Assembly: GCA_003345555.1 (NCBI GenBank) | Contig: PRDJ01000001.1 | Location: 1-32,000 of the forward strand | DNA length: 32,000 nucleotides | Direction: 5' to 3' | Source: Candidatus Thorarchaeota archaeon | GTDB taxonomy: Archaea; Asgardarchaeota; Thorarchaeia; Thorarchaeales; Thorarchaeaceae | Part shown: positions 1-32,000 of the stretch, piece by piece | Position numbering within the stretch: position 1 is the stretch's first letter | How the letters are laid out: each line of letters starts with the position of its first letter | Program-made: the position numbers and the translations under genes | Notes under the pieces: generated by a model | The model's database searches: none | The model's input: the letters and a program-made list of their open reading frames with translations, nothing else | Told to the model about the DNA's origin: nothing

Positions 1-510
1 TACTACGTTCAGGTACGGACTATCGACTATGTGACAATCCTGCCTTCAATTCCGGTGGCACTCCTCATCATTGCAGTTCTGTACATCAACGAGTTTCCTG
101 ACTATCGAGCAGATGAGGCTACAGGCAAGAGAACTCTGGTTGTGCGCTTAGGTCGCAAGAATGCGGCTCGAGGATATGCGGTGATCATGACTGCAGTCTA
201 TCTCACAATCTTGTTCGGGGTCATCATGAACGTAATGCCAGACGATACTTTAGTTGCACTGACAACACTACCTCTAGGCAGTCTCGCAGTGCGACGTGCC
301 GTGATTTCATATGAGAAATCGTTTGAACTCATTCCTGCAAACGCCTCGACAGTGTTGACGCATCTGCTGACCGGAATGTTCCTCACACTTGGATACGTGC
401 TAGCAGGACTTGCAGTATCCTTTCTAGAGACTCTGGTGCTCGGCTTCTTTATTCTGGCGGTAACACTGTTCCTGAGCCTTAGGATACACAGGAGACCTCC
501 GCCTGCTTAG
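1..510 (+). CDS. menA: UbiA-family prenyltransferase, MenA-like (1,4-dihydroxy-2-naphthoate polyprenyltransferase); 5'-truncated by the window edge
   Basis: Frame 1 is open from base 1 (YYVQVRTIDY...). It contains the second Asp-rich motif NEFPDYRADEATGKRTLVVRLG (MenA consensus NxxxDxxxDxxxGKxTLxVRLG) and several hydrophobic helices. TAG at 508-510. Confidence 0.8.
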   Translation, partial: YYVQVRTIDYVTILPSIPVALLIIAVLYINEFPDYRADEATGKRTLVVRLGRKNAARGYAVIMTAVYLTILFGVIMNVMPDDTLVALTTLPLGSLAVRRAVISYEKSFELIPANASTVLTHLLTGMFLTLGYVLAGLAVSFLETLVLGFFILAVTLFLSLRIHRRPPPA

Positions 511-1740
511 CTATTGCGGATAGGCTTCCTTGAGGCCATCCCAAGAGAATCCTAAAGCCTCGGCAACTAGTACAGCCAGATCCTTCGACTTCTTGCCTGA
601 CCCGGCTTGGGGAAGTTGGTCCTGCATGAAGTCAACACACGACGGACACGCAGAAATCACCTGCTCGGCACTGGTTTGCTCTATGTCCTTTAGTTTGAGC
701 TGGTTTATCTTCAGGGCGAACTCGTTGTCGATAGCTCGGAGAACGCCGCCCGAGCCGCAGCAGAAGCAGTTGTTCTTGTTATGAGGGAGCTCCTCGAACG
801 ATACTCCCGGCAGATTCTCTATGACTTTCCTCGGTTCCTCAAAGAATCCAGAGTTCCTTCCTGCATCACATCCATCATGGAATGTGATTGAGGTCTCCGT
901 GTGACGACCAAGATTGTTCAGTTTGCCGCTATCAAACAGGTCTGCCAGATATCTTGCGCCGTACTCGATTTCGAACGGATGCTCGATGTTCAGAAGCTCA
1001 TGGTACTCATGTGCCCACATCTTGTAGCAACCAGGACAGTTGGTGACTATTCGTTCCACGCCAAGAGCTTTGTACTTCTCTATGTTGTGAGCCGCGAGTT
1101 TCCGAGCCGTGTCAAAATCCCCCGTCATGAGCATCGGGGCCCCGCAGCACCACTCATCCTCCCCGAGTATGGTATAGTCCTGCTGGACCTTGTCCATAAT
1201 CAGAGTCGTGGCTATTGTAGCTTGGATTGGCACTGCCTTGAACGACGAAGCACATCCGAAGAAGAATGCAGTCTTTGCCTTTCGGCCAATCTTGCTTCGC
1301 ACCAGCTCTTCGTCAGGATGCCAGTACGACCACCCGTCGATTCGATCTGACTGAGATTGACCCTGAATGTTGTTAGTCTTCAACAAAGTGTCCCTTGCAG
1401 CTTCGAGGTTCTTTGGCCACATACCCCTTTTCCTGAACTCGGCACGCATCAGCTTGTAGAGCTTGACAAAAGGGATGTCGACTTGACACACTTCCTCACA
1501 TCCGCCGCACAAAGTGCATCCGAATATGGCGTCTCGGAGACCTTCAAGTCCCTCAGAGGGTTCGATGCGGCCCTGGACTAGTGCCCGGGCAAGAAGCATC
1601 TTTCCCTTGCCAGAGTAGCTATCAAGTCGTTTGACCTTGTATGTGGGGCAGGATCCGTGGCCGACTTGACAGAAACTGCACTGAGCGCAGGTGAAGGGCA
1701 TGTCTTGAAGGCCGTGTTTCTCAAGCAGTGGGAAGCGCAT
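511..1740 (-). CDS. Fe-S oxidoreductase with 2x[4Fe-4S] plus two CCG domains (HdrD/GlcF/GlpC family)
   Basis: N-terminal CAQCSFC-x6-CP and CTLCGGCEEVC motifs. Two complete CCG motifs, C-x34-CC-x35-CPGC and C-x35-CC-x36-CPSC, match the CX31-39CCX35/36CXXC consensus. Its stop abuts the menA stop exactly. Confidence 0.9.
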   Translation of the reverse strand: MRFPLLEKHGLQDMPFTCAQCSFCQVGHGSCPTYKVKRLDSYSGKGKMLLARALVQGRIEPSEGLEGLRDAIFGCTLCGGCEEVCQVDIPFVKLYKLMRAEFRKRGMWPKNLEAARDTLLKTNNIQGQSQSDRIDGWSYWHPDEELVRSKIGRKAKTAFFFGCASSFKAVPIQATIATTLIMDKVQQDYTILGEDEWCCGAPMLMTGDFDTARKLAAHNIEKYKALGVERIVTNCPGCYKMWAHEYHELLNIEHPFEIEYGARYLADLFDSGKLNNLGRHTETSITFHDGCDAGRNSGFFEEPRKVIENLPGVSFEELPHNKNNCFCCGSGGVLRAIDNEFALKINQLKLKDIEQTSAEQVISACPSCVDFMQDQLPQAGSGKKSKDLAVLVAEALGFSWDGLKEAYPQ

Positions 1741-1743
1741 TCT

Positions 1744-1767
1744 TCTGGAACCCTGCGAGGTTCTAGA
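1744..1767 (-). promoter_or_regulatory. Stem-loop in the 5' leader, 3 nt before the start codon of the CCG gene
   Basis: The minus-strand sequence TCTAGAACCTCGCAGGGTTCCAGA folds with about 9 pairs, one mismatch and a 4-nt loop, and is followed by AGA-ATG. Confidence 0.3.
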
Positions 1768-2043
1768 GTTTCAATCTAAAAGGTCTTCGGCTTGGACCAT
1801 CATACAAAGGCATGCTGCTTCGGATGGTTCCGTCTAGCTGCTTGGTTCTTTTCTGCACATCCAACGTACGGGCGGCGCAATCCTTGTGGCGAACTCTGGA
1901 CTGCCCCTATGCTCTGGGTCGGCAATCACGCATAAAAGCAAAGTCTTCGTTATGTGATAGGTGAGTGTTAACAGCCTGTCAATCTGACCCCGAACGGATA
2001 CGATGGCACAGTCCCAATATCCTGTGACCAGAAGAAGGACTGA

Positions 2044-4035
2044 GTGATGAGAAAGGACGGAGTTCTCGTACTTCTACTGGTTTTCTCCATACTCATTATG
2101 CTGTTGCCTTCTATGACCGTCGCTCTGCGAAGCCAATCTAAGACCACAGACGGCTTTTCCGCAGAGACTACACCACCGGATACAATCATCTGGGAAACCA
2201 TCGGCAGTCCTGATAACCTAGACCCACATGTTGACTACGAAGCGTTCGGTGCGTGGGTGCTTTTCAACGTCTATGAGACATTGTTCACATATCCTTTCAA
2301 TTCGTCCGACACAACGCCAAGCATCCCGTTGCTGGCAGAAGACTTGGTGATATCAGAGGACGGACTCGGGTACACATTTAGTCTGCGTCAGGGGGTGACG
2401 TTCCATGATGGCACCCCGTTCAATGCTTCGAGTGTGAAGTACAACTTCGAGAGAGTCATGAAAATCTTCGATCCTTACGGACCAGCTTGGATGTTCGCGG
2501 AAGCCATCTCGGGGGGACAGGCAGTTGAGGACGCAGTATACGGCTATGGCAATGGCAGCCCCGAACATGCGGCAGCCTATGACAACTGGAAAGCGAACTC
2601 AGGTGCTATCATAGTCCTCGATACATACACAGTCCAGTTGAAACTTGCTCACAGGTGGGCCCCGTTCATAGCTGCGATAACGTGTGAAGTCGGTGCAATG
2701 ATGAGCCCGACCTGGGTTGAAGCACACGGAGGCGTGCAGTACGGTCAGCACAATACCTATGTCGATGAGCATACCTGTGGAAGCGGGCCTTATGTGGTCA
2801 GCAATTGGACCCGGGACTCAACCATCAAGCTGGACATCAACCCTCTATACTGGAGGACTGCATCGGCAAGAGCAGAGTTTCCCCATGCAGGCGAAGTCAA
2901 CCACGTTTTGATTCTGACCAATGATGACACTGAAGCCCGCATTCTCAATGTGTCTAGCGGCCGAACTGATGCCTGCTATTGGCCCGTTACTCATTCAGTC
3001 GGAGTCTGGAACGGACTCAACGGTTCGAGTGGTGATGGCACACGAAAGTCATCGAACCCCAACCTGAAGTTGTGGTGTCAAGAGCCCACTTACAGTGTGA
3101 GCTTCATAGGATTCAACCTGAACCCGTACGTGTTTTCGTCCGTCGGAACCGTACAGAATCCATTTGTCGTGAAAGCCCTGAGAGAGTCACTCTCCTATGC
3201 CCTCAACTACACATCATTCATCGGTCAGGCCGTGAACGGCTTGGGCATGCCGGGTCAGGGACCAATACCAAAAGGTATGTTCGGACATAACGACAGTCTA
3301 TTCATGTACGAGCAGGACATGGATATGGCCGTACAGAAGTGGAACGCTGCTATGGCCGAAGGCCTTAATGGGATTCTGGCCAACATGTCTTACAGAATCG
3401 ATCTGCGCTACCGGGGCGCAGGCGAAAACGCTGCAAGACCGTGTATGACGATAAAGAATGCCATTGCGGATATTCTCTCCGACGCGGATACCATTCAACC
3501 GTCTCAACCCCTGGTTGTCGAGGTAATTGCAGTCCAAGATATGTACCTGCCATTTGACTGGGAGAAATTGTTCATGCTCTACCCGACAGGGTGGATGCCC
3601 GACTATGCTGATCCGGACGACTACGTACGTCCTTATGTCATGAGTACTGGCTATTACGCGACAAGGATTGGGTTGGCAGTTTCTGAGGGCTGGAATTCGA
3701 CACTAGTGGACGGCTGGATCTCAGCTGCGACAGAGGAATTGAACCCCGCAAGCCGAATAGCTCTGTACGGCCTAGTCCAAGACGCTATCGTGAATCAATG
3801 TGCCTACTTCTGGACATATCAGGCAGAGAACTTCCACGTGGAGTCAACCTCCATGAATGGATACGTGTTCAATCCTATGCACGAGCCGTATTTCTATTAC
3901 TACTGGAAGAGTACAGGGACAGTGACCAACGATGGGTTTTGGAATCCAGTAAGTGCCGGCGTCACAATTGCATCCATCGCTGTCATCATTATCGTTGGCA
4001 CAGCAGTAATCCGTTCGCGCAGACTAGCTGGGTGA
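2044..4035 (+). CDS. ABC transporter peptide/nickel-type solute-binding protein (SBP family 5, DppA/OppA-like) with signal peptide and C-terminal membrane anchor
   Basis: Signature FSLRQGVTFHDGTPFNASSVKYNFER, plus GSGPY and WMPDYADPDDY. Hydrophobic N-terminus; C-terminal TM segment followed by RSRR; 10 N-x-S/T sequons. Start is GTG 2044 or ATG 2047. Confidence 0.88.
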   Translation: MMRKDGVLVLLLVFSILIMLLPSMTVALRSQSKTTDGFSAETTPPDTIIWETIGSPDNLDPHVDYEAFGAWVLFNVYETLFTYPFNSSDTTPSIPLLAEDLVISEDGLGYTFSLRQGVTFHDGTPFNASSVKYNFERVMKIFDPYGPAWMFAEAISGGQAVEDAVYGYGNGSPEHAAAYDNWKANSGAIIVLDTYTVQLKLAHRWAPFIAAITCEVGAMMSPTWVEAHGGVQYGQHNTYVDEHTCGSGPYVVSNWTRDSTIKLDINPLYWRTASARAEFPHAGEVNHVLILTNDDTEARILNVSSGRTDACYWPVTHSVGVWNGLNGSSGDGTRKSSNPNLKLWCQEPTYSVSFIGFNLNPYVFSSVGTVQNPFVVKALRESLSYALNYTSFIGQAVNGLGMPGQGPIPKGMFGHNDSLFMYEQDMDMAVQKWNAAMAEGLNGILANMSYRIDLRYRGAGENAARPCMTIKNAIADILSDADTIQPSQPLVVEVIAVQDMYLPFDWEKLFMLYPTGWMPDYADPDDYVRPYVMSTGYYATRIGLAVSEGWNSTLVDGWISAATEELNPASRIALYGLVQDAIVNQCAYFWTYQAENFHVESTSMNGYVFNPMHEPYFYYYWKSTGTVTNDGFWNPVSAGVTIASIAVIIIVGTAVIRSRRLAG

Positions 4036-4187
4036 TCAGAGTCCGAGACGATGATACGCACTTGATCTTCGAGCGTTTCGCTATGCGCATAGATGAAGTT
4101 GTACAATTGGTGATAACTATGTCAAGCTCGCTTGGCGCAGCGATTCGTCTTCAGCAGATTGACTAGGTACTCGAGCATTCCCTGACT

Positions 4188-4502
4188 CTACACATTCTGC
4201 AGGAGACCCAGTTCGCTGATTTTCTTCCGTGCGGCCTCACCAAACCCATCAGTGCGCTCCGCCATTGCGAAAAGGAAGTCAGGAAGATCCTTGGGAGGAC
4301 AGCCCCACTTCGGATTCCGAATGTAGTCGACAATATAGTCAATGCCTTGCTCGGGGTCAACATTCTTGATTGACTCGAAGTAGGCCATGGTCGACCCTTC
4401 GTAGGGCATTGATTCTTTATAGGATCTCATGCCCCGGAACGCAAGCAGAAGAAGCACAATTGGTATGACTAGCAGTAACGCTAGAATCTCAAACACGTCC
4501 AT
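4188..4502 (-). CDS. Hypothetical protein with an N-terminal transmembrane helix (about 104 aa)
   Basis: ATG at 4502 is preceded by a strong GGAGGAGG RBS. Begins MDVFEILALLLVIPIVLLLLAF. The ORF-track start at 4559 is probably too long. Confidence 0.65.
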   Translation of the reverse strand: MDVFEILALLLVIPIVLLLLAFRGMRSYKESMPYEGSTMAYFESIKNVDPEQGIDYIVDYIRNPKWGCPPKDLPDFLFAMAERTDGFGEAARKKISELGLLQNV

Positions 4503-4585
4503 TCCTAATCCTCCTCCTCTCATCTCGCATTGGCTTGTTTCGTAATCCAAGGCTCGCATGAAGCCCTAGGCGACTAAACCAAGCA

Positions 4586-4605
4586 TTGGGAGCAGGTGCT
4601 CCCAA
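4586..4605. promoter_or_regulatory. Perfect 8-4-8 inverted repeat (candidate operator) in the divergent region upstream of the FAD-NuoB gene
   Basis: TTGGGAGC-AGGT-GCTCCCAA. Confidence 0.4.
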
Positions 4606-4871
4606 GAGAGCTATTGTGGTTGAGCACTTAAGGTGTTTCATCGTGAGACTGCCGAATCCCCGTTAAGAGTACGCAATTACGAGACACATTCGCTGGAATC
4701 CGCTGCAACTTTCGCCATAGCCAGCTTACTTCTCTGGCGTCGCGCCCAGCTCGGAAATCAGTCGTTATCCATAGGCTGCCCTAGATACCCGATCGAGATG
4801 GTTCAGTCGATAGGTATTTGTAGGTGCCTCGATGGCGGTACTCATTGACTTGAAGCAGCTCCGACTAGAGA

Positions 4872-6827
4872 ATGGAGAAGGTTCTGATGGTGTTAAAGAG
4901 CGAGCAAGTATCGAAACTCGCTGAGGTTTTCGGAGACCGACTCGTCACAGCCAAACATGAGATGATTATTCATTCCCAGGATGTCGGTAGTCTGCCAAAA
5001 CAAGTCGGCTGGCTCATGAACACTAAGCCGGATGCAATCATACAGCCCCAATCTCCGGAGGACATTCAGTTTCTTTATGAGTTTGCTCGGGCTCAGAAGG
5101 TCCCGCTCATCCCCAGGGGTGCTGGAACCTCGGGCTACGGGGGAGCGATACCACGTAACGGCGGCATCGTTGTTGACATGCGCAGGATGGATCGAGTACT
5201 CAATATCGACAAGGAGAACCTTACAGTTACTGTTGAGCCGGGCATATCATGGCTCAATCTGCAGTTCGAACTGAACCGTCAAGGTCTGGATTTGAGATGC
5301 TATCCCTCTTCTGGCATATCGGCCACAGTGGGCGGCTGGGTTGCTCAGGGTGGAGATGGTATCGGATCACTGAAATACGGCAAAATCAATGATAATGTGG
5401 TTGAACTTGAGGTTGTTCTGCCAGAGGGTAGAATTGGCAATACCAAGGACATTGAGCTCTTTTGCGACACAGAAGGTATACTTGGAATCATAACGAAAGT
5501 CACCCTGAAGGTCAGGCAACTCACTCCAATGCGTTCCGTTGTAGTCAGCTTTCCCGAGAATTACTTGATGACATTCGCAATCGAGAAGATTCTGGCTGAG
5601 GGACCATTGCCTTTCACAATAAGATTCGAGGAGAGCAAGTACACGGACCTGAAGAAGAGAGTGTGGGAGTCAGACAAACCTTTCCCATTCCCAGTGAGTC
5701 ACTGTGTTCTCCTTGTTTCTTATGAAGGAACCGAGGACGAGATTCGGGAAGGCTTCGAAGTCGTGAGGCGGGTGGCCGAGGAAATGAAGGGCGCCGTCTA
5801 CGATGATTGGGTTGCAGAGCACGAATGGGAAGACAGGTTCTACCCAATGAAGATCAAGAAGATGGGCCCGAGTCTTGTTGTCGGACAGGCATTCGCCCCA
5901 ATCGAGAGCCTCGAAGGCATTCTGGACGATTTCCAGTTCGAACAGGCCTCAGCGAGAGCTGGCATTGATGGCTATGTGACTTCAAAAACTGGGGTCACGA
6001 TGATGGGTTACTTCCTAGAGGATGAGCGTCGCCACTTCTTCCTGCTCTCTTGGTCCCAAGCCTTCGTAGTATTCAAAATTGCTCAACGTCATGGGGGGCA
6101 CCCTCATTCGACGGGGATTTGGTTTGCCAATTATGCGCCCGCCTATTTCGGCACACGACGCTTGGCTAGAATCCGAGCGGCGAAGGTGGAGTTCGACCCC
6201 GAGGAGATATCTAACCCCGGCAAGATATTCGCGTACTGGCTTCCTTTCATACTCAGGGTTGGCAAGTACTTCATGTGGCTCGGCTTCGATCTTTTTAGAA
6301 ACGGGTTCGGCCGAATTGCGCCTATTATTCTTAGGTGGCTGCAGAATCTCCCGCCCATCAAGTGGATTCTTAGATGGGGCCGGGCATACAGTCCTTGGCC
6401 GGTGCAATATGGCCTCGGTTGCTGTATGGTTGAAGGTGCGGCCGCGGTCGCATCTCGCTGGGATCTTGAGAGATTCGGAATGCTGCCTTTGTTTGGCCCG
6501 CGACAGTGCGATGTGCTCTGGGTCTCTGGTTCACTGACCAAGAAGATGGCACCGCGTCTCCGCCGCATATACGAACAGATGCCTGATCCGAAATTTGTCA
6601 TATCGTTCGGTCAGTGTGCTGCGAGTGGCGGCGTGTTCTGGGATGGATACTCCTTGGTGACGCCGCCTGACAAGGTGATCCCGGTAGATGTCTACTTGCC
6701 GGGCTGTCCTCCCAAGCCGTCGGACTTCGTGAGGGCACACCTGATTCTTGAGAACAAGATTCGAGCGGGAACAACCTATTGGCAACGGAGATACGAGAAT
6801 CAGGATGCCATGGGCTTCGTGAAGTAG
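4872..6827 (+). CDS. nuoB: Fusion protein: VAO/GlcD-family FAD-linked oxidoreductase (aa about 10-452), amphipathic linker, then NuoB/FpoB-type [4Fe-4S] subunit (aa about 505-640)
   Basis: FAD domain motifs: PRGAGTSGYGG, ATVGGWVAQGG..G.GSLKYG, EGILGIITKVTLK, and C-terminal FDPEEISNPGK (6195). NuoB motifs: GLGCCMVE (6417-6431), PRQCDVLWVSGSLTKKMAP.LRRIYEQMPDPKFVISFGQCAASGG, VDVYLPGCPP. One uninterrupted frame. Confidence 0.92.
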   Translation: MEKVLMVLKSEQVSKLAEVFGDRLVTAKHEMIIHSQDVGSLPKQVGWLMNTKPDAIIQPQSPEDIQFLYEFARAQKVPLIPRGAGTSGYGGAIPRNGGIVVDMRRMDRVLNIDKENLTVTVEPGISWLNLQFELNRQGLDLRCYPSSGISATVGGWVAQGGDGIGSLKYGKINDNVVELEVVLPEGRIGNTKDIELFCDTEGILGIITKVTLKVRQLTPMRSVVVSFPENYLMTFAIEKILAEGPLPFTIRFEESKYTDLKKRVWESDKPFPFPVSHCVLLVSYEGTEDEIREGFEVVRRVAEEMKGAVYDDWVAEHEWEDRFYPMKIKKMGPSLVVGQAFAPIESLEGILDDFQFEQASARAGIDGYVTSKTGVTMMGYFLEDERRHFFLLSWSQAFVVFKIAQRHGGHPHSTGIWFANYAPAYFGTRRLARIRAAKVEFDPEEISNPGKIFAYWLPFILRVGKYFMWLGFDLFRNGFGRIAPIILRWLQNLPPIKWILRWGRAYSPWPVQYGLGCCMVEGAAAVASRWDLERFGMLPLFGPRQCDVLWVSGSLTKKMAPRLRRIYEQMPDPKFVISFGQCAASGGVFWDGYSLVTPPDKVIPVDVYLPGCPPKPSDFVRAHLILENKIRAGTTYWQRRYENQDAMGFVK

Positions 6828-6925
6828 TTCCTTCACCGGCGGCAATTCCCGCTCTTGGAGTCAGACTTGCGGTCAGCAATACTTATGTTCCAGAGATTCC
6901 CCTTCGAGGCCGGTCGGTTGACACA

Positions 6926-7393
6926 ATGGGGACCCTCAGGGAAGATAGCGACTTCTATTGTTTGCTTTGGCTTGGAGTAGCCTTGCTGAGCGCATACTAC
7001 TTCAACATCGGATACTTGGGGCTCACAATACCACTGTATCTCAGCACGGTACAGGTTTACTTGCTTCCGTTGGTAGGTTGCCCCTTAATCCTAGTTGTAG
7101 TCTTCGTTTCCTACCTGAGCCCATCCCGAGGCAGGTACAAACCCGTGGCATTCGCTCTGGCGATTGTTGTGTCTCTGTACTTCTACATCGTTGTGAGTTC
7201 ATTACCGCCGGTTGCAGGAATCACTTCCGATACATTGTTTCTATTATCGTGGGGAATTGGCAGCGCTCTTCTTGTGGCATCTGGTTTCTCGATAATGCCG
7301 GGTCGGTCGGAAACAACTAGCCCTGGTATTCTGGATGTTGGATCTCTCAAGTACGGCATTCCGACCGAAGAGGAGCACGAGGAAGCAGCCTAG
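6926..7393 (+). CDS. Hypothetical membrane protein (about 4 TM, 155 aa)
   Basis: Four hydrophobic segments and an acidic tail. ATG 6926 chosen over the longer ORF, which overlaps the preceding gene. Confidence 0.65.
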   Translation: MGTLREDSDFYCLLWLGVALLSAYYFNIGYLGLTIPLYLSTVQVYLLPLVGCPLILVVVFVSYLSPSRGRYKPVAFALAIVVSLYFYIVVSSLPPVAGITSDTLFLLSWGIGSALLVASGFSIMPGRSETTSPGILDVGSLKYGIPTEEEHEEAA

Positions 7394-7812
7394 CCGCGTC
7401 TGATAGTTTCAGCACTTGCTTTCGGAATGGCCAAGTCTCGCTTGGCTCTGGAAAGCTCACGGAGCCAGCTTAATGATGCCACCGTGAGAAGAACACCGAA
7501 TGCGGCCCAAAGAAACAGAATCAGACCGCTGTAAGGTTGTGGGAATAGGACGAGATTCAAGTACCCTTCGATTCCACCAAACACAGCGGACAGGAGAGTC
7601 AATGCTATTCGTGCCATCCTAGTTCTTGAAAATGATATCGCCAATGTTGATGCTACGAAGAGAGCATAGTCAACGAGTACGAGACCATAGAGAAGGTCTA
7701 TGACGCCTGCGTCTGCAACCCACCAAACATACAACGCTATCATTGCAAGGCCGACTGCGAAGACAGTATAGTAGACCAGGATACTCTTCGATTTTGACAC
7801 CAACTCTATCAC
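7390..7812 (-). CDS. Hypothetical membrane protein (about 4 TM, 140 aa)
   Basis: GTG start, four hydrophobic segments, 4-nt convergent overlap with its neighbour. Confidence 0.65.
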   Translation of the reverse strand: MIELVSKSKSILVYYTVFAVGLAMIALYVWWVADAGVIDLLYGLVLVDYALFVASTLAISFSRTRMARIALTLLSAVFGGIEGYLNLVLFPQPYSGLILFLWAAFGVLLTVASLSWLRELSRAKRDLAIPKASAETIRRG

Positions 7813-7926
7813 CGAAGGAACGGTTAGGGGTTTGCTTTCCCGTCAATTGCGGTCGCACATATAACTGCTTTGAAGCGAAGAAAAATCCTTAACGCAGAGA
7901 GCTTCATGGGGCGGTCGTGGTTGAAT

Positions 7927-8256
7927 ATGGGCACGTATGTTGAGAACATACACTTCCCGCTCGGAGCCTCGGAAGCGATACGTCGTGTTAACAAGTGGCA
8001 TGAAAGTGAGGGAAAAGACTTCAAAGTACTTGAGAAGAGCGAGAACCATATTGAGATTAGACACAAGACACTTCATATCATAATCACTCTCATACCTGAT
8101 CACCTACGGATTGAGGCTTGGGTCGGGGGTATAACGAAATACTCTATCGCACCAGATGTAATAGTTGGCGCCCTTGCTCGGCGCCAAGGCTGGAAGGAAT
8201 ACCAGACTCTGAAACAGGTGCTGATATCGGGTATAGAACCTAGATCTCTTGGTTGA
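7927..8256 (+). CDS. Hypothetical soluble protein (about 109 aa)
   Basis: Globular alpha/beta-like composition. Start uncertain (7870, 7906 or 7927). Confidence 0.55.
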   Translation: MGTYVENIHFPLGASEAIRRVNKWHESEGKDFKVLEKSENHIEIRHKTLHIIITLIPDHLRIEAWVGGITKYSIAPDVIVGALARRQGWKEYQTLKQVLISGIEPRSLG

Positions 8257-8498
8257 CAGGCCGAATCCCAGATTCGTCAACGAGCATTTGCAGGATGGCG
8301 TTCGGGAAAGAAGGCTATCCATTGTAGAGAGGTGCTGGCCAGGGTGTCATTGTCGTTTCAGCTAGACCAGACATCTCATCAGATATCTTGGCGGACACTG
8401 CCAGTATTGTTTCCGAATCTGTGTTGCACCGGAATCAAATGAGTCCTCGTCTGACATCGTATGAAAACTGGCTAACGCCGGAGCATCTGTCGAAGTCC

Positions 8499-8506
8499 TT
8501 TTATAA
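8499..8506 (+). promoter_or_regulatory. Candidate archaeal TATA box for the nuo operon
   Basis: TTTTATAA preceded by CGAAG (BRE-like), about 100 nt upstream of the nuoA ATG. It is the clearest TATA-like element in this intergenic region. Confidence 0.5.
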
Positions 8507-8604
8507 CCCATCAGGCAGGCTGGCCCTCTGACATGGCAGAGCGTCCCAGTGTTCCCTGACTGCGTCTGCTCACTTAGAACTATGACTAGGAACGGTCCCG
8601 CTGA

Positions 8605-9048
8605 ATGAGGCTCTTCATTGACTTCAATTATGTCTTCGTTTGGGCCCTTCTTGCGGTAGCCCTAGTCGTCATCATGCTTGCGGCATCATGGATACTCCGC
8701 CCTCACATTCTACAGAACTCAGACAAGACTTCCACGTACGAATGCGGCGAAGAGCCGATAGGTCCCGCAAGAGTCTCCTATCCTTACAGCTACTTCCTCT
8801 ACACCATTCTCTTTGTCATCGTTGATGTCATGGGCGCGTTCCTGTGGTTGCTCTCAGTGTCCCAGTTCAGAACTACAGAGGCAGCTGTCTGGCAGATGCT
8901 GTTCTTTGTACTGCTAATCACAGCCGGAATTGGTTTTGCCCTGCGAATGTTCCCGCAGACGATTCTCAGCGGGAAAGAAACCCTCAAGCTCTATAGAGAG
9001 GGAAAGGCGAGACGCGATTCTCAGAAGACGGAGGCGGCCCAGCAATGA
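8605..9048 (+). CDS. nuoA: Complex I-like subunit A (NuoA/FpoA)
   Basis: Three TM segments with the loop motif KTSTYECGEEP and YFLYTILFVIVDV. Confidence 0.9.
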   Translation: MRLFIDFNYVFVWALLAVALVVIMLAASWILRPHILQNSDKTSTYECGEEPIGPARVSYPYSYFLYTILFVIVDVMGAFLWLLSVSQFRTTEAAVWQMLFFVLLITAGIGFALRMFPQTILSGKETLKLYREGKARRDSQKTEAAQQ

Positions 9049-9701
9049 TGATGCAGGGTGCAGAGGTCTTGCTTGAACAGGCAGAGTTCATTGGCGTAGC
9101 TGTCATCGTTCTTGTTCTTGCCTATCTCGCGCTCGAACACAAGGAGATCACCTATGCTGTATTCTTCTTCGGATTCATGGCGGCAGCTGTGGCAGGTTTC
9201 TACCTTCTGCTTGAGGCGCCTTTCTTGGTAGGATTGCAGATAGCTGTCTACACGGGAGGGATAAGTGCCCTGATCATATTCGGTGTCCTCCTCCTTCCTC
9301 GTGCTCAGGACTCCTCGCTGGAAATCTTTCAAACTGCCCGAAGGCGAAGGTTTGGGCTGCTTCTTTCAGGTGCCGTCATGTTACTCTCTGCAATTCTAGC
9401 GTTCTTCTATCCTTGGTCTGACCTACCCCCAGTGAGCCCTCCTGAATTAGCTCAAAGCCTTCAAGGGTTGGCCGCTTGGCTCTGGAGCGGTCATGGGATT
9501 TACGTCGAGATGGTTGCACTGATCATGCTTACTGCCCTTGTCGGGTCCGTTGCCATTCTGAAGATGATGAAGGCGGAAGAACTTCGTCCCTTGACCACAG
9601 AGTCTCATCCAGAGTCTGCGGGAAAGAAGGATGAATCCGGTTCCTCGTCTGCACCCCAAACTGAGACCGGAGAAGGAGCGAAGGAGGCTGGCCCCGAGTG
9701 A
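9045..9701 (+). CDS. nuoJ: Complex I-like subunit J (NuoJ/FpoJ)
   Basis: LQIAVYTGGISALIIFGVLL (NuoJ QxxVYxG motif); five TM segments; ATGA overlap with nuoA. Confidence 0.88.
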   Translation: MMMQGAEVLLEQAEFIGVAVIVLVLAYLALEHKEITYAVFFFGFMAAAVAGFYLLLEAPFLVGLQIAVYTGGISALIIFGVLLLPRAQDSSLEIFQTARRRRFGLLLSGAVMLLSAILAFFYPWSDLPPVSPPELAQSLQGLAAWLWSGHGIYVEMVALIMLTALVGSVAILKMMKAEELRPLTTESHPESAGKKDESGSSSAPQTETGEGAKEAGPE

Positions 9702-10018
9702 TTCCCTTGAGCTGGTACCTAATCGTGGCATTCATGCTCATTGGTCTTGGAGCCTATGGAATGATAACCAAGAGGAACTTGATTCGAATAATCATAGGCG
9801 CTGAGATAATGGCCAATGGAGTTAACATAGCGTTGGTTGCGTTTTCAGTTTACACCGAAGTCTTCACCTTCACTGGCCAATCTCTTGTCATCATCGTAAT
9901 AGCAGTGACAGCTGCTCATACGGCACTGGCAATGGCGCTCATGCTGATGTACAACGCGCGATATTCCACGGTGGACCTTGGAGAGCCGGTTGTTTCGGAG
10001 GGACGAAGGCATGAGTGA
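9698..10018 (+). CDS. nuoK: Complex I-like subunit K (NuoK/FpoK)
   Basis: GMITKRNLIRIIIGAEIMANGVNIALVAFS; three TM segments; GTGA overlap; GGAGG RBS upstream. Confidence 0.9.
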   Translation: MIPLSWYLIVAFMLIGLGAYGMITKRNLIRIIIGAEIMANGVNIALVAFSVYTEVFTFTGQSLVIIVIAVTAAHTALAMALMLMYNARYSTVDLGEPVVSEGRRHE

Positions 10019-10544
10019 GCCAGATATCTATCTCACAACGGTGTCACCCTCGGCGGTTGCTCAGGCAGTGAGAAGCAAATGTCCAGATGTCACGCAGAAG
10101 AGTATGCAGGGGAACCGTCTAGAGCTGATTGTTCCGCCCTCAAGAATCCGGGATGTCGTGGGCCTGCTTAACGAACTGATTTCTGACGCTCTTCCAGAGT
10201 CCGTCTTTGGCATCGACCTTCAGAATGACCGATACGAACTGATCTATGTGTTTTGGTCCCACCTCAACAGAATGCTGTGCCAGCTTCGTGTGAGTCTGGA
10301 AGGTACCGTACCCGAGGTCGACTCTGTCTGTGACATATTCCCGGGATTGGAGTGGCACGAACGCGAGACCCATGAGATGTTCGGCATAGGTTTCAAGGGC
10401 CATCCCGACCTGAGATTGCTTTTGCTCCCGGAGGAGCTGAGCGGCAAGTACCCGCTTCGAAAGAGATTCAAAACTGACAGAAGCCGATTGAGCGAAACTG
10501 GATTGCCCGAAGCTAGGCCAGGTTCAAAGGAGGCCGAAACGTAG
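10011..10544 (+). CDS. nuoC: Complex I-like subunit C (NuoC/FpoC)
   Basis: WHERETHEMFGIGFKGHPDLRLLLLPEE...YPLRK motif. ATG 10011 overlaps the nuoK stop by 8 nt. Confidence 0.92.
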   Translation: MSEPDIYLTTVSPSAVAQAVRSKCPDVTQKSMQGNRLELIVPPSRIRDVVGLLNELISDALPESVFGIDLQNDRYELIYVFWSHLNRMLCQLRVSLEGTVPEVDSVCDIFPGLEWHERETHEMFGIGFKGHPDLRLLLLPEELSGKYPLRKRFKTDRSRLSETGLPEARPGSKEAET

Positions 10545-11680
10545 TGTGCCCTGAGATTGTTGATGAGGCAGCTCAGGTCTGGTTCGGACCCCAGCACGTA
10601 TCGGCTCATGGGTGGGCTACGAAGCTCACAATCGTCGGGGACTACATTGTTGAATGCGATCCGAATGCAGGTTACTTTCACCGCTCGGCGGAGAAGTGCC
10701 TTGAGTTCAGGAACTTCCAGCAGGGCGCACTGATTATGGAACGGCTCTGTATGCTTGAGGCTTTCCTTGCAGAGTATCCTTACGTCAAGGCAGTTGAACA
10801 AATCGCCCAGCTTGATGTGCCAGAGCGAGCAAGGGTGATGAGAACTATAATGATGGAGGCGAGCAGGATTCACAGCCTCCAATTCTGGTGGGGTCAATTC
10901 GGGGCCGAGCTGGGCCTCTTTGCAATGACGCTCTGGCCTTGGGTCGATCGTGAGTATTTCCTCGATGCATTTGAAGAGCTGACCGGTTCTCGACATGCAG
11001 TCTCCTACAGCGCACCTGGTGGCGTCAAGTACGACTTCAACGAGAAGTCTATCAAGATGCTGGAGCGGGCTCTGGATAGGCTTGAGGATCGGCTTCCAAA
11101 GTTTCGTGACATGATTCTGAGAAGCCCCACTTTCAAGTTGCGAACCAAGAAGATTGGACTGTTTGACGCAGCACAGGGTTTGAAGTGGGGGTTGAGTGGG
11201 CCGAACATAAAGGCGTGTGGCATCCCGATGGATTTGCGAAAGGACGACCCCGACCCGAATCTCGCGTACGAGATGTGTGACTGGGAAGTGCCAGTGACGA
11301 CCAATGAGGATCATCCGGGTCAATGCGATGCCTATGACAGGATGTCGCAACGGTTCAAGGAAATCGAGACCTCAGCCAGTATCATCCGTCAACTGCTGCC
11401 TCAAGTGCCTGAAGGTCCTATCATAGACCCCAAAGCCCGCGCGAAGGCAAACAGGCTGCCCGAGGGAGAGGCATACGGTCGTGTCGAGGGCACAAGGGGA
11501 GTAACAACGCTCTTTCTCAAGACTGCTGACAAGGCTCAGACTCCTTACAGAGCAAAGATACGCGGCCCATGTTTCGCCTCGTACTACTCGTTGAAGCATT
11601 TGGTTCCTGGATCGACATTCGCTGACTTCGTCGTAATATTCGGCAGCCTCGACCCATACCCGGGGTGGTGGGATCGCTGA
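10544..11680 (+). CDS. nuoD: Complex I-like subunit D (NuoD/FpoD/MbsL family; not a [NiFe] hydrogenase large subunit)
   Basis: FGPQHVSAHG, GYFHRSAEK, RVEGTRG and YRAKIRGPCF motifs, ending GSLDPYPGWWDR. Both NiFe CxxC motifs are absent. Confidence 0.9.
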   Translation: MCPEIVDEAAQVWFGPQHVSAHGWATKLTIVGDYIVECDPNAGYFHRSAEKCLEFRNFQQGALIMERLCMLEAFLAEYPYVKAVEQIAQLDVPERARVMRTIMMEASRIHSLQFWWGQFGAELGLFAMTLWPWVDREYFLDAFEELTGSRHAVSYSAPGGVKYDFNEKSIKMLERALDRLEDRLPKFRDMILRSPTFKLRTKKIGLFDAAQGLKWGLSGPNIKACGIPMDLRKDDPDPNLAYEMCDWEVPVTTNEDHPGQCDAYDRMSQRFKEIETSASIIRQLLPQVPEGPIIDPKARAKANRLPEGEAYGRVEGTRGVTTLFLKTADKAQTPYRAKIRGPCFASYYSLKHLVPGSTFADFVVIFGSLDPYPGWWDR

Positions 11681-12822
11681 TGGGGGTCGGCACGATTCTT
11701 CAGATAGACATCGTGGGCTGGCTGAGCGGACTGCCCTCCTGGATTTACCTCGTAATCAGCGGGCTGTTCAGCCTTGTCTGGGCCTTCTTCAACTGGATAT
11801 GGAGCATTGTCGTCTGGTTCTGGGCACTGGCTATTTCCCAAATATGGTGGCTGTTCAAGGCCATAGTATTCCCGGGGTTAGTCTTCATACTGTTCTCCAT
11901 CATCTTCTCCGTGTGGTTCACGAGAAAGGTATGGGGCCGAGTGCAAGCAAGACGGGGTCCGTTTCACCTCGGTAAGTACGGGGGCCTCCAGGTATTCGCA
12001 GACGCGATAAAGCTAATTGGAAAAGAAATCGTGATACCTGACAAAGCCAAGCGATGGATGTACAGAATACTTCCATCTCTGCTACTTATCGCAGTTCTCG
12101 TTCCATTTGCGTTTATTCCATGGAGCAACGAATGGTATATCGCGGATCTCTCAGTGAGCCTAATAGTAACGTTTGCATTTCTTACAGTTGTTCCTGTGGT
12201 ATCTCTGCTTTCGGGCTGGATTAGCGGATCGAAGTACACACTCATTGGTGGCTTCAGGGCAGCTAACAATCAATTCGCTGCCGAGATACCCTTGATCATT
12301 TCCTCTGTTGGTCCTGCGATGCTTGCCGGCTCGCTAAGCATCATGGGCATTTCACAAGCTCAGTCAAGTCTTTGGTACTTTCTTCTGCTTCCTGTAAACT
12401 GCGTGACATTCATGGTGAGTGCTACCGTGATAACTGCGCTCGTGCCTTTCGATGCCCCGGTCGCAGACTCGGAGATTCTGTTTGGCTGGAGGACCGAGTT
12501 CAGCGGCATATACTTCACCATGACCTATTTTGCAGAGTTCGCTAAGCAGTTGCTGTTCTCCGGTCTCATAGTAGCTCTGTTCTTCGGAGGTTCATACGGC
12601 TTTGCATTCATGCCTCCTGTCCTGAACTTCATCTTCAAGTTCCTAATCGTTCTCTTCTTCATGATCTTGGTGACATCATCATTCTACAGGATGAGACAGG
12701 ATCAGGTCACTCACTTCTGCTGGAAGTATCTTCTGCCGTTGTCTCTGCTCAACGTTGTCATTGCGATGTTTGCGATTGTGTATGTCCCGGGATTGGCACA
12801 GCTGCTGGGAATCGGAGGTTGA
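11680..12822 (+). CDS. nuoH: Complex I-like subunit H (NuoH/FpoH) with a Trp-rich N-terminal extension
   Basis: RVQARRGP...GGLQVFADAIKLIGKE, SKYTLIGGFR and PFD....SEI..G..TEFSG motifs; TGATG overlap with nuoD. Confidence 0.9.
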   Translation: MGVGTILQIDIVGWLSGLPSWIYLVISGLFSLVWAFFNWIWSIVVWFWALAISQIWWLFKAIVFPGLVFILFSIIFSVWFTRKVWGRVQARRGPFHLGKYGGLQVFADAIKLIGKEIVIPDKAKRWMYRILPSLLLIAVLVPFAFIPWSNEWYIADLSVSLIVTFAFLTVVPVVSLLSGWISGSKYTLIGGFRAANNQFAAEIPLIISSVGPAMLAGSLSIMGISQAQSSLWYFLLLPVNCVTFMVSATVITALVPFDAPVADSEILFGWRTEFSGIYFTMTYFAEFAKQLLFSGLIVALFFGGSYGFAFMPPVLNFIFKFLIVLFFMILVTSSFYRMRQDQVTHFCWKYLLPLSLLNVVIAMFAIVYVPGLAQLLGIGG

Positions 12823-12829
12823 TGAAAGG

Positions 12830-13261
12830 ATGGGTTTCTTTAGCACGCTCGGTGACATATTCAGGGTACTGCGTCATACATTCCGTCAGACGATGACTCG
12901 ACCTTTCACCTACTTCTATCCATTTGAAGACCGGTACTATCCAGACACCACGAGGGGCAGACATATTCACATCAGGAAGAACTGCACGGCGTGCGCACAG
13001 TGTGTGAAAGCTTGTCCTACGATCGCGATAAGAATCGACAAGCAGGACCGCATGTACGAGAAGGATGCCGCCCTGCACTTTGATTATACACGCTGCATAT
13101 TCTGCGGTCTCTGTGTTCAGGCATGCAAGTTCAATGCACTCTTCCACACCAAAATTGTTGATCTCAGTGAAGAAACGAGAGAAGACCTGCAATACGGTCC
13201 TGACAGAATGGGCACACTCGAAAGGAAACCCCTCAAGTGGCGCGGGAGGACATTCAGGTAA
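12830..13261 (+). CDS. nuoI: Complex I-like subunit I (NuoI/FpoI), 2x[4Fe-4S]
   Basis: CTACAQCVKACP and CIFCGLCVQAC motifs; TRGRH and FDYTRC; GGAGGT RBS. Confidence 0.93.
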   Translation: MGFFSTLGDIFRVLRHTFRQTMTRPFTYFYPFEDRYYPDTTRGRHIHIRKNCTACAQCVKACPTIAIRIDKQDRMYEKDAALHFDYTRCIFCGLCVQACKFNALFHTKIVDLSEETREDLQYGPDRMGTLERKPLKWRGRTFR

Positions 13262-14775
13262 TGCAGGTCGTACAACTCCCATTCATGACGATTTCGCTTG
13301 CCATGTTGTTCTTTGGTGCGTTGGCTATCTATTTGCTGAAGAGCAGGCTGGGTGCGGGGGCAGGTAAAGCAGCAGCGGCTATATCATTCGCTTCCCTTGT
13401 GTTGATGATTCCGCCATTCTTCCGAGTTGTGGTGGAAGGCGGGCCTGCGATGGAGTCCGCAACTTGGTCCCAAGTGTTCGGCAGAGTCGGTCTCTACCTT
13501 GATGGCATCGCGTTTCCGATTACATTCGCAGTTGTGGTTCTTGGATTCCTGTCGGTGGTCTATGCCATCGGGTACACTCGAGAGATTCCGAACCAGCCAT
13601 CATTCTTTGCGAACCAGCTATTTTTCATCATGGGGATGCAATGGGTGACATTGGCCACGAATGTCATAGAGTTCTTCATAGCATGGGAGATCATGCTTGT
13701 CCCCACGTACTTCCTGATCCTGTTCTGGGGATTGCCCGAGACCAAGAAGCGCACTGCATTGAAGTTCTGGTTATACACACAGTCCGGCGCATTATGTATC
13801 TTCGTGGGATTCGGTCTACTGTACTATTTCGTAGGCTCATTCGAGCTCTCGGTCATCCAATCACTCCTGCCCACGTACGTGGGCTCGATTGACACTCTGA
13901 AGCTCATCTTTGTCTTGCTCGCCGCAGGGTTCCTCGTCAAGATGGCTGTCTTTCCTATTCACTGGTGGCTGCCCCCAGTCCATGCTGAGGCCCCAACACC
14001 AATCTCCGTTCTACTCTCAGGCGCAATGATTGAGACCGGTGCTTATGCCTTGGTCAGGTTTGGAACAATCATACTAGGAATTGCCGCTTCATCTCTTTCT
14101 GTATGGATTGCTGCAATTGGAGTAGTCACTATGTTCTACGGAGGCCTGATGGCACTGGCCCAGTCAGATATCAAGAGGTTACTTGCGTACTCATCTGTCT
14201 CCCAAATGGGCTATGTTCTCTTTGCGCTTGGCACATTCGCAACTTATGGTGTGTCGGGTGGCCTGTTTCATCTTATCAATCATGCATTCTCAAAGGGCCT
14301 CCTATTCATGACAGCAGGGGTCGTCATTCACGAGACGAAGGTGAGAGACATTGCTCAGCTGGGCGGGTTGTCGAACAAGATGCCAATCACAGCATTCGCC
14401 GCTGCTGTGGGGGCGCTGAGCATCGCAGGGAGTCCTCCGTTGTCGGGCTTCGCCAGCGAATGGATGATGTTCCTCGGAGGATTCCAAGCGGCACTGCCCG
14501 GTGCAGGTGGTTTGGCCCGACCCGAGTTCTTTGTTCTAGCCGTGCTTGGAGTATCAAGCACAATCATCAGCGCTGGGTATATGCTGAGATATCTGTGGAA
14601 AGTCTTCTTGGGACCGACACCGGAGAGCCTTGAGCACGTGAGAGAAGGACCTAGGTCAATGACCGTCCCCATGGTGACTCTGTCGTGCCTTATAGTCCTG
14701 TTCGGAATATTCCCGGGGCTTGCGCTTTCTGTGATAAGCCCGGCGGTGAACGCTATAGCTAACATAATTCCTTGA
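13261..14775 (+). CDS. Additional (fourth) proton-translocating antiporter-like subunit, HyfB/MrpD/NuoM-like
   Basis: AWEIMLVP, VKMAVFPIHWWLPPVHAEAPTPIS, DIKRLLAYSSVSQMGY, HLINHAFSKGLLF and PPLSGFASEW motifs. About 504 aa. TAATG coupling to nuoI. Confidence 0.9.
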   Translation: MQVVQLPFMTISLAMLFFGALAIYLLKSRLGAGAGKAAAAISFASLVLMIPPFFRVVVEGGPAMESATWSQVFGRVGLYLDGIAFPITFAVVVLGFLSVVYAIGYTREIPNQPSFFANQLFFIMGMQWVTLATNVIEFFIAWEIMLVPTYFLILFWGLPETKKRTALKFWLYTQSGALCIFVGFGLLYYFVGSFELSVIQSLLPTYVGSIDTLKLIFVLLAAGFLVKMAVFPIHWWLPPVHAEAPTPISVLLSGAMIETGAYALVRFGTIILGIAASSLSVWIAAIGVVTMFYGGLMALAQSDIKRLLAYSSVSQMGYVLFALGTFATYGVSGGLFHLINHAFSKGLLFMTAGVVIHETKVRDIAQLGGLSNKMPITAFAAAVGALSIAGSPPLSGFASEWMMFLGGFQAALPGAGGLARPEFFVLAVLGVSSTIISAGYMLRYLWKVFLGPTPESLEHVREGPRSMTVPMVTLSCLIVLFGIFPGLALSVISPAVNAIANIIP

Positions 14776-14785
14776 GGTGCGCCAG

Positions 14786-17002
14786 ATGCTGTTCGGACTA
14801 CCCTACTATCTGATTCTCGTCATTCCGCTGGCAGGTTCACTGGTTGTTCCTCTCGCTGGCCGCTTCAGTGAAAAGCTGAGAGACTGGACGCCCGCTTTAC
14901 TCATGGGCATTACGATGATTTTGTGCTGGTCTCTCTTCCCAGACATCGGTAGTCCTCAGGGGCCCACGAGTTGGCCTTGGATTGAGGCGTTGGGCCTTCG
15001 TTTCGAAGTCCTGCTGGATCCTCTGTCCGTCATCATGGCAGTTCTTTCGAGTACGCTATGCTTCCTGATCTACGTTTACAGCACGGAATACATGGCTCAC
15101 GAAGGAGATCGTGACAGGTTCTTCTTCCTAATGCTTGCTTTCGGGGGCGGCATGCTGACCCTTGTGCTCAGCAACAACCTTCTGATTGCATTCATCGGGT
15201 GGGAGATAATGGGCTTCTGTTCCTATGGTCTCATCGGTTTCTGGAACGATAGGAAGAACCCACCCGAGACCGACCCGACTGGTATTGAATCAAAGAATCC
15301 ACTGCTCCGCTTCGAAACAGAAGGTCAGTACAACACTCACTGCGGAACAAAGGCATTCGTCGTAACGAGAGTCGGGGACGCCTTCATGCTCGGAGGAATT
15401 CTCCTTCTGTTCATGTTCACCGGCACCTTCTCATTTACAGAGATGGCTGCCGATGCTCAAAGCTGGTGGCAGATTCTCTCTTCTGTTGGACTGCTATTCC
15501 CGACCTTTCTTCTCATATTCGCAGGTGCCATTGGAAAGTCAGGACAAGCTCCTCTCGACGTCTGGCTTCCCGAAGCAATGGCCGGACCAACGTCGGTCTC
15601 AGCACTGATTCACGCAGCAACCATGGTCAAGGCTGGGATATACATCACGGCTCGTTTTCTGGTCACCATGGCAAGCGCTGCAGACTCCGGAGTCGTTCCC
15701 GAGATTCTGCCTCCGTCTTTCGACTCCGCTGCGTCGTTCTTTACAGTTGTTGCCATAGTCGGGGGCGTTACAGCATTCATGACGGCTACCATGGGAATGG
15801 TTTCCAATGAGCTGAAGCAGGTTCTGGCGTTCTCGACTTTGAGTCAGCTCGGATACATGATGCTAGCGATGGGCACAGGGGGGCTACTCATCAGCTATCA
15901 GGAAGCATACATGAGCGGGATTCTGCACATCATAAGTCACGGAGCTTTCAAGGCTCTTCTCTTTCTTGCGGCGGGCGGAGTCATTCACGTTGTTCACACG
16001 AAGTACCTCAGCAAGATGGGCGGCCTCAAGCAGTACATGCCCAAAACATTCATTGTAATGTGGATTGGTGTGCTTGCTCTTTCAGGCATTCCGCCGTTCT
16101 CAGGTTTCTGGTCGAAGGATTCGATAATCGAGTACGCATATGACCTCGCGCTCCACAATGATGTTGGTATCTTCCTCTTCATTCTGGCTATTCTTGCAGC
16201 AGCTTGTACAATCTTCTACAGCATAAGGCTCATGGGGATGGCTTTCTATGGGCCTTCACGCGGCGTCGCATCAACCGAGGATATGAGTGCCTCACTAGGT
16301 CACGAGTCTCACGGGCACTCGGAGCAAGAACCGCATACCGAGCATGAGGAGCCGCATGACCCCGGCCGGGCAATGATGTGCCCTCTATACATTCTCGCTG
16401 CTTTCACAATCGTAGCCTTTGCTGTCTTTCCGTTTGTTGAGGCCGTGCTGTTCAGCGAAGGTCCTATGACAGTATCAGTGTGGACAAGCGTTCTCACAGA
16501 GATGGTGCTTGTGAAACTGACAATGCCGGGATTGGTGCCTTTCGTGTTCACATTGGGGGCATTGGCCTTGGGAGGAATTCCGGCCTATATTCTTTACATT
16601 GGACGGTCGGACCGGCCGAATACGGCGATACCCGATGCCGGGATCAGGAAGCGGCTATACGGTTTTCTCAAGCATCGTTGGTACATCAATGAATTCTACT
16701 ATTGGATTGTCGGTGGCGTTCTCAGATTCACGAGTTCTTGGAAGTCGAAGATAGATGACCGTATCATAGACGGCATTGATTTCGGCTCGGCTCGTACGGC
16801 AATCTCGGCGTCCAAGCGAATAAGATGGTTTGACGATCACATAGTTGATGGATTTGCAGAGGAGATATCGACGGCAAGCGTCGCTGCGTCAGAGTCGAGC
16901 GAGGTAATCGAGACCGGAAGAGTCAACGACTATGTGGCTGTTCTCATGTTCGGTGTCGGAGTTCTGGTTATTCTTGCTTTGATTTCCTTGGGGGTGATCT
17001 AG
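14786..17002 (+). CDS. nuoL: Complex I-like subunit L (NuoL/FpoL) with an extended transverse helix
   Basis: GWEIMGFCSYGLIGFW, KAFVVTRVGD, GKSGQAPLDVWLPEAMAGPTSVSALIHAATMV, FSTLSQLGY, HGAFKALLF and GFWSKD motifs; His-rich loop; C-terminal HL helix plus TM16. ATG 14786 follows a GAGGTG RBS (GTG 14777 is an alternative). Confidence 0.95.
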   Translation: MLFGLPYYLILVIPLAGSLVVPLAGRFSEKLRDWTPALLMGITMILCWSLFPDIGSPQGPTSWPWIEALGLRFEVLLDPLSVIMAVLSSTLCFLIYVYSTEYMAHEGDRDRFFFLMLAFGGGMLTLVLSNNLLIAFIGWEIMGFCSYGLIGFWNDRKNPPETDPTGIESKNPLLRFETEGQYNTHCGTKAFVVTRVGDAFMLGGILLLFMFTGTFSFTEMAADAQSWWQILSSVGLLFPTFLLIFAGAIGKSGQAPLDVWLPEAMAGPTSVSALIHAATMVKAGIYITARFLVTMASAADSGVVPEILPPSFDSAASFFTVVAIVGGVTAFMTATMGMVSNELKQVLAFSTLSQLGYMMLAMGTGGLLISYQEAYMSGILHIISHGAFKALLFLAAGGVIHVVHTKYLSKMGGLKQYMPKTFIVMWIGVLALSGIPPFSGFWSKDSIIEYAYDLALHNDVGIFLFILAILAAACTIFYSIRLMGMAFYGPSRGVASTEDMSASLGHESHGHSEQEPHTEHEEPHDPGRAMMCPLYILAAFTIVAFAVFPFVEAVLFSEGPMTVSVWTSVLTEMVLVKLTMPGLVPFVFTLGALALGGIPAYILYIGRSDRPNTAIPDAGIRKRLYGFLKHRWYINEFYYWIVGGVLRFTSSWKSKIDDRIIDGIDFGSARTAISASKRIRWFDDHIVDGFAEEISTASVAASESSEVIETGRVNDYVAVLMFGVGVLVILALISLGVI
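16751..16906 (+). repeat. Degenerate 26-codon tandem duplication inside the NuoL amphipathic helix
   Basis: IDDRIIDG at 16751 and FDDHIVDG at 16829 are exactly 78 nt apart; the two units share 7/26 identities plus I/V and I/F conservative pairs. Confidence 0.75.
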
Positions 17003-18520
17003 GTGCAGATTCTATTTGCTCAGCAAATCATCGACATGCTTCCCCTCGGCATACTTCCATTCATGCTTATACTCCCTCTCATCGCCTCAGTTATCGCCTA
17101 TGCTGTTCGCGGACGAGCCGCAAGGATTCTCACGCTTACTGTAACAGTTACTGAGCTACTCCTTTCATTTGTTCTTGCAATGGCAATCAATCCCGCCATA
17201 ATTAGTGGCGACCCAAACGCAGGTATGAAGTATCTCTGGAACTTCGTCATGGGACAGATTGTATCAGGCGGAGGCTCTACAGAACTCCAGATTGCACTCG
17301 GTGTTGACGGCATCTCGGTTGCCATGATCGTGCTGTCCAATTTCGTAGTGATGATAGCCACAATCAGCTCGAATCACATACACAAGTCCGAGGGCCTGTA
17401 CTATGCTCTAATGCTCCTTTTGCAGGTGGGGCTTATCGGAGTATTCATGTCCCTTGACCTCATTGGATTCTTCATCTTCTGGGAGCTAGTCCTGATTCCA
17501 ATGTTCTTCATCATCGGGCGATGGGGTGAGGAAGGTTGCCAGCATGCTGCTATCAAGTTCTTCATCTACACTCATCTTGGCTCTGCGGTGATGCTCGTCG
17601 CCTTCTTCGTTCTGTACTTCGTAGCCGTCCCACATACCTTTGACATGATAGCGCTCCGGAGTATGGGGCTGCCTCCAATGGTTCAGCTTGGATTTGCACT
17701 TGCAGTGTTCATGGGCGCGGGTGTGAAGCTGCCTGTCTGGCCGCTGCACAACTGGCTGCCGTGGGCTCATGTAAAAGCTCCGACACCTGGCTCTGTGATT
17801 CTTGCTGGCATACTCCTGAAGATGGGCGGTTACGGATTCATTCGGCTTGGGGTTTGGATGGTTCCAGACGCCTTTGCGAGATTGAGTATTCCACTCGCCG
17901 TGCTTGCGGTGTTCACGTGTATCTATGCGGCGTTCACAGCGATGGCTCAGACCGACCTAAAGAGTATGGTCGCCTACACTTCGATAAATCACATGGCTTG
18001 GGTTTTGCTCGGCGTTGCCATAGGGACAGCCACAGCACTACAGGGAGCAGTCTACATGATGGTCTCTCATGGAGTTATCATCTCCGTCATGTTCATTGTT
18101 GCAGGACAGCTCAAGTACTCCGCAGGTTCCAGAGAAATCCCCCAAGTCAAAGGATTGATGGTGCAAGCTCCGCGATTGGCGTCAGTGTTCATCTTTGCAT
18201 CATTTGCCACGTTCGGCCTTCCGGGTCTGAGTGGGTTCATCGCAGAGGCACTGATTCTTTTTGGATCGGTGAAGGTTTACGTATGGACTGCGTTAATCAC
18301 TCTGGGAGTGTTTCTGACAGTAGGCTACATTCTGTGGACATTGAACAGAATCGTATTCAGTGATGCTAACCCTGAGAAGCCGGTGACGGAGGCACCTTGG
18401 AGCGACCTTATTGCGCCCTTGATTACACTGATACCGGTAGTTATCTTGGGAGTGTGGCCTGACCTCCTGCTCGGGTTAGTGTCGCCGGTAGTTTCTTTCA
18501 TTGTTGGGGGTGTGCCATAG
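17003..18520 (+). CDS. nuoM: Complex I-like subunit M (NuoM/FpoM)
   Basis: FWELVLIPMFFIIGRWG, KFFIYT, VKLPVWPLHNWLPWAHVKAP, LAGILLKMG, YTSINHM, SHG and GFIAE motifs. Confidence 0.95.
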   Translation: MQILFAQQIIDMLPLGILPFMLILPLIASVIAYAVRGRAARILTLTVTVTELLLSFVLAMAINPAIISGDPNAGMKYLWNFVMGQIVSGGGSTELQIALGVDGISVAMIVLSNFVVMIATISSNHIHKSEGLYYALMLLLQVGLIGVFMSLDLIGFFIFWELVLIPMFFIIGRWGEEGCQHAAIKFFIYTHLGSAVMLVAFFVLYFVAVPHTFDMIALRSMGLPPMVQLGFALAVFMGAGVKLPVWPLHNWLPWAHVKAPTPGSVILAGILLKMGGYGFIRLGVWMVPDAFARLSIPLAVLAVFTCIYAAFTAMAQTDLKSMVAYTSINHMAWVLLGVAIGTATALQGAVYMMVSHGVIISVMFIVAGQLKYSAGSREIPQVKGLMVQAPRLASVFIFASFATFGLPGLSGFIAEALILFGSVKVYVWTALITLGVFLTVGYILWTLNRIVFSDANPEKPVTEAPWSDLIAPLITLIPVVILGVWPDLLLGLVSPVVSFIVGGVP

Positions 18521-20019
18521 TGTTTCAGCTTTTCACACCGATTGTCGATCTCATACGCGCCATTCTGAGTCCTATCACGCAGCAATTGCTTCAGTTCATC
18601 CCCTCAGATTGGCTTGGGTCAATGCCGGCTCTTACTCTTGTCGGGTTTGCAGTGATTGCCTTGGTCGTGGGCATTCGATGGAACCCGCTTCCTGTCAGCT
18701 TCATTGGAGTGCTGGTGGTTACAATCGAAATGATTGTTCTTGACCCGGTGTCCTCTTTTGGCGGCCTGTTCGTTAGAGATGCGTTTTCTGACTTCTTCAT
18801 TTACATCATTCTGATAGTCGGCTTCCTTGTCTTGATGTCATCCACCCTCCACAGCGGAGACCAGGGTCCTTACAACTTCCTACTGCTCATGTCGTTTGCA
18901 GGAGCTATCTTGGTAGTGACGGCTACCGATCTCATTGCATTGTTTCTTGCGTGGGAACTGATGTCCACCCCCACCTACGTTCTTACTGCGCTGAGTCCGA
19001 ATCGTGGAGCTGTCGATGGAGCAACGAAGTACTTCGTTATGGGCCTGATGGCCACGACACTCATGATATTCGGAATCGCTCTTGTTTATGGTGTCACAGG
19101 CCAAACTAGTCTATCAGTGCTGTCGTCGACTGTCGCGACAATCTGGAGTTCCGGCCCTGGACTATCCCCAGCGGCATACACTCTGATGCTCGCCATGATT
19201 CTCTTCGTGATATCATTCGGATTCAAAGTCGGCATCTTTCCCGGTTGGATGTGGGTACCTGATACCTATTCGACTGCTGACGGCAGTGTTACGTCGTATC
19301 TAGCAGGTGCGACTAAGAAAGCGGGTGTCAGCGCACTTGTCCGAATCTTGATGGTTGCGTTCATTGTTGCAAGGCTCAGCTGGGCTCCCCTAATAGTCGG
19401 AGTATCGATTCTAACTATGGTAATTGGAAATGTGCTCGCATTGGCGCAACGTAAAATCATGCGGATGCTGGCATACTCGAGTATTGCGATGATGGGCTAC
19501 TTGATGATAGGGCTCGCTGCAGGCACGGAACTCGGTGTAGCTGCGGCTTTCTTCCAAGCTTTTGTTCACGCTCTGATGAAGACAGGAGCTTTCATCTTGG
19601 TTTGGACAATCTCAGTGCGTTTGGCCCGGGATGTCACATACGACGACCTAGCGGGATTGAGTCAGAGGGCTCCGCTTGCGTCAGCGATGTTCGCAGTACT
19701 GATGCTTGCTCTTGCAGGGATGCCACTGACTGCTGGCTTTTGGTCCAAACTTATACTGTTTCAGAGTGCTGTTGAGGTCGGTATGTGGTGGCTTGCTCTG
19801 ATTGGGCTCCTGAATTCGGTGTTCTCATTGGGTTACTACCTAAGAGTGCTGAAGTACTGCTACATGATCGAACCGAAGGATGGATCTCCGCTGAAGCTTG
19901 CTAGCGTTCCGGTCATGGCTGTTGTTCTATGCGTTGTTGGTGTTATCGCATTCTTTGTCTTTCCGGGTGCCATCCTCGACTACGCGATTGGGGCTGCCGC
20001 AGGAATCGTGGTACCCTAG
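18520..20019 (+). CDS. nuoN: Complex I-like subunit N (NuoN/FpoN)
   Basis: AWELMSTPTYVL, ATKYFVMG, FKVGIFP.W.WVPDTY, RMLAYSSIA and GMPLTAGFWSK motifs; TAGTG overlap with nuoM. Confidence 0.93.
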   Translation: MFQLFTPIVDLIRAILSPITQQLLQFIPSDWLGSMPALTLVGFAVIALVVGIRWNPLPVSFIGVLVVTIEMIVLDPVSSFGGLFVRDAFSDFFIYIILIVGFLVLMSSTLHSGDQGPYNFLLLMSFAGAILVVTATDLIALFLAWELMSTPTYVLTALSPNRGAVDGATKYFVMGLMATTLMIFGIALVYGVTGQTSLSVLSSTVATIWSSGPGLSPAAYTLMLAMILFVISFGFKVGIFPGWMWVPDTYSTADGSVTSYLAGATKKAGVSALVRILMVAFIVARLSWAPLIVGVSILTMVIGNVLALAQRKIMRMLAYSSIAMMGYLMIGLAAGTELGVAAAFFQAFVHALMKTGAFILVWTISVRLARDVTYDDLAGLSQRAPLASAMFAVLMLALAGMPLTAGFWSKLILFQSAVEVGMWWLALIGLLNSVFSLGYYLRVLKYCYMIEPKDGSPLKLASVPVMAVVLCVVGVIAFFVFPGAILDYAIGAAAGIVVP

Positions 20020-20020
20020 A

Positions 20021-20046
20021 GTAGTTAGTTGCCGCTCAACAACTAC
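20021..20046 (+). terminator. Hairpin immediately after the nuo operon
   Basis: GTAGTT-A-GTTG-CCGCT-CAAC-AACTAC: a 10-bp stem with one bulge, 2 nt after the nuoN stop. No long U-tract. Confidence 0.45.
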
Positions 20047-20168
20047 GGGTCTTCCGACCGAGTCAATCTTGTCCTGTAGGTCCGGACCCACAAACGATAA
20101 ATGAAAAGGCCAAGATTATGATGTAACCCTGCATTGTCTGGGTTAATGAAAGACATGGTGCAAAATCT

Positions 20169-20615
20169 ATGGGATTTCTGAGTAAACTTCAGGCGCCGAA
20201 GGCAACCGTAGCAGTGATTCTCGACAAGGGAACCTACAGTCTCAGAGAGCCGCTGCAAGGTAAGCTTGACGTCTCGTCATCCGAGGAGTTCGACGCGGAC
20301 GAACTGCGTATTGAGTTCTGGGTTAGTGAATGGACTAAGGCCACCCAACAGAAACAGGTCGGACAGCAGACCGTACCCGTAACCGCCGAGCAAAACATCA
20401 AACTTCACCAAGGCAAGCTTACGGTGGCTGGAGGAAGACACTTTACATCTGGCTTCCGTGAAAGCATTCCGTTTAGTCTACCGTTGCCGTCAAACGTGCC
20501 CCCAACCTACCGCGGTCAAAACGCCCGCAACACTTGGATGATGAAAGCCGTAATAGGTGTCAAAGGCCGACCTGATGTAGAGACGCGAGATATGGAAGTC
20601 GTCATCACCTATTGA
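20169..20615 (+). CDS. Single-domain arrestin-N/Vps26/SpoOM-like Ig-fold protein
   Basis: LDKGTYSLREPLQGKL and IPFSLPLPSNVPPTYRGQNARNTWMMKAVI match the arrestin-N pattern (Y..G..V.G.V ... PF.F.LP...PPS..G....I.Y..KA). Confidence 0.7.
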   Translation: MGFLSKLQAPKATVAVILDKGTYSLREPLQGKLDVSSSEEFDADELRIEFWVSEWTKATQQKQVGQQTVPVTAEQNIKLHQGKLTVAGGRHFTSGFRESIPFSLPLPSNVPPTYRGQNARNTWMMKAVIGVKGRPDVETRDMEVVITY

Positions 20616-20681
20616 GCAAACGGCAAGCTCGCACACTAGGATTTCCAGTTCAAGATATTTCTGAAAATACTGTGAGGACGA

Positions 20682-20720
20682 ATGAAGCCGCACATCGATA
20701 TGGCGGTAGTACGGCTTCAT
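20682..20720. promoter_or_regulatory. Intergenic inverted repeat with an alternative internal pairing
   Basis: ATGAAGCCG-N21-CGGCTTCAT (9-bp perfect stem). An internal CCGC-A-CAT-CGAT-ATG-GCGG hairpin competes for the same CCG. Confidence 0.4.
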
Positions 20721-20878
20721 GCCTCTCATCTGCATGCATCATACAGCTTTCTTTCGGGTCTTAGGGACTGCGGAAGGCGCAGCATAGATTCTCAGAGAGC
20801 ACACGCGCGCTTGCTTTGAAGACTGCACTTATTACATGCTGCCTGCGCTTGCATGTCGTCCGAGGCTTCAGGTGGTGC

Positions 20879-21517
20879 ATGAAGACGGGATGGCTCGAGA
20901 AGTTTAGTAAAGGCCTTGAGAAACATGCTGGCAGGTCTGTAAGGAGCAAAGTCATGGTCACAGCTCCGGATCCTTCTACCAAGATGACTCCTAAGCAGAT
21001 GACTGATTGGGTTCTCGCCGCGATTGATAGGCTTGACACACTGGTGCCTGACGCAGAGACGCGTCGAAGCATTATGTTGTGCTGTTCTGACTTGTTCCCT
21101 CAAGAGAGAATACAGAGGGTTCGTGAGGAGTACGAGAGAACGGGCAGCATGGAGGAGCTACTCAAGTGGATGCATCAAGATAGCTCATGGAAGGGGCTCG
21201 CATATTACGAGTACCCGAAGCGCGAGGAGAACACCATATATGTGACCAAGGTTCCCTACAACCCCAAGGGCTTTCGAGAAGCCACGGACCCCGTACGCAA
21301 ACGTGCTTCCTACTGCCATTGTCCCTTGATTCGCCCTGCCATACGTAGCGGCACCCCTGTTTCCCCGACCTTCTGCCTGTGTGGATCGGGCTGGTACAAG
21401 TCACTGTGGGAAGGTGTATTGGGTAAACCTGTGCGTGTCGAGATCTTGGAGGCCGTCAGCCAAGGCGCTGAGCACTGCACATTTGCGATTCACCTTCCGC
21501 CGGGCACAAATCCCTAG
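20879..21517 (+). CDS. Cys-rich V4R/H-NOX-like domain protein (resembles the DUF6144 family)
   Basis: Motifs MLCCS, YCHCP and FCLCGSGWYKSLWEGVLGKPVRVEILE.V..G...CTFAI. ATG 20879 follows GGTGGTG. Confidence 0.65.
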   Translation: MKTGWLEKFSKGLEKHAGRSVRSKVMVTAPDPSTKMTPKQMTDWVLAAIDRLDTLVPDAETRRSIMLCCSDLFPQERIQRVREEYERTGSMEELLKWMHQDSSWKGLAYYEYPKREENTIYVTKVPYNPKGFREATDPVRKRASYCHCPLIRPAIRSGTPVSPTFCLCGSGWYKSLWEGVLGKPVRVEILEAVSQGAEHCTFAIHLPPGTNP

Positions 21518-21544
21518 CATCCGTCCGACAGCACGACCAGCGAT

Positions 21545-22168
21545 TCAGGCCAGCAACAGGACAATGATAGCCCTGACGATGAATACGTAGACCAAATGCA
21601 ATGCGATGACCACTAAGGTAAGGACCATGAAGAGTGCCGCGTTTGTCCTTGGTGTAGCTTTTCTACCCTCCGTCCACCTGTAGAAGAAGATGAATAGGAA
21701 TGCCGCCCCTGCCCACCCAAAGGGGACAATAGCGGGCATTTCGTACAGCACTCTGACAGCCTCAGGCGGCCACACCCACCATAGAGTTTGAGCGGCTCCT
21801 GCAGCCACTTCAACCGGCAACGAAAGGGTGGCAGTTATGATTGCCGCCGTGAGAGGCACAATCCATCCGTTGTCCTTCCACTTCGGCGCGAAGGCCTCGA
21901 GCAGTCTGTTGCCAATCATCCAGCATGCGTAGAAAGATGCCGACCATCCGAATCCCATCATGATAGGAGCACTTCCAATGTAGAACGGATGGTTCGGATA
22001 GGTATACATGCCCGGCAACAGGGAAACGATGTTCTCTCTCAGAATGCCGAAGATGAATCCACCAATGAAGAAGCCGGCGGTTTGCCACTTGCCTCTGTAG
22101 AACCAACTGTGAATTATGCAAAGGAGGCAGCCGAGCATCACAGTGAGGGTTACGATTTCTGCGTACAT
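21545..22168 (-). CDS. Membrane protein, CruF/carotenoid-biosynthesis (DUF422)-like
   Basis: Pattern GF.FG...E......G.Y.Y....F.IG..P......W and W.W......P...PFGW, about six TM segments; GGAGGG RBS. Confidence 0.55.
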   Translation of the reverse strand: MYAEIVTLTVMLGCLLCIIHSWFYRGKWQTAGFFIGGFIFGILRENIVSLLPGMYTYPNHPFYIGSAPIMMGFGWSASFYACWMIGNRLLEAFAPKWKDNGWIVPLTAAIITATLSLPVEVAAGAAQTLWWVWPPEAVRVLYEMPAIVPFGWAGAAFLFIFFYRWTEGRKATPRTNAALFMVLTLVVIALHLVYVFIVRAIIVLLLA

Positions 22169-22169
22169 T

Positions 22170-22343
22170 CTAGGCCCTCCTCGTTTTCAGTATGGCTCCA
22201 AGCCACAGGACGAGGACGAGCAGTATAGGGACAACTGACACAAGTCTCGTCGTATCTCCGATGATGACAATGTCAACACCGGACATAGCTAGGATTACGA
22301 GCAGAATCGCAGATACTGGTAGAAGCTCCTTCAGGTAATTCAC
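22170..22343 (-). CDS. Possible small two-TM membrane protein (about 57 aa) coupled to the CruF-like gene
   Basis: Two hydrophobic segments. The stop TAG lies 1 nt before the downstream ATG. The GTG start at 22343 is inferred. Confidence 0.35.
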   Translation of the reverse strand: MNYLKELLPVSAILLVILAMSGVDIVIIGDTTRLVSVVPILLVLVLWLGAILKTRRA

Positions 22344-22478
22344 CAAGAACACCAAGTTTGAGGAATCAATCAATCGGACTGAAAAGGATTTTTGAAGAAA
22401 ACATAGATTCAGGGTTAATCGTAACAAAGATAAGAAAGCTAAGTACACAAAGCATGAAAGTTTGGTAGCGTGATTATC

Positions 22479-22868
22479 ATGCCAGGGGAAATATCGAAAC
22501 TAGCGAAGTACATCTTTCTGCTCTTCTTCATTGTAACACTGATTTTCGGAGTTGTCTGGTTCTTTGCACCAGAATATTGGAATTCCATCTCAGGATGGCC
22601 TTCAGAGATAGCCTCAGGCCGCATAGTGGGGATGGCGGTTCTTGTGATGGCAATAGGCTCGATTCTGGCCTTTCGCGCATCTTCTTGGCAGCAGGTTGAG
22701 CTATATGTCATCATGGCATTGCTCTTCAACTTCCTAGGTGTTGTGGGGATGCTCTGGAACGTTCTGACGATGCCAACGCTTCCTTGGATTGCTTGGGTCT
22801 TGATCGGGCTTAATGCGCTGTTTGGGGTGCTGTATCTCTATATCTATTTCACGCAAAAGAAGGTCTAG
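22479..22868 (+). CDS. Hypothetical membrane protein (about 4 TM, 129 aa)
   Basis: Four hydrophobic segments; AT-rich divergent promoter region upstream. Confidence 0.7.
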   Translation: MPGEISKLAKYIFLLFFIVTLIFGVVWFFAPEYWNSISGWPSEIASGRIVGMAVLVMAIGSILAFRASSWQQVELYVIMALLFNFLGVVGMLWNVLTMPTLPWIAWVLIGLNALFGVLYLYIYFTQKKV

Positions 22869-22978
22869 GGGCTTCTGAGATCTCGGAGACCTGCTCTGAA
22901 CCACGCTGGGTGTCGCCCGGCGGTATTAGCGGAGCGTCACGTCCCCGCCGAAGGAAGATTGCGTCCTCCGAATGAGAC

Positions 22979-23012
22979 GTTTGGTCGACCAAACCGTGAC
23001 ACTTCTATCACG
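22979..23012. promoter_or_regulatory. Two adjacent dyad elements upstream of the GIY-YIG gene
   Basis: Perfect 16-bp palindrome GTTTGGTCGACCAAAC (22979-22994), followed immediately by CGTGA-N8-TCACG (22995-23012). TTTTTATC TATA-like box at 23028-23035. Confidence 0.45.
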
Positions 23013-23064
23013 CTGGAATCACAGAGGTTTTTATCAACGTGGAACCAAGAGCCAGCCCATTCCC

Positions 23065-23358
23065 ATGACCAAGTACTTCGTCTATGTAATAGAGACCGAG
23101 GACCACACCTACTATACAGGCCAGACAAACGATCTATTGAGACGTTTCAAGGAGCACGTGGCTCGAAAGTCGCATTCGGCATCGTATTTCCGGATGCATC
23201 CACCAAAGTACTTGGTCTATCTTGAGGAAGTTGACAGCCGGGCCAAAGCATTGCGCCGTGAACGTCAGATCAAACTGCATCGGCGGCTCAAGATGAGCCT
23301 GATAGGTAGTCGCCGTGATTTGCTGGAAGTGATAGACTCCGAAGCCAGCTACAAGTAA
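23065..23358 (+). CDS. Stand-alone GIY-YIG nuclease (YazA/UPF0213-like)
   Basis: YFVYVIE-x5-YYTGQTNDLLRRFKEH...ALRRERQIK carries the YVY/YTG, R, H and E catalytic pattern. ATG 23065 is about 30 nt after the TATA-like box. Confidence 0.88.
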   Translation: MTKYFVYVIETEDHTYYTGQTNDLLRRFKEHVARKSHSASYFRMHPPKYLVYLEEVDSRAKALRRERQIKLHRRLKMSLIGSRRDLLEVIDSEASYK

Positions 23359-23413
23359 GTCTCGAAGCTTTCATATCTCCCGCAATTCTACTAGCCTGCT
23401 AAGTGAGAGGCAG

Positions 23414-24934
23414 ATGACACAGCTGGTCGCAGCAATAGATGCTGGTACTTCCGGCGTCCGTTCCGTGCTATTCAGAACCAATGGCGCGGTCGTGGCGATG
23501 GCCTATGAGGAGTTCGCTAGCTACTACCCCAATCCCTCGTGGGTTGAACAGGACGCGTCTGCTTGGTGGGTCGCAGCGGGGAAGACTATGGCACGGGCGC
23601 TCAAGGAAGCTCACGCCAGTGCGAATGACATTGTCAGTGTTAGTGCAACAAACCAGCGTGAAACCATTGTCCCGATTGACAATGTTGGCAATCCTCTTCG
23701 CCGAGCTATTGTCTGGCAGGACAGGAGGACAGTTCGCCAGTGCGATTGGATCAAAGCTCAGGTCCCACCGGACGAAGTATACTCAATCACCGGTCTCACG
23801 ATTGACCCGTACTTCTCGGCGCCGAAAATCCTGTGGATAAAGGAGAAGGAACCCGCGACGTTCAAGGCGGCGACGAAGTTCCTTCTCGTTCACGACTTCA
23901 TAATCTACAAGCTCACTGGTCGAACCATCACAGACTTCTCTAACGCAAGCCGGACTATGTTATTCGACTTGAAGCAGGCCAATTGGTCCGACAGGCTTCT
24001 TGGCAAATTCGGGATTCCCAAGGAAAAGCTGCCGGACCCCGTGGCACCCGGAATGCGCGTGGGTGAAATCACTCCTGAGGCTGGGAAGTCGATTCATTTG
24101 AAGCAGGGTACACCTGTTGTTGCTGGGGGTGGCGATCAGCAGTGTGCAGCCCTCGGTGTCGGGGTCGTAAGACCGGGTTCGATTAAGACAACAACAGGAA
24201 CTGGGACATTCATGCTCGCATATTCCCAAACACCGCGGCTCGATTCAAAGAGACGGGTTTTATGCAGCCGTCATGTGGTTCCTGATGCCTTCGTCATAGA
24301 GGCAAGCATGTTCACAACCGGTTCTGCTCTGCGCTGGTTCCGTGACAATCTTGGCAATGAAGAATGCGAAGCAGCGAGCAAGCGCGGAGTGGACCCTTAT
24401 GACATTATCACAGAGAAGGCGAGCACGATACAGGCGGGATCGGAAGGGGTCGTTCACATTCCACATCTTGCAGGCGCGGGTGCTCCTTATTGGAATCCCA
24501 GTGCACGCGGGGTCTTCGCGGGTCTCGCCTTAGGTCACACGAGAGAGCATCTGATGCGTGCCATACTTGAGGGCGTGTGCTACGACATTCGTACGAATCT
24601 TGAGGTAATGCGGGAGCTGGGACTAGCCACGTCCGAGGTGCGTGTCACTGGCGGGGCGGCACGTAGTGAAGTCTGGATGCAGATTCAGGCCGATGTCCTG
24701 GGTGTGCCAGTCATTCGTACATCAATGGAGGAAGCTACGGCCCTAGGCGCCGCGATACTAGCATGTAAGGGCGTAGGCGTGTTCTCTTCGGTCGCTGACG
24801 CAGCAGAGGAGATGGTTCGTCCTCTACCCGCGCTTCAACCTTCACCTAGCAATCGTGCTGTATATGACCATGGCTTTGAAAAGTACAGGAAACTCTACAC
24901 CGCCCTCTCTGGATTCACTTGGGACTCTGCCTGA
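23414..24934 (+). CDS. glpK: FGGY-family carbohydrate kinase with glycerol kinase (GlpK)-type substrate residues
   Basis: IDAGTSG, TNQRET, VWQDRRT, IDPYFSAPK, TDFSNASRTMLF, GDQQ, TGTGTF, GAPYW and EATALGAA motifs. Xylulokinase cannot be excluded. Confidence 0.72.
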   Translation: MTQLVAAIDAGTSGVRSVLFRTNGAVVAMAYEEFASYYPNPSWVEQDASAWWVAAGKTMARALKEAHASANDIVSVSATNQRETIVPIDNVGNPLRRAIVWQDRRTVRQCDWIKAQVPPDEVYSITGLTIDPYFSAPKILWIKEKEPATFKAATKFLLVHDFIIYKLTGRTITDFSNASRTMLFDLKQANWSDRLLGKFGIPKEKLPDPVAPGMRVGEITPEAGKSIHLKQGTPVVAGGGDQQCAALGVGVVRPGSIKTTTGTGTFMLAYSQTPRLDSKRRVLCSRHVVPDAFVIEASMFTTGSALRWFRDNLGNEECEAASKRGVDPYDIITEKASTIQAGSEGVVHIPHLAGAGAPYWNPSARGVFAGLALGHTREHLMRAILEGVCYDIRTNLEVMRELGLATSEVRVTGGAARSEVWMQIQADVLGVPVIRTSMEEATALGAAILACKGVGVFSSVADAAEEMVRPLPALQPSPSNRAVYDHGFEKYRKLYTALSGFTWDSA

Positions 24935-24992
24935 AGGGCCGAACGGAGAAGGAAGATCTGTGCTAAACTCCAACAGCGAGGGAGACTTCAGT

Positions 24993-26279
24993 TCACTTGG
25001 CGTAAACGGCAAGCTTGTTGCCTTTGTTGAAGACAAGTATCTTTGTCTTTGGATCTTGGCCGATCCATTCGTCGACGACCGCCTGTGGGTCATCCACTTT
25101 CTCAAGATGTGCGGCTTCGACCGTTTGAGAATCAAGGTTGGTGTACATTCTAACCCGACTGATGCGCTTGAGAAGCTCTGCGAATTTGTAGGCCTTGTGT
25201 TCGTACAGATGATACTCGCCATGAATAGAGCTGAGCACTTCGTCAAGCGGCGCAGTCAACTTCTTGTAGAAATTCTCTATGGCCTCACTTGGAGCTACAC
25301 CATCTATACACTCTGCAACCAGAAGGATCTCGCCGCCATCAGCGACTGCATTCTTGCACAGTTCCACAGCCCTCTGCGCATGATAGAGGCTCTTGTCCTC
25401 AGGATAGCCGCCCGGAGAGATGATGACTCTTGGAACAGGCTTCACAACGAAGCTGTCCATCTCATCAACCACTTCGATTCCTCCTGCTATGACGGGTTGT
25501 AGCTTCCCAGCATCTGCCCACACAAGCTTGTTTTCATCTGAAACAATAGCAAGCGCGAAGACTTTCGCATCTCTGGTAATAATCTCCATTGCCTCTCTCA
25601 TGTCGTCAGCAAGAGGGTTGTCCCTTCTGTTTTCGTCTGGATGGTACGGATGTCGTCCAAAGGTTGACCTAGGATCCAATGCCAGTGAGTGATTTGCTTC
25701 GATTGTCGCGAAGGCACAGACTCCCGGCAGGAAATCCTTGAGAGCATTGGAGTACCCGCCGAAGTAATGCGCTTTCATGTCCGAGAGTGCAATGTATACA
25801 TCATGATGAGCTGCGGCATTAGAAATGATAACCGGCGTCCCTCTGTGCGTCTTTCCGAGATTGACCACATCGGTATCGTGGCAGTCGTTGATCTTTACCC
25901 TGTAGCTGCCTAGACCTACATCTTTCGAGGCTCTATTTATCATCTCCAGTATCTCTAGGTTGCCCGTGTGCTCGACTTCGTGTGAGCCTGTGGTTATGAT
26001 GAACTGCACGCGGCTGGCGTCTCTCAGAGACGGTAAGACGGCATTGATGAGTTCCCAGCGGGGCTCTTCCCTGGTATGATCCTCCACGAGAACACAAACA
26101 CTTCTGCCTCTTACGAGGCTCGCCAAGGGCGGACCGTGAGGGTTTTCCATTGCGTGCTTCAGTTCGTCCAGAGTGTTCCCTTTGCTTCGTGGACTCTTTG
26201 GTCCGAACACGCCTGCCAGATTCCGCTTTGGAATCTCAATTTGTACCTCTCCGCGGCCACTTCTCACGCTGACTTTCAC
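24993..26279 (-). CDS. larA: LarA-family nickel-pincer (NPN) 2-hydroxyacid racemase/epimerase
   Basis: EDHTR, TGSH, HYFGGYSNALKDFLPG, ANH, SPGGYPEDKSLY and ECIDG motifs. GTG start at 26279 (MKVSVRSGRGEVQIEIP resembles LarA N-termini). Confidence 0.85.
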   Translation of the reverse strand: MKVSVRSGRGEVQIEIPKRNLAGVFGPKSPRSKGNTLDELKHAMENPHGPPLASLVRGRSVCVLVEDHTREEPRWELINAVLPSLRDASRVQFIITTGSHEVEHTGNLEILEMINRASKDVGLGSYRVKINDCHDTDVVNLGKTHRGTPVIISNAAAHHDVYIALSDMKAHYFGGYSNALKDFLPGVCAFATIEANHSLALDPRSTFGRHPYHPDENRRDNPLADDMREAMEIITRDAKVFALAIVSDENKLVWADAGKLQPVIAGGIEVVDEMDSFVVKPVPRVIISPGGYPEDKSLYHAQRAVELCKNAVADGGEILLVAECIDGVAPSEAIENFYKKLTAPLDEVLSSIHGEYHLYEHKAYKFAELLKRISRVRMYTNLDSQTVEAAHLEKVDDPQAVVDEWIGQDPKTKILVFNKGNKLAVYAK

Positions 26280-26393
26280 GTCTGACGCCCTTCCTAGACT
26301 GGACTGACATGCAGAAAAGGCTTGACTAGCCTGCACTTTGTTCGATATTTCATACCGAAACTGATATTCACGGATGGGGCAGAGAGAAGGCAC

Positions 26394-26735
26394 ATGGCTG
26401 ACTCGGCGAAAGGAGATCAAAGCGGGCTCGGTGGAGCAGGCAAATACCTGGCCGTAGCCTCAGAACTTCCGTGTACTGTAGTGGCAATGCTTTTCGCCGG
26501 GCAGATTGTTGGTTCCTCAATGTGGGGTCTACAGGGTGGTACTTGGGGTGCCATCATAGGAACGGTCGCAGGATTCATTCTGGGCGCCTATGGTGTGTAC
26601 GTCACGCTGGGATACTTTGAGAGAATGGAACGTGACGCGCGAGTGAAACAGAAGTACATGCCAACTCCTGAGGAGATTGCCGAGGACGTTCTCTTCTCTC
26701 TCGATGATGAAGACCCCGGCGGCTCTACTTCGTAA
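26394..26735 (+). CDS. AtpZ/AtpI-like two-TM protein (F-type ATP synthase accessory family)
   Basis: YLAVASEL...VAMLFAGQIVG...GAIIGTVAGFILGAYGVYVTL resembles the AtpZ/I pattern (EL......G...G..LD......W....G...G...G...VY). Confidence 0.55.
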   Translation: MADSAKGDQSGLGGAGKYLAVASELPCTVVAMLFAGQIVGSSMWGLQGGTWGAIIGTVAGFILGAYGVYVTLGYFERMERDARVKQKYMPTPEEIAEDVLFSLDDEDPGGSTS

Positions 26736-27321
26736 ACTCTGAGTCGTCTGCATCGAGAACCTCAGTTATGATCCTCGAAGCATTTCTTCCTACTCCTGCA
26801 ATTATAATCTGAATCAGGAGTGCAATGAAGAAGGCTCCCATTGCCCAGGTGAACAGGCGCAGAGAGATGGAGTTGTAGACTTCAATCAGGGGGTACACGA
26901 TATTCTTGTCGATTAGCCACCATGTGTAGAACCCCGTGACTCCCATGAGAACCACGAGAATCGCATAGATGTATACGACAGTCTTCACTCTCGGAGTGTC
27001 CAGCCGAACCGTCTGAAGACCGGGTCCCGTGACTGCATCACTTATGCGTCTCGAGAATCGAATGAAGATGCTAATGGCAGCAAGGAATATAATCAGTGCC
27101 AGAATACTCCCCATCAACAACAACAGTATCTGAATGTCTGTGCTCAATCCCGGGATGATTCGCCCTATGTAGAATGCTGCGAGTGACCCCAGCATCACAA
27201 TGACTGAGAGAATCTGAACGACAAAGGTGATTATCGCCGAACCTCTAAACAAGCTGCCAATATCGAAAAGTTCTGAATGTTCATGTCCGATTGCCTTGTC
27301 CTCTCCGGTCGTTTGGTTCAC
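26725..27321 (-). CDS. Hypothetical membrane protein (4 TM, 198 aa)
   Basis: Two TM hairpins, each followed by a basic amphipathic segment. A TATA-like TTCATATAAC lies about 25 nt upstream, compatible with a leaderless GTG start. Confidence 0.7.
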   Translation of the reverse strand: MNQTTGEDKAIGHEHSELFDIGSLFRGSAIITFVVQILSVIVMLGSLAAFYIGRIIPGLSTDIQILLLLMGSILALIIFLAAISIFIRFSRRISDAVTGPGLQTVRLDTPRVKTVVYIYAILVVLMGVTGFYTWWLIDKNIVYPLIEVYNSISLRLFTWAMGAFFIALLIQIIIAGVGRNASRIITEVLDADDSEFTK

Positions 27322-27460
27322 TCCCGCGCTAGCAGAAGCCGCCAGTTATATGAACTCTTCTTTTCGTCCTCAACTGTAAAAGCTGTTAGACAAGCTTATA
27401 TGTTGCATCCAGACTGCAGCCTTCGTTTCCCCCAAGACCAAAGAAGGCGGTCTATGAAAG

Positions 27461-28525
27461 ATGGCCACCCAAGCTGCAAGAGAGTACGCATTCGTCAATG
27501 CGCGGATTCGCGGTATCAAATCGCGATTTCTGACGAGCGGGGAGTACGAGCGTTTCTTGCAGTCAGGTAGCTATGAGGAGTTCATCAAGCTTCTCGCAAA
27601 CACCCATTATGGACCGATTATGGAGCGTGAATTTCCGCAGGGGATGCCAGCGCCTGATGAACTGGCAATCATACTATCGAAGGATTTCGCTGAGGTCAGC
27701 TACAGCATCTCTCGGTCCCTGACTGGAAGAGTAGGCGAGTTCACGGATGTATACATGAACATGTTTCTTGCTGAGAGCCTCAAATCCCTCATCCGCGGGT
27801 TACACGTTGGGCTCGACCGTGAAGAGATACTGAGATTCTCGGTGCCTACTTCTCCGGAACAGGCAGAGGTTCTGTCTGAGCTGGCAGATGCCGGCTCGGT
27901 TCAGAAGCTTATTGATGCTGTGCCATATCGTGATGTGAAGGTGGCGCTGCTGACAAGGCTTCCCATGTACGAGGAGTTGGCTTCGACGGCACCACTTGAA
28001 GTGGCACTTGAGGAATGGTTTCTTAGGTCAGTGACGGAAGTCCTCAAGGGTTTTTCAATCGCAGACCGAAAGCGAGTGGAAGGTCTACTTGAGACTAGGG
28101 TCGACCTTCGAAATGTCATGACTATGCTTCGCGCACTTGTTCTAGGAATGGATTCTCGTGACATTGATATGTCTTTAGTCCGATTTACGCTTAAGTCCAA
28201 GTCATTGGCTGAATCAATCAAGACACAAACAACCTGGCGTGATGTCTTTACGCGGCTTGAGAAGACAAAATACGCACAACTGGCCGGCAGACTTGCGAGG
28301 CTCTATGAGGACACACAGGACTTGGCGAGTGTAGAGTTGGCAATCGAAGACTACCTAGCACAGCAGGTCAAGCTTCTAATGGGTGCATTCCCGTTTCACT
28401 CTGGAACCGTCCTGGGTTTCTTTAGCTTAAAATTCTACGAAATCCGGAATATCCGGTCCATTGCTGTGGGAATCGAAAGGGGCGAATCAACTGATATCAT
28501 AAGACGCATGATTACAATATGGTGA
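27461..28525 (+). CDS. atpC: A/V-type ATP synthase subunit C (V0 d homologue)
   Basis: YAFVNARIRGIKSRFLT, VDLRNVMTMLR and EIRNIRSIAVG motifs; 354 aa. Confidence 0.92.
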   Translation: MATQAAREYAFVNARIRGIKSRFLTSGEYERFLQSGSYEEFIKLLANTHYGPIMEREFPQGMPAPDELAIILSKDFAEVSYSISRSLTGRVGEFTDVYMNMFLAESLKSLIRGLHVGLDREEILRFSVPTSPEQAEVLSELADAGSVQKLIDAVPYRDVKVALLTRLPMYEELASTAPLEVALEEWFLRSVTEVLKGFSIADRKRVEGLLETRVDLRNVMTMLRALVLGMDSRDIDMSLVRFTLKSKSLAESIKTQTTWRDVFTRLEKTKYAQLAGRLARLYEDTQDLASVELAIEDYLAQQVKLLMGAFPFHSGTVLGFFSLKFYEIRNIRSIAVGIERGESTDIIRRMITIW

Positions 28526-28541
28526 CGGAGGACAATATCCA

Positions 28542-28940
28542 GTGAATTTCGACAAGCAACTACTCAACAGTGCGGCGACAGTAGCATCTTCGACGCTCTT
28601 TGCCGCGCTGATGCTCATATGCACAACCTGGTTGAACAGATCATCAGATGTGAGTTCGTTGGGTTTGCAGCCTAGACCCATTCTTGAGCTCCTCCAAGCT
28701 GCCGTTAGTGAATGGGCAATCTTCGGTATTGCAGTAGGCGCGGGTCTTGCTGTGGGCTTGGCAGGTGTAGGTGCAGCTCTAGGCATGGGCACTGCATCAG
28801 CAGCTGCGCTCGGTGCTATCACGGAGAAACCGGAAACCTTCGGGAAGAGCATTCTCTACGTTGTGTTCATAGAGGCGGTAGCCATCTATGGACTGGTGAT
28901 TTCGTTCCTATTGCTTGGTTACATTCCACAGTTGATGTAG
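28542..28940 (+). CDS. atpK: A/V-type ATP synthase subunit K (c-ring proteolipid), single hairpin with an N-terminal leader
   Basis: GAGLAVGLAGVGAALGMG...GAITEKPETFGKSILYVVFIEAVAIYGLVISFLL; GGAGG RBS 10 nt before the GTG. Confidence 0.95.
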   Translation: MNFDKQLLNSAATVASSTLFAALMLICTTWLNRSSDVSSLGLQPRPILELLQAAVSEWAIFGIAVGAGLAVGLAGVGAALGMGTASAAALGAITEKPETFGKSILYVVFIEAVAIYGLVISFLLLGYIPQLM

Positions 28941-29091
28941 CTGAAGGATCAAGAGATTGTGCCACGAGAGCAGCATTAGGCCTTGCTTCAGTCCTGCGGT
29001 TAGAATCCAGGAGTCGCACGGCTCGAAGAGAGAGCTTGTGAGTGGGATTGCGATAGATGAGCAGTCTTCTGGGGGCTGCAGTTTCTCCTCC

Positions 29092-29721
29092 TTATTCAGA
29101 TGCTGCCTTTTCTCTGAAGAGCACTCGTGCAGCCAACTCCCTCATGCGGCCGCTCAGCCGTTCCGCTCTTGCTTCTATGGTGTTGTCAACCTGTTTTGGA
29201 AGGTCCTTTGCCCTGATGATTAGCCCCCCGGATGATCTAACGGTTTCTTTGGCAAGAGCGACAGATACTTTCTCTCCGGTGACCTTTGATACTGCCTTAG
29301 CAACCTCTGCAGGGTCAATGTCCGCCTTCTGTTTCTCCGGGAATACTAGTTCTAGCGATTGAATGCCGAGTGCAGCCGCTCCCTCTACGGCAAGCCCGAT
29401 GAGTATCTCCTTGCGCTTCTTGCCTTCAATCTCCTTCTCCGCCGCTTTGGTGGCTGAGTCCAGAACATCCTTGATTAGACTCTCTTTTGCATCAAGTGTC
29501 CGGTACTTGGCCTTGAGCTTCATGCTTGCCTCATACCTCGCCAGTTCCGCCTTCTGTTCTTTCTCTGCCTTCTTTGCAGTCGAATCTGCGAGATCGGCAG
29601 CTTTCTCTCTTGCTTCTTTAAGTCGTAACTCCCTTAGTTCTTCTGCTTCCTTCATAATCTTCTCTGCCTTTTCAGCAGTCTTGGCTTCAATCATGTCAAG
29701 TATGCCCTTTGCACCGCTCAT
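29092..29721 (-). CDS. atpE: A/V-type ATP synthase subunit E (peripheral stalk)
   Basis: N-terminal charged coiled coil (ILDMIEAKTAEKAEKI..EAEE) and C-terminal SGGLII...VDNTIEAR motif. Confidence 0.9.
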   Translation of the reverse strand: MSGAKGILDMIEAKTAEKAEKIMKEAEELRELRLKEAREKAADLADSTAKKAEKEQKAELARYEASMKLKAKYRTLDAKESLIKDVLDSATKAAEKEIEGKKRKEILIGLAVEGAAALGIQSLELVFPEKQKADIDPAEVAKAVSKVTGEKVSVALAKETVRSSGGLIIRAKDLPKQVDNTIEARAERLSGRMRELAARVLFREKAASE

Positions 29722-29722
29722 C

Positions 29723-30049
29723 TCAAGACTCCCCCCTTAGTAGCATATTGACGACACTCTGGATCGCGGCGGTCCTCCGGCCTCGCGCAGATTCCTCTAG
29801 CGTAGCAACGGAGGCATCAGTTTCGTTCCGTATCCTCTGCTCTATCTCAGCTTTCCTCTTGTCGATGTCTGAGTTCAAAAGAAGAGTCGCCCTTCTTGTC
29901 TGCTCTTCGGCCTCCTTGAGGATTTGCTTTGCTTCAGCCTCGGTCTGTTCCTTCATCTCATTGACTCGCTGTTGCGCTTCCAGTATCTTTCTGGCCGCTG
30001 CTTCTTCCGCTTCATGTATCATCTCCAAGTCGTCATTGGCTGCACACAT
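29723..30049 (-). CDS. atpH: A/V-type ATP synthase subunit H/G (peripheral stalk)
   Basis: 108-aa E/K/A-rich coiled coil (IHEAEEAAARKILEA...), ending with AIQSVVNMLL; stop 1 nt before atpE. Confidence 0.8.
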   Translation of the reverse strand: MCAANDDLEMIHEAEEAAARKILEAQQRVNEMKEQTEAEAKQILKEAEEQTRRATLLLNSDIDKRKAEIEQRIRNETDASVATLEESARGRRTAAIQSVVNMLLRGES

Positions 30050-30129
30050 GGTAAACCTCTCCGGGCGTGGCGAGTTGAAGCTCCCGCGGCTAATCTCCTG
30101 ATAAAGATTGACCCTGCCGAATAGCCCGC

Positions 30130-30165
30130 CCGAGTCTCGGACTCACTCAGACACTACGTTTAAAT
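30130..30165. promoter_or_regulatory. Candidate bidirectional promoter between atpH and atpI
   Basis: Self-complementary TTTAAA box at 30159-30164. Overlapping dyads CCGAG-T-CTCGG (30130-30140) and GAGTC-TCG-GACTC (30132-30144). Confidence 0.35.
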
Positions 30166-30260
30166 CGGTCCAACCAGCGCTGTGCCCACTCAGCCCGACT
30201 GATACCAAGCGTCCGACATCACGGGTTGACGTGAACCTAGATGCCACGGTGACGGCAGAA

Positions 30261-32000
30261 ATGCGCCTATCGATGAGTCCTGCAGAGATGGTGATTGCCA
30301 AAGTCGTCTCGCATAGAGACTTCGAAAGGCAGGTAGTCATGGCACTAGAGGAGTTCGGTCTTTTTGAGTTCATAGATGTACGCCAGCAGGTAGGACTTTC
30401 TGAAGTGAAGAGGTCCAGAGAAGAGGAGACCGTTTTTTCTGTTCTTGACAGATGCTCCAATCTCGTTTCTTTTCTGAAACTGGACGTCCGTCATCATGGT
30501 CGTTTGCCAACTGTTATCGATGATACGAGCTTATCAGGCTCTCTTGATTATGTCGGTGGAGTTATCAAGTCTGTTGAGCCCGAAACGCTCGAACTCGAAA
30601 AAAGCATTGCATCTGCCGGGCTCGAACTTGAGCGACAGCGTGGCACTAGAGACATAGCAGTCTCATTGAAACCTCTCAGACTTGATCTGGCTCGAATTGG
30701 CACCACAGAATATACTTTCACGACGGCTGGGGTTTTGCCAACCGCCCACGTGACCCAGCTTCAATGGAGTTTAAGCGAGGTTACGGAAGGTGCTCTCGCC
30801 TTCAGGTCAATCGCGGTGAGGAAAGGAGTATCCGTAGCTAGCATCAGCGTTCCGGTTGATCGAAAGCCCGCAGTACTACGCATACTCTCGGCCTTAGGAT
30901 TCGAGACCTTCGAAGTGCCGGAGAAAACGGCCGGACGCCCTGATGAAATCGTGAAGGCAGCCGAGGAAAGGATGGCAGATTTAGAACGCGAGCTTGACCA
31001 ACTTGAGTCCAAGAGAAAATCTATCGCCAATGAGTGGGGTCAACGAGTCATAGCCGCTTGGGAAATCCTAGATATTGAGCGCCGGCGGGTCGAGGTTAAG
31101 TCCTTCTTTGCCTACACTGAGCATTCACTTAAGGCATGGGGGTGGATTCCAGAAGGTACCGAAGAGCGACTTGAGTCTCTGCTGCGAGAAAGAGTTGGCA
31201 CGGCAATTGAAGTGAAGTTCGACCGACCCGATTTTGCAGAGGAGGAGTCGCCGACCTATCTCACGAATCCGTCATTCATGAAAGCCACCCAGGGTGTGGT
31301 GACCGCATACGGAGTGCCCTCGAAACATGATATTGACCCTACGAAGCTCATGTTCATTTCATTCCCCTTGATATTCGGGCTCGTGTTTGCGGATGTCGGA
31401 CAAGGCTTCATCATACTGCTGATCGGTCTCGGAGCTTGGAGGTCCACCCGCAAGGGTCAGGACTGGGGGTCCACGCTTGGGTATTTGCAGACTGGCGCGC
31501 AGGGTCTGATGATGATGGGAGTCTTCGCCATGCTCGGAGGGTTCCTTTTCGGCAGCTTCTTTGGATCAGAAACAGTAATCGAACCCCTCTGGCCGCTTTT
31601 TGTACACACTTTGGAGGACGGCAAGGCCAATCCGTATCGGTCTGCGCATATGCTGAAACTGTCAATTGAGATAGGCGTGATTCACATTACCCTGGGCATT
31701 CTGCTGAGTCTTTACAATAAGCTGAAACATCATGCCTACCGCGAAGCGATGGTATCTTTGTCCTACGTTTGGATGTATCTCGGGTTCGTCAATCTTGTAT
31801 TCGGTGTGAGCTACAACAGCGTGAACAGCTGGTTCAGTTCCGCAGGTGCAGTCTACATGTGGATTCCATTCTTGGGGATTGGCCATGGCACAGGCAATAA
31901 TGGCATCTACCCGATGCTACCAATCAGTCCGTTCATCTTCACTTTGGCGGCCTTCATTGTACCCTTCGTATTAATGGCTGTGACATCGATGAAAGGAGGT
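30261..32000 (+). CDS. atpI: A/V-type ATP synthase subunit I (V0 a homologue); 3'-truncated by the window edge, not in the ORF track
   Basis: Open frame read manually from about 30261 (MRLSMSPAEM...) to 32000 with no stop. Contains PTYLTNP...YGVPSKHDIDPT...FPLIFGLVFADVGQG, the subunit I signature. Start uncertain (30231, 30249, 30261 or 30273). Confidence 0.92.
   Translation, partial: MRLSMSPAEMVIAKVVSHRDFERQVVMALEEFGLFEFIDVRQQVGLSEVKRSREEETVFSVLDRCSNLVSFLKLDVRHHGRLPTVIDDTSLSGSLDYVGGVIKSVEPETLELEKSIASAGLELERQRGTRDIAVSLKPLRLDLARIGTTEYTFTTAGVLPTAHVTQLQWSLSEVTEGALAFRSIAVRKGVSVASISVPVDRKPAVLRILSALGFETFEVPEKTAGRPDEIVKAAEERMADLERELDQLESKRKSIANEWGQRVIAAWEILDIERRRVEVKSFFAYTEHSLKAWGWIPEGTEERLESLLRERVGTAIEVKFDRPDFAEEESPTYLTNPSFMKATQGVVTAYGVPSKHDIDPTKLMFISFPLIFGLVFADVGQGFIILLIGLGAWRSTRKGQDWGSTLGYLQTGAQGLMMMGVFAMLGGFLFGSFFGSETVIEPLWPLFVHTLEDGKANPYRSAHMLKLSIEIGVIHITLGILLSLYNKLKHHAYREAMVSLSYVWMYLGFVNLVFGVSYNSVNSWFSSAGAVYMWIPFLGIGHGTGNNGIYPMLPISPFIFTLAAFIVPFVLMAVTSMKGG

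Follow-up and report, generated by a model that had tools for sequence, protein, structure and literature searches.

Genes and features of the locus

The window, which is the whole stretch of DNA analysed in this study, comprises 32,000 nt (positions 1 to 32,000 of contig PRDJ01000001.1) of a Candidatus Thorarchaeota genome of 2.28 Mb that is 93.5% complete. The locus encodes a conserved membrane complex of Thorarchaeia, whose core is an 11-subunit enzyme of the complex I type without NuoEFG. Its features are as follows.

1..510, + strand: MenA-like UbiA prenyltransferase, C-terminal 169 aa, cut by the contig start (Pfam UbiA, E 4e-11)
511..1740, - strand: HdrD/GlcF/TfrB-like protein, 409 aa, with an N-terminal 2x[4Fe-4S] ferredoxin domain and two CCG domains (Pfam Fer4_8 and 2x CCG)
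4872..6236, + strand: FAD domain of the fusion protein, residues 1-455, VAO/PCMH fold, D-2-hydroxyacid-dehydrogenase-like (Pfam; AF2 model, pLDDT 87)
6237..6386, + strand: linker, residues 456-505, three amphipathic helices rich in W, F, Y, R and K (model)
6387..6827, + strand: NuoB domain, residues 506-651, with the N2 cluster ligands (E 9e-44 to Nqo6 and NdhK)
6926..7393, + strand: small membrane protein (orf204), 3-4 TM helices (hydropathy; no known family)
7390..7812, - strand: small membrane protein (orf140), divergent from nuoA (hydropathy; no known family)
8605..9048, + strand: NuoA (Pfam Oxidored_q4)
9045..9701, + strand: NuoJ (Pfam Oxidored_q3)
9698..10018, + strand: NuoK (Pfam Oxidored_q2)
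9978..10544, + strand: NuoC (Pfam Complex1_30kDa)
10544..11680, + strand: NuoD, altered substrate pocket, no NiFe site (best PDB match MbsL, 5e-57, then Nqo4, 2e-51)
11665..12822, + strand: NuoH (Pfam NADHdh; aligned to E. coli NuoH and NdhA)
12755..13261, + strand: NuoI, 2x[4Fe-4S] (Pfam Fer4; NCBIfam NuoI family match below cut-off)
13237..14775, + strand: fourth antiporter-like subunit X, NuoM/MrpA-N/MbhH type (PF00361; NDH_I_M 295 bits, cut-off 263.8)
14777..17002, + strand: NuoL, 741 aa, lengthened lateral helix (PF00361 with Proton_antipo_N)
17003..18520, + strand: NuoM (NDH_I_M 431 bits; TM12 Glu present)
18520..20019, + strand: NuoN (NDH_I_N family, 303 bits against a cut-off of 333; key Glu and Lys present)

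Downstream of the fusion, the genes are tightly coupled in the order nuoA-J-K-C-D-H-I-X-L-M-N and mostly overlap or abut by 1-4 nt. The true start of NuoI is probably near 12830, and its orthologue in another locus (L013) has 143 aa. The gene orf204 may start at 6779 and would then overlap the fusion stop; it lies directly 3' of the fusion in 13 other genomes or contigs (30-73% identity) and had no Pfam or Atlas match. The position of orf140 is kept in at least 10 genomes (30-77% identity).

A preliminary description of this DNA held that NuoB exists only as a fusion to a FAD protein, that a fourth antiporter lies inside the operon, and that NuoEFG, FpoF and a NiFe site are missing. The first two statements were confirmed. 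The whole-genome search with Oxidored_q6 gave four matches and no NuoB besides the fusion. The three remaining genes each adjoin a NiFeSe_Hases large subunit with MvhD, HdrA-like or NAD/FAD gamma subunits and are therefore small subunits of cytosolic group-3 hydrogenases, so that NuoB occurs in this genome solely as part of the fusion. Four PF00361 genes start at 13237, 14777, 17003 and 18520, and the whole-genome search found no copy of PF00361 or of PF00346 (NuoD) outside the operon. The third statement held in part. NuoEF and the NiFe site are absent, and a NuoF that might serve the operon from elsewhere was sought in the whole genome without a match, but one FrhB/FpoF-family gene (C36:60264-61446) adjoins ribA and scored under both the FrhB and the FpoF cut-offs; the absence of FpoF thus holds for the locus and is not settled genome-wide. 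The genome also has an SdhAB-fumarase operon without an anchor, which, like the FrhB/FpoF-family protein, could be an alternative acceptor or donor module. Rnf, NarI/HdrE, NrfD and cytochrome bd were not found in four genomes of the genus, which leaves no alternative pump or quinol oxidase among these types. With no group-4 hydrogenase in the genome, the complex is its only recognisable redox-driven ion pump.

The FAD-NuoB fusion and its putative CCG partner

The fusion is one uninterrupted ORF (4872-6827) of 651 aa with the Pfam domains FAD_binding_4, FAD-oxidase_C and Oxidored_q6. In Foldseek, the FAD domain matched mouse D-LDH (TM 0.81-0.85), LctD (0.78) and AGPS (0.65-0.68), and the FAD loop RGAGTSGYGG is conserved. 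Its closest homologues outside the Thorarchaeia are 900-1030-aa fusions of FAD, FeS and CCG modules. The motifs HxGDGNxH and EHGxG are absent from the FAD domain and its closest homologues, and the substrate and metal motifs are missing throughout the homologous subfamily, fused FAD-FeS-CCG enzymes included, which argues for a different substrate rather than decay. Since these are the metal and substrate motifs of lactate and glycolate dehydrogenases, the sequence does not point to lactate as the substrate. The linker helices (456-477, 479-491 and 494-505 in the model) are highly conserved with a hydrophobic moment of 0.52-0.73, and the linker probably lies at the membrane interface. The NuoB domain is approximately 50% identical to Nqo6/NdhK, scored above the NCBIfam NuoB cut-off, and has all four N2 cysteines with the tandem CC, GQC and PGCPP motifs.

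The divergently encoded CCG protein matched the C-terminal part of TfrB best in NCBIfam (1e-46), followed by LdhH, GlpC, GlcF and DsrK, and its JGI name is HdrD. Its cluster cysteines are all invariant in 90 homologues, and approximately 56 orthologue clusters with 65-95% identity were found in Thorarchaeia. In the complex prediction, the FAD-CCG pair reached an ipSAE of 0.87 (best of 3 controls, 0.00); the ipSAE mark used is reached by 58 of 80 solved complexes and by 2 of 110 mismatched pairs. Three runs shared at least 97% of contacts, with a partner pLDDT of at least 90. In the predicted complex, the two-[4Fe-4S] domain of the CCG protein sits on the flavin site, where its cluster-bearing residues 13-88 would contact the FAD-site loops 84-86 and 147-150. 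The genome holds 7 or more paralogous FAD/CCG pairs, and homologues with FAD, FeS and CCG modules fused in one chain are known, so this prediction may reflect family likeness instead of a specific pair. Together with the conserved divergent synteny, the predicted interface makes the CCG protein a genuine candidate partner, as had been proposed.

The full-length fusion was found at 74-82% identity in genera g1-g12 of one Thorarchaeia family (f1), and clustering at the 90% level gave approximately 47 clusters. Joint occurrence of the fusion and the fourth pump was seen in 12 of the 16 genera of this family, in more than 50 species genomes, which rules out a singleton or an assembly chimera. As these genera are one clade, the co-occurrence reflects one evolutionary event. 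The order CCG, fusion, orf204, orf140 and nuoA, with CCG and orf140 on the opposite strand, is kept in 11 further species genomes. CCG is the divergent neighbour of the fusion, at approximately 180-360 bp, in 8 of the 11 other species genomes checked and on two more contigs. The CCG and MenA-like genes do lie upstream as first described, but what separates CCG from the fusion by 3.1 kb here is an insertion specific to this genome (SBP_bac_5 and a small ORF).

Unfused FAD proteins of 498-499 aa (56-58% identity) stop exactly at the junction motif PPLKW(I/L). They come from a genus without complex I, whose genomes carry only Mbh-like genes, and they are encoded in the order CCG, FAD beside GGR, polyprenyl synthase and MenA-like genes. 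Before the fusion arose, the FAD protein was a free enzyme whose tail lay at the membrane interface, and its gene stood with that of an HdrD/GlcF-like 2x[4Fe-4S]+2xCCG partner. In the sister clade, an HdrD/DsrK-like CCG gene lies directly upstream of a four-pump operon (L038) and is preceded by a membrane-protein fragment that weakly matches the NarI/HdrE family (E 0.003, under the cut-off).

Pumps, substrate pocket and lipid carrier compared with known systems

Subunit X is equally close in sequence to MrpA-N/MbhH and NuoM (best PDB matches MrpA 7e-55, MbhH 3e-51 and NuoM 2e-48) and has the TM5 Glu, TM7 Lys and TM12 Glu. Its orthologue occurs in 54 of 86 family genomes, confined to genera g1-g12. 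The key Glu and Lys residues are kept in all four antiporter-like subunits. In NuoL, a second DDxIxDG motif lies 26 residues beyond the first, and approximately 30 residues after the first motif are extra relative to NdhF. The preliminary description listed the four pumps as part of a candidate undescribed system, but a four-pump design as such is not new. 2M complex I is described as having a fourth antiporter-like subunit, a NuoL lateral-helix extension of roughly 26 residues and often no NuoEFG (PMC9040806 and PMC7300363, citing Chadwick et al. 2018, ISME J). It has been found in NuoEFG-less Thaumarchaeota (clade 2; PMC7300363) and in Nitrospira and Manganitrophaceae (PMC9040806). An extra proton per electron pair has been proposed for it, as has possible reverse operation (PMC9040806). 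The Thorarchaeial complex shares the fourth pump, the lengthened NuoL helix and the lack of NuoEFG; it differs in the dual affinity of X, in a NuoD without the quinone Tyr, and in the order A-JK-CDHI-X-LMN with nuoB outside the operon.

In NuoD, the canonical R-x-D-Y reads RLCM, with the His kept and no NiFe CxxC pairs. This site is C-M/L in 59 of 59 Thorarchaeial orthologues, all without the quinone-binding tyrosine, S-M/L in 6 of 6 sister sequences and D-Y in 53 of 53 others, and the identity of NuoD to the non-Asgard sequences found is at most 38%. Among solved structures, NuoD matched that of the Pyrococcus membrane-bound sulfane reductase (MBS, 6u8y) best; there, too, one cysteine of the former NiFe motif is kept (RLC here, RIC in MBS). 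Unlike MBS, the Thorarchaeial complex has NuoB, NuoH, NuoL with a full lateral helix and NuoA/J/K of the complex I type, together with the tandem-Cys N2 motif and the His/acid pair of the quinone site.

Menaquinone had been suggested as the carrier, which our results did not support. The ring-synthesis genes MenB, MenD and MqnA/D were not detected, so neither ring pathway was seen; with the quinone-ligating tyrosine also replaced clade-wide, a quinone-type carrier is a candidate only. The gene first named MenA is a MenA-like prenyltransferase, single-copy in the genome and below the equivalog cut-offs. A full-length relative (L014) matched DHNA polyprenyltransferase models best (E 5e-43), with 97 bits against a cut-off of 102 for TIGR00751. 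GGR and polyprenyl synthase orthologues occupy the terminal part of contig C78, and this contig probably adjoins PRDJ01000001.1. Several lineages show the cluster of MenA-like, polyprenyl synthase, GGR and UbiE-like genes linked to the CCG-FAD pair.

In the FAD-FeS-CCG dehydrogenases (for example, E. coli YdiJ-type, GlcDEF, Dld-II/LdhH-type and GlpABC), a VAO/PCMH flavin is connected through two [4Fe-4S] clusters to quinone-reactive CCG domains. In the Thorarchaeial system FeS-CCG is a separate gene, NuoB is attached to the flavoprotein C-terminus, and the FAD domain differs from lactate, glycolate and D-2-HG dehydrogenases in lacking their metal and substrate motifs. In Methanosarcina, Fpo reduces a prenylated carrier that the HdrD-containing HdrED re-oxidises, a division of labour that we propose here as well; the possible HdrE/DsrM-like gene upstream of CCG in the sister clade is a further likeness, whereas the genus studied here has no cytochrome b anchor, and the locus no FpoF.

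Proposed electron route and its alternatives

In this study, we believe that electrons most likely pass from ferredoxin through N2 to a prenyl carrier and then through the tethered FAD-CCG enzyme to a soluble acceptor, a reading to which we assign a probability of about 40%. Reduced ferredoxin would dock on NuoI and deliver electrons via N6a/N6b to N2, which would reduce a prenylated quinone-like lipid carrier in the modified NuoB/D/H pocket and drive approximately 5 H+ per two electrons. By textbook potentials, electron transfer from ferredoxin (about -450 mV) to a quinone at -74 mV yields approximately 72 kJ per 2 e-, which matches five H+ at 150 mV, and the earlier argument, by which pumping five protons requires a couple at the ferredoxin level, is sound by textbook standards. 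The FAD-CCG enzyme would be positioned next to the carrier portal, at the membrane interface, and would exchange electrons between the carrier and a soluble two-electron substrate, from the CCG site through 2x[4Fe-4S] to FAD. We infer the position of this module relative to N2, NuoI and the portal solely from the known position of the NuoB N-terminus.

It is possible, though unlikely, that no carrier takes part and that the complex is a ferredoxin:disulfide oxidoreductase, or uses another soluble acceptor, as proposed for the Fpo-like complex and HdrD of Methanomassiliicoccales (PMC7374477). N2 would then reduce the HdrD-like protein held by FAD-NuoB directly, the NuoD pocket would be a coupling site only, and the disulfide would be reduced at the CCG clusters or a substrate at FAD. 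Both systems have no dedicated donor module, are presumed to be ferredoxin-driven, lack HdrE, and have an anchor-less HdrD-type 2x[4Fe-4S]+2xCCG protein assumed to sit on the complex. The HdrD architecture and name of the CCG protein, the lack of HdrE/NarI-type anchors, the Mvh/HdrA-type genes in the genome, the lost quinone Tyr and the undetected menaquinone ring genes are consistent with this. However, the conserved carrier-synthesis genes beside the pair favour a lipid carrier, and the FAD domain would be left without an explained role. The Thorarchaeial system also differs in being hard-wired through a FAD domain fused to NuoB, in having four pumps instead of three, in the flavoprotein as predicted contact of the HdrD-like protein, and in having neither methanogenesis nor a known heterodisulfide.

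Reverse electron transport appears equally improbable as the main function. In that case, FAD-CCG would oxidise a mid-potential substrate and reduce the carrier, and the complex, at the expense of the proton gradient, would raise the electrons to the level of ferredoxin, from which a syntrophic cell could make H2 or formate or fix CO2. The component set is identical to that of the forward route, an extra pump increases the "gear ratio", and in syntrophs a role as quinone reductases has been proposed for CCG proteins (formerly DUF224). Such operation has also been proposed for 2M complexes (PMC9040806). Against it, the complex is the only recognisable redox-driven pump, so the gradient would have to come from ATP hydrolysis, and five H+ per electron pair are costly for a fermenter.

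Somewhat less probable still is the direct input that the preliminary description favoured, in which FAD-CCG replaces NuoEFG/FpoF as the donor module and a substrate oxidised at FAD feeds electrons through the CCG [4Fe-4S] clusters straight to N2 and then the carrier. Covalent attachment to the N2 subunit itself, the absence of NuoEFG, strong purifying selection on the fusion and a predicted FAD-[4Fe-4S] contact that is a plausible beginning of a wire fit this route. Yet electrons usually enter at NuoI, a long way from the membrane-interfacial N-terminus of NuoB, which left the wiring of the flavin into the Fe-S chain unsupported, and NuoI retains both clusters, which would be redundant. By textbook energetics, as the preliminary description also noted, a VAO-type flavin acting on 2-hydroxyacid-like substrates (about -190 mV) releases too little energy for five H+, and the ancestral free enzyme had its own membrane tail and carrier-synthesis neighbours in the absence of complex I. 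Finally, it is very improbable that the FAD domain is catalytically inert and serves structure, assembly or regulation, in the manner of NDUFA9, the nucleotide-binding accessory subunit of mitochondrial complex I, with CCG as an unrelated neighbour: the missing dehydrogenase motifs suggest it, but they are equally missing in the whole subfamily, and the conserved FAD loop, the 74-88% identity across genera, the invariant partner cysteines and the confident predicted interface oppose it.

The FAD-NuoB fusion was not found in the searchable literature. Four-pump NuoEFG-less complexes are already known, whereas the fusion design, which is real and conserved, is apparently undescribed. With FAD-CCG tethered at the carrier portal, pump and partner oxidoreductase would work as one hard-wired unit, which could run backwards at a high proton gradient and which, in the forward direction that we favour, would provide the proton gradient for the A-type ATP synthase.

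Gene content, distribution, and probable origin of the fusion

The source genome comprises 2.28 Mb in 82 contigs and is 93.5% complete, and the window is the opening 32 kb of its contig C1. The closest matches of the window proteins carry Candidatus Thorarchaeota labels (Asgard lineage). The complete complex I core set (NuoA, B, C, D, H, I, J, K, L, M, and N) is encoded, with the following features (domains from Pfam).

1-510: UbiA fragment, truncated by the contig start
511-1740, minus strand: Fer4 protein with two CCG domains (the CCG protein)
between the CCG gene and the fusion: SBP_bac_5 gene and a small ORF
4872-6827: FAD_binding_4/FAD-oxidase_C/Oxidored_q6 protein, 651 aa (the fusion)
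between the fusion and nuoA: three small ORFs
8605-20019: nuoA, J, K, C, D, H, and I, then four PF00361 genes, with few-base overlaps or abutments
3' of the operon: unrelated genes for arrestin-N-like, DUF6144, and GIY-YIG proteins, an FGGY kinase, a LarA-family racemase, and A-type ATPase subunits

The fusion was found in approximately 47 clusters at the 90% level, with 644-667 aa, an identical three-domain order, and 72-88% identity; almost all of them carry a Thorarchaeota label. A survey of 400 Asgard species genomes placed the full-length fusion (74-82% identity) in genera g1-g12 of one Thorarchaeia family alone, and the genomes without a match within that distribution were mostly incomplete assemblies. 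The ORF was unbroken in more than 50 genomes, which rules out the singleton or assembly chimera considered in the preliminary description. In one same-genus genome (G333, contig C5, 86000-105999), the fusion and NuoD each lie in two overlapping frames. A natural split of the fusion was rejected there because NuoD is split in that assembly too, so that frameshift errors are likely and the pattern probably reflects assembly indels instead of gene fission.

Orthologues of the fourth antiporter-like subunit (subunit X), at 67-93% identity, were present in 54 of the 86 family genomes, in g1-g12 alone, and in none of the 15 genomes of g13-g16; the gene usually lies 7-8 kb from the fusion on the same contig. 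Because the carriers form one clade, the co-occurrence of the fusion and subunit X amounts to one evolutionary event. A different three-pump complex, in which NuoB is free and 46% identical, is present in g15 and g16; g13 and g14 have Mbh/Mbx-like genes alone. The order CCG gene (divergent), fusion, orf204 (3-4 TM), orf140 (3-4 TM, opposite strand), and nuoA was seen in eleven further species genomes; a Protein Atlas search with orf204 gave no usable match. The CCG gene and the fusion are immediate divergent neighbours in two same-genus genomes and most other species. Therefore, the 3.1-kb segment at 2044-4559, in which an SBP_bac_5 solute-binding protein gene and a 123-aa single-TM ORF separate them, is a recent insertion, found in this genome alone when compared with the eleven further species genomes.

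Several flanking genes were also recorded. A small protein right after nuoN (20169-20615) weakly matches Arrestin_N and Spo0M; arrestin-like domains count among the eukaryote-like proteins of Asgard archaea. An FGGY sugar kinase (23414-24934, plus strand) and a LarA-family nickel-pincer 2-hydroxyacid (malate/lactate) racemase homologue (24993-26420, minus strand) lie 3-5 kb past the operon, and the latter could be a source of D-2-hydroxyacids for VAO-type flavoenzymes. The A/V-type ATPase genes at 27461-32000 (C/AC39 at 27461, I at 30108) are in an unusual order, with opposite-strand genes interposed.

A probable origin of the fusion can be read from genus g14. In GCA_964648855.1 and GCA_004524445.1, an unfused FAD protein of 498-499 aa (56-58% identity) lies directly 3' of the CCG gene, and this pair adjoins GGR, polyprenyl synthase, and MenA-like genes with no complex I near. 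The unfused protein ends in PPLKW(I/L), and the NuoB sequence LRWGRAYSPWP starts at the same point in the fusion. The 50-residue linker was modelled as three helices (AF2 pLDDT 65-74; whole model 87, pTM 0.74), and it is highly conserved, with an abundance of Trp, Phe, Tyr, Arg, and Lys and a hydrophobic moment of 0.52-0.73 that marks it as strongly amphipathic. Because the unfused protein ends at the junction and the linker is amphipathic and conserved, the flavoprotein was most likely a monotopic membrane enzyme before NuoB joined its tail.

The closest free NuoB proteins (185 aa, 61-69% identity) belong to other Asgard families, in one of which the gene follows nuoA and a FAD/CCG/FAD/CCG cluster lies 5 kb off. 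On L038, a metagenomic contig of the sister group, one strand encodes a membrane-protein fragment, a 483-aa Fer4+CCG protein, and nuoJ, K, C, D, H, I, X, L, M, and N, including four antiporter-like genes; the fragment has a weak, at most suggestive match to the NarI/HdrE family (E 0.003, below cut-off). The sister-clade NuoD, used as a query for related loci among genome contigs, gave no match. The CCG gene of L038 and the FAD/CCG cluster beside the free NuoB indicate that the link between this complex I clade and CCG or FAD-CCG genes predates the fusion.

NuoB and electron-input modules in the genome

The preliminary description held that NuoB exists solely as a fusion, and the whole-genome search bore this out. 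PF00361 and PF00346 had no copies outside this operon, and there was no second NuoB. The C-terminal 150 residues of the fusion are about 50% identical to Nqo6, NdhK, and PSST, retain the tandem Cys and the two other N2 ligands, and score above the NCBIfam NuoB cut-off. Three other Oxidored_q6 genes were tried as a second NuoB; each is followed by a NiFeSe_Hases large subunit, with MvhD, an HdrA-like protein, or an NAD/FAD gamma subunit as companion, and these neighbours identify them as small subunits of cytosolic group-3 hydrogenases. Elsewhere, P0243, a 533-aa representative protein, has two tandem Oxidored_q6 stretches 54% identical to the Thorarchaeia NuoB domain, a pattern due either to NuoB duplication or to an assembly artefact.

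The expected absence of NuoEFG was also borne out, as NuoF (PF01512), and with it a recognisable NuoE/F/G N-module, was found neither in the 93%-complete genome nor at the locus. The absence of a NiFe site was upheld as well: the CxxC pairs of group 4 [NiFe] hydrogenases (MBH/Ech) were not found in NuoD, which retains one Cys of the N-terminal motif and has DPYPGWWDR at its C-terminus. The absence of FpoF held at the locus but is less certain for the genome, where contig C36 carries one FrhB/FpoF-family gene below the curated cut-offs (117 bits against 475 for the FpoF model, 210 against 269 for the FrhB subfamily). Its 393-aa product (C36, 60264-61446) joins an FrhG-like ferredoxin part to the FrhB/FpoF-family domain, and the gene adjoins GTP cyclohydrolase II (ribA), with no hydrogenase. 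As FpoF genes are commonly located apart from their operon, this protein is a possible donor subunit.

The FAD domain, its predicted partner, and a probable lipid carrier

The FAD domain is a PCMH-type FAD-binding domain (Pfam). Its nearest fold is mouse D-lactate dehydrogenase (LDHD, Foldseek TM 0.81-0.85), followed by LctD (0.78) and alkyl-DHAP synthase (0.65-0.68). The fusion thus has the fold of D-2-hydroxyacid dehydrogenases (GlcD, D-LDH, D2HGDH), but not their metal/substrate motifs: the FAD loop is kept, and the His/His/Glu motifs HxGDGNxH and EHGxG are missing, so lactate or glycolate as substrate is not supported. One could regard such a domain as a non-catalytic appendage of NuoB. 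The same motifs are, however, missing from the unfused Thorarchaeia proteins and from the nearest homologues, FAD-Fer4-CCG fusions of 900-1030 aa with the YdiJ architecture, and the sequences therefore speak for a distinct subfamily and against enzyme decay.

The CCG protein has two CxxCxxCxxxC(P) ferredoxin motifs and two CCG domains, and its cluster Cys residues are invariant in the alignment. The best NCBIfam matches were the CCG half of TfrB, then LdhH, GlpC, GlcF, and DsrK. The complex of fusion residues 1-470 with the CCG protein was predicted with a score of 0.87 (best control 0.00), a mark that 58 of 80 solved complexes attained, as did 2 of 110 mismatched pairs. At least 97% of the contacts were common to three runs, the partner pLDDT was at least 90, and the ferredoxin domain (residues 13-88) was placed on the flavin-site loops. 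Because the genome encodes many paralogues (approximately 15 CCG proteins and 10 FAD_binding_4 proteins, at least seven as adjacent pairs), this model score may express family likeness instead of specific pairing. This large expansion of FAD/CCG oxidoreductases is spread over contigs C6, C8, C20, C25, C35, and C73. In a complete Thorarchaeia genome (CP070761.1; positions 1-9808 of its locus L013), two more FAD_binding_4/CCG pairs lie upstream of the CCG-fusion pair, and this flavoenzyme island also holds an amine-oxidase-like flavoprotein and two PNPOx/DUF7530 proteins.

The MenA assignment of the UbiA gene stood in part. DHNA polyprenyltransferase (MenA-type) models were the best for its orthologue, scoring far better than archaeal lipid DGGGP synthase, which was rejected, but every score was below the equivalog cut-off (NCBIfam), and profile searches of the genome gave no MqnA/D, MenB, or MenD above cut-off. 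The companions of the UbiA gene in other genomes are a polyprenyl synthase, a GGR-family reductase, and a UbiE-like methyltransferase; here, the end of contig C78, probably contiguous with C1, carries a polyprenyl synthase and a GGR-family gene. From these MenA-like and prenyl genes, a prenylated carrier is likely, while menaquinone is not established since the DHNA synthesis genes did not reach cut-off. In four genomes of the genus, NarI/HdrE/DsrM, NrfD, cytochrome bd, and Rnf were not found. A fumarase-SdhA-SdhB operon (C2, 766-4697), with no membrane anchor or SdhE/F gene adjoining, is possibly a carrier- or thiol-linked fumarate reductase, perhaps using one of the many CCG proteins.

The pump core, possible mechanisms, and meaning

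Among Thorarchaeia genomes, NuoD identity is 72-95%; it falls to 48-51% with a small sister group, and no other sequence found exceeds 38%. Of the solved structures, MbsL of the Pyrococcus sulfane reductase ranks first as a relative (5e-57), followed by Nqo4 (2e-51). In canonical NuoD, the Tyr of the R-x-D-Y motif binds the quinone head group. This motif reads R-L/M-C-M/L in all 59 Thorarchaeia sequences, so that Tyr87 (T. thermophilus numbering) is replaced, and R-x-S-M/L in all six sister sequences, whereas all 53 others have D-Y. The quinone-site His (His38, same numbering) is kept with Glu as its acidic partner, and NuoH keeps most conserved acidic residues with few substitutions.

The TM5 Glu and TM7 Lys are kept in all four antiporter-like subunits, and TM12 carries Lys in L and N and Glu in X and M. 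Subunit X has Glu where NuoM has the central TM8 Lys (MIETG against LLKMG), so that the charge of a putative proton channel is reversed at this point, which is unusual. A duplicate DDxIxDG lies 26 residues past the first in the lateral helix of NuoL, which has about 30 more residues there than NdhF. NuoL residues ~500-525 (16270-16350) form a His/Glu-rich insertion loop with H-x-H and E-x-H repeats, either cytoplasmic or periplasmic, which is missing from NdhF and Nqo12 in the alignment. A 26-residue insertion in the NuoL lateral helix has been reported for 2M complexes (PMC9040806). The NuoL insertion is common to both systems; the fourth subunit here is NuoM-type by score (above the NDH_I_M cut-off), yet its best PDB matches, MrpA-N and MbhH, are at least as near.

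The simplest reading of the core is a reversible, ferredoxin-linked pump that moves about five protons; from textbook potentials, this stoichiometry fits a ferredoxin/quinone-type span of approximately 70 kJ for each electron pair. The carrier portal of complex I is located beside NuoB at the membrane interface (4HEA structure). The FAD-CCG enzyme would be an independent redox module whose free form reacts with the lipid carrier, and the fusion would pin it at the membrane interface next to NuoB. We favour a forward, carrier-mediated exchange over the other readings, in which electrons would pass from ferredoxin to the carrier, the CCG protein, the FAD domain, and a soluble acceptor.

Among the rivals, direct wiring of the FAD-CCG enzyme to N2 draws on its attachment to the N2 subunit. 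A further reading, which we consider unlikely, does away with the free quinone pool: FAD-CCG, wired to N2, would be dedicated to the pump as its electron outlet (or inlet). On this view, the complex would represent a new class of anaerobic respiratory enzyme, a ferredoxin:soluble-acceptor oxidoreductase (the acceptor being 2-oxoacid-like or a disulfide) that translocates about five protons, and Asgard archaea would have created it by joining a free membrane flavoenzyme to NuoB. An HdrD-style disulfide outlet would suit the HdrD/GlcF/TfrB-like CCG protein, whose best profile matches are those from TfrB to DsrK, and the related idea of an Fpo-like complex with HdrD has been published (PMC7374477). 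Reverse electron transport would be open to a reversible pump. The last rival, a non-catalytic FAD appendage, is improbable.

Full-text literature, including papers on Asgard metabolism and archaeal protein fusions, gave no description of a FAD-NuoB fusion. The only fusions given in PMC11237513 are of the NuoB-C(-D) type, and four-pump complexes, including archaeal ones without NuoEFG, have already been published (PMC9040806, PMC7300363).

Complex I homologues are thought to diversify through swaps of donor modules on the NuoI side; in contrast, a whole second redox enzyme is attached here to the N2 subunit at the membrane interface. The fusion gives genetic evidence for the physical association of GlcD/HdrD-type modules with complex I-type pumps, whereas in Methanomassiliicoccales such an association has so far been assumed. 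The altered NuoD pocket, taken together with a likely prenyl carrier, points to unexplored coupling chemistry. These Asgard archaea are abundant in sediment, and the fusion is part of the sole recognisable redox-driven ion pump in these Thorarchaeia. The complex probably sets their energy conservation and the disposal or raising of reducing power, a question central to syntrophy and 'reverse flow' ideas on the archaeal ancestor of eukaryotes.

Follow-up and report, generated by a model that had tools for sequence, protein, structure and literature searches.

The NuoB subunit of a complex I relative is encoded, in the Thorarchaeial DNA analyzed here (the window, a stretch of 32,000 nt), as the C-terminal part of a flavoprotein. 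We put at about one in two the probability that the sole NuoB of this Nuo/Fpo-like complex, which has four antiporter-like subunits and lacks NuoEFG, carries a redox module composed of the flavoprotein and an HdrD-like protein, and that this module exchanges electrons with the NuoI/N2 chain. We found no published description of a flavoprotein-NuoB fusion; the literature gives NuoBC and NuoBCD fusions, with NuoC or NuoCD joined at the NuoB C-terminus (PMC11237513, PMC12361115), and collocation of Dld genes with HdrD, which is frequent in Asgard archaea (PMC9723677). The 646-aa homologues are at present named simply 'NuoB', and their FAD part is hidden.

A flavoprotein and a complete NuoB in one open frame

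The fusion gene (nt 4872..6827, forward strand) encodes 651 aa in a single open frame without an internal stop. In homologues, which have 646 aa, translation begins at the position of the second Met (nt 4887), and this second ATG is probably the true start here as well, giving the same length. From the N- to the C-terminus, the protein comprises a VAO-type FAD domain (PF01565, aa 53-188, E = 2.6e-41; PF02913, aa 221-452, E = 2e-9), a 54-aa basic tail, and a complete NuoB (PF01058, aa 518-622, E = 4e-25). An AF2 model of the two-domain fusion has a pLDDT of 86.9 and a pTM of 0.75. An earlier note, made from the sequence alone, had proposed an in-frame fusion of NuoB to a VAO flavoprotein, which is borne out by the stop-free frame, the three Pfam domains, and recurrence in ~50 genomes. 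It had placed the tandem CC exactly (nt 6420-6425) and had the motif DPEEISNPGK end at nt 6195; the motif spans nt 6195-6224, 6195 being its start.

The NuoB (PSST/Nqo6) core occupies nt 6387..6788 (+) and scores above the cut-offs of PF01058 (88.4 bits versus 27), TIGR01957 (173.6 versus 142.7, covering profile positions 8-144 of 145), and NF005012 (180.9 versus 116). It is complete, as the note had held, with GQCAASGG at aa 580-587 and PGCPP at aa 610-614. All four cysteines that are putative N2 ligands are present (C517, C518, C582, and C612); they are invariant in 25 fusions and align with the corresponding CC, GxC, and GCPP motifs in free NuoBs. Among PDB entries, the core best matches NdhK (6hum_K) and Nqo6 (2fug_6; E = 1e-42, query 497-639 aligning to Nqo6 25-166). 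The fusion shares with NuoB, Nqo6, PSST, and NdhK the same ~150-aa C-terminal core, the tandem CC, two further cysteines, and nuo-operon neighbors, but differs from plain NuoB in bearing a ~500-aa flavoprotein on its N-terminus, with NuoB's own first ~28 residues replaced. Compared with the MBS/MBH relatives of P. furiosus (PDB 6u8y, 6cfw), its NuoB part is closer to complex I/NDH-1 (E = 1e-42) than to 6u8y_J (3e-31) or MbhJ (7e-28); unlike in MBS/MBH, the Thorarchaeial locus is Nuo-like in its gene order and in having four antiporter-like subunits.

The nuo operon (nt 8605-20019, +) begins 1.8 kb downstream of the fusion and consists of nuoAJKCDHI and four antiporter-like genes. By Pfam, nuoA lies at 8605-9048, nuoJ at 9045-9701, nuoK at 9698-10018, nuoC at 9978-10544, nuoD at 10544-11680, nuoH at 11665-12822, and nuoI at 12755-13261, with the true nuoI start probably later than 12755. 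These are followed by an extra M/N-like gene (13237-14775), nuoL (14777-17002), a nuoM-like gene (17003-18520), and a nuoN-like gene (18520-20019); all four contain Proton_antipo_M, and the L-like one has Proton_antipo_N as well. Pfam detects no nuoB, nuoE, nuoF, or nuoG in this operon, and no NuoE/F/G in the corresponding operons at three other loci (L021-L023). Elsewhere in the genome, which is 93% complete, there are three further PF01058 genes, all encoding small subunits of cytosolic group-3 [NiFe] hydrogenases; a large-subunit gene adjoins each of them, together with a gene for MvhD or for an NAD/FAD-binding subunit. This leaves the fusion as the only NuoB available to the operon, as the earlier note had thought probable.

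Two genes for small membrane proteins lie between the fusion and nuoA. The first, memA (6926..7393, +; ~155 aa if read from MGTLREDSD, and acidic at its C-terminus), is directly 3' of the fusion and has no Pfam or NCBIfam match; orthologs of 40-43% identity occupy the same place and were found at 11/11 further loci. The second, memB (7390..7812, -; ~117-140 aa), has 34% identical orthologs at the same position in most loci with sufficient flank. The order HdrD-like gene, fusion, memA, memB, nuoAJKCDHI, and four antiporter genes is kept at L021-L023 and in 11 further genomes. Adjacent UbiA and polyprenyl-synthase genes were considered as a carrier-biosynthesis cluster and rejected, as the genome has one polyprenyl synthase and three UbiA and ordinary lipid synthesis explains them.

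NuoD lacks NiFe cysteine motifs. It keeps His38, and Tyr87 is Met (Thermus numbering), as in its orthologs. Its best score is with 6u8y_L (197 bits, versus 178 for Nqo4), from the sulfur-reducing MBS complex; where the quinone Tyr motif would stand, both have R-x-C-x-x-E. For menaquinone synthesis, neither MqnA/D, MqnC, nor MenD was found over the cut-off in the 93%-complete genome; other carriers are possible. That no quinone pathway was found and that the NuoD Tyr is replaced by Met weighs against the electron-transfer reading set out below, as it makes the chemistry at the N2 site itself uncertain.

An HdrD-like protein as predicted redox partner

Near the fusion, on the reverse strand (nt 511..1740), is the gene for a 409-aa HdrD/GlcF-type iron-sulfur protein, with an N-terminal 2x[4Fe-4S] ferredoxin domain and two complete CCG domains (Fer4_8 and 2x CCG in Pfam). 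Its cysteines C18/21/24/31, C75/78/81/85, C163/198/199/235/238, and C291/327/328/365/368 do not vary across 52 homologues. In other Thorarchaeia, the gene next to the fusion, or next to the unfused flavoprotein, encodes a protein 67-68% identical to it; the HdrD-like gene lies divergently upstream of the fusion in 8/11 further genomes, and a close ortholog occurs only where an ortholog of the flavoprotein occurs.

Complex prediction with fusion aa 1-505 and the HdrD-like protein gave an ipSAE of 0.86, the best of three controls reaching 0.00. That mark is attained by 58/80 solved complexes and 2/110 mismatched pairs, counts that hold roughly here given the custom alignments. The runs have at least 93% of contacts in common, and the pLDDT of the HdrD-like partner is at least 90. 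In the predicted interface, the FAD loop RGAGTS (aa 84-86), aa 147-150, and the clade-specific RFYPMKIKKMGPS (aa 323-335) face aa 13-88 of the HdrD-like protein, which carry cluster cysteines; the fusion tail lies outside. The ferredoxin domain is thus predicted, with high confidence, to dock on the flavin face, and the HdrD-like protein, which was absent from the earlier reading, is the predicted redox partner of the FAD domain. Part of this prediction may stem from related flavoprotein/Fe-S assemblies that the model has learned.

The arrangement that we favor would work as follows. A Dld-like VAO-family flavoprotein, joined covalently to the NuoB N-terminus, would retain its ancestral HdrD/GlcF-like partner (two [4Fe-4S], two CCG), with the ferredoxin domain on the flavin face, and the conserved basic amphipathic tail would hold both proteins permanently on the Q-module (NuoB/C/D/I). 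There, the module would most likely take the place held elsewhere by NuoEFG or FpoF. Electrons would be exchanged between a soluble substrate of the flavin, possibly also a disulfide or other compound at the CCG site, and the NuoI/N2 clusters by way of the HdrD-like [4Fe-4S] clusters. We infer docking on NuoI and electron exchange with N2, and likewise the direction: either the pump is powered by the substrate, or electrons move uphill from a ~-190 mV donor to ferredoxin at the expense of the ion gradient. Since the HdrD-like protein is predicted on the flavin face, a wire from FAD through its [4Fe-4S] clusters to NuoI is more plausible than one from FAD to N2, and is closer to the docking onto NuoI that the earlier note had offered as one option. 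Asgard Nuo complexes without NuoEFG are thought to accept electrons at NuoI (10.1101/2024.07.04.601786; PMC9723677).

Known counterparts are FpoF/FqoF and NuoEFG, and the docking of ferredoxin on NuoI/NdhI in 11-subunit complexes: likewise a flavin/Fe-S module would serve an 11-subunit core without other input, and entry via NuoI is proposed. Unlike the FrhB-like and NuoF-like input modules, however, the Thorarchaeial one pairs a VAO-type FAD domain with a CCG protein, unrelated in fold and cofactor logic. Its attachment is covalent, via NuoB, whereas known modules sit noncovalently on top of NuoI/NuoG; an input role would be the shared feature. The energetics sit awkwardly with our reading, since a donor at the 2-hydroxyacid level cannot power four pumps when the acceptor has a low potential.

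The tail between the domains

The earlier note had also described a roughly 50-aa Trp/Arg-rich linker. The segment has 54 aa (aa 452-505; nt 6225..6386, +) and contains 5 W, 6 R, 2 K, 1 D, and no E, for a net charge of ~+7. AF2 places three helices in it (457-477, 479-491, and 494-505), and its hydrophobicity is too low for a transmembrane segment. Residues 440-499 align at 47% identity with the C-terminal tail of an unfused flavoprotein (P0051), and residues 486-540 at 67% identity with aa 29-83 of an unfused NuoB (P0125), with the junction of the ancestral proteins near aa 499-501. On these alignments, the linker is no neutral spacer: it is the basic amphipathic tail that belongs to the flavoprotein, run together with the beginning of NuoB. 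The mean pairwise identity among 25 fusions is 74% for the FAD part, 80% for the tail, and 89% for NuoB. The tail is thus better conserved than the flavoprotein domains, and all parts are, by sequence comparison, under purifying selection. The tail probably lies on the membrane surface; being Trp-rich and strongly basic, it resembles an in-plane membrane anchor and could keep the module far from the top of NuoI.

These features bear on a different explanation, which we consider somewhat unlikely: that the flavoprotein and HdrD-like protein are a self-contained monotopic membrane dehydrogenase, co-localized with Nuo and not wired into its cluster chain. The fusion would then anchor the pair, fix stoichiometry or co-regulation, or let the CCG site and the NuoD/H pocket share a lipophilic or sulfur carrier. 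In keeping with this, the basic Trp-rich amphipathic tail is also present in the unfused homologue, the predicted HdrD-like interface excludes the tail, and CCG proteins such as GlcF, GlpC, and HdrD, as seen in the NCBIfam matches, usually terminate electron chains of their own. In genus g14, moreover, the flavoprotein is unfused and lies adjacent to, and co-directional with, an HdrD-like gene. The g14 genomes lack this Nuo, their NuoD-like genes being only 29-33% identical; the flavoprotein/HdrD-like pair can therefore work alone. Yet mere proximity would hardly call for so strict an arrangement as an in-frame join to the N2-carrying subunit, kept in ~50 genomes. No second, free NuoB exists in the genome, nor was a known quinone pathway found for a shared carrier. 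In the phylogenetic tree, the unfused g14 proteins fall in an unresolved polytomy with the fusions, which fits either a single fusion event or later truncation. A FAD_binding_4 gene ~5 kb from an unfused nuoA-nuoB in another genome (G003) was considered as a precursor and discarded, since at 25% identity it is an unrelated paralog.

Quite improbable, in our view, is a direct route in which the flavin, located where the arm meets the membrane, exchanges electrons with N2 itself and bypasses NuoI. The point of fusion is the NuoB N-terminus, with Nqo6 residue 25, a region presumably near the membrane interface in the Thermus complex I structure, aligning to aa 497, and the pTM of the AF2 model hints at some preferred arrangement of the domains. 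However, N2 is buried at the NuoB/NuoD/NuoH interface in solved complex I, which makes it unlikely that the isoalloxazine of a 50-kDa flavoprotein could come within tunneling distance. A helical tail of ~50 residues separates the domains, and in the predicted complex the ferredoxin domain of the HdrD-like protein already covers the flavin face.

A flavoprotein clade with its own motifs

The flavoprotein part (nt 5028..6227, +) contains FAD_binding_4 and a FAD-oxidase_C cap, and belongs to the VAO/PCMH superfamily by Pfam, AF2, and Foldseek. In Foldseek it matches mouse LDHD with a TM score of 0.84-0.86 (normalized by target length), as well as AGPS and LctD. The GlcD-family label given earlier stands at the superfamily level and fails for GlcD itself, as the protein scores 140.6 bits with TIGR00387 glcD (cut-off 567.9) and 104.8 with PRK11230 (897), and Pro replaces the Glu of EHGxG. 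At this EHG[IV]G site, the His is kept: phmmer places P411-H412 under the E-H of 9qgz, and H412 under the LctD His. The whole flavoprotein clade has GG[HR].[HY]S.G.W at this site and, as a second motif of its own, EW..RFYPMR.K..GP. Metal-dependent D-2-hydroxyacid dehydrogenases (GlcD, LDHD, and D2HGDH) carry HxGDGNxH, the motif of their two-His metal site. In a comparison at the sequence level, it is not visible in aa 360-395 of any clade member. The substrate is not assignable, because the catalytic Glu of GlcD/Dld is absent. Lactate was considered, but a LarA-like racemase gene (24993-26420) is below all equivalog cut-offs and 18 kb away, and is unusable as evidence.

Like the known systems in which Dld or GlcD works with a GlcF or HdrD partner (GlcDEF, Dld-II, YdiJ-like FAD-Fer4-CCG proteins, and Asgard Dld-HdrD pairs), the Thorarchaeial clade has this fold and a co-inherited HdrD-like neighbor. 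It differs from them in lacking the EHGxG Glu and a visible HxGDGNxH, in its own motifs, and in having NuoB as its C-terminal partner. Relatives of the FAD part are repeatedly fused to electron-transfer modules, either Fer4+CCG or NrfD, and the closest non-Thorarchaeial relatives have Fer4+CCG at the exact position that NuoB takes in the fusion.

We regard it as very improbable that the flavoprotein domain is a catalytically silent accessory recruited for assembly or stability, in the manner of the enzyme-derived supernumerary subunits of mitochondrial complex I. Loss of the EHGxG Glu, the lack of a visible HxGDGNxH, and an unassignable substrate would all fit such a role. The Glu-less motif state, however, is common to the wider clade, including free-standing and Fer4+CCG-fused enzymes, and is therefore a family trait rather than decay. 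The FAD-binding motifs RGxGxSGYGGA and QGGDGIGSLKYG are intact and invariant across the fusions, the interface motif for the Fe-S partner is conserved, and the FAD domain retains its 74% identity across genera.

Distribution of the fusion

The fusion recurs at 72-88% identity in ~46 protein clusters from ~50 species-level genomes (400 Asgard genomes scanned). It is confined to genera g1-g12 of one Thorarchaeia family, with none in the other Asgard families scanned. The earlier note had said that homologues always encoding the domains separately would count against its proposal, and they do not. A search of 1.84 billion (1.84e9) representative proteins returned, among the best-scoring 150, the Thorarchaeial fusion as the sole cluster spanning both domains; no AFDB cluster spans the FAD and NuoB domains. 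Other candidates matching in two stretches proved to be a tandem NuoB (P0446), proteins with double FAD_binding_4 (P0378 and P0401), and an NrfD-FAD protein (P0367), and the remainder join FAD to glutamate synthase or GCV_H modules; none is FAD-NuoB.

Recurrence at this level of identity makes read coverage unnecessary for excluding a chimera, and an assembly or annotation artefact, in which a sequencing error joined two genes, is effectively refuted by the uninterrupted frame in ~50 independent assemblies from many samples, including closed and near-closed genomes; in one same-genus genome (G333), a 1-nt deletion ten codons short of the FAD domain's end splits the gene into two frames, an exception whose second half has no start codon.

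Implications

A further-reaching and unlikely possibility is that this is a quinone-independent relative of complex I, in which the module directly links ferredoxin, at NuoI, to a soluble organic or thiol/disulfide couple with coupling to ions. If so, running forwards it would be a ferredoxin-oxidizing pump without a membrane carrier, and running backwards it would serve acetogenesis, with an ion gradient lifting electrons from a ~-190 mV substrate to ferredoxin. A gap of ~300 mV would suit the four antiporter-like subunits. Both the input/output module and the coupling chemistry at the N2 site would then be of a new kind.

With its flavin chromophore attached to NuoB, the fusion offers a purification handle, and it is also a clean marker of one Thorarchaeial clade. 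The flavoprotein-NuoB and its HdrD-like partner are a concrete candidate for a third input module beside NuoEFG and FpoF. How the NuoEFG-less complex I relatives of anaerobic archaea, and of Asgard archaea especially, take up or deliver electrons bears on the metabolism of the archaeal ancestor of eukaryotes.

Architecture of the fused NuoB

The gene at 4872-6827 (+) is a single unbroken frame of 651 amino acids, in which Pfam recognizes FAD_binding_4 (aa 53-188, E 2.6e-41), FAD-oxidase_C (aa 221-452) and Oxidored_q6, the NuoB domain (aa 518-622, E 4e-25). It also scores above the curated cut-offs of NCBIfam NuoB subfamily models, and homologues, which start at the second Met (nt 4887 here), are 646 aa long. 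The motif DPEEISNPGK, given in the earlier note as ending the oxidase fold at 6195, is present at nt 6195-6224, with 6195 its first base and not its last. The tandem CC does lie at nt 6420-6425, and the other two motifs ascribed to the ligands of N2, the [4Fe-4S] cluster of NuoB, were both found 3' of it (GQCAASGG and PGCPP). Between the domains, aa 452-505 include 5 Trp, 6 Arg, 2 Lys and a single Asp but lack Glu; too polar to cross a membrane, this stretch folds as three helices in an AlphaFold2 model of the fusion (pLDDT 86.9, pTM 0.75). Mean pairwise identity among fusions is 74% in the FAD part, 80% in the tail and 89% in NuoB, and every part is under constraint.

Distribution of the fusion

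The full-length protein recurs in about 50 of 400 Asgard genomes scanned, and homologues that cover its full length, with identities of 72-88%, fall into about 46 clusters. The genomes that bear it are all from genera g1-g12 of one Thorarchaeia family, and in the same scan it is absent from the family's four other genera and from all 32 other families. Among the matches listed in an exhaustive phmmer search of 1.84 billion representative proteins, where even a distant VAO domain and a normal NuoB in one protein would be expected to score within range, a single representative spans both domains, that of the fusion's own cluster. No AlphaFold DB cluster matches both. Homologues are named "NuoB" or "hypothetical" in databases, and a literature search found no description of a flavoprotein-NuoB fusion.

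The two-stretch phmmer matches that were checked as further fusions proved to have other architectures, and the same search returned a protein of unusual design with two tandem NuoB domains (P0446, 533 aa). One genome of the same genus (G333; L032, G333:C5, 5239-7190) has a 1-nt deletion in the fusion gene (GGAGTTCGAC to GGAG-TCGAC), which splits it into two frames ten codons short of the FAD domain's end; this is either an isolated frameshift, reflecting recent inactivation or a split, or a sequencing error.

Origin of the two halves

The NuoB half is closest to free NuoBs (180-194 aa) of other Asgard lineages, with 63-68% identity, one of them encoded after nuoA. Another free NuoB, P0125 (L005, 10001-10561; 67% identity), lies on a metagenome contig of about 100 kb, alone beside hypE, hypC, hypF and hypD, outside any nuo operon. 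For the flavoprotein half, the nearest relative is a 498-aa protein of genus g14 that stands unfused (56-58% identity); its gene directly follows an HdrD/GlcF-like gene and points the same way. The basic amphipathic tail is already present in this unfused protein, where it runs to ...PPLKWI and shares 47% identity over aa 440-499, and from aa 486 on the fusion matches residues 29-83 of free NuoB with 67% identity. The joint of the two ancestral proteins therefore lies near aa 499-501, with the first ~28 residues of NuoB replaced. In a maximum-likelihood tree, the fusions and g14 proteins form one clade with 100/100 support, and their placement is compatible with one fusion event as well as with truncation at a later stage in g14. 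Since the NuoB-like and NuoD-like genes of genera that lack the fusion are all distant (38-45% and 29-33% identity, respectively), the Nuo type of the fusion-bearing genomes and the fusion itself go together.

The nuo operon and its only NuoB

Downstream of the fusion, at 8605-20019, lie nuoA, J, K, C, D, H, I, an extra antiporter-like gene, and L-, M- and N-like genes, in this order; this operon contains neither nuoB nor nuoEFG. The 2.28-Mb genome (93% complete) has three PF01058 genes besides the fusion, each adjoining a [NiFe] hydrogenase large subunit and MvhD or an NAD/FAD-binding subunit, which identifies them as small subunits of soluble group-3 hydrogenases. This leaves the fusion as the operon's sole available NuoB, as the earlier note had suspected.

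Two small multi-pass membrane proteins without a family match, encoded between the fusion and nuoA at 6926-7393 (+) and 7390-7812 (-), are conserved in position and sequence in all loci examined and may act as additional subunits or in assembly. There are four antiporter-like subunits instead of three (13237-20019; an extra M/N-like one before L, M and N), likewise in comparison loci L021-L023. Further downstream are an FGGY sugar/glycerol kinase gene (23414-24934) and an adjoining homologue of LarA-like nickel-pincer 2-hydroxyacid racemases (24993-26420, -), whose best models are malate/lactate racemase, all below cut-off. A/V-type ATP synthase genes follow a few kilobases downstream of the nuo operon (27461-32000; subunit C/AC39 at 27461-28525, subunit I from 30108).

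NuoD (10544-11680) lacks the [NiFe] cysteine motifs, ends in DPYPGWWDR, and has as its best PDB match chain L of 6u8y, the MBS sulfur reductase, rather than Nqo4. It keeps His38 and has Met in place of the quinone-binding Tyr87 (Thermus numbering), within ER[LI]CM[LV]E, and this replacement is conserved in orthologs. With this replacement, and with no MqnA/D, MqnC or MenD over cut-off in the genome, the chemistry adjoining N2 is uncertain.

The flavoprotein and its predicted HdrD-like partner

The flavoprotein has the fold of D-lactate dehydrogenase, AGPS and LctD and fails the GlcD equivalog model by a wide margin. In alignments, P411-H412 fall under the Glu-His of EHGxG, and no HxGDGNxH motif is visible. 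This motif state is common to the whole surrounding clade, many members of which carry Fer4 and CCG domains where NuoB sits in the fusion; together, these features argue for a distinct, modular family of putative flavoprotein dehydrogenases and not a decayed GlcD. One clade member with 40% identity (P0367, 867 aa) has the unusual addition of an N-terminal NrfD-type membrane domain.

An HdrD/GlcF-like protein with two 4Fe-4S motifs and two complete CCG domains is encoded at 511-1740 (-), and all its cluster cysteines are invariant. It is 67-68% identical to the product of the divergent gene immediately upstream of the fusion in L021-L023, and the same divergent arrangement occurs in 8 of 11 further genomes; in most relatives the two genes are directly adjacent. 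Close HdrD-like orthologs occur only in genomes that also carry the flavoprotein ortholog. A family-5 solute-binding protein gene (2044-4035) is inserted between the HdrD-like gene and the fusion here. In several genomes, the HdrD-like gene has genes for UbiA-type prenyltransferase, polyprenyl synthase and geranylgeranyl reductase beside it (1-510 here; upstream in loci L008 and L022). With just one polyprenyl synthase in the genome, these genes are most simply explained by lipid synthesis, though they might contribute to a membrane redox carrier.

Complex prediction of fusion aa 1-505 with the HdrD-like protein scored 0.86 (best of three controls, 0.00). Of 80 solved complexes, 58 attain this mark, as do 2 of 110 mismatched pairs, although custom alignments make this calibration rough and a pass can stem from likeness to solved assemblies. 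Runs shared at least 93% of contacts, with HdrD-like pLDDT of at least 90. The predicted interface joins the FAD loop RGAGTS, aa 147-150 and the clade-specific motif RFYPMKIKKMGPS of the flavoprotein to residues 13-88 (ferredoxin-like domain) of its partner, with the tail outside it. The model supports binding of the flavoprotein to the HdrD-like protein.

A putative redox module on a complex I relative

In the best-supported reading, the flavoprotein and the HdrD-like protein form one redox module, which the conserved amphipathic tail would keep on the Q-module (NuoB/C/D/I). Through the HdrD-like [4Fe-4S] clusters, this module would probably pass electrons to or from the NuoI/N2 chain, as NuoEFG or FpoF does in other complexes. 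The sequences themselves establish the fusion, how conserved and unique it is, that no other NuoB serves the operon, and that the HdrD-like gene is syntenic and co-inherited with it; the interface between flavoprotein and HdrD-like protein comes from modelling, and we infer docking on NuoI, exchange with N2, the direction of flow and the substrates. As the main rival, the fusion would do no more than place an autonomous membrane dehydrogenase beside the pump. Direct FAD-to-N2 transfer, the first option of the earlier note, is unlikely because known structures have N2 buried and the HdrD-like domain is predicted to cover the flavin face.

Dld-HdrD gene pairs have been noted in Asgard archaea (PMC9723677), and for Asgard Nuo without NuoEFG, electrons have been proposed to come from ferredoxin at NuoI (10.1101/2024.07.04.601786; PMC9723677). 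Whereas known NuoB fusions have NuoC or NuoCD as the partner (PMC11237513, PMC12361115), the partner here is a flavoprotein. What is new is a covalently attached flavoprotein module on a relative of complex I.

Follow-up and report, generated by a model that had tools for sequence, protein, structure and literature searches.

A FAD domain lacking the metal ligands of D-2-hydroxyacid dehydrogenases is fused to the NuoB subunit of a complex I-type gene cluster in Thorarchaeia

In the stretch of DNA analysed here (the window, 32,000 nucleotides from a Candidatus Thorarchaeota archaeon), a single open reading frame at 4872-6827 (+) encodes a protein of 651 aa that combines a VAO/GlcD-type FAD domain, an amphipathic linker and NuoB. 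We give a probability of about 55% to the explanation that the first 450 residues form a dehydrogenase that is competent in catalysis and binds its FAD non-covalently; this enzyme would belong to a large metal-independent sister subfamily of GlcD, LDHD, D2HGDH and Dld-II and would serve, together with an Fe-S/CCG partner, as a side port of an ion pump. No account of the fusion or of the metal-less subfamily was found in the literature searched on Asgard complex I, Thorarchaeota NuoB, GlcD+HdrD fusions and Dld-II, and in a survey of archaeal fusions this complex is represented by BC and BCD fusions alone (PMC11237513).

The pair of a VAO-type FAD-binding domain and a cap domain was detected by Pfam as well as by Foldseek. 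FAD_binding_4 covers aa 53-188 (5028-5435 (+); PF01565, 141 bits, 2.6e-41, profile positions 1-135 of 139), and the cap or substrate domain (FAD-oxidase_C) covers aa 221-452 (5532-6227 (+); PF02913, 38 bits, 6-248 of 248). The AF2 model of the FAD domain has pLDDT values of 85-99, mostly 95-98 in the FAD-binding part, which agrees with the initial annotation that this part is intact. Structural results cover the FAD domain, as the NuoB half of the full fusion was modelled with an unusable pLDDT of 25-48. The best Foldseek match is mouse LDHD (TM 0.85, rmsd 3.0 A), with the D-LDH of P. dilatatus and LctD also near. The linker at aa 453-496 (6228-6359 (+)) is rich in Trp, Arg and Phe and is made up of amphipathic helices, which AF2 places in and around it at 457-477, 479-491 and 496-505 (muH 0.52-0.80). 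The NuoB domain at aa 497-634 (6360-6773 (+)) contains the motifs CCxxE, GxC and GCPP with all four cysteines of the N2 cluster (CC517/518, C582, C612) and scores above the curated HMM cutoffs (NF005012, 180.9 against 116 bits; TIGR01957, 173.6 against 142.7 bits). In these C-terminal 140 residues the protein resembles NuoB, Nqo6, PSST and FpoB, but unlike in a plain NuoB, the N-terminus carries a flavoenzyme of 450 aa and a linker of 45 aa. Across many Thorarchaeota assemblies the product is 72-88% identical.

The metal site was the central claim of the initial annotation, which held that the metal-binding residues of 2-hydroxyacid dehydrogenases are missing. In human D2HGDH, H434, H441 and E475 form the metal triad (His-x6-His ... 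Glu), each residue being essential on its own, while His476 is the catalytic base and not a metal ligand, and R386 binds the C1-carboxylate (PMC7801405). Both strings quoted for the Thorarchaeal protein are present within 5950-6230, namely VTSKTGVTM at aa 369-377 (nt 5976-6002) and GGHPHSTGIW at aa 408-417 (nt 6093-6122). The segment VTSKTGVTMM (aa 369-378; 5976-6005 (+)) stands where the xHxGDGNxH strand would be, and HGGHPHSTGIW (aa 407-417; 6090-6122 (+)) replaces GGxxSGEHGxG and is 3 residues shorter. BLASTP against E. coli GlcD pairs TSKTGVTM with HAGDGNMH and GGH---PHSTG with GGSISGEHGIG; the register is identical by HMMER (against LctD 7qh2 and ADPS 2uuu) and by MAFFT. Because TSKTGVTM aligns with HAGDGNMH, both His ligands are replaced, by T370 and M378, and the Glu ligand is replaced by P411, so that the absence of the three Zn/Mn ligands known from GlcD, LDHD and D2HGDH is confirmed. 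The register proposed at first, in which STG was equated with EHG, was off by two residues, since in the consistent alignment HPH corresponds to GEH after a 3-residue deletion. The His of EHG is therefore retained as H412, which pairs with the His of EHG/HHH in HMMER and BLASTP and would occupy the position of the catalytic base.

In all 45 orthologues, and likewise in all 69 distant relatives, the triad columns hold non-ligand residues. The triad is also missing in all of the closest 50%-cluster representatives that align at these columns (about 140 of 150). As judged from these alignments, where the same non-ligand residues recur across orthologues and relatives, the replacement is not due to chance. 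At the column of the catalytic base, His is found in 45/45 orthologues and Tyr in 66/69 distant relatives, so that most members of the subfamily have Tyr in place of the catalytic His of D-2-hydroxyacid dehydrogenases. The segment RFYPMKIK (aa 322-329; 5835-5858 (+)) includes R322, K327 and K329, of which K327 is the counterpart of D2HGDH Arg386; this change is conservative, with Arg found in 32/45 orthologues and 54/69 relatives. When conserved H/D/E/C columns were tabulated, charged pocket columns were obtained at R/K327, K329, E/Q339, D/E366, R/H410 and Y/H412. Compared with the subfamily, the Thorarchaeal clade shows the changes E339Q, R410H and Y412H, and none of H407, H410 and H412 varies among the 45 fused orthologues. 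The conservation of this charged pocket argues for a real substrate site. The suggestion that the domain serves as a 2e-/1e- relay without a substrate found no specific support, and the pocket points to a substrate site instead. Covalent flavinylation was considered and rejected, as the PRGAGTSGYGG region is without His or Cys and H412 would lie on the substrate side by homology.

The protein carries the signature of the metal-less subfamily, which consists of GG-[RKH]-x-[YH]-S-x-G-[ILM]-[WY], non-ligand residues in the triad columns, an invariant W319 and near-invariant R322/K329. Among the top matches the subfamily has about 140 or more clusters at the 50% identity level, and no characterised member was found in the literature. 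In a FastTree phylogeny the protein lies within a 100%-supported clade shared with FeS+CCG and NrfD fusions; the tree has long branches at the outgroup, where E. coli GlcD and the organism's own paralogues are united by a long-branch join that was not relied on. With the metal-dependent FAD D-2-hydroxyacid dehydrogenases of the VAO/PCMH superfamily (human D2HGDH 6LPN, mouse LDHD 8JDx, A. woodii LctD 7QH2, E. coli GlcD) the protein has in common a fold of two domains, the motifs for FAD binding, a DPxxIxNPGK motif in the C-terminal part, an Arg/Lys (Lys here) at the position of the C1-carboxylate Arg and, in the Thorarchaeal clade, the catalytic-base His. It differs from them by the replaced triad, an EHG loop shorter by 3 residues and an identity of 23-25%.

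It had been proposed that a glycolate oxidase or D-lactate dehydrogenase label would be wrong. Our results uphold this in part: the triad is absent, and the curated GlcD models are far from reached (TIGR00387, 140.6 bits against a cutoff of 567.9; NF008408, 104.8 against 897), so that such a label would rest on the fold alone. Since the metal site is missing and the subfamily is uncharacterised, lactate or glycolate should not be assumed as substrate. On the other side, an enzyme without the metal site may still oxidise D-lactate, as the annotation of E. coli Dld suggests, and NCBI names these proteins 'NuoB' or 'FAD-binding oxidoreductase' and does not call them glycolate oxidase. E. coli Dld is a VAO-type flavoenzyme that also lacks the H/H/E motifs and has the RefSeq name quinone-dependent D-lactate dehydrogenase. 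It is a peripheral-membrane enzyme, acts at the membrane surface and reduces quinone directly. By analogy, it could illustrate the action of a membrane-tethered, metal-free head. However, apart from the generic fold no sequence similarity to the Thorarchaeal protein was detected (BLASTP E about 1), and Dld is without a CCG partner.

The same set and order of modules, with a flavoprotein head and a GlcF/HdrD-like Fe-S/CCG module that are fused or split, is found in enzymes of the Dld-II type (S. oneidensis Dld-II, D. vulgaris DVU3027/28, E. coli YdiJ), of which the characterised ones have the FAD+FeS+CCG architecture (PMC4481167). The motif was checked in DVU3027/28 and YdiJ among the characterised enzymes of this architecture, and both keep GEHG. 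DVU3027, which had been labelled as glycolate oxidase GlcD or D-lactate dehydrogenase, has a GEHGD-like motif (PMC4481167). YdiJ, a D-2-HG dehydrogenase, keeps H-x6-H in addition, whereas HPH stands in the Thorarchaeal protein, where the His pair is missing, and the metal-less subfamily carries none of these motifs. The YdiJ model NF049975 matches the FAD-binding part only, with 94.6 bits against a cutoff of 1350.

These comparisons bear on the alternative that the domain is a D-lactate, glycolate or D-2-hydroxyacid dehydrogenase that has turned metal-independent, in which case the automatic name would fit the function and the complex would be a respiratory pump linked to D-lactate. The structural neighbours LDHD, P. 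dilatatus D-LDH and LctD, the Arg/Lys kept at the carboxylate-binding position and the catalytic His, the example of E. coli Dld and the shared architecture of the Dld-II enzymes (PMC4481167) all speak for it. We nevertheless consider it unlikely, as every triad residue is essential in D2HGDH (PMC7801405), DVU3027/28 and YdiJ keep GEHG, the curated GlcD cutoffs are far from reached, and the pocket of the Thorarchaeal clade is further remodelled. In addition, no lactate permease or lactate-pathway gene adjoins the fusion here or the subfamily genes at 16 distant loci, where a Pfam tally of 76 neighbours gave no substrate clue. The lactate/pyruvate couple has a potential of about -190 mV. Its energy would probably be too small for a pump with four antiporters and a menaquinone-like acceptor.

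Upstream of the fusion, the gene at 511-1740 (-) encodes a Fer4_8 + 2xCCG protein of 409 aa (Pfam), the candidate split partner of the FAD domain. Its residues 15-402 align to aa ~500-880 of ~1000-aa FAD+FeS+CCG fusions with E values of 1e-54 to 1e-65, by which it is recognised as the split C-terminal half of such fusions. It is a conserved neighbour in other genera (67-71% identity), and a redox partner gene is kept next door in 31 of the 36 fused FAD-NuoB loci. The best curated match is TfrB with 170 bits, all matches being under the family cutoffs. The initial annotation had connected an S-T-G-(I/L)-(W/Y)-F subfamily with fused [4Fe-4S]+CCG domains. This was borne out and can be extended, as a 2x[4Fe-4S]+2xCCG module (HdrD/GlcF/TfrB-like) is fused to or abuts the FAD domain in all of the subfamily loci that were examined. 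Other partners in the subfamily are NrfD (fusion P0124), GcvH domains (3x in one member) and TM tails, and the Asgard members are all membrane-tethered, by a TM tail, NrfD, an amphipathic tail or NuoB. The fusion partners diverge in what they suggest: NrfD suggests quinone and the 3xGcvH suggests a lipoyl dithiol. TfrAB and HdrD are known for CCG thiol-disulfide chemistry with a flavoprotein or a membrane carrier, and the likeness consists in the TfrB-like partner and the GcvH domains of one member. Unlike in TfrAB, the flavoprotein is of the VAO type and not of the fumarate reductase type, and no thiol substrate was identified for the FAD/CCG pair.

The contig end cuts a UbiA prenyltransferase gene, of which the 3' part is found at 1-510 (+) (PF01040). 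It is MenA-like, and its full-length orthologue in genome G140 scores best on MenA models. This gene is another conserved neighbour, recurring in Borrarchaeum and a Korarchaeote; a UbiA-CCG-FAD module without Nuo is found in genus g13. Downstream of the fusion two small membrane proteins are encoded, both recognised by TM windows and without a Pfam match. The first (6779-7393 (+), true start probably near 6926) has 3-4 TM segments and is found at the same position in 5 other genera with 38-42% identity; the second (7390-7812 (-)) has at least 3 TM segments and 31-34% identity in 5 other genera.

The fusion gene lies upstream of a nuoAJKCDHI-LMN cluster that is syntenic in other genera. At 8605-20019 (+) this cluster comprises nuoA-J-K-C-D-H-I and four antiporter-like genes, one of them a 741-aa NuoL, and is without nuoB and nuoEFG. 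The fusion is the only NuoB found in the genome, where the other three Oxidored_q6 matches are group-3 hydrogenase subunits and no NuoF was found, and it strictly co-occurs with the nuo cluster and orthologous NuoD. On the evidence of the gene content, namely a cluster devoid of nuoB and this co-occurrence, we conclude that the fusion protein serves as NuoB of the 8605-20019 cluster. It is confined to one Thorarchaeal family, and among 1.84 billion representatives a single cluster at 50% identity has this architecture.

NuoD of this cluster lacks the quinone-binding Tyr (Tyr-to-Met), and no known naphthoquinone-ring pathway was found in the genome; on these grounds a shared quinone pool is unproven. 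A link between the Tyr-to-Met change and the FAD fusion was examined and rejected: the change is not tied to the fusion, because Asgard complexes with a plain NuoB lack the Tyr too (in a comparison that leaves out G137 and G103).

Another explanation would make the FAD domain the pump's own electron input or output module, a substitute for NuoEFG or FpoF wired to N2 directly or via the CCG clusters, so that oxidation or reduction of a flavin substrate would drive ion pumping with no free quinone pool. The genome without NuoF or a second NuoB, the strict co-occurrence of the covalent fusion with the nuo cluster, the NuoD without Tyr and the missing quinone-ring pathway fit this explanation, and the CCG protein could offer a chain of up to four clusters. 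The linker also is conserved better (81% aa identity, dN 0.12) than the FAD domain. In solved complex I, however, the N-terminus of NuoB is located at the membrane-proximal heel, and the electrons come in through NuoI, which sits at the other end of the chain. Moreover, paralogues, a sister genus and other phyla have the FAD+CCG(+MenA-like) module without any Nuo, and the loss of Tyr extends to plain-NuoB complexes. Other Asgard complexes without NuoEFG are presumed to be driven by ferredoxin (PMC9723677). Taken together, we hold this explanation to be improbable.

The loss of residues that are essential in the parent family could also mean that the FAD domain has kept the flavoprotein fold but no catalytic role, and is an appendage that serves structure, assembly or regulation. 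VAO-family GLDH binds assembly intermediates of plant complex I, and a VAO flavoprotein bound to complex I (7a24 chain z) is indeed among the HMMER matches. Against this stand the strong purifying selection over the entire domain (dN 0.19, dS saturated), the intact FAD-binding motifs, invariant charged pocket residues that are subfamily- and clade-specific, and the redox partner gene beside the fusion in 31 of 36 loci. A non-catalytic role is thus very improbable.

According to the side-port explanation, which we prefer, the FAD site would exchange hydride with a small anionic organic substrate with no help of a metal. The flavin would hand on the two electrons one at a time to the Fe-S/CCG partner (511-1740 (-)), which may exchange them with a prenylated carrier soluble in the membrane or with a dithiol/disulfide. 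In one Thorarchaeal family, the conserved amphipathic linker would hold this FAD/CCG oxidoreductase on the N-terminus of the sole NuoB of a NuoEFG-less pump with four antiporters. Held there, the unit would be a side port on the pump's acceptor or donor pool and not a substitute for the NADH module that feeds NuoI.

A bolder reading, to which we give little credence, is that in Thorarchaeia a flavin + Fe-S/CCG module, hard-wired to NuoB, took over the function of the NADH/F420 head of complex I. Ion translocation would then be coupled to the redox chemistry of an organic acid or a dithiol/disulfide, possibly without free quinone, and the clade-specific His cluster H407/H410/H412, with Q339, would give rise to a catalytic or metal site of a new kind. 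The NuoD without quinone Tyr and the absence of a quinone-ring pathway can be cited beside this reading.

Genes of the metal-less subfamily in Asgard archaea and in numerous anaerobes, among them Bacillota, Chloroflexota, Methanoperedens, Methanococcoides and Korarchaeota, can inherit GlcD or D-LDH labels in metabolic reconstructions. Since the defining catalytic metal site is missing, the use of lactate or glycolate should not be inferred from these genes. The subfamily is large, coupled to CCG proteins and without a characterised member found, and therefore is a well-defined target for enzyme discovery. In Thorarchaeia, a complex I with four pumps and no head has a flavin site covalently tied to its last Fe-S subunit. 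No other membrane redox pump was seen in these genomes, and the function of the flavin site is the key to understanding what powers this one, or what this one powers. If the reading as a hard-wired module were true, these archaeal relatives of eukaryotes would have a complex I-type energy converter that belongs to a new class.

The stretch at 5950-6230 belongs to a single open reading frame of 651 amino acids (aa) (4872-6827, plus strand), in which Pfam models detect FAD_binding_4 (aa 53-188, 141 bits), FAD-oxidase_C (aa 221-452) and Oxidored_q6/NuoB (aa 518-622), all on the plus strand. Two NuoB models of NCBIfam are exceeded (NF005012, 180.9 bits against 116; TIGR01957, 173.6 against 142.7) and the GlcD models failed (TIGR00387, 140.6 vs 567.9; NF008408, 104.8 vs 897). 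The initial annotation claimed that the metal-binding residues of 2-hydroxyacid dehydrogenases are lacking here, and both strings it had quoted are found in the ORF (aa 369-377 and 408-417). In the structure of human D2HGDH, the Zn2+ ligands are His434, His441 and Glu475, all individually essential, His476 is the catalytic base on the C2-hydroxyl and Arg386 binds the C1-carboxylate; these five residues are strictly conserved across D-LDHs and GlcD (PMC7801405). E. coli GlcD (annotated K-12 record) has HAGDGNMH and GEHG. When aa 1-460 were compared with this protein by BLASTP, TSKTGVTM paired with HAGDGNMH, so that His434 corresponds to T370 and His441 to M378. GGHPHSTG, gapped after GGH, paired with GGSISGEHGIG in a loop three residues shorter, which puts P411 at the position of Glu475 and H412 at that of His476. 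H412 also falls on the His of EHG/HHH in HMMER local alignments with LctD (7qh2) and ADPS (2uuu), and MAFFT with paralogues of the same genome gave an identical register; the three mapping methods concur. All three metal ligands are indeed replaced. The first motif alignment proposed earlier holds; the second was two residues off, HPH and not STG being equivalent to GEH. Judged by alignment, the catalytic-base His is kept although the three metal ligands are lost. Lys327 occupies the Arg386 position (Arg in 32 and Lys in 13 of the 45 orthologues).

At the ligand columns, the 45 orthologues with the fusion and the 69 distant relatives (the latter with 33-40% identity) show only T/N/V/A/I, M/L and P/A/V. 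The H/H/E triad occurs in none of the 150 closest 50%-identity cluster representatives from a library of 1.84 billion proteins, among which the base position is Tyr in 105 and His in six. No other subfamily-wide conserved His or Cys able to rebuild the triad was detected in the surveyed cap domain columns. The subfamily is marked by W319, R322, R/K327, K329, E339 and E/D366, and by the loop GG-[R/K/H]-x-[Y/H]-S-x-G-[I/L/M]-[W/Y]. A coordinated switch (E339Q, R410H and Y412H) sets the Thor clade, comprising the fused proteins and the unfused P0051/52, apart from the remainder. H407 is invariant in the fused proteins as well, resulting in the string RHGGHPHS, and these His residues may form a new site.

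The architecture of a flavoprotein head with two [4Fe-4S] and two CCG modules is the same as in Dld-II, DVU3027/28 and YdiJ. Our motif comparison covers DVU3027 and YdiJ. DVU3027 retains a GEHGD-like motif including the essential His (PMC4481167), and E. coli YdiJ, whose activity has been reported (PMC9504171), retains H-x6-H and GEHG, unlike the subfamily. Our literature search found neither a characterised member of the metal-less subfamily nor a description of the NuoB fusion. E. coli Dld, a VAO-type flavoenzyme, oxidises D-lactate without an H/H/E site, so losing the triad makes the lactate hypothesis less likely without eliminating it. A metal-free D-lactate or glycolate dehydrogenase is a reading that we regard as improbable. 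The earlier doubt about a glycolate oxidase or D-LDH name is backed by the failed GlcD models and the missing triad; the Dld precedent leaves room for D-lactate.

In the AF2 model (138-sequence alignment), aa 10-450 reach a pLDDT of 85-99 and the linker is folded into three helices; a shallow alignment leaves the NuoB half poorly modelled. The top Foldseek match is mouse LDHD (target-normalised TM 0.85, rmsd 3.0 Å, 23% identity), followed by LctD (0.80) and AGPS (about 0.7). Nine orthologues, saturated at synonymous sites, give a dN of 0.19 for each FAD subdomain, 0.12 for the linker and 0.09 for NuoB. The helices of the Thor linker hardly vary and have a strongly amphipathic character (muH 0.52-0.80). 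As far as orthologue comparison tells, the FAD domain is kept by selection, and a non-catalytic appendage is a very remote explanation for it.

The 409-aa protein encoded at 511-1740 (minus strand) shows Pfam-type matches to Fer4_8 and two CCG domains. Its residues 15-402 match positions ~500-880 of ~1000-aa FAD+FeS+CCG proteins (E 1e-54 to 1e-65), which are distant relatives of the window FAD domain. In a partner survey of 79 named loci, each subfamily locus outside the fused group has the CCG module either fused to the FAD gene or encoded immediately next to it. Among the 36 fused-type loci it was found in 31, the rest having shorter flanks. The earlier suggestion that the subfamily is associated with [4Fe-4S] and CCG domains is thereby borne out and strengthened.

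Other fusions were observed with an NrfD-type polytopic, quinone-interacting membrane subunit (P0124, 867 aa, 40% identical), with three GcvH lipoyl-carrier domains plus Fer4+CCG (P0248, 1391 aa) and with Fer4 plus a GltB-like FMN domain (P0255). Those with NrfD and GcvH are two very different hints on the electron partner. Asgard paralogues of ~573 aa carry 2-4 TM helices at their C-terminal end. The 2.3-Mb genome itself encodes nine further VAO-type FAD paralogues (contigs C6, C8, C20, C25, C35 and C73), all without the triad; at least seven abut a Fer4+CCG gene, and one (C8:1465-2889) has an ADPS-like GGTMSHQHGVG loop. FAD/CCG two-component oxidoreductases are markedly expanded in this genome. 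In several Thor genomes, extra FAD/CCG paralogue pairs (35-37% identity, ~573 aa, TM tails) cluster within 10-30 kb of FAD-NuoB (loci L061/L078 (CP070761.1), L069/L076, L047/L089 and G137:C1:119-132 kb).

Homologues carry the name Candidatus Thorarchaeota, and the fusion is present in SMTZ1-45, AB_25, OWC2/3, BC and the closed bin27 chromosome. A survey of 151 Asgard genomes places the full-length fusion in the window's own family alone (about 20 of 27 genomes), and in the global library a single 50% cluster covers the two domains. The fusion is found in the same genomes as an orthologous NuoD, and four of the family's genera have neither. Five other genera share the order MenA-like UbiA, CCG (divergent), FAD-NuoB, two small TM proteins, nuoAJKCDHI and four antiporter-like genes. 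In the window genome, the CCG and fusion genes are separated by the gene of an SBP_bac_5 solute-binding protein (2044-4035) and by a short minus-strand ORF (4188-4559); in genomes G103, G124, G055 and G005 they form a directly divergent pair with a gap of about 200-400 bp. A Thor genus without nuo cluster has genes for an IdsA-like prenyl-diphosphate synthase, a MenA-like prenyltransferase, the CCG protein (68% identity) and an unfused FAD protein (56% identity), in this order at L027:6685-11941 (genome G140). The unfused protein keeps the amphipathic tail including PPLKWI, the residues with which the NuoB segment starts, and may therefore be a fission product; the G140 tail points to NuoB and nuo having been lost secondarily and not to the unfused state being ancestral. 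In the FastTree phylogeny, the unfused proteins are the sister group of the fused clade (support 100), and both nest in a clade holding the FeS+CCG and NrfD fusions, with E. coli GlcD outside.

The fusion gene and nuoA are separated by genes for two small membrane proteins with at least three predicted TM helices each (6779-7393, plus strand; 7390-7812, minus strand). Both proteins have 31-42% identical counterparts in the equivalent position of five further genera, match no Pfam family and offer no haem-binding His candidates; we consider them candidate extra subunits. Four antiporter-like genes (512, 741, 505 and 499 aa; 13237-20019) follow nuoI in a '2M'-type complex I layout, the 741-aa NuoL being unusually long. 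The 148-aa ORF directly after them (20169-20615) weakly matches Arrestin_N (26.2 bits, cutoff 24.9), also matches Spo0M and is not conserved at this position in four relatives checked. In NuoD, whose C-terminus is DPYPGWWDR, ERLCMLE replaces the canonical RxDY, changing the quinone-binding Tyr to Met (window 10742-10753, NuoD aa 67-70), as also in Thor orthologues (G124, G055 and G005). This Tyr is also missing (M/F/V/L) from Asgard Nuo-like complexes with stand-alone NuoB (loci L110, L115, L111, L116 and L112). The trait is therefore not tied to the FAD fusion, and a link between them is ruled out. NuoF was not found in the genome, and the three further Oxidored_q6 genes that it carries encode small subunits of group-3 hydrogenases. 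That the FAD domain is a true input/output module wired to N2 seems unlikely. MqnA/D and MqnC were not found in this genome (MAG 93% complete), and MenB and MenD are represented by sub-threshold paralogues only. The FAD/CCG pair has a MenA-like gene as a conserved neighbour.

Our preferred reading, to which we assign as a whole a probability of roughly 55%, takes the FAD domain to be the dehydrogenase head of an FAD/FeS-CCG oxidoreductase, active and independent of metal. The CCG protein would carry electrons between the flavin and either a membrane carrier or a dithiol, and in Thorarchaeia this oxidoreductase would be held at the membrane surface by its tether to NuoB.

Follow-up and report, generated by a model that had tools for sequence, protein, structure and literature searches.

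The large subunit of a complex I-like enzyme encoded in the window (the entire 32,000-nucleotide stretch of Thorarchaeota DNA analyzed here) carries an acceptor pocket that probably represents a complex I site remodelled in, and conserved within, this one lineage, neither decayed nor of the MBS type. Since the His–acid pair has been kept, a conserved tyrosine occupies a neighbouring wall and quinone-tail genes lie nearby, the most likely reading is a quinone site that has been remodelled, without new chemistry; we put the probability that this NuoD has a remodelled, probably naphthoquinone-type acceptor site at about 0.5. A full-text literature search combining Thorarchaeota and NuoD found no paper.

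The NuoD-like protein, P0001, is the sole PF00346 homologue in the 93%-complete host genome. Its gene and the pocket motifs are as follows.

10544–11680, plus strand: nuoD-like gene for the pocket-forming subunit P0001 (378 aa; PF00346 at 2e-61)
10586–10612, plus strand: beta1–beta2 loop motif GPQHVSAHG, residues 15–23, with H18 and with H22 corresponding to Nqo4 His38 (alignment to 2fug_4)
10742–10759, plus strand: RLCMLE, with RLCM at residues 67–70 (nt 10742–10753; alignment and clade conservation)
10901–10915, plus strand: GAELG, residues 120–124, with E122 corresponding to Nqo4 Asp139, the partner of the loop His (alignment)
11651–11677, plus strand: C-terminal DPYPGWWDR, residues 370–378 (alignment to 5xtd_Q and MbsL; fold comparison)

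Translation and alignment confirmed the four motifs of the original prediction (GPQHVSAHG, RLCM, GAELG, and DPYPGWWDR). P0001 has the PF00346 fold of the 49-kDa subunit, as expected of a complex I NuoD. Its AF2 model reached a pLDDT of 94.2, and the comparison with complex I 49-kDa subunits gave a VIA Z of ~48 and an rmsd of 1.7–2.0 Å over ~360 residues; this comparison offers no functional discrimination, every 49-kDa chain of complex I scoring alike at Z 47–48.

The residue register was set by HMMER alignments of P0001 to solved chains (residue 375 pairing with 427 of 5xtd_Q) and by the fold comparison (378 with 430). In the HMMER alignments, H18 and H22 paired with Nqo4 H34 and H38, and the loop His and acidic partner of complex I NuoD are both present, as H22 and E122 (Asp replaced by Glu). 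C69 falls on the first NiFe-ligand position (Nqo4 D86) and M70 on Tyr87 of T. thermophilus Nqo4. The head-group tyrosine of the R-x-D-Y motif (Nqo4 Tyr87/NDUFS2 Tyr108) is thus absent from P0001, its place being taken, as originally proposed, by a methionine beside a cysteine. E72 and W375 occupy the second and fourth NiFe-ligand positions. The third is occupied by Y372, equivalent to MbsL C385, Nqo4 V403 and NDUFS2 V424, with the DPY of the query pairing with the DNC of MbsL. The C-terminal tyrosine, previously numbered Tyr370, is in fact Tyr372 (codon TAC, nt 11657–11659), residue 370 being the Asp of the DPC-type motif. A clade-specific His151 lies one residue before the N2-adjacent His position of the mitochondrial enzymes; it was dropped as evidence because most of the canonical comparison set is likewise without the N2-adjacent His.

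NDUFS2 Val424 adjoins the piericidin head group near its 3'-methoxy, is strong in interaction energy and corresponds to a position at which R. capsulatus becomes resistant to piericidin (PMC7567858). The register together with published structures, rather than the coordinates of our own model, suggests that Y372 stands close to the head-group site. The C-terminal Tyr or the Trp residues had been put forward as structural substitutes for the missing tyrosine; of these, the Tyr is favoured, as it varies neither in the Thor clade nor in the sister clade and is in register with Val424. A relocated tyrosine is not guaranteed to work, since in the Yarrowia study, as far as it is cited in PMC7567858, Q9 reduction was lost in all Tyr144 variants.

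The conservation of the pocket was analyzed in 58 full-length Thorarchaeota cluster representatives with 71–95% identity to P0001 (mean 80%), in which 139 of the 378 columns were invariant. H18, H22, E66, R67, C69, E72, and E122, as well as D370, P371, Y372, G374, W376, D377, and R378, were present in 100% of these proteins, M70 in 97% and W375 in 98%. The canonical NuoD comparison set had Tyr in the M70 column in 100% and Asp in the E122 column in 96% of cases. Clustering at 90% identity gave ~60 Thor clusters, with the pocket invariant. The sister clade (50% identical) has kept Met, Glu, and Tyr, whereas Ser replaces Cys at C69, so this cysteine is presumably not essential; the loop His of GPQHVSAHG, E122, and Tyr372 are invariant in both clades. 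Judged by this conservation in sequence, the pocket pattern is the product of neither chance nor decay.

Outside the Thor lineage, the C-M pair was found only in the singleton P0149 in a survey of 120 word-indexed hits plus 150 proteins representing 50% clusters. P0149 reads CME/YA and is nested in the tree among C-I-E/C-D forms; its relatives (53–59% identical) had Cys/Cys in 20/20 cases with motifs read. As a singleton with a degenerate His loop, it was given little weight as a convergent Cys-to-Tyr event. Among the 150 family representatives, Tyr in the third-ligand column was confined to proteins lacking the canonical Tyr; no Tyr-bearing NuoD had it. Relocation of the tyrosine is no general rule for Tyr-less NuoD, since the Sulfolobales-like P0128 and P0135 have Met or Leu, and no aromatic residue, in this column. 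Tyr-less variants had already been catalogued in Mbx, Nautiliales, and Sulfolobus (PMC4758237) and the organisms studied here are uncultured, which makes the advance incremental for now.

The partner subunits and the neighbouring HdrD-like gene were assigned as follows.

511–1740, minus strand: HdrD/GlcF-like protein carrying 2x[4Fe-4S] and 2xCCG; its gene is located between menA and the FAD-nuoB fusion (Pfam)
4872–6827, plus strand: GlcD-like FAD domain fused to NuoB (Pfam)
6411–6437, 6609–6632 and 6696–6713, plus strand: N2 ligands in the NuoB domain, namely tandem CC, GQC, and GCPP
8605–10544, plus strand: nuoA, nuoJ, nuoK, and nuoC, upstream of nuoD (Pfam)
11665–12822, plus strand: nuoH, with TRK replacing ERK in TM1 (nt 11917–11937)
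12427–12474, plus strand: TM5–6 region of nuoH, with VITALVPFDAPVADSE replacing E..ER.PFD.PEAESE
12755–20019, plus strand: nuoI (2x[4Fe-4S]), then four antiporter-like subunits including a 741-aa NuoL (Pfam)

With NuoD, Nqo4, and NDUFS2 of complex I (T. thermophilus 4HEA and mammalian), the Thor protein shares the fold, the GPQHxxxHG loop with both His, an acid to pair with the loop His, a conserved Arg preceding the motif and a C-terminal D..DR; the complexes also have in common a tandem-Cys N2 NuoB and a membrane arm of the NuoA/H/J/K/L/M/N type. Thor NuoD differs in having Met for Tyr87, Cys for Asp86, Tyr for Val403/Val424, and Trp for the Glu at the fourth ligand position, and Thor NuoB has Gly for the Met adjoining the N2 ligands. 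The FAD–NuoB fusion is the only NuoB of the Thor complex, while the NuoB candidates of the sister clade are unfused. Its NuoB part scored 153 bits to NdhK/Nqo6 versus 115 to MbsJ and contains all four N2 cysteines (GCC...GQC...GCPP), two of them consecutive; this tandem doublet has been tied to quinone or phenazine reactivity (PMC4758237). The menA/HdrD-like/FAD-nuoB neighbourhood recurs in L073 and L074. The operon is of the four-pump ('2M') kind, with four PF00361 ORFs within 13237–20019 and NuoL lengthened to 741 aa, and the same layout is common to L004, L075, and L076. In complex I, the charged residues of NuoH TM1 and TM5–6 link quinone chemistry to the E-channel. The conserved Glu and Arg of both regions have been lost in the Thor lineage, the outgroup operons being canonical and the sister clade intermediate.

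The first feature of the window may bear on the supply of the acceptor.

1–510, plus strand: MenA-like (DHNA) prenyltransferase, truncated by the end of the contig so that its C-terminal half remains (NCBIfam)

Every NCBIfam best match of the product of this fragment was a MenA model, and full-length orthologues scored 94–134 bits to TIGR00751. In 21 genomes from 11 genera, the MenA-like gene and NuoD share a contig, the former 6–34 kb upstream of the latter. A polyprenyl synthase gene stands beside the MenA-like gene in both relatives examined, accompanied in one of the two by a GGR-like gene, and UbiE/MenG is present with a score above the cut-off. MenA-like genes were also found in three Thor genera (g4, g11, and g13) without this NuoD and were absent only from g5; MenA was thus rejected as a strict phyletic partner of Thor NuoD. 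None of MqnA/D, MqnC, and MenB scored above the cut-off in five genomes, one of them a single-contig chromosome, and by these profile cut-offs no known DHNA pathway was found in the five. The search for a quinol-oxidising terminal enzyme revealed neither NrfD nor cytochrome bd nor a quinol oxidase of the NarI/HdrE type. For the related Sifarchaeia, a published proposal has Nuo passing its electrons to menaquinone (PMC9723677). The suggestion in the original prediction that the acceptor or the chemistry may be non-standard is weakened by the kept His–acid pair, the tandem-Cys N2 motif, the operon-linked cassette of MenA-like, polyprenyl synthase, and GGR-like genes, and the menaquinone proposal for Sifarchaeia; it is not refuted, given that no DHNA pathway was found and the charged residues of NuoH are lost.

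In a careful ML tree, the Thor clade was placed outside the Tyr-bearing NuoD/FpoD clade as a sister to the Asgard two-Cys forms (support 94/68), its neighbourhood consisting of Tyr-less two-Cys forms; the basal split of a quick tree had a support of 57%. Forcing the Thor clade together with the Tyr-bearing clade cost 20.5 lnL (AU p 0.133), so its membership there is not rejected by the AU test, its deep placement being tentative. The best matches outside the Thor clade were the Asgard two-Cys NuoD (L075 of the same order, L076, and P0123; 39–40% identity), which have Cys at the first and third ligand positions and Phe at the Tyr87 position. The L075 and L076 operons have the same J-K-B-C-D-H-I plus four-pump order as the Thor operon. 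These two-Cys NuoD keep both loop His and the Glu, but their operons encode an unfused NuoB of 152–170 aa and a NuoH with canonical ERK and E..ER.PFD.PEAESE. FpoD of the Methanosarcina F420H2:methanophenazine oxidoreductase (P0139 cluster) resembles Thor NuoD in being archaeal, functioning without NuoEFG, keeping the first NiFe Cys, and having a tandem-Cys N2 partner (PMC4758237). In its pocket, however, FpoD is the mirror image, with the Tyr and the third Cys present and the second loop His and the acid missing: P0139 reads CY../C. and H-P with no acid, opposite to the query. The motif comparison thus agrees with the earlier view that the site is neither that of a NiFe enzyme nor a canonical D-Y NuoD, a two-Cys MbsL, or an FpoD.

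An H2-evolving group 4 [NiFe]-hydrogenase might be considered: certain complex I-like enzymes of Heimdallarchaeial origin have been proposed to work in this way, and such activity has been predicted for Asgard NuoD-like subunits of other classes (preprint 10.1101/2024.07.04.601786). For the Thor clade it is refuted at the sequence level and keeps virtually no probability: only one of the four Ni-Fe cysteines (RxCGxC, DPCxxC) is present, P0001 reading CME/YW versus CGC/CC in 31 hydrogenase representatives. P0001 lacks the catalytic hallmarks of each class characterised so far, which would also fit a relic, decaying or without function, of the large subunit of a hydrogenase or of complex I, but we consider this very improbable, as the ORF and the 11-gene operon are intact, the protein is the only large-subunit homologue in the genome, the ~60 clusters share an invariant pocket, and the fold is predicted with high confidence. 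An MBS/Mbx-like role, in which a sulfur or disulfide acceptor (polysulfide, persulfide, organic disulfide) would be reduced at C69 and the proximal cluster or close by, appears unlikely. P. furiosus MbsL (MbxL; PDB 6U8Y) did give the top sequence score among the solved chains (6u8y_L, 196.8 bits, 5e-57), the ML neighbours are Tyr-less two-Cys forms, and C69 is invariant in the Thor clade; both proteins have a hydrophobic residue at the Tyr87 position and keep the first NiFe Cys. MbsL, however, keeps both C85 and the third Cys, C385, whereas Thor NuoD has C69 alone and Tyr in the third position. MbsL is without the His38 equivalent and has Lys at the acid position, while the Thor protein, although devoid of the canonical Tyr, keeps H22 and E122. 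Moreover, MBS catalysis can do without C85 and C385 and relies on a three-Cys-ligated cluster in the CxxC-type MbsJ, and the MBS membrane arm is Mrp-like (PMC7684303); Thor NuoB has the tandem CC of complex I, and the operon encodes NuoA/J/K/H and L/M/N-type subunits instead of an Mrp-type module. The sister clade, finally, has Ser in place of C69.

More attention is due to the possibility, which we regard as doubtful, that the NuoD pocket is not a turnover site. Electrons would then move back and forth between ferredoxin, reached through NuoI and N2, and the complex's own FAD domain together with the HdrD-like partner, the cavity being empty or holding a permanent quinone-like coupling cofactor. 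The fusion of the only NuoB to a GlcD-like flavoprotein, the adjoining HdrD-like gene, the loss from NuoH of the charged residues linking quinone chemistry to the pumps and the failure to find a quinol-oxidising terminal enzyme are in line with such a scheme. Against it speak the invariant His–Glu pair, Y372, and C-terminal motif, as expected for a working protonation site, the same pocket in the sister clade despite its unfused NuoB candidates, and the linkage of quinone-tail genes to the operon.

The Thor enzyme is a complex I-like machine without NuoEFG, presumably ferredoxin-linked and with four pump subunits. If the pocket is the remodelled quinone site that we prefer, electrons would pass from the NuoI clusters via N2 to a membrane prenyl-quinone. 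This quinone would most likely be a naphthoquinone that receives its prenyl tail from the linked MenA-like enzyme and its methyl group from UbiE/MenG. One carbonyl may be protonated by H22/E122, and Y372, reaching from the C-terminal segment to a place beside that normally taken by Tyr87, could hydrogen-bond or protonate the other. A single G-to-A substitution, turning TGY into TAY, probably produced Y372 from an ancestral Cys, since the nearest relatives with the same operon type have Cys there. Turnover could proceed from ferredoxin to quinone or, driven by the ion gradient, from quinol to ferredoxin.

A bolder version is offered only tentatively, with the odds well against it: Thorarchaeia may have arrived at a distinct catalytic solution combining His/Glu, a Tyr derived from a former NiFe-ligand Cys, and a Cys-Met/Trp-Trp wall with a cofactor lacking a known head-group pathway (either naphthoquinone obtained by salvage or a novel prenyl compound made by MenA), a NuoB-fused flavoprotein, and a NuoH without the acidic relay. 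If true, the complex would be a four-pump, possibly reverse-running quinol:ferredoxin converter with a coupling path unlike that of every solved complex I.

Tyr87/Tyr108 is regarded as indispensable to complex I, both for binding the quinone and for donating a proton. Here, a natural and strictly conserved enzyme family dispenses with it yet keeps the His–acid pair and has a Tyr at the Val424 position, which makes Thor NuoD a ready-made test of how strictly quinone chemistry is tied to where the tyrosine stands. In annotation, it should be called neither a hydrogenase nor a standard NADH:quinone oxidoreductase subunit D. The energy metabolism of Asgard archaea bears on models of eukaryogenesis, and within one operon type of these archaea Thor NuoD marks a step between the two-Cys MBS-like and the quinone-type sites.

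The NuoD-like gene (10544-11680, +) encodes the 378-aa protein P0001, which matched Pfam Complex1_49kDa at 2e-61 and was the only PF00346 homologue in the source genome (93% complete). Its named homologues at 72-95% identity were proteins of Thorarchaeota MAGs. The motif register was set by HMMER alignments of P0001 to chains of solved structure. The motifs listed in the original prediction were recovered as described, with one correction: the C-terminal residue numbered Tyr370 there is Tyr372 (codon TAC, nt 11657-11659).

Motifs of P0001
residues 15-23: GPQHVSAHG
residues 67-70 (nt 10742-10753): RLCM
residues 120-124: GAELG
residues 370-378 (C-terminus): DPYPGWWDR

C69-M70 aligned to D86-Y87 of T. 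thermophilus Nqo4, H18/H22 to H34/H38 and E122 to D139. The top-scoring solved chain was MbsL (6u8y_L, 5e-57), whose RICV aligned to RLCM and whose DNC aligned to DPY; Y372 thus falls on MbsL C385, where hydrogenases have their third NiFe ligand.

The first and third cysteines of hydrogenases are ligands of the same Ni atom, so the backbone positions of ligands 1 and 3 are neighbours. The predicted structure of P0001 (pLDDT 94.2) superposed on complex I 49-kDa subunits up to its last residue (Z about 48, rmsd 1.7-2.0 Å), with model residue 378 on bovine 430, and HMMER paired human 427 with residue 375; Y372 is therefore equivalent to NDUFS2 Val424 and Nqo4 Val403. The 3'-methoxy group of the piericidin head group lies close to Val424, the neighbouring 4'-carbonyl is hydrogen-bonded by Tyr108, Val424 and Phe425 contribute strongly to the interaction energy, and the Val424 equivalent of R. 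capsulatus, Val407, affects piericidin binding (Bridges et al. 2020, PMC7567858). Because Val424 contacts piericidin and ligand positions 1 and 3 adjoin, a Tyr at this position would be well placed to present its hydroxyl to a bound head group.

The Thorarchaeal relatives of P0001 (Thor clade) formed a tight group of about 60 clusters at 90% identity. Among 58 full-length representatives (identity to P0001 80% on average, minimum 71%), 139 of the 378 columns were invariant. H18, H22, E66, R67, C69, E72, E122, D370, P371, Y372, G374, W376, D377 and R378 were kept in 58/58, M70 in 97% (otherwise Leu) and W375 in 98%. That P0001 is simply a decayed NuoD is very improbable. In a sister clade of about 50% identity (P0063-P0068, P0122), with the motifs ERLSMLEAM ... 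D[AL]Y..E.DR, Ser replaced the Cys, and the Met, Glu72, the His pair, Glu122 and the Tyr were all kept; hence the Tyr, unlike the Cys, is a fixed feature. His151 (window 10994-10996), one residue ahead of the N2-adjacent His position of the mitochondrial and Thermus enzymes, was invariant across both clades, and canonical relatives of the compared set had Met or Leu in this column. Two sister-clade copies (loci L003 and L004) were present in one MAG labelled Heimdallarchaeota. The copy at L003 10001-11089 was an orphan following a CBS-domain gene, with two pyridine nucleotide-disulfide oxidoreductase genes and no other nuo genes nearby.

The superfamily was surveyed with 150 representatives of 50%-identity clusters, coded by three residues before the slash (ligand 1, the Tyr87 position, ligand 2) and two after it (ligands 3 and 4).

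Classes in the survey
CGC/CC: NiFe hydrogenases, 31 representatives
[DN]Y./[VIL].: canonical NuoD
C[VFI][DE]/C.: MbsL-like
CY./C.: includes Methanosarcina FpoD (P0139 cluster)
Phe/Trp in ligand column 3: a small class
Thor and sister forms: a separate class

Only proteins devoid of the canonical Tyr had a Tyr in the third ligand column; no form with the canonical Tyr did. The original prediction was to be refuted if RxCM proved common in quinone-reducing archaeal NuoD; in this survey the C-M pair was common in no quinone-reducing NuoD. Another Tyr-less lineage (P0136, P0137, P0181, P0204, P0234), of the D-Y-F-P-P-E type with a GSG-H loop, had lost the first Cys and had Phe or Trp in ligand column 3, so an aromatic residue replaced the third Cys more than once.

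P0001 differs from canonical NuoD in one defining feature, the Tyr, and is the reverse of FpoD, where the Tyr is present but the second loop His and the acid are absent (PMC4758237 and our survey). Tyr-less NuoD forms have been catalogued in Mbx, Nautiliales, Desulfurobacteriales and Sulfolobus (PMC4758237). MBS lacks equivalents of His38 and Tyr87, keeps C85 and C385, which are nevertheless dispensable for catalysis, and reduces polysulfide at the three-Cys-ligated cluster of a CxxC-type MbsJ coupled to an Mrp-type arm (PMC7684303). Being neither hydrogenase, MbsL, FpoD nor canonical NuoD, P0001 is classed as a novel form of complex I-type acceptor subunit.

The partner genes of the window are listed below.

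Genes around nuoD
1-510, +: C-terminal half of a MenA-like prenyltransferase, cut at the contig start; every top NCBIfam match is a MenA model
511-1740, -: HdrD/GlcF-like gene, 2x[4Fe-4S]/2xCCG
4872-6827: 651-aa GlcD-like FAD protein with NuoB as its C-terminal domain, outside the operon
8605 (nuoA) to 20019: complex I-like operon, nuoA, J, K, C, D, H, I, then four PF00361 antiporter-like genes, one encoding a 741-aa NuoL

The NuoB domain of the fusion reads CCMVEGAA at the tandem Cys (6411-6437), in contrast to CC..EM(M/A) of complex I and the Asgard outgroup. The Met replaced by Gly beside the N2 ligands is the counterpart of NDUFS7 Met70, which packs on the head-group face. In nuoH, TM1 (11917-11937) has TRK in place of the conserved ERK, and the region around TM5-6 (12427-12474) reads VITALVPFDAPVADSE instead of E..ER.PFD.PEAESE. 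As these charge motifs were canonical in outgroup four-pump operons and intermediate in the sister clade, the losses are derived and stepwise; they show a coupling path that is non-canonical whichever the acceptor. Directly after nuoN, a 148-aa ORF (20169-20615, +) gave weak Arrestin_N / Spo0M-like Pfam matches (8.6e-06).

The nearest sequences outside the two clades (39-40% identity) were P0123, identical to the protein of locus L075 (G116, a genome of the same order as the source), and that of locus L076 (G030). Both loci have the J-K-B-C-D-H-I layout with four antiporter-like genes, as in the Thor operon type. Their NuoB is a small, unfused protein that has the tandem CC, and their NuoH is canonical (ERK; E..ER.PFD.PEAESE). 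Their NuoD retains the Glu and the two His of the loop, has Phe in the column of Tyr87, and carries Cys in ligand columns 1 and 3. In the ML tree (LG+C20 PMSF, 63 rows), the Thor and sister clades grouped with 100/100 support and the two-Cys Asgard forms were their sister group (94/68), with the Tyr-bearing clade including FpoD (91/70) and the hydrogenases (100/100) separate. Operon architecture, taxonomy and the tree point the same way, although the AU test did not reject joining the Thor clade to the Tyr-bearing clade (delta lnL 20.5, p 0.133). The simplest history is that a two-Cys site turned into Cys/Tyr through a single G-to-A substitution in a Cys codon. The substitution would have been accompanied by the NuoB-FAD fusion, which is confined to the Thor family, the NuoH charge losses and the Met-to-Gly replacement in NuoB.

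Full-length MenA-like orthologues (94-134 bits to TIGR00751, cut-off 102) were found in 42/60 genomes of the family, and in 21 genomes from 11 genera MenA and NuoD shared a contig, 6-34 kb apart. The gene order was FAD-NuoB / HdrD-like / MenA-like / polyprenyl synthase / GGR-like in genome G002 and GlcD-like / HdrD-like / MenA-like / polyprenyl synthase in the single-contig chromosome G001, with several further GlcD/HdrD-type FAD + CCG gene pairs upstream (in total four FAD_binding_4 genes, one amine-oxidase-type flavoprotein and four CCG genes). This tandem island of roughly 16 kb beside menA and the polyprenyl synthase (L073, G001:C1:1500000-1519900) looks like a battery of predicted substrate:quinone dehydrogenases. 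At L073 and a second relative locus (L074), menA neighbours a polyprenyl synthase in both and a geranylgeranyl-reductase-like gene in one. A UbiE/MenG methyltransferase scored above cut-off (TIGR01934, 191 bits). Several results count against a complete, used quinone pool. MqnA/D, MqnC and MenB gave nothing above cut-off in five genomes, which suggests that the head group is salvaged or comes from an unrecognised pathway, and searches for NrfD, cytochrome bd and a NarI/HdrE-type protein found none. MenA was also present in three Thor genera that have no such NuoD, so this enzyme is not the only user of the quinone. A fumarase - FrdA/SdhA - FrdB/SdhB cluster without an adjacent membrane anchor (L077, G000:C2:766-4697) is a possible quinol sink or soluble fumarate reductase.

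Alternatively, the site may have no turnover and serve electron exchange with the fused FAD/HdrD-like module, which we consider rather unlikely. Somewhat less likely still is an MBS-like acceptor, sulfur or disulfide: MbsL is the top-scoring solved chain, but the His-acid pair, tandem-Cys N2 and complex I-type membrane subunits of the Thor enzyme argue against it. With one of the four cysteines, a hydrogenase is scarcely conceivable. Menaquinone was proposed as the acceptor for the NuoEFG-less Nuo of the related Sifarchaeia, the pocket not being discussed (Sun et al. 2021, PMC9723677). The reading that we prefer, with a probability of about 0.5, is reduction of a MenA-derived prenyl-naphthoquinone in a remodelled pocket: electrons arriving at N2 would pass to the quinone, H22/E122 and Y372 would provide its two polar contacts, and the four-pump arm would couple the reaction in one direction or the other.

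Follow-up and report, generated by a model that had tools for sequence, protein, structure and literature searches.

The window analysed here, a stretch of 32,000 nucleotides from a Candidatus Thorarchaeota archaeon, is predicted (with a probability that we would put at roughly 80%) to encode a complex I-like redox-driven ion pump that lacks NuoEFG, contains four antiporter-like modules, namely X (Mx), NuoL, a canonical NuoM and NuoN, and belongs to the "2M" type shared across archaeal phyla. The term "2M" applies because X and the canonical NuoM of the membrane arm are both of the M type. Complex I of the 2M type (Chadwick et al. 2018) is described as having two NuoM-type genes in one nuo cluster and four antiporter-like subunits (PMC9040806, PMC6606698, PMC7117926), and 2M complexes have been associated with a 26-aa insertion in the lateral helix HL of NuoL (PMC7300363, PMC9038741, PMC9040806, PMC6606698). 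Judging from gene order and trees, the four-pump enzyme of Thorarchaeota is not a new invention: its layout is shared with non-ammonia-oxidising Nitrososphaeria, which argues for an archaeal 2M type that extends across phyla. The independent origin of the fourth pump suggested in a first-pass annotation of this DNA is therefore not supported, given the Mx-L-M-N operons of these Nitrososphaeria, whose second M is the sister of the Asgard canonical M (support 100/99), and the published "2M clade 2" (PMC7300363).

The operon and the lateral helix of NuoL

ORF, Pfam and NCBIfam scans of the window revealed four PF00361 genes in tandem on the + strand, X, nuoL, nuoM and nuoN (Table 1), as the first-pass annotation had stated, and a PF00361 search of the whole genome (2.28 Mb, 93% complete) returned these four as the sole members. 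With a cut-off of 21.5 bits, X reaches 240 bits; for the other three, hmmscan gave 203-225 bits and the genome search 191-227 bits. The four lie at the end of a packed nuo-like operon, A-J-K-C-D-H-I-X-L-M-N. In one detail it departs from the description as a complex I operon: no nuoB is present in it, and the NuoB domain is found instead at the C-terminus of another gene, located upstream. The close spacing of X to both neighbours was recovered as described: its start overlaps the stop of nuoI (GGTAATGCAG), and its stop codon TGA (14773-14775) is followed 10 nt downstream by the nuoL ATG (14786), which comes after a Shine-Dalgarno-like GAGGTG motif.

Table 1. Genes and segments discussed in the text, with their positions in the window
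Feature	Position	Strand	Remarks
HdrD/GlcF-like CCG + 4Fe-4S protein	511..1740	-	PF02754 + PF13183
FAD-linked oxidase (GlcD/D-lactate dehydrogenase-like) fused to NuoB domain	4872..6827	+	PF01565 + PF02913 + PF01058
nuoA	8605..9048	+	PF00507
nuoJ	9045..9701	+	PF00499
nuoK	9698..10018	+	PF00420
nuoC	9978..10544	+	PF00329
nuoD, without [NiFe] cysteine ligands	10544..11680	+	PF00346, 208 bits
nuoH	11665..12822	+	PF00146
nuoI, 2x[4Fe-4S]	12755..13261	+	Fer4 families; start codon uncertain, relatives 143 aa
X, archaeal-lineage NuoM-type (Mx) antiporter-like subunit	13261..14775	+	504 aa from ATG; PF00361 E = 3.9e-71
nuoL	14786 (ATG) or 14777 (GTG)..17002	+	738 or 741 aa; PF00361 + PF00662, TIGR01974
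nuoL lateral helix HL, between the last two membrane helices	16595..16921	+	~109 residues
nuoM, canonical-type NuoM	17003..18520	+	505 aa; TIGR01972, 431 bits
nuoN	18520..20019	+	499 aa; TIGR01770, 303 bits, under the 332.6 cut-off

Orthologues of X in the I-X-L-M-N context were found in Thorarchaeota and in three other Asgard families (f2, f5 and f18). The identity of X across Thorarchaeota MAGs is 67-93%, as expected of a real, conserved gene, and in the sampled Thorarchaeota family each genus has either both X and the canonical M or neither of them.

The gap between TM15 and TM16 of the window NuoL measures 109 aa, compared to 77 aa in E. coli, and the NuoL alignment locates an extra block of ~26 aa in the window sequence, with a repeated "..D..I(I/V)DG" motif. 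With a crude hydropathy script as the measure, and with four mis-segmented NuoL sequences (gaps of 29-36 aa) left out, the linker is 98-111 aa long in 14/14 of the four-antiporter operons examined (from Asgard archaea, Nitrososphaeria and Nitrospira), 77-83 aa in the three-pump operons of ammonia-oxidising archaea (AOA), 73-91 aa in Asgard hydrogenase-type complexes, and 130 aa in two five-antiporter Asgard operons. The long NuoL helix accompanies X in 8/8 Asgard operons with an X orthologue, an association that the first-pass annotation had proposed to check. However, the rule has exceptions: three-antiporter Asgard operons of the bacterial type (f20, f22 and f26) have linkers of ~105-168 aa and three further three-gene or incomplete loci have linkers of 101-114 aa, hence a long linker is not exclusive to four-gene operons. 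Compared to E. coli, AOA and hydrogenase-type three-pump enzymes, the window HL is longer by ~26-30 residues, which would roughly span one more module.

Relationships of X

The best NCBIfam match of X is TIGR01972 (NDH_I_M; 295.1 bits, cut-off 263.8), with runners-up close in score (MbsH'-like NF006419, 275 bits; MrpA, 268; HyfB, 264). In the IQ-TREE trees, which covered the Nuo, Mrp and Hyf subunits, X falls inside the NuoM-type superclade (support 99/98), apart from NuoL, NuoN, MrpA, MrpD, HyfB, HyfD and HyfF, in a clade that is placed among the archaeal Mx sequences, also with 99/98. A topology uniting X with HyfB and HyfF was rejected (AU p = 0.02). Together with the superclade placement this rules out X as a protein of the HyfB/MrpD/MrpA type. 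The local nuoM is placed beside bacterial M sequences in the canonical NuoM clade (100/100), and forcing it together with X makes the tree worse by 204 log-likelihood units (AU p = 4e-63); the two are not sisters, which rules out duplication of the resident nuoM. As placed by the trees, X comes from an antiporter-like lineage other than that of the local nuoM. This part of the first-pass proposal stands, and the Asgard neighbours of X described below agree with it; the assignment to a Hyf/Mrp type does not survive. The motifs on which that assignment was based (SQMGY, HAFSKGLLF and GFASEW in X, INHM and SHGVIIS in NuoM) are all present, but those of X occur also in the ordinary M of AOA.

The Mx branch also contains the single M of AOA, encoded in K-Mx-L-N operons. 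The Asgard neighbours of X in this branch are M-like subunits of [NiFe]-hydrogenase-type complexes, encoded in J-K-L-Mx-N' clusters; the NuoD-like protein beside these clusters carries RxCGIC in 7/7 cases and DPCxxC in 3/7 (last 40 residues searched). An exclusive clade of Asgard X and the first M of Nitrososphaeria was rejected (p = 4e-8). Among proteins with solved structures, the best pairwise scores of X are to MrpA (190 bits), MbhH (178 bits) and E. coli NuoM (169 bits), and a profile of the Mx group gives 320 bits for MbhH, its top solved match, and 317 bits for NuoM; such scores are too close to tell the two types apart.

X retains the charged residues E143 in TM5, K227 in TM7, H341/K345, and E400 in TM12, and because these proton-carrying positions are kept, it would most likely function as an active fourth pump. 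At the site in TM12 that corresponds to E407 of E. coli NuoM, X has Glu and both NuoL and NuoN have Lys; HyfB and HyfF also have the Glu, hence this residue alone cannot exclude Hyf. The central Lys of TM8 (K265 in E. coli NuoM) is missing, with Glu in its place in X (E258) and in Asgard Mx, and Gly in thaumarchaeal Mx.

Gain of the fourth pump and comparison with known systems

In the L tree the window NuoL groups with archaeal and hydrogenase-type L (98), away from bacterial-type L, and in the N tree the window NuoN groups with NuoN of AOA-type archaeal Nuo complexes and of the locus L031; K-Mx-L-N operons are found in AOA and in L031. X, NuoL and NuoN represent the archaeal Nuo lineage known from such three-pump operons, and the canonical nuoM between L and N, a member of the bacterial-type NuoM clade, was probably inserted later. 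Contrary to the first-pass annotation, in which X was the recruited gene, the K-Mx-L-N operons and the unrooted L, M and N trees, from which the direction of gain (M or X added) is read, suggest that the canonical nuoM was the one added, a conclusion that we moderately favor. The extra pump thus reflects the combination of two distinct NuoM lineages in one operon and did not arise by tandem duplication.

The canonical M of three-pump Asgard operons branches at the base of the multi-pump M clade, and this clade in turn lies within a wider set of canonical M from Asgard archaea and bacteria. This basal position is also compatible with Mx and L having been replaced in, or added onto, a canonical complex.

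Published counterparts can be compared with the window enzyme at several levels. Heterotrophic marine Thaumarchaeota are assigned to "2M clade 2" in PMC7300363, and PMC9038741 cites "clade 2" 2M also for Angelarchaeales/Nitrososphaerales. As a stand-in for this clade we used sampled non-AOA Nitrososphaeria genomes with the Mx-L-M-N layout, to which the published thaumarchaeal clade probably corresponds. Like the window, thaumarchaeal 2M complexes lack NuoEFG and have two M-type subunits; the operons of the sampled genomes, A-H-J-K-Mx-L-M-N in the absence of amoA, share the Mx-L-M-N order, the sister canonical M and a long NuoL linker (103-109 aa), and their two M are likewise not sisters. On the other hand, they belong to another phylum, and in the trees of the first M, of L and of N the sequences sort by lineage, the Nitrososphaeria four-pump sequences grouping with AOA and the Asgard ones with Asgard. 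Moreover, the Thorarchaeota order is A-J-K-C-D-H-I-..., with NuoB fused to a flavoprotein elsewhere. Within both phyla the four-pump operons are patchily distributed.

The 2M complex of Nitrospira ("clade 3"; PMC6606698, PMC9040806) likewise lacks NuoEF, contains four antiporter-like subunits and has its NuoL helix extended by ~26 aa (linker 108-111 aa), but its order is L-M1-M2-N, both M lie inside the bacterial NuoM clade, and L and N are of the bacterial type; on these comparisons its origin is separate from that of the window complex. The rhizobial "green" complex I and Complex_I_3 of Ca. Manganitrophaceae (PMC9040806) resemble the window in having more than three pump modules per operon and a modular build from different antiporter lineages; however, two MrpD-like subunits replace NuoL in them, whereas the window keeps NuoL and its extra module is of the M type. 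Such a replacement was seen in the Sinorhizobium medicae locus, used instead of the S. meliloti ABS7 pSymA locus (L024), in which the L and M-like frames are broken; both additional subunits of S. medicae cluster with Mrp proteins of haloarchaea. The eleven-subunit ferredoxin-dependent relatives (Fpo-like complexes, cyanobacterial NDH-1 and AOA Nuo) also lack the NADH module, and the Mx, L and N lineages of the AOA operon are the same as in the window, but these enzymes have three pumps and a standalone NuoB. Finally, among the Asgard group 4 [NiFe] hydrogenases and Thermococci MBH/MBS (bioRxiv 10.1101/2024.07.04.601786; PDB 6CFW, 6U8Y), the hydrogenase-type M-like subunit provides the nearest Asgard relatives of X, but the window NuoD has lost the [NiFe] cysteines, and a canonical NuoM is among the four large modules of the window complex.

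Alternative histories have to be weighed against the late insertion of the canonical nuoM. The ancestral archaeal complex may already have been Mx-L-M-N, the three-pump forms (AOA K-Mx-L-N, and Thorarchaeota genera without X and M) having arisen by repeated loss, with neither X nor M added within Asgard. We regard this as unlikely: the agreement of the first-M, L and N trees with organismal groups and the sister relationship of the second M of both phyla would fit it, as would the rejection of the exclusive clade of Asgard X and the Nitrososphaeria first M, which is expected if the AOA M shares their ancestor; however, several independent losses would be needed, and in each of them the NuoL helix would have had to shrink by ~26 aa as well, the nesting of the multi-pump M among canonical sequences resembles acquisition, and the distribution is patchy in both phyla. 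Quite improbable, in our judgement, is the recruitment of a HyfB/MrpD/Mbh-type X into a canonical L-M-N complex, with an origin separate from every 2M clade described so far. In its favor, X is clearly no nuoM duplicate, its nearest Asgard relatives outside four-pump operons reside in [NiFe]-hydrogenase-type complexes, its scores to MrpA and MbhH slightly exceed that to E. coli NuoM, it is separate from the Nitrospira pair, whose copies are both of the bacterial clade, and the basal three-pump Asgard M would suit a canonical recipient. Yet HyfB/F, MrpA and MrpD stay outside its M superclade, with the grouping with HyfB/F rejected, X passes the TIGR01972 cut-off and has the M-type TM12 Glu, its motifs occur also in the ordinary AOA M, the Nitrososphaeria possess the same layout with a sister canonical M, and NuoL and NuoN of the window come from the archaeal and not from the canonical lineage.

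It is very improbable that X, although encoded in the operon, is not a stoichiometric pump but an assembly factor, an isoform swapped with NuoM, or part of a separate cation/proton antiporter module. The Lys to Glu change in TM8 and the long NuoL linkers of some three-antiporter loci could be read that way, but X is translationally coupled to nuoI and nuoL, co-occurs strictly with the canonical M and a lengthened NuoL in the eight Asgard operons, is highly conserved with its proton-path residues intact, and a further step of ~26 aa in HL accompanies the five-pump operons.

Pump number and electron transfer

By the reasoning published for 2M complexes, about 5 ions would be moved per electron pair with a fourth pump, instead of about 4. 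A four-pump complex I changes the ion gradient made or spent per electron pair, and such variants have been proposed to benefit organisms that live close to the thermodynamic limit, or to power the reverse transfer of electrons to ferredoxin. The present data extend the four-pump type to archaeal relatives of eukaryotes, namely Thorarchaeota and three other Asgard families, with a canonical M shared with thaumarchaeal operons. In the searched literature on Thorarchaeota or Asgard archaea and NuoM or Nuo we found no fourth pump, and an Asgard bioenergetics preprint describes shorter, hydrogenase-type arms only. In archaeal genomes, the annotation "two NuoM" should be taken to mean one Mx and one canonical M.

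Two Asgard families (f12 and f16) have five-pump operons, K-Mx1-Mx2-L-M-N. We tentatively suggest, as a possibility that falls short of an even chance, that Asgard archaea hold a graded series of three, four (the window) and five pumps, in which hydrogenase-lineage Mx modules and a canonical NuoM are stacked around one NuoL, HL growing by ~26 residues per module (77, ~105, 130), and in which the four-pump form of Thorarchaeia is wired to the NuoB-fused D-lactate-dehydrogenase-like flavoprotein; it may work without quinone and with a high ratio of ions to electrons, e.g. driving, or driven by, redox steps linked to ferredoxin. No description of this series or of the flavoprotein wiring in Asgard archaea was found in the searched literature. 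The series is a more interesting lead than the four-pump operon alone, and it offers a natural system for testing whether membrane-arm length is dictated by the lateral helix of NuoL.

The window NuoD has no RxCGxC or DPCxxC [NiFe] ligand motif, and its C-terminus reads DPYPGWWDR. The quinone-site tyrosine of the NuoD "DY" motif is missing as well, but since it is also missing in AOA NuoD, the acceptor cannot be read from this protein, and the lack of a detectable MqnA (PF02621) in the 93% complete genome is a weak result that says little on quinones. Electrons may enter or leave via ferredoxin at NuoI or through the NuoB-fused flavoprotein. The fusion protein keeps the cysteines of CC..E, GQCAASGG and PGCPP, and it supplies the NuoB missing from the operon. 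The HdrD/GlcF-like protein is likely the partner of the flavoprotein; it lies beside the fusion also in the locus L005, and in the locus L175 it is found beside an unfused FAD oxidase, downstream of nuoN.

Organization of the operon and its conservation

A tight nuo-like operon in the order A-J-K-C-D-H-I-X-L-M-N occupies 8.6-20.0 kb of the window, as judged from ORFs and from Pfam and NCBIfam matches. The four antiporter-like subunits that the first-pass annotation placed in this operon are confirmed: X, nuoL, nuoM and nuoN match PF00361, and no other gene of the genome (2.28 Mb, 93% complete) does. The coupling it described is likewise seen, with the start codon of X overlapping the nuoI stop (GGTAATGCAG) and the nuoL ATG, preceded by a GAGGTG motif, lying 10 nt past the X stop; the L/M and M/N junctions abut or overlap by one base. 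There is no nuoB inside the operon, and NuoF was not found in the genome assembly. Elsewhere in the window, a GlcD/D-lactate-dehydrogenase-like flavoprotein ends C-terminally in a NuoB domain that has all cysteines of the N2 cluster, and an HdrD/GlcF-like CCG protein is also encoded.

Coordinates of the features discussed (in the window unless a locus or contig is named)
Feature	Position	Strand	Remark
CCG protein	511-1740		HdrD/GlcF-like
Flavoprotein-NuoB fusion	4872-6827		
nuoA	8605-9048	+	
nuoJ	9045-9701	+	
nuoK	9698-10018	+	
nuoC	9978-10544	+	
nuoD	10544-11680	+	
nuoH	11665-12822	+	
nuoI	12755-13261	+	
X	13261-14775	+	PF00361, E = 3.9e-71
nuoL	14786-17002	+	PF00361
nuoM	17003-18520	+	PF00361
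nuoN	18520-20019	+	PF00361
ORF 3' of nuoN	20169-20615		
FAD-oxidase-NuoB gene, G152	L004:1239-3193		two overlapping frames
nuoD, G152	L004:6649-7786		two overlapping frames
nuoM, G152	C5:105122-106624		one in-frame TAG
FAD oxidase and CCG protein, G041	L175:3367-6133		
Five-antiporter locus, G067 (family f12)	L171:452-7108		
Five-antiporter locus, G031 (family f16)	L170:7073-15306		
Five-antiporter locus, GCA_019057385.1 (NCBI)	L177:10001-13645		

Immediately 3' of nuoN in a multi-pump operon of genome G041 (family f16) are genes for a CCG protein and for an FAD oxidase of 527 aa that is not fused; therefore, the link of this protein pair to multi-pump complexes may be older than the NuoB fusion. 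The ORF just 3' of nuoN in the window gives a weak match to Arrestin_N (PF00339, 26.2 bits vs a cut-off of 24.9) and also to Spo0M, and possibly encodes a protein with the arrestin fold, a type that has been discussed among the eukaryotic signature proteins of Asgard archaea. The interrupted genes of G152, the closest relative, from the same genus, could reflect assembly error, frameshift or recoding.

Many MAGs of 'Candidatus Thorarchaeota' encode homologues 67-89% identical to X, annotated as NuoM. When 200 genomes of the phylum were sampled, X orthologues turned up in most genera of the family to which the window belongs, and orthologues of the window's NuoM are found in the same genera, with g4, g5, g11 and g13 lacking both; the few mismatches all come from fragmented assemblies. 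Beyond the family, orthologues 44-51% identical (blastp) are flanked as I-X-L-M-N in G112 (from the window's own taxonomic order), G025 (family f18), the closed genome G026 (f5) and one NCBI MAG. G112 and G026 carry a standalone nuoB between nuoK and nuoC.

Ancestry of X and of its partner subunits

X scores 295 bits against the NCBIfam NuoM subfamily model (cut-off 263.8; the local NuoM scores 431), with the MbsH'-like, MrpA and HyfB models close behind. For the trees, the window's four proteins were combined with antiporter-like proteins from 40-odd loci, NuoL/M/N and HyfB/D/F of E. coli, Mrp subunits of Rhizobium, Thermomicrobium and Natronorubrum, the Sinorhizobium 'green' complex, and Nitrospira moscoviensis and N. 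defluvii, which were found by a 16S-probe search of the genome collection. The main tree (IQ-TREE, 75 rows without MbhH and MbsH, LG+C20 PMSF) contains an M-type superclade (99/98) that leaves HyfB/F, HyfD, MrpA, MrpD, NuoL and NuoN outside. Nested in it are the canonical NuoM clade (100/100) and a broad archaeal group, Mx, which includes the X clade (99/98). A single clade of X and Asgard NuoM is rejected by the AU test (delta lnL 204, p = 4e-63), and so is the grouping of X with HyfB and HyfF (delta lnL 37, p = 0.02). Hence the first-pass annotation was right that X did not arise by duplication of the local nuoM and wrong in assigning it to the Hyf/Mrp antiporters. The motifs on which it relied are found in the translations, but the set 'SQMGY / H..xKG / GF.SEW' is shared across Mx proteins, the lone M of ammonia oxidisers among them. 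The Mx-group profile scores MbhH (320 bits), NdhD (318) and E. coli NuoM (317) almost equally. Of the proton-path residues, Glu in TM5 (E143), Lys in TM7 (K227), His/Lys in TM11 (H341/K345) and the M-type Glu in TM12 (E400) are conserved in X, and the central Lys of TM8 is replaced by Glu (E258).

Orthologues aside, the proteins closest to X within Asgard archaea are the second large subunits of J-K-L-Mx-N' clusters. Because their NuoD-like partner keeps RxCGIC, with DPCxxC also present in 3 of the 7 checked, these clusters are, judging from sequence, group 4 [NiFe]-hydrogenase-type complexes, such as those described in an Asgard bioenergetics preprint. Such complexes also occur in the orders K-N'-L-Mx and K-N'-Mx-L (L019 and L021 from Thor genera g4; L038; L040). 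Beyond Asgard archaea, Mx proteins are annotated as NuoM in Bathyarchaeia, Thermoprotei and Geothermarchaeota, and Mx is the sole M of K-Mx-L-N operons, among them those of one metagenomic contig and of ammonia-oxidising Nitrososphaeria (amoA was found in G203, one of the genomes with this operon). The top-scoring distant matches of X in the representative search (P0126, P0129, P0130, P0132, P0134) are single chains, 1250-1330 aa long, that combine two or three antiporter-like domains; one such fused protein comes from Sporomusa carbonis, and another cluster has 70 members.

The remaining subunits bear on which pump was added. In the L tree, the NuoLs of the window and of all Asgard four-pump operons fall into an archaeal clade with hydrogenase-type and ammonia-oxidiser NuoL (98), and NuoL from the plain K-L-M-N operons of Asgard families f20, f22 and f26 clusters with bacteria (100). 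The window's NuoN groups with those of ammonia oxidisers and of contig L031, apart from the bacterial-type group. In the M tree, one clade (97) unites canonical M from every archaeal operon with four or five pumps; the M of f20, f22 and f26 and bacterial M fall outside it. Given these trees and the K-Mx-L-N operons, the simplest reading, to which we assign a probability of about 0.6, is that canonical NuoM entered an archaeal Mx-L-N enzyme between L and N; X would then be the resident and nuoM the recruit, probably the reverse of what the first-pass annotation proposed. Alternatively, the Mx-L-M-N arrangement could have been present anciently and repeatedly lost later, or L could have been replaced within a canonical complex. 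In the bacterial-type operons of f20, f22 and f26 (L172, L173, L174, L176), L, M and N all cluster with bacterial subunits.

Relation to known multi-pump complexes

Among 120 further genomes sampled from the class that contains the K-Mx-L-N ammonia oxidisers, four Nitrososphaeria, all without amoA, possess the order A-H-J-K-Mx-L-M-N. In these genomes, canonical M branches as sister to its Asgard counterpart (100/99), and Mx, L and N cluster with the proteins of ammonia oxidisers; an exclusive clade of Asgard X and this Mx is rejected (AU test, p = 4e-8). PMC7300363 places complex I of heterotrophic marine Thaumarchaeota in '2M clade 2', and PMC9038741 ascribes an additional M to Angelarchaeales and Nitrososphaerales. 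Therefore the window's architecture, in its layout and by published descriptions, probably matches an archaeal 2M type already in the literature rather than an independently invented fourth pump, and we rate the operon as extending this known type to a new phylum. It is distinct from the Nitrospira 2M operon, A-B-C-D-(G-like)-I-J-K-L-M1-M2-N, in which both M are of the bacterial clade; from the Chloroflexi form, nuoL-M-M-N (PMC7117926), which differs in gene order; and from the 'green' complex of rhizobia, in which NuoL has given way to a pair of Mrp-like subunits.

Five antiporter-like genes are present in the complex I-like operons of three loci, two of them from Asgard families f12 and f16 and the third from GCA_019057385.1, in the order A-B-C-D-H-I-J-K-Mx1-Mx2-L-M-N; Mx1 is intact (495 aa) in L177, whereas two frames make it up in L170. 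PMC9040806 describes the complex with five pumps in Ca. Manganitrophaceae as unique, and these operons would be a second case, built differently. The gradation from three through four to five pumps among Asgard complexes is a more novel lead than the window's four-pump operon.

Putative function and the NuoL linker

X may assemble in line within the membrane arm and would pump one extra ion per cycle, and electrons may enter or leave via NuoI (with ferredoxin), via the flavoprotein-NuoB fusion, or via both. The window's NuoD lacks the [NiFe] cysteines and is not a hydrogenase; its quinone-site tyrosine is missing, equally so in ammonia oxidisers, and MqnA was not found in the 93% complete genome.

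The linker between the last two NuoL membrane helices, delimited with a simple hydropathy script, measures 77 aa in E. coli, 85 aa in canonical Nitrospira NuoL, 77-83 aa in ammonia-oxidising archaea and 73-91 aa in Asgard hydrogenase-type complexes. It reaches 98-111 aa in all 14 four-antiporter operons (8 Asgard, 4 Nitrososphaeria, 2 Nitrospira) and 130 aa in two five-antiporter Asgard operons; the long helix, which the first-pass annotation had suggested checking, is present in every operon with an X orthologue. In the alignment, long NuoLs carry an extra block of ~26 residues with a repeating '..D..I(I/V)DG' pattern, matching the 26-aa insertion of Nitrospira 2M NuoL (PMC9040806). The rule is not strict: the linker is ~105-168 aa in f20, f22 and f26, whose bacterial-type operons have three antiporter genes, and 101-114 aa in three other loci, and long helices also occur in otherwise canonical complexes (PMC9040806). 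The hydrogenase-type locus L040 has a linker of 114 aa despite just three antiporter genes, and in f20, f22 and f26 the linker contains the 'D..IVDG' repeat two or three times, as though it were made to serve more than three modules.

Follow-up and report, generated by a model that had tools for sequence, protein, structure and literature searches.

A second 26-residue module in the lateral helix of NuoL, beside a gene for a fourth antiporter-like subunit, in a complex I-like operon of Thorarchaeia

The long lateral helix (HL) of NuoL has been described as a clamp that runs along the antiporter-like subunits of complex I (PMC3274701). In the variant known as ‘2M’ complex I (Chadwick et al. 2018, ISME J 12:2668), the hallmark, as described in papers that cite the original account, is an extra pump combined with a NuoL that is lengthened by about 26 residues (PMC6606698, PMC9040806), and the long helix is thought, according to the same kind of source, to span four pumps (PMC6606698, PMC9040806, PMC7117926, PMC7300363). 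Likeness to 2M complex I is judged throughout by such descriptions in citing papers. A conserved HL insertion of 26 residues has also been reported for the MrpD2/NuoL of ‘Ca. Manganitrophaceae’ (Yu et al. 2022, PMC9040806), and the same insertion was noted there in complexes without extra pumps. That paper terms the segment an insertion, without describing a duplication, and a full-text literature search (with the primary 2M paper outside its reach) found no paper that presents the HL insertion as a duplication.

The stretch of DNA analysed here (the ‘window’: 32,000 nucleotides, positions 1 to 32,000 of contig PRDJ01000001.1 in assembly GCA_003345555.1 of a Candidatus Thorarchaeota archaeon) carries a complex I-like operon of Thorarchaeia, an Asgard lineage, with the gene order nuoA-J-K-C-D-H-I-X-L-M-N, where X denotes an extra gene for an antiporter-like subunit. 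The genes of the operon are as follows:

8605-9048, forward strand: nuoA, first gene of the complex I-like operon
8605-13261, forward strand: nuoA-J-K-C-D-H-I, the upstream part of the operon
13237-14775, forward strand: X, the gene for a fourth antiporter-like subunit (Proton_antipo_M), directly upstream of nuoL
14777-17002, forward strand: nuoL, 741 aa when read from GTG (Pfam Proton_antipo_N and Proton_antipo_M)
17003-18520, forward strand: nuoM, a true NuoM/ND4 orthologue
18520-20019, forward strand: nuoN

For nuoL, database relatives use an ATG located 9 nt downstream of the GTG, which corresponds to a protein of 738 aa. The products of X, L, M and N all belong to PF00361 and are encoded contiguously, and the assembly (2.28 Mb) contains no further PF00361 genes. 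NuoB is encoded outside the operon, at 4872-6827, where it makes up the C-terminal domain of a VAO/GlcD-type flavoprotein. NuoL proteins in public data that are near-identical or related to the one encoded here carry the label Candidatus Thorarchaeota. The product of X is 30.6% identical to the window’s NuoM; among solved structures it matches MrpA (7qru_A) and MbhH (6cfw_H) best and NuoM next, and within complex I the NuoM chain is closer to it than NuoL and NuoN are. The window’s own M matches 8qby_M with an E value of 7e-78, as a clear orthologue. Judged by these comparisons, X is not a recent copy of NuoM.

The building block of the amphipathic HL is a 26-residue module with the core D-x-x-(I/V)-(I/V)-D-G, which is present in one copy in canonical proteins and in two copies here. 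The corresponding features within nuoL, where the phase of the boundary between the two units (R1 and R2) was chosen arbitrarily, are the following:

16679-16918, forward strand: lateral helix HL region, from WYINEFY to ETG, 80 aa (aa 635-714)
16748-16825, forward strand: module R1, aa 658-683, KIDDRIIDGIDFGSARTAISASKRIR
16754-16774, forward strand: first copy of the motif, DDRIIDG, aa 660-666
16826-16903, forward strand: module R2, aa 684-709, WFDDHIVDGFAEEISTASVAASESSE
16832-16852, forward strand: second copy of the motif, DDHIVDG, aa 686-692
16922-16987, forward strand: C-terminal anchor helix TM16 as predicted by AlphaFold2, aa 716-737

Between the same landmarks, one-module NuoLs measure 53-57 residues versus 80 in the Thorarchaeal protein, and the increment over them (including paralogues from the same genomes) amounts to exactly one 26-residue unit, which is also the spacing, at 26 aa or 78 nt, of DDRIIDG and DDHIVDG. 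These measurements largely uphold the preliminary description of this DNA, which had been made from the letters alone. Its count of 80 residues from WYINEFY to ETG is borne out by translation of 14777-17002; its figure of about 51-56 residues for three-pump NuoLs is close to the 53-57 measured in one-module proteins; and its statement that published 2M complexes carry an HL insertion of about this size is confirmed by the descriptions given in PMC6606698 and PMC9040806. It had also reported the motif DDxI(I/V)DG twice at a distance of 78 nt; the spacing is exact, but the two copies start at 16754 and 16832, each one codon past the positions (16751 and 16829) that were assigned to them.

A model of NuoL was calculated with AlphaFold2 from a 61-sequence alignment and without partner subunits (mean pLDDT 77.5, pTM 0.80). 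In that model, a single continuous helix extends from residue 635 to 701, crossing the junction of R1 and R2 at 683/684, and is followed by a poorly defined stretch (702-715) and then by TM16 at 716-737. Block means of pLDDT range from 53 to 77 over R1, and residues 690-717 fall below 50; low values of this kind within HL would be as expected for a strap that is modelled in isolation from its partners. The predicted helix is unbroken between the two units, and a loop in place of the extra segment is therefore unsupported, although as a test this is weak. By simple arithmetic, 26 residues in an ideal alpha-helix would add about 39 A.

The internal repetition of HL was examined by ungapped self-alignment of the 80-aa stretch at all offsets. 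Offset 26 gave the best score (36 over 21 residues), pairing DDRIIDGIDFGSARTAISASK with DDHIVDGFAEEISTASVAASE, and a score of 36 was reached by 7 of 1000 shuffles (p about 0.007, for the single sequence). When a family profile of 109 distinct sequences was treated in the same way, offset 26 again ranked at the top, scoring 28.3 where the null gave 15.6 +/- 2.8 (p about 0.001), with a signal that comes mostly from the eight-column DD.IIDGI core and is weak beyond it. Both motif stretches are highly conserved across 113 aligned family sequences, and of the 119 proteins returned by the first database search, 117 match a regular expression for the motif twice. At the same time, R1 and R2 are identical at 7 of 26 residues and at 31 of 78 nucleotides, and Tandem Repeats Finder, applied to the DNA, reported no array; because of these last two results, the duplication would be an old one that is seen at the level of the motif only. 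The ‘visible 26-aa tandem duplication’ of the preliminary description thus holds for the protein motif, with the p values given above, but not for the DNA, where the repeat is gone.

Both units can also be compared with the single unit of canonical proteins. Cyanobacterial NdhF has a single motif (VDYNVVDGV, within residues 599-612 of 6hum_F), and HMMER places it on R1 as well as on R2: the first alignment stops on R1, and a second, weak alignment runs from R2 through xTG and TM16. An HMM made solely from one-module NuoLs, when applied to the nearest archaeal relatives from outside the Thorarchaeia, finds two sites 26 aa apart in each of them, with E values, calculated for a single-sequence search space, of 6e-7 and 1e-8 (P0128) and of 2e-4 and 3e-10 (P0132). 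The Thorarchaeal units themselves give marginal matches to that HMM (E 0.02-0.2). The Thorarchaeal HL does, however, align with those of P0128 and P0132 from end to end and without a gap, and the two-module architecture is therefore regarded as shared and old.

In other NuoLs, copies of the same module are found that are evidently more recent. The C-terminus of NuoL, searched against 1.84 billion representatives, gave 288 matches; among the 150 matches listed, most of those with a measurable helix have 80-83 residues, and many display two clear FD..V(V/I)DG.VN units. HL lengths follow a series of 54 + n x 26, with examples at 80, 106 (P0157) and 158 residues (P0145). The last of these, on a contig that is too short for gene context, contains five almost identical units, and another protein (P0180) contains three near-identical units of 27 residues; for a further match (P0193), only an L-M pair is seen. 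Because recent tandem copies of the module are thus observed directly elsewhere, an old duplication is the most economical reading of the Thorarchaeal helix, and the second module has probably arisen, as far as sequence comparison can tell, when the canonical module with its D-x-x-(I/V)-(I/V)-D-G core was duplicated in tandem and in frame, in an ancient event. The mechanism that had been proposed at the outset, duplication of one helix repeat, survives as the simplest account of the sequence, although the event would be ancient and the Thorarchaeal scores against the one-module HMM are marginal.

Two other origins for the extra residues have to be set against this one. The 26 residues might represent an insertion of other origin, or the product of a slow expansion, in which the second DDxIVDG arose by convergence as a motif that docks the helix onto an antiporter-like subunit. 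Such an origin would sit well with a similarity that is confined mainly to eight residues, with the rest weak and the DNA signal absent, and with the marginal HMM scores just mentioned; it fits poorly with an increment of exactly 26 residues in which the motif repeats in phase, with self-similarity that is significant both for the single sequence and for the profile, with the alignment of both units, weak for one of them, to the single canonical unit, and with the near-identical recent tandem copies and the 54 + n x 26 series of lengths in other NuoLs. On balance it is improbable. The likeness of two heptapeptides within a long charged helix might even be due to chance, and carry neither common origin nor meaning. 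The periodic composition of amphipathic helices does inflate self-similarity, but offset 26 outscores every other offset, including others that match the helical period, and both motifs are conserved in the family sequences examined within an architecture that recurs in other archaeal lineages, so that an accident of this sort is scarcely credible. Ancient tandem duplication is accordingly the reading that is carried forward here.

The association of the long helix with X was followed through archaeal relatives that had been picked by whole-protein similarity, and the sample is hence unbiased with respect to the helix. Orthologous long NuoLs (729-777 aa, 67-85% identical) are present in 18 of 24 related genomes of the same family; both motifs are kept in all 18, and in each of these genomes an M-like gene lies directly upstream of nuoL. 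Six operons that were fetched in full all read A-J-K-C-D-H-I-X-L-M-N and encode an HL of 80 residues; X-L-M-N is likewise combined with an HL of 80 residues in a further genome (G025, same order) and in two other archaeal assemblies (P0125 and P0128). Several of the same genomes also harbor a second cluster, of the three-pump type K-L-M-N, in which NuoL has about 675 aa and its helix one module and about 54 residues, and other NuoLs of the window’s phylum have one module and 53-57 residues. In a tree of the NuoL core, calculated without HL, a single clade (SH-aLRT 99) unites the archaeal NuoLs that have two modules and four pumps, and the one-module paralogues fall apart from it. Long helix and X co-occur in every archaeal relative sampled. 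Two mismatches between helix length and pump number do lie within the window’s phylum (Asgard): one locus has three modules (108 residues) together with four pumps (L046/G035), and one genome combines two modules with no pump genes other than L, M and N (G039).

A bacterial sample was assembled separately, from 80 loci in species genomes, with a narrower bacterial two-module alignment as the query; its counts are uninformative on how frequent long helices are among all NuoLs, because that query biases the sample towards two-module helices. For all annotated loci, archaeal and bacterial, the number of HL modules was then set beside the number of pump genes in those complete clusters that have a measurable helix, leaving out four complete clusters in which one or two pump genes were called beside nuoL:

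One HL module, three pump genes: 10 complete clusters
One HL module, four pump genes: 0 complete clusters
Two HL modules, three pump genes: 34 complete clusters, two of which are perhaps really four-pump
Two HL modules, four pump genes: 16 complete clusters
Three HL modules, three pump genes: 2 complete clusters (L051 and L125)
Three HL modules, four pump genes: 1 complete cluster

About 32-34 of the 50 complete two-module clusters therefore have three pumps. These are ordinary nuoABCDHIJKLMN operons, and the phyla represented include Ignavibacteriota, Bacteroidota, Acidobacteriota and Actinomycetota. In G042 and G044, both of them complete chromosomes, the PF00361 genes make up two three-pump clusters each, with no orphan pump gene, and because all of them sit in such clusters there is no spare pump for the extra length of the helix. 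On the NuoL tree, bacterial four-pump NuoLs (from Nitrospira and Chloroflexi) nest among two-module, three-pump ones; an independent-pairs test on the same tree yielded 3-4 contrasts, which is too few to inform. None of the 17 four-pump clusters has a one-module HL, and all 17 have two or more modules. A long helix is thus clearly not sufficient for four pumps, whereas it appears to be necessary for them, in a sample that is biased against the counter-example.

These distributions bear on the most ambitious part of the preliminary description, in which the helix was called a ‘molecular ruler’ for the fourth pump and was offered as independent support for the placement of X in the membrane arm. 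The reading as a ruler is partly borne out: among the archaeal relatives the long helix is found together with X, but elsewhere its length is not tied to pump number. Three-pump relatives with a helix of the same length, which would speak against the proposal, are absent among close relatives (whose three-pump helix is short) and present in distant lineages. The claim of independent support is weak: two- and three-module helices are frequent with three pumps, and some of the genomes concerned have no spare pump. A long helix may thus permit a fourth pump but is not diagnostic of one, and for the Thorarchaeal operon its length is consistent with, and not independent proof of, a position of X in the arm.

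Within those limits, a sequence of events can be suggested. An old in-frame tandem duplication would have supplied the second module before the operon spread among Thorarchaeia and related archaea, and the added 26 residues might then have allowed the clamp formed by HL and TM16 to span one more antiporter-like subunit, as has been proposed for the bacterial 2M complex. For 2M complex I, a clamp lengthened so that it reaches across a fourth pump is the hypothesis in the literature, and it is also the most likely functional reading here, one that deserves moderate confidence. The explanation as a whole (a four-pump operon, an old duplication of the module, a clamp that spans the extra subunit and a helix length that is permissive) is, on present evidence, the best available and somewhat favored.

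A different view of the helix would treat it as an inherited variant with a long strap that is unrelated to X, while X itself docks distal to NuoL or acts elsewhere; the additional length could in that case reach towards NuoJ/K/A/H, engage an unrelated membrane partner, or simply be tolerated as slack. Much of what has been described in bacteria is in keeping with this view: helices of two and three modules in three-pump operons of many phyla, long helices in complete genomes that have no spare pump gene, four-pump NuoLs of Nitrospira and Chloroflexi that are nested among two-module, three-pump relatives, and the published observation that this insertion also occurs where a complex has no extra pump (PMC9040806). 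The archaeal data pull in the other direction, in that X lies directly upstream of every NuoL in the clade sampled and the three-pump paralogues in those genomes all have a short helix, as does the lack of any short-helix member among the 17 four-pump clusters. A helix that has nothing to do with X is consequently considered rather unlikely, though a good deal less so than convergence or chance as the source of the second module, and the clamp that spans an additional subunit is retained as the preferred reading.

More tentatively, HL might be viewed as a modular and evolvable strap, whose 26-residue module underwent separate duplications in archaea and in bacteria to give from 1 to 5 copies, in the archaeal clade alongside the recruitment of an Mrp-like fourth pump upstream of nuoL; this broader proposal is possible, but should be regarded as doubtful. 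If it were true, a four-pump complex I would have originated in the Asgard lineage separately from the bacterial L-M-M-N type, and in bacteria the long strap would often precede or outlive the extra pump. Whatever the history, pump number and proton stoichiometry should not be read from helix length alone, given how often a long helix accompanies three pumps.

Compared with the systems described to date, the Thorarchaeal helix retains the canonical plan seen in NuoL/Nqo12/ND5/NdhF (6hum chain F, 8qby chain L), with WY(I/F)(N/D)E after TM15, D-x-x-V-V-D-G, xTG and TM16, but has two modules and 80 residues where the canonical HL has one module and about 54. The bacterial 11-subunit operons (nuoABCDHIJKLMN of Ignavibacteriota, Bacteroidota, Acidobacteriota and others) resemble it in having a helix of 80-83 residues, in which the modules are clearer, as two FD..V(V/I)DG.VN units; they differ in having three pump genes, without a spare pump in the complete genomes (G042, G044), and their NuoLs belong to a different clade. 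The complex of Manganitrophaceae differs from the Thorarchaeal one in being bacterial and a five-pump hybrid (PMC9040806).

The closest counterpart is 2M complex I, as described in the papers that cite it. The Thorarchaeal operon shares with it a fourth PF00361 gene in the nuo cluster, a NuoL helix that is longer by about 26 residues and a cluster without NuoEFG. It departs from those descriptions in the location of the extra gene, which is upstream of nuoL (X-L-M-N) rather than between L and N (L-M-M-N); in the nature of X, which is MrpA/MbhH/NuoM-like and not a close NuoM copy; in a NuoB that forms part of a flavoprotein fusion encoded outside the operon; and in its host, an Asgard archaeon instead of a bacterium. 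A NuoL that is longer by about 26 residues has, by those accounts, already been published (PMC6606698, PMC9040806), and what would be new is the Asgard case. With it, the architecture of four pumps and a long helix (‘2M’) reaches Thorarchaeia, in another gene order and with an Mrp-like extra subunit, and the sequence comparisons made here add to the evidence that the 26-residue ‘insertion’ described before is probably a copy of the helix’s own module.

Among genomes of the window's phylum, the number of modules in the lateral helix (HL) of NuoL, each a 26-residue unit with the core D-x-x-(I/V)-(I/V)-D-G, does not simply follow the number of pump (PF00361) genes. A locus designated L046, with the order B-C-D-H-I-J-K-X-L-M-N, contains four pump genes only, and the combination of these with a three-module NuoL is a mismatch to a rule of one module per pump.

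L046 (G035:C25), 6879-9182, minus strand: NuoL with three modules, 108 aa

In many bacterial phyla, ordinary nuoABCDHIJKLMN operons with three pump genes commonly encode a two-module helix (80-83 aa; loci L058-L129), and no spare PF00361 gene was found in two complete chromosomes, G042 and G044, that encode a helix of this kind. The NuoL protein P0157 is encoded in an operon whose pump genes are L, M and N only and after which an F-type ATPase cluster lies. Near-identical modules of 26-27 aa, five in P0145 and three in P0180 (each a NuoL fragment or protein), indicate that the module has undergone recent tandem duplications.

G042:C1:1100634-1105242: two-module locus, complete chromosome
G044:C1:5253453-5258110: two-module locus, complete chromosome
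L051:10001-12124: P0157, three diverged modules, 106 aa
L054:337-1152: P0145, five near-identical modules

The extra pump itself is not of one kind across archaeal four-pump operons, because the additional subunit (X') of the cluster L056, ordered J-K-X'-L-M-N, possesses a NuoL-type N-terminal domain without a lateral helix.

L056 (GCA_964473665.1), 8521-9993: X', PF00662 domain

Several further features of the window were recorded. A gene 1.8 kb upstream of nuoA encodes a VAO/GlcD-type FAD oxidase with NuoB (PF01058) as its C-terminal domain, and in related genomes (L031, L032, L034 and L036) this fusion is likewise encoded near the long operon (X-L-M-N with a two-module helix). Two late transmembrane helices of NuoL are joined by a His/Glu-rich loop that varies in length among relatives and is disordered in the structure model (pLDDT below 50). 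The small protein encoded directly 3' of nuoN weakly matches Arrestin_N, a eukaryote-like domain, here in an Asgard genome (E 8.6e-6, just above Pfam's cut-off).

4872-6827, plus strand: NuoB-FAD oxidase fusion (PF01565 + PF02913, then PF01058)
16265-16366, plus strand: NuoL loop, aa 497-530, GHESHGHSEQEPHTEHEEPHDPG
20169-20615, plus strand: small protein gene

In X, the TM8 lysine that is conserved in antiporter-like subunits is predicted to be replaced by Glu, because MIETGAY of X aligned (HMMER) opposite MVKAGIY of MrpA; in the same comparison, X seems to retain the Glu of TM5 and the Lys residues of TM7 and TM12.

About 14032-14034, plus strand: predicted Glu at the TM8 Lys position of X, residue about 266
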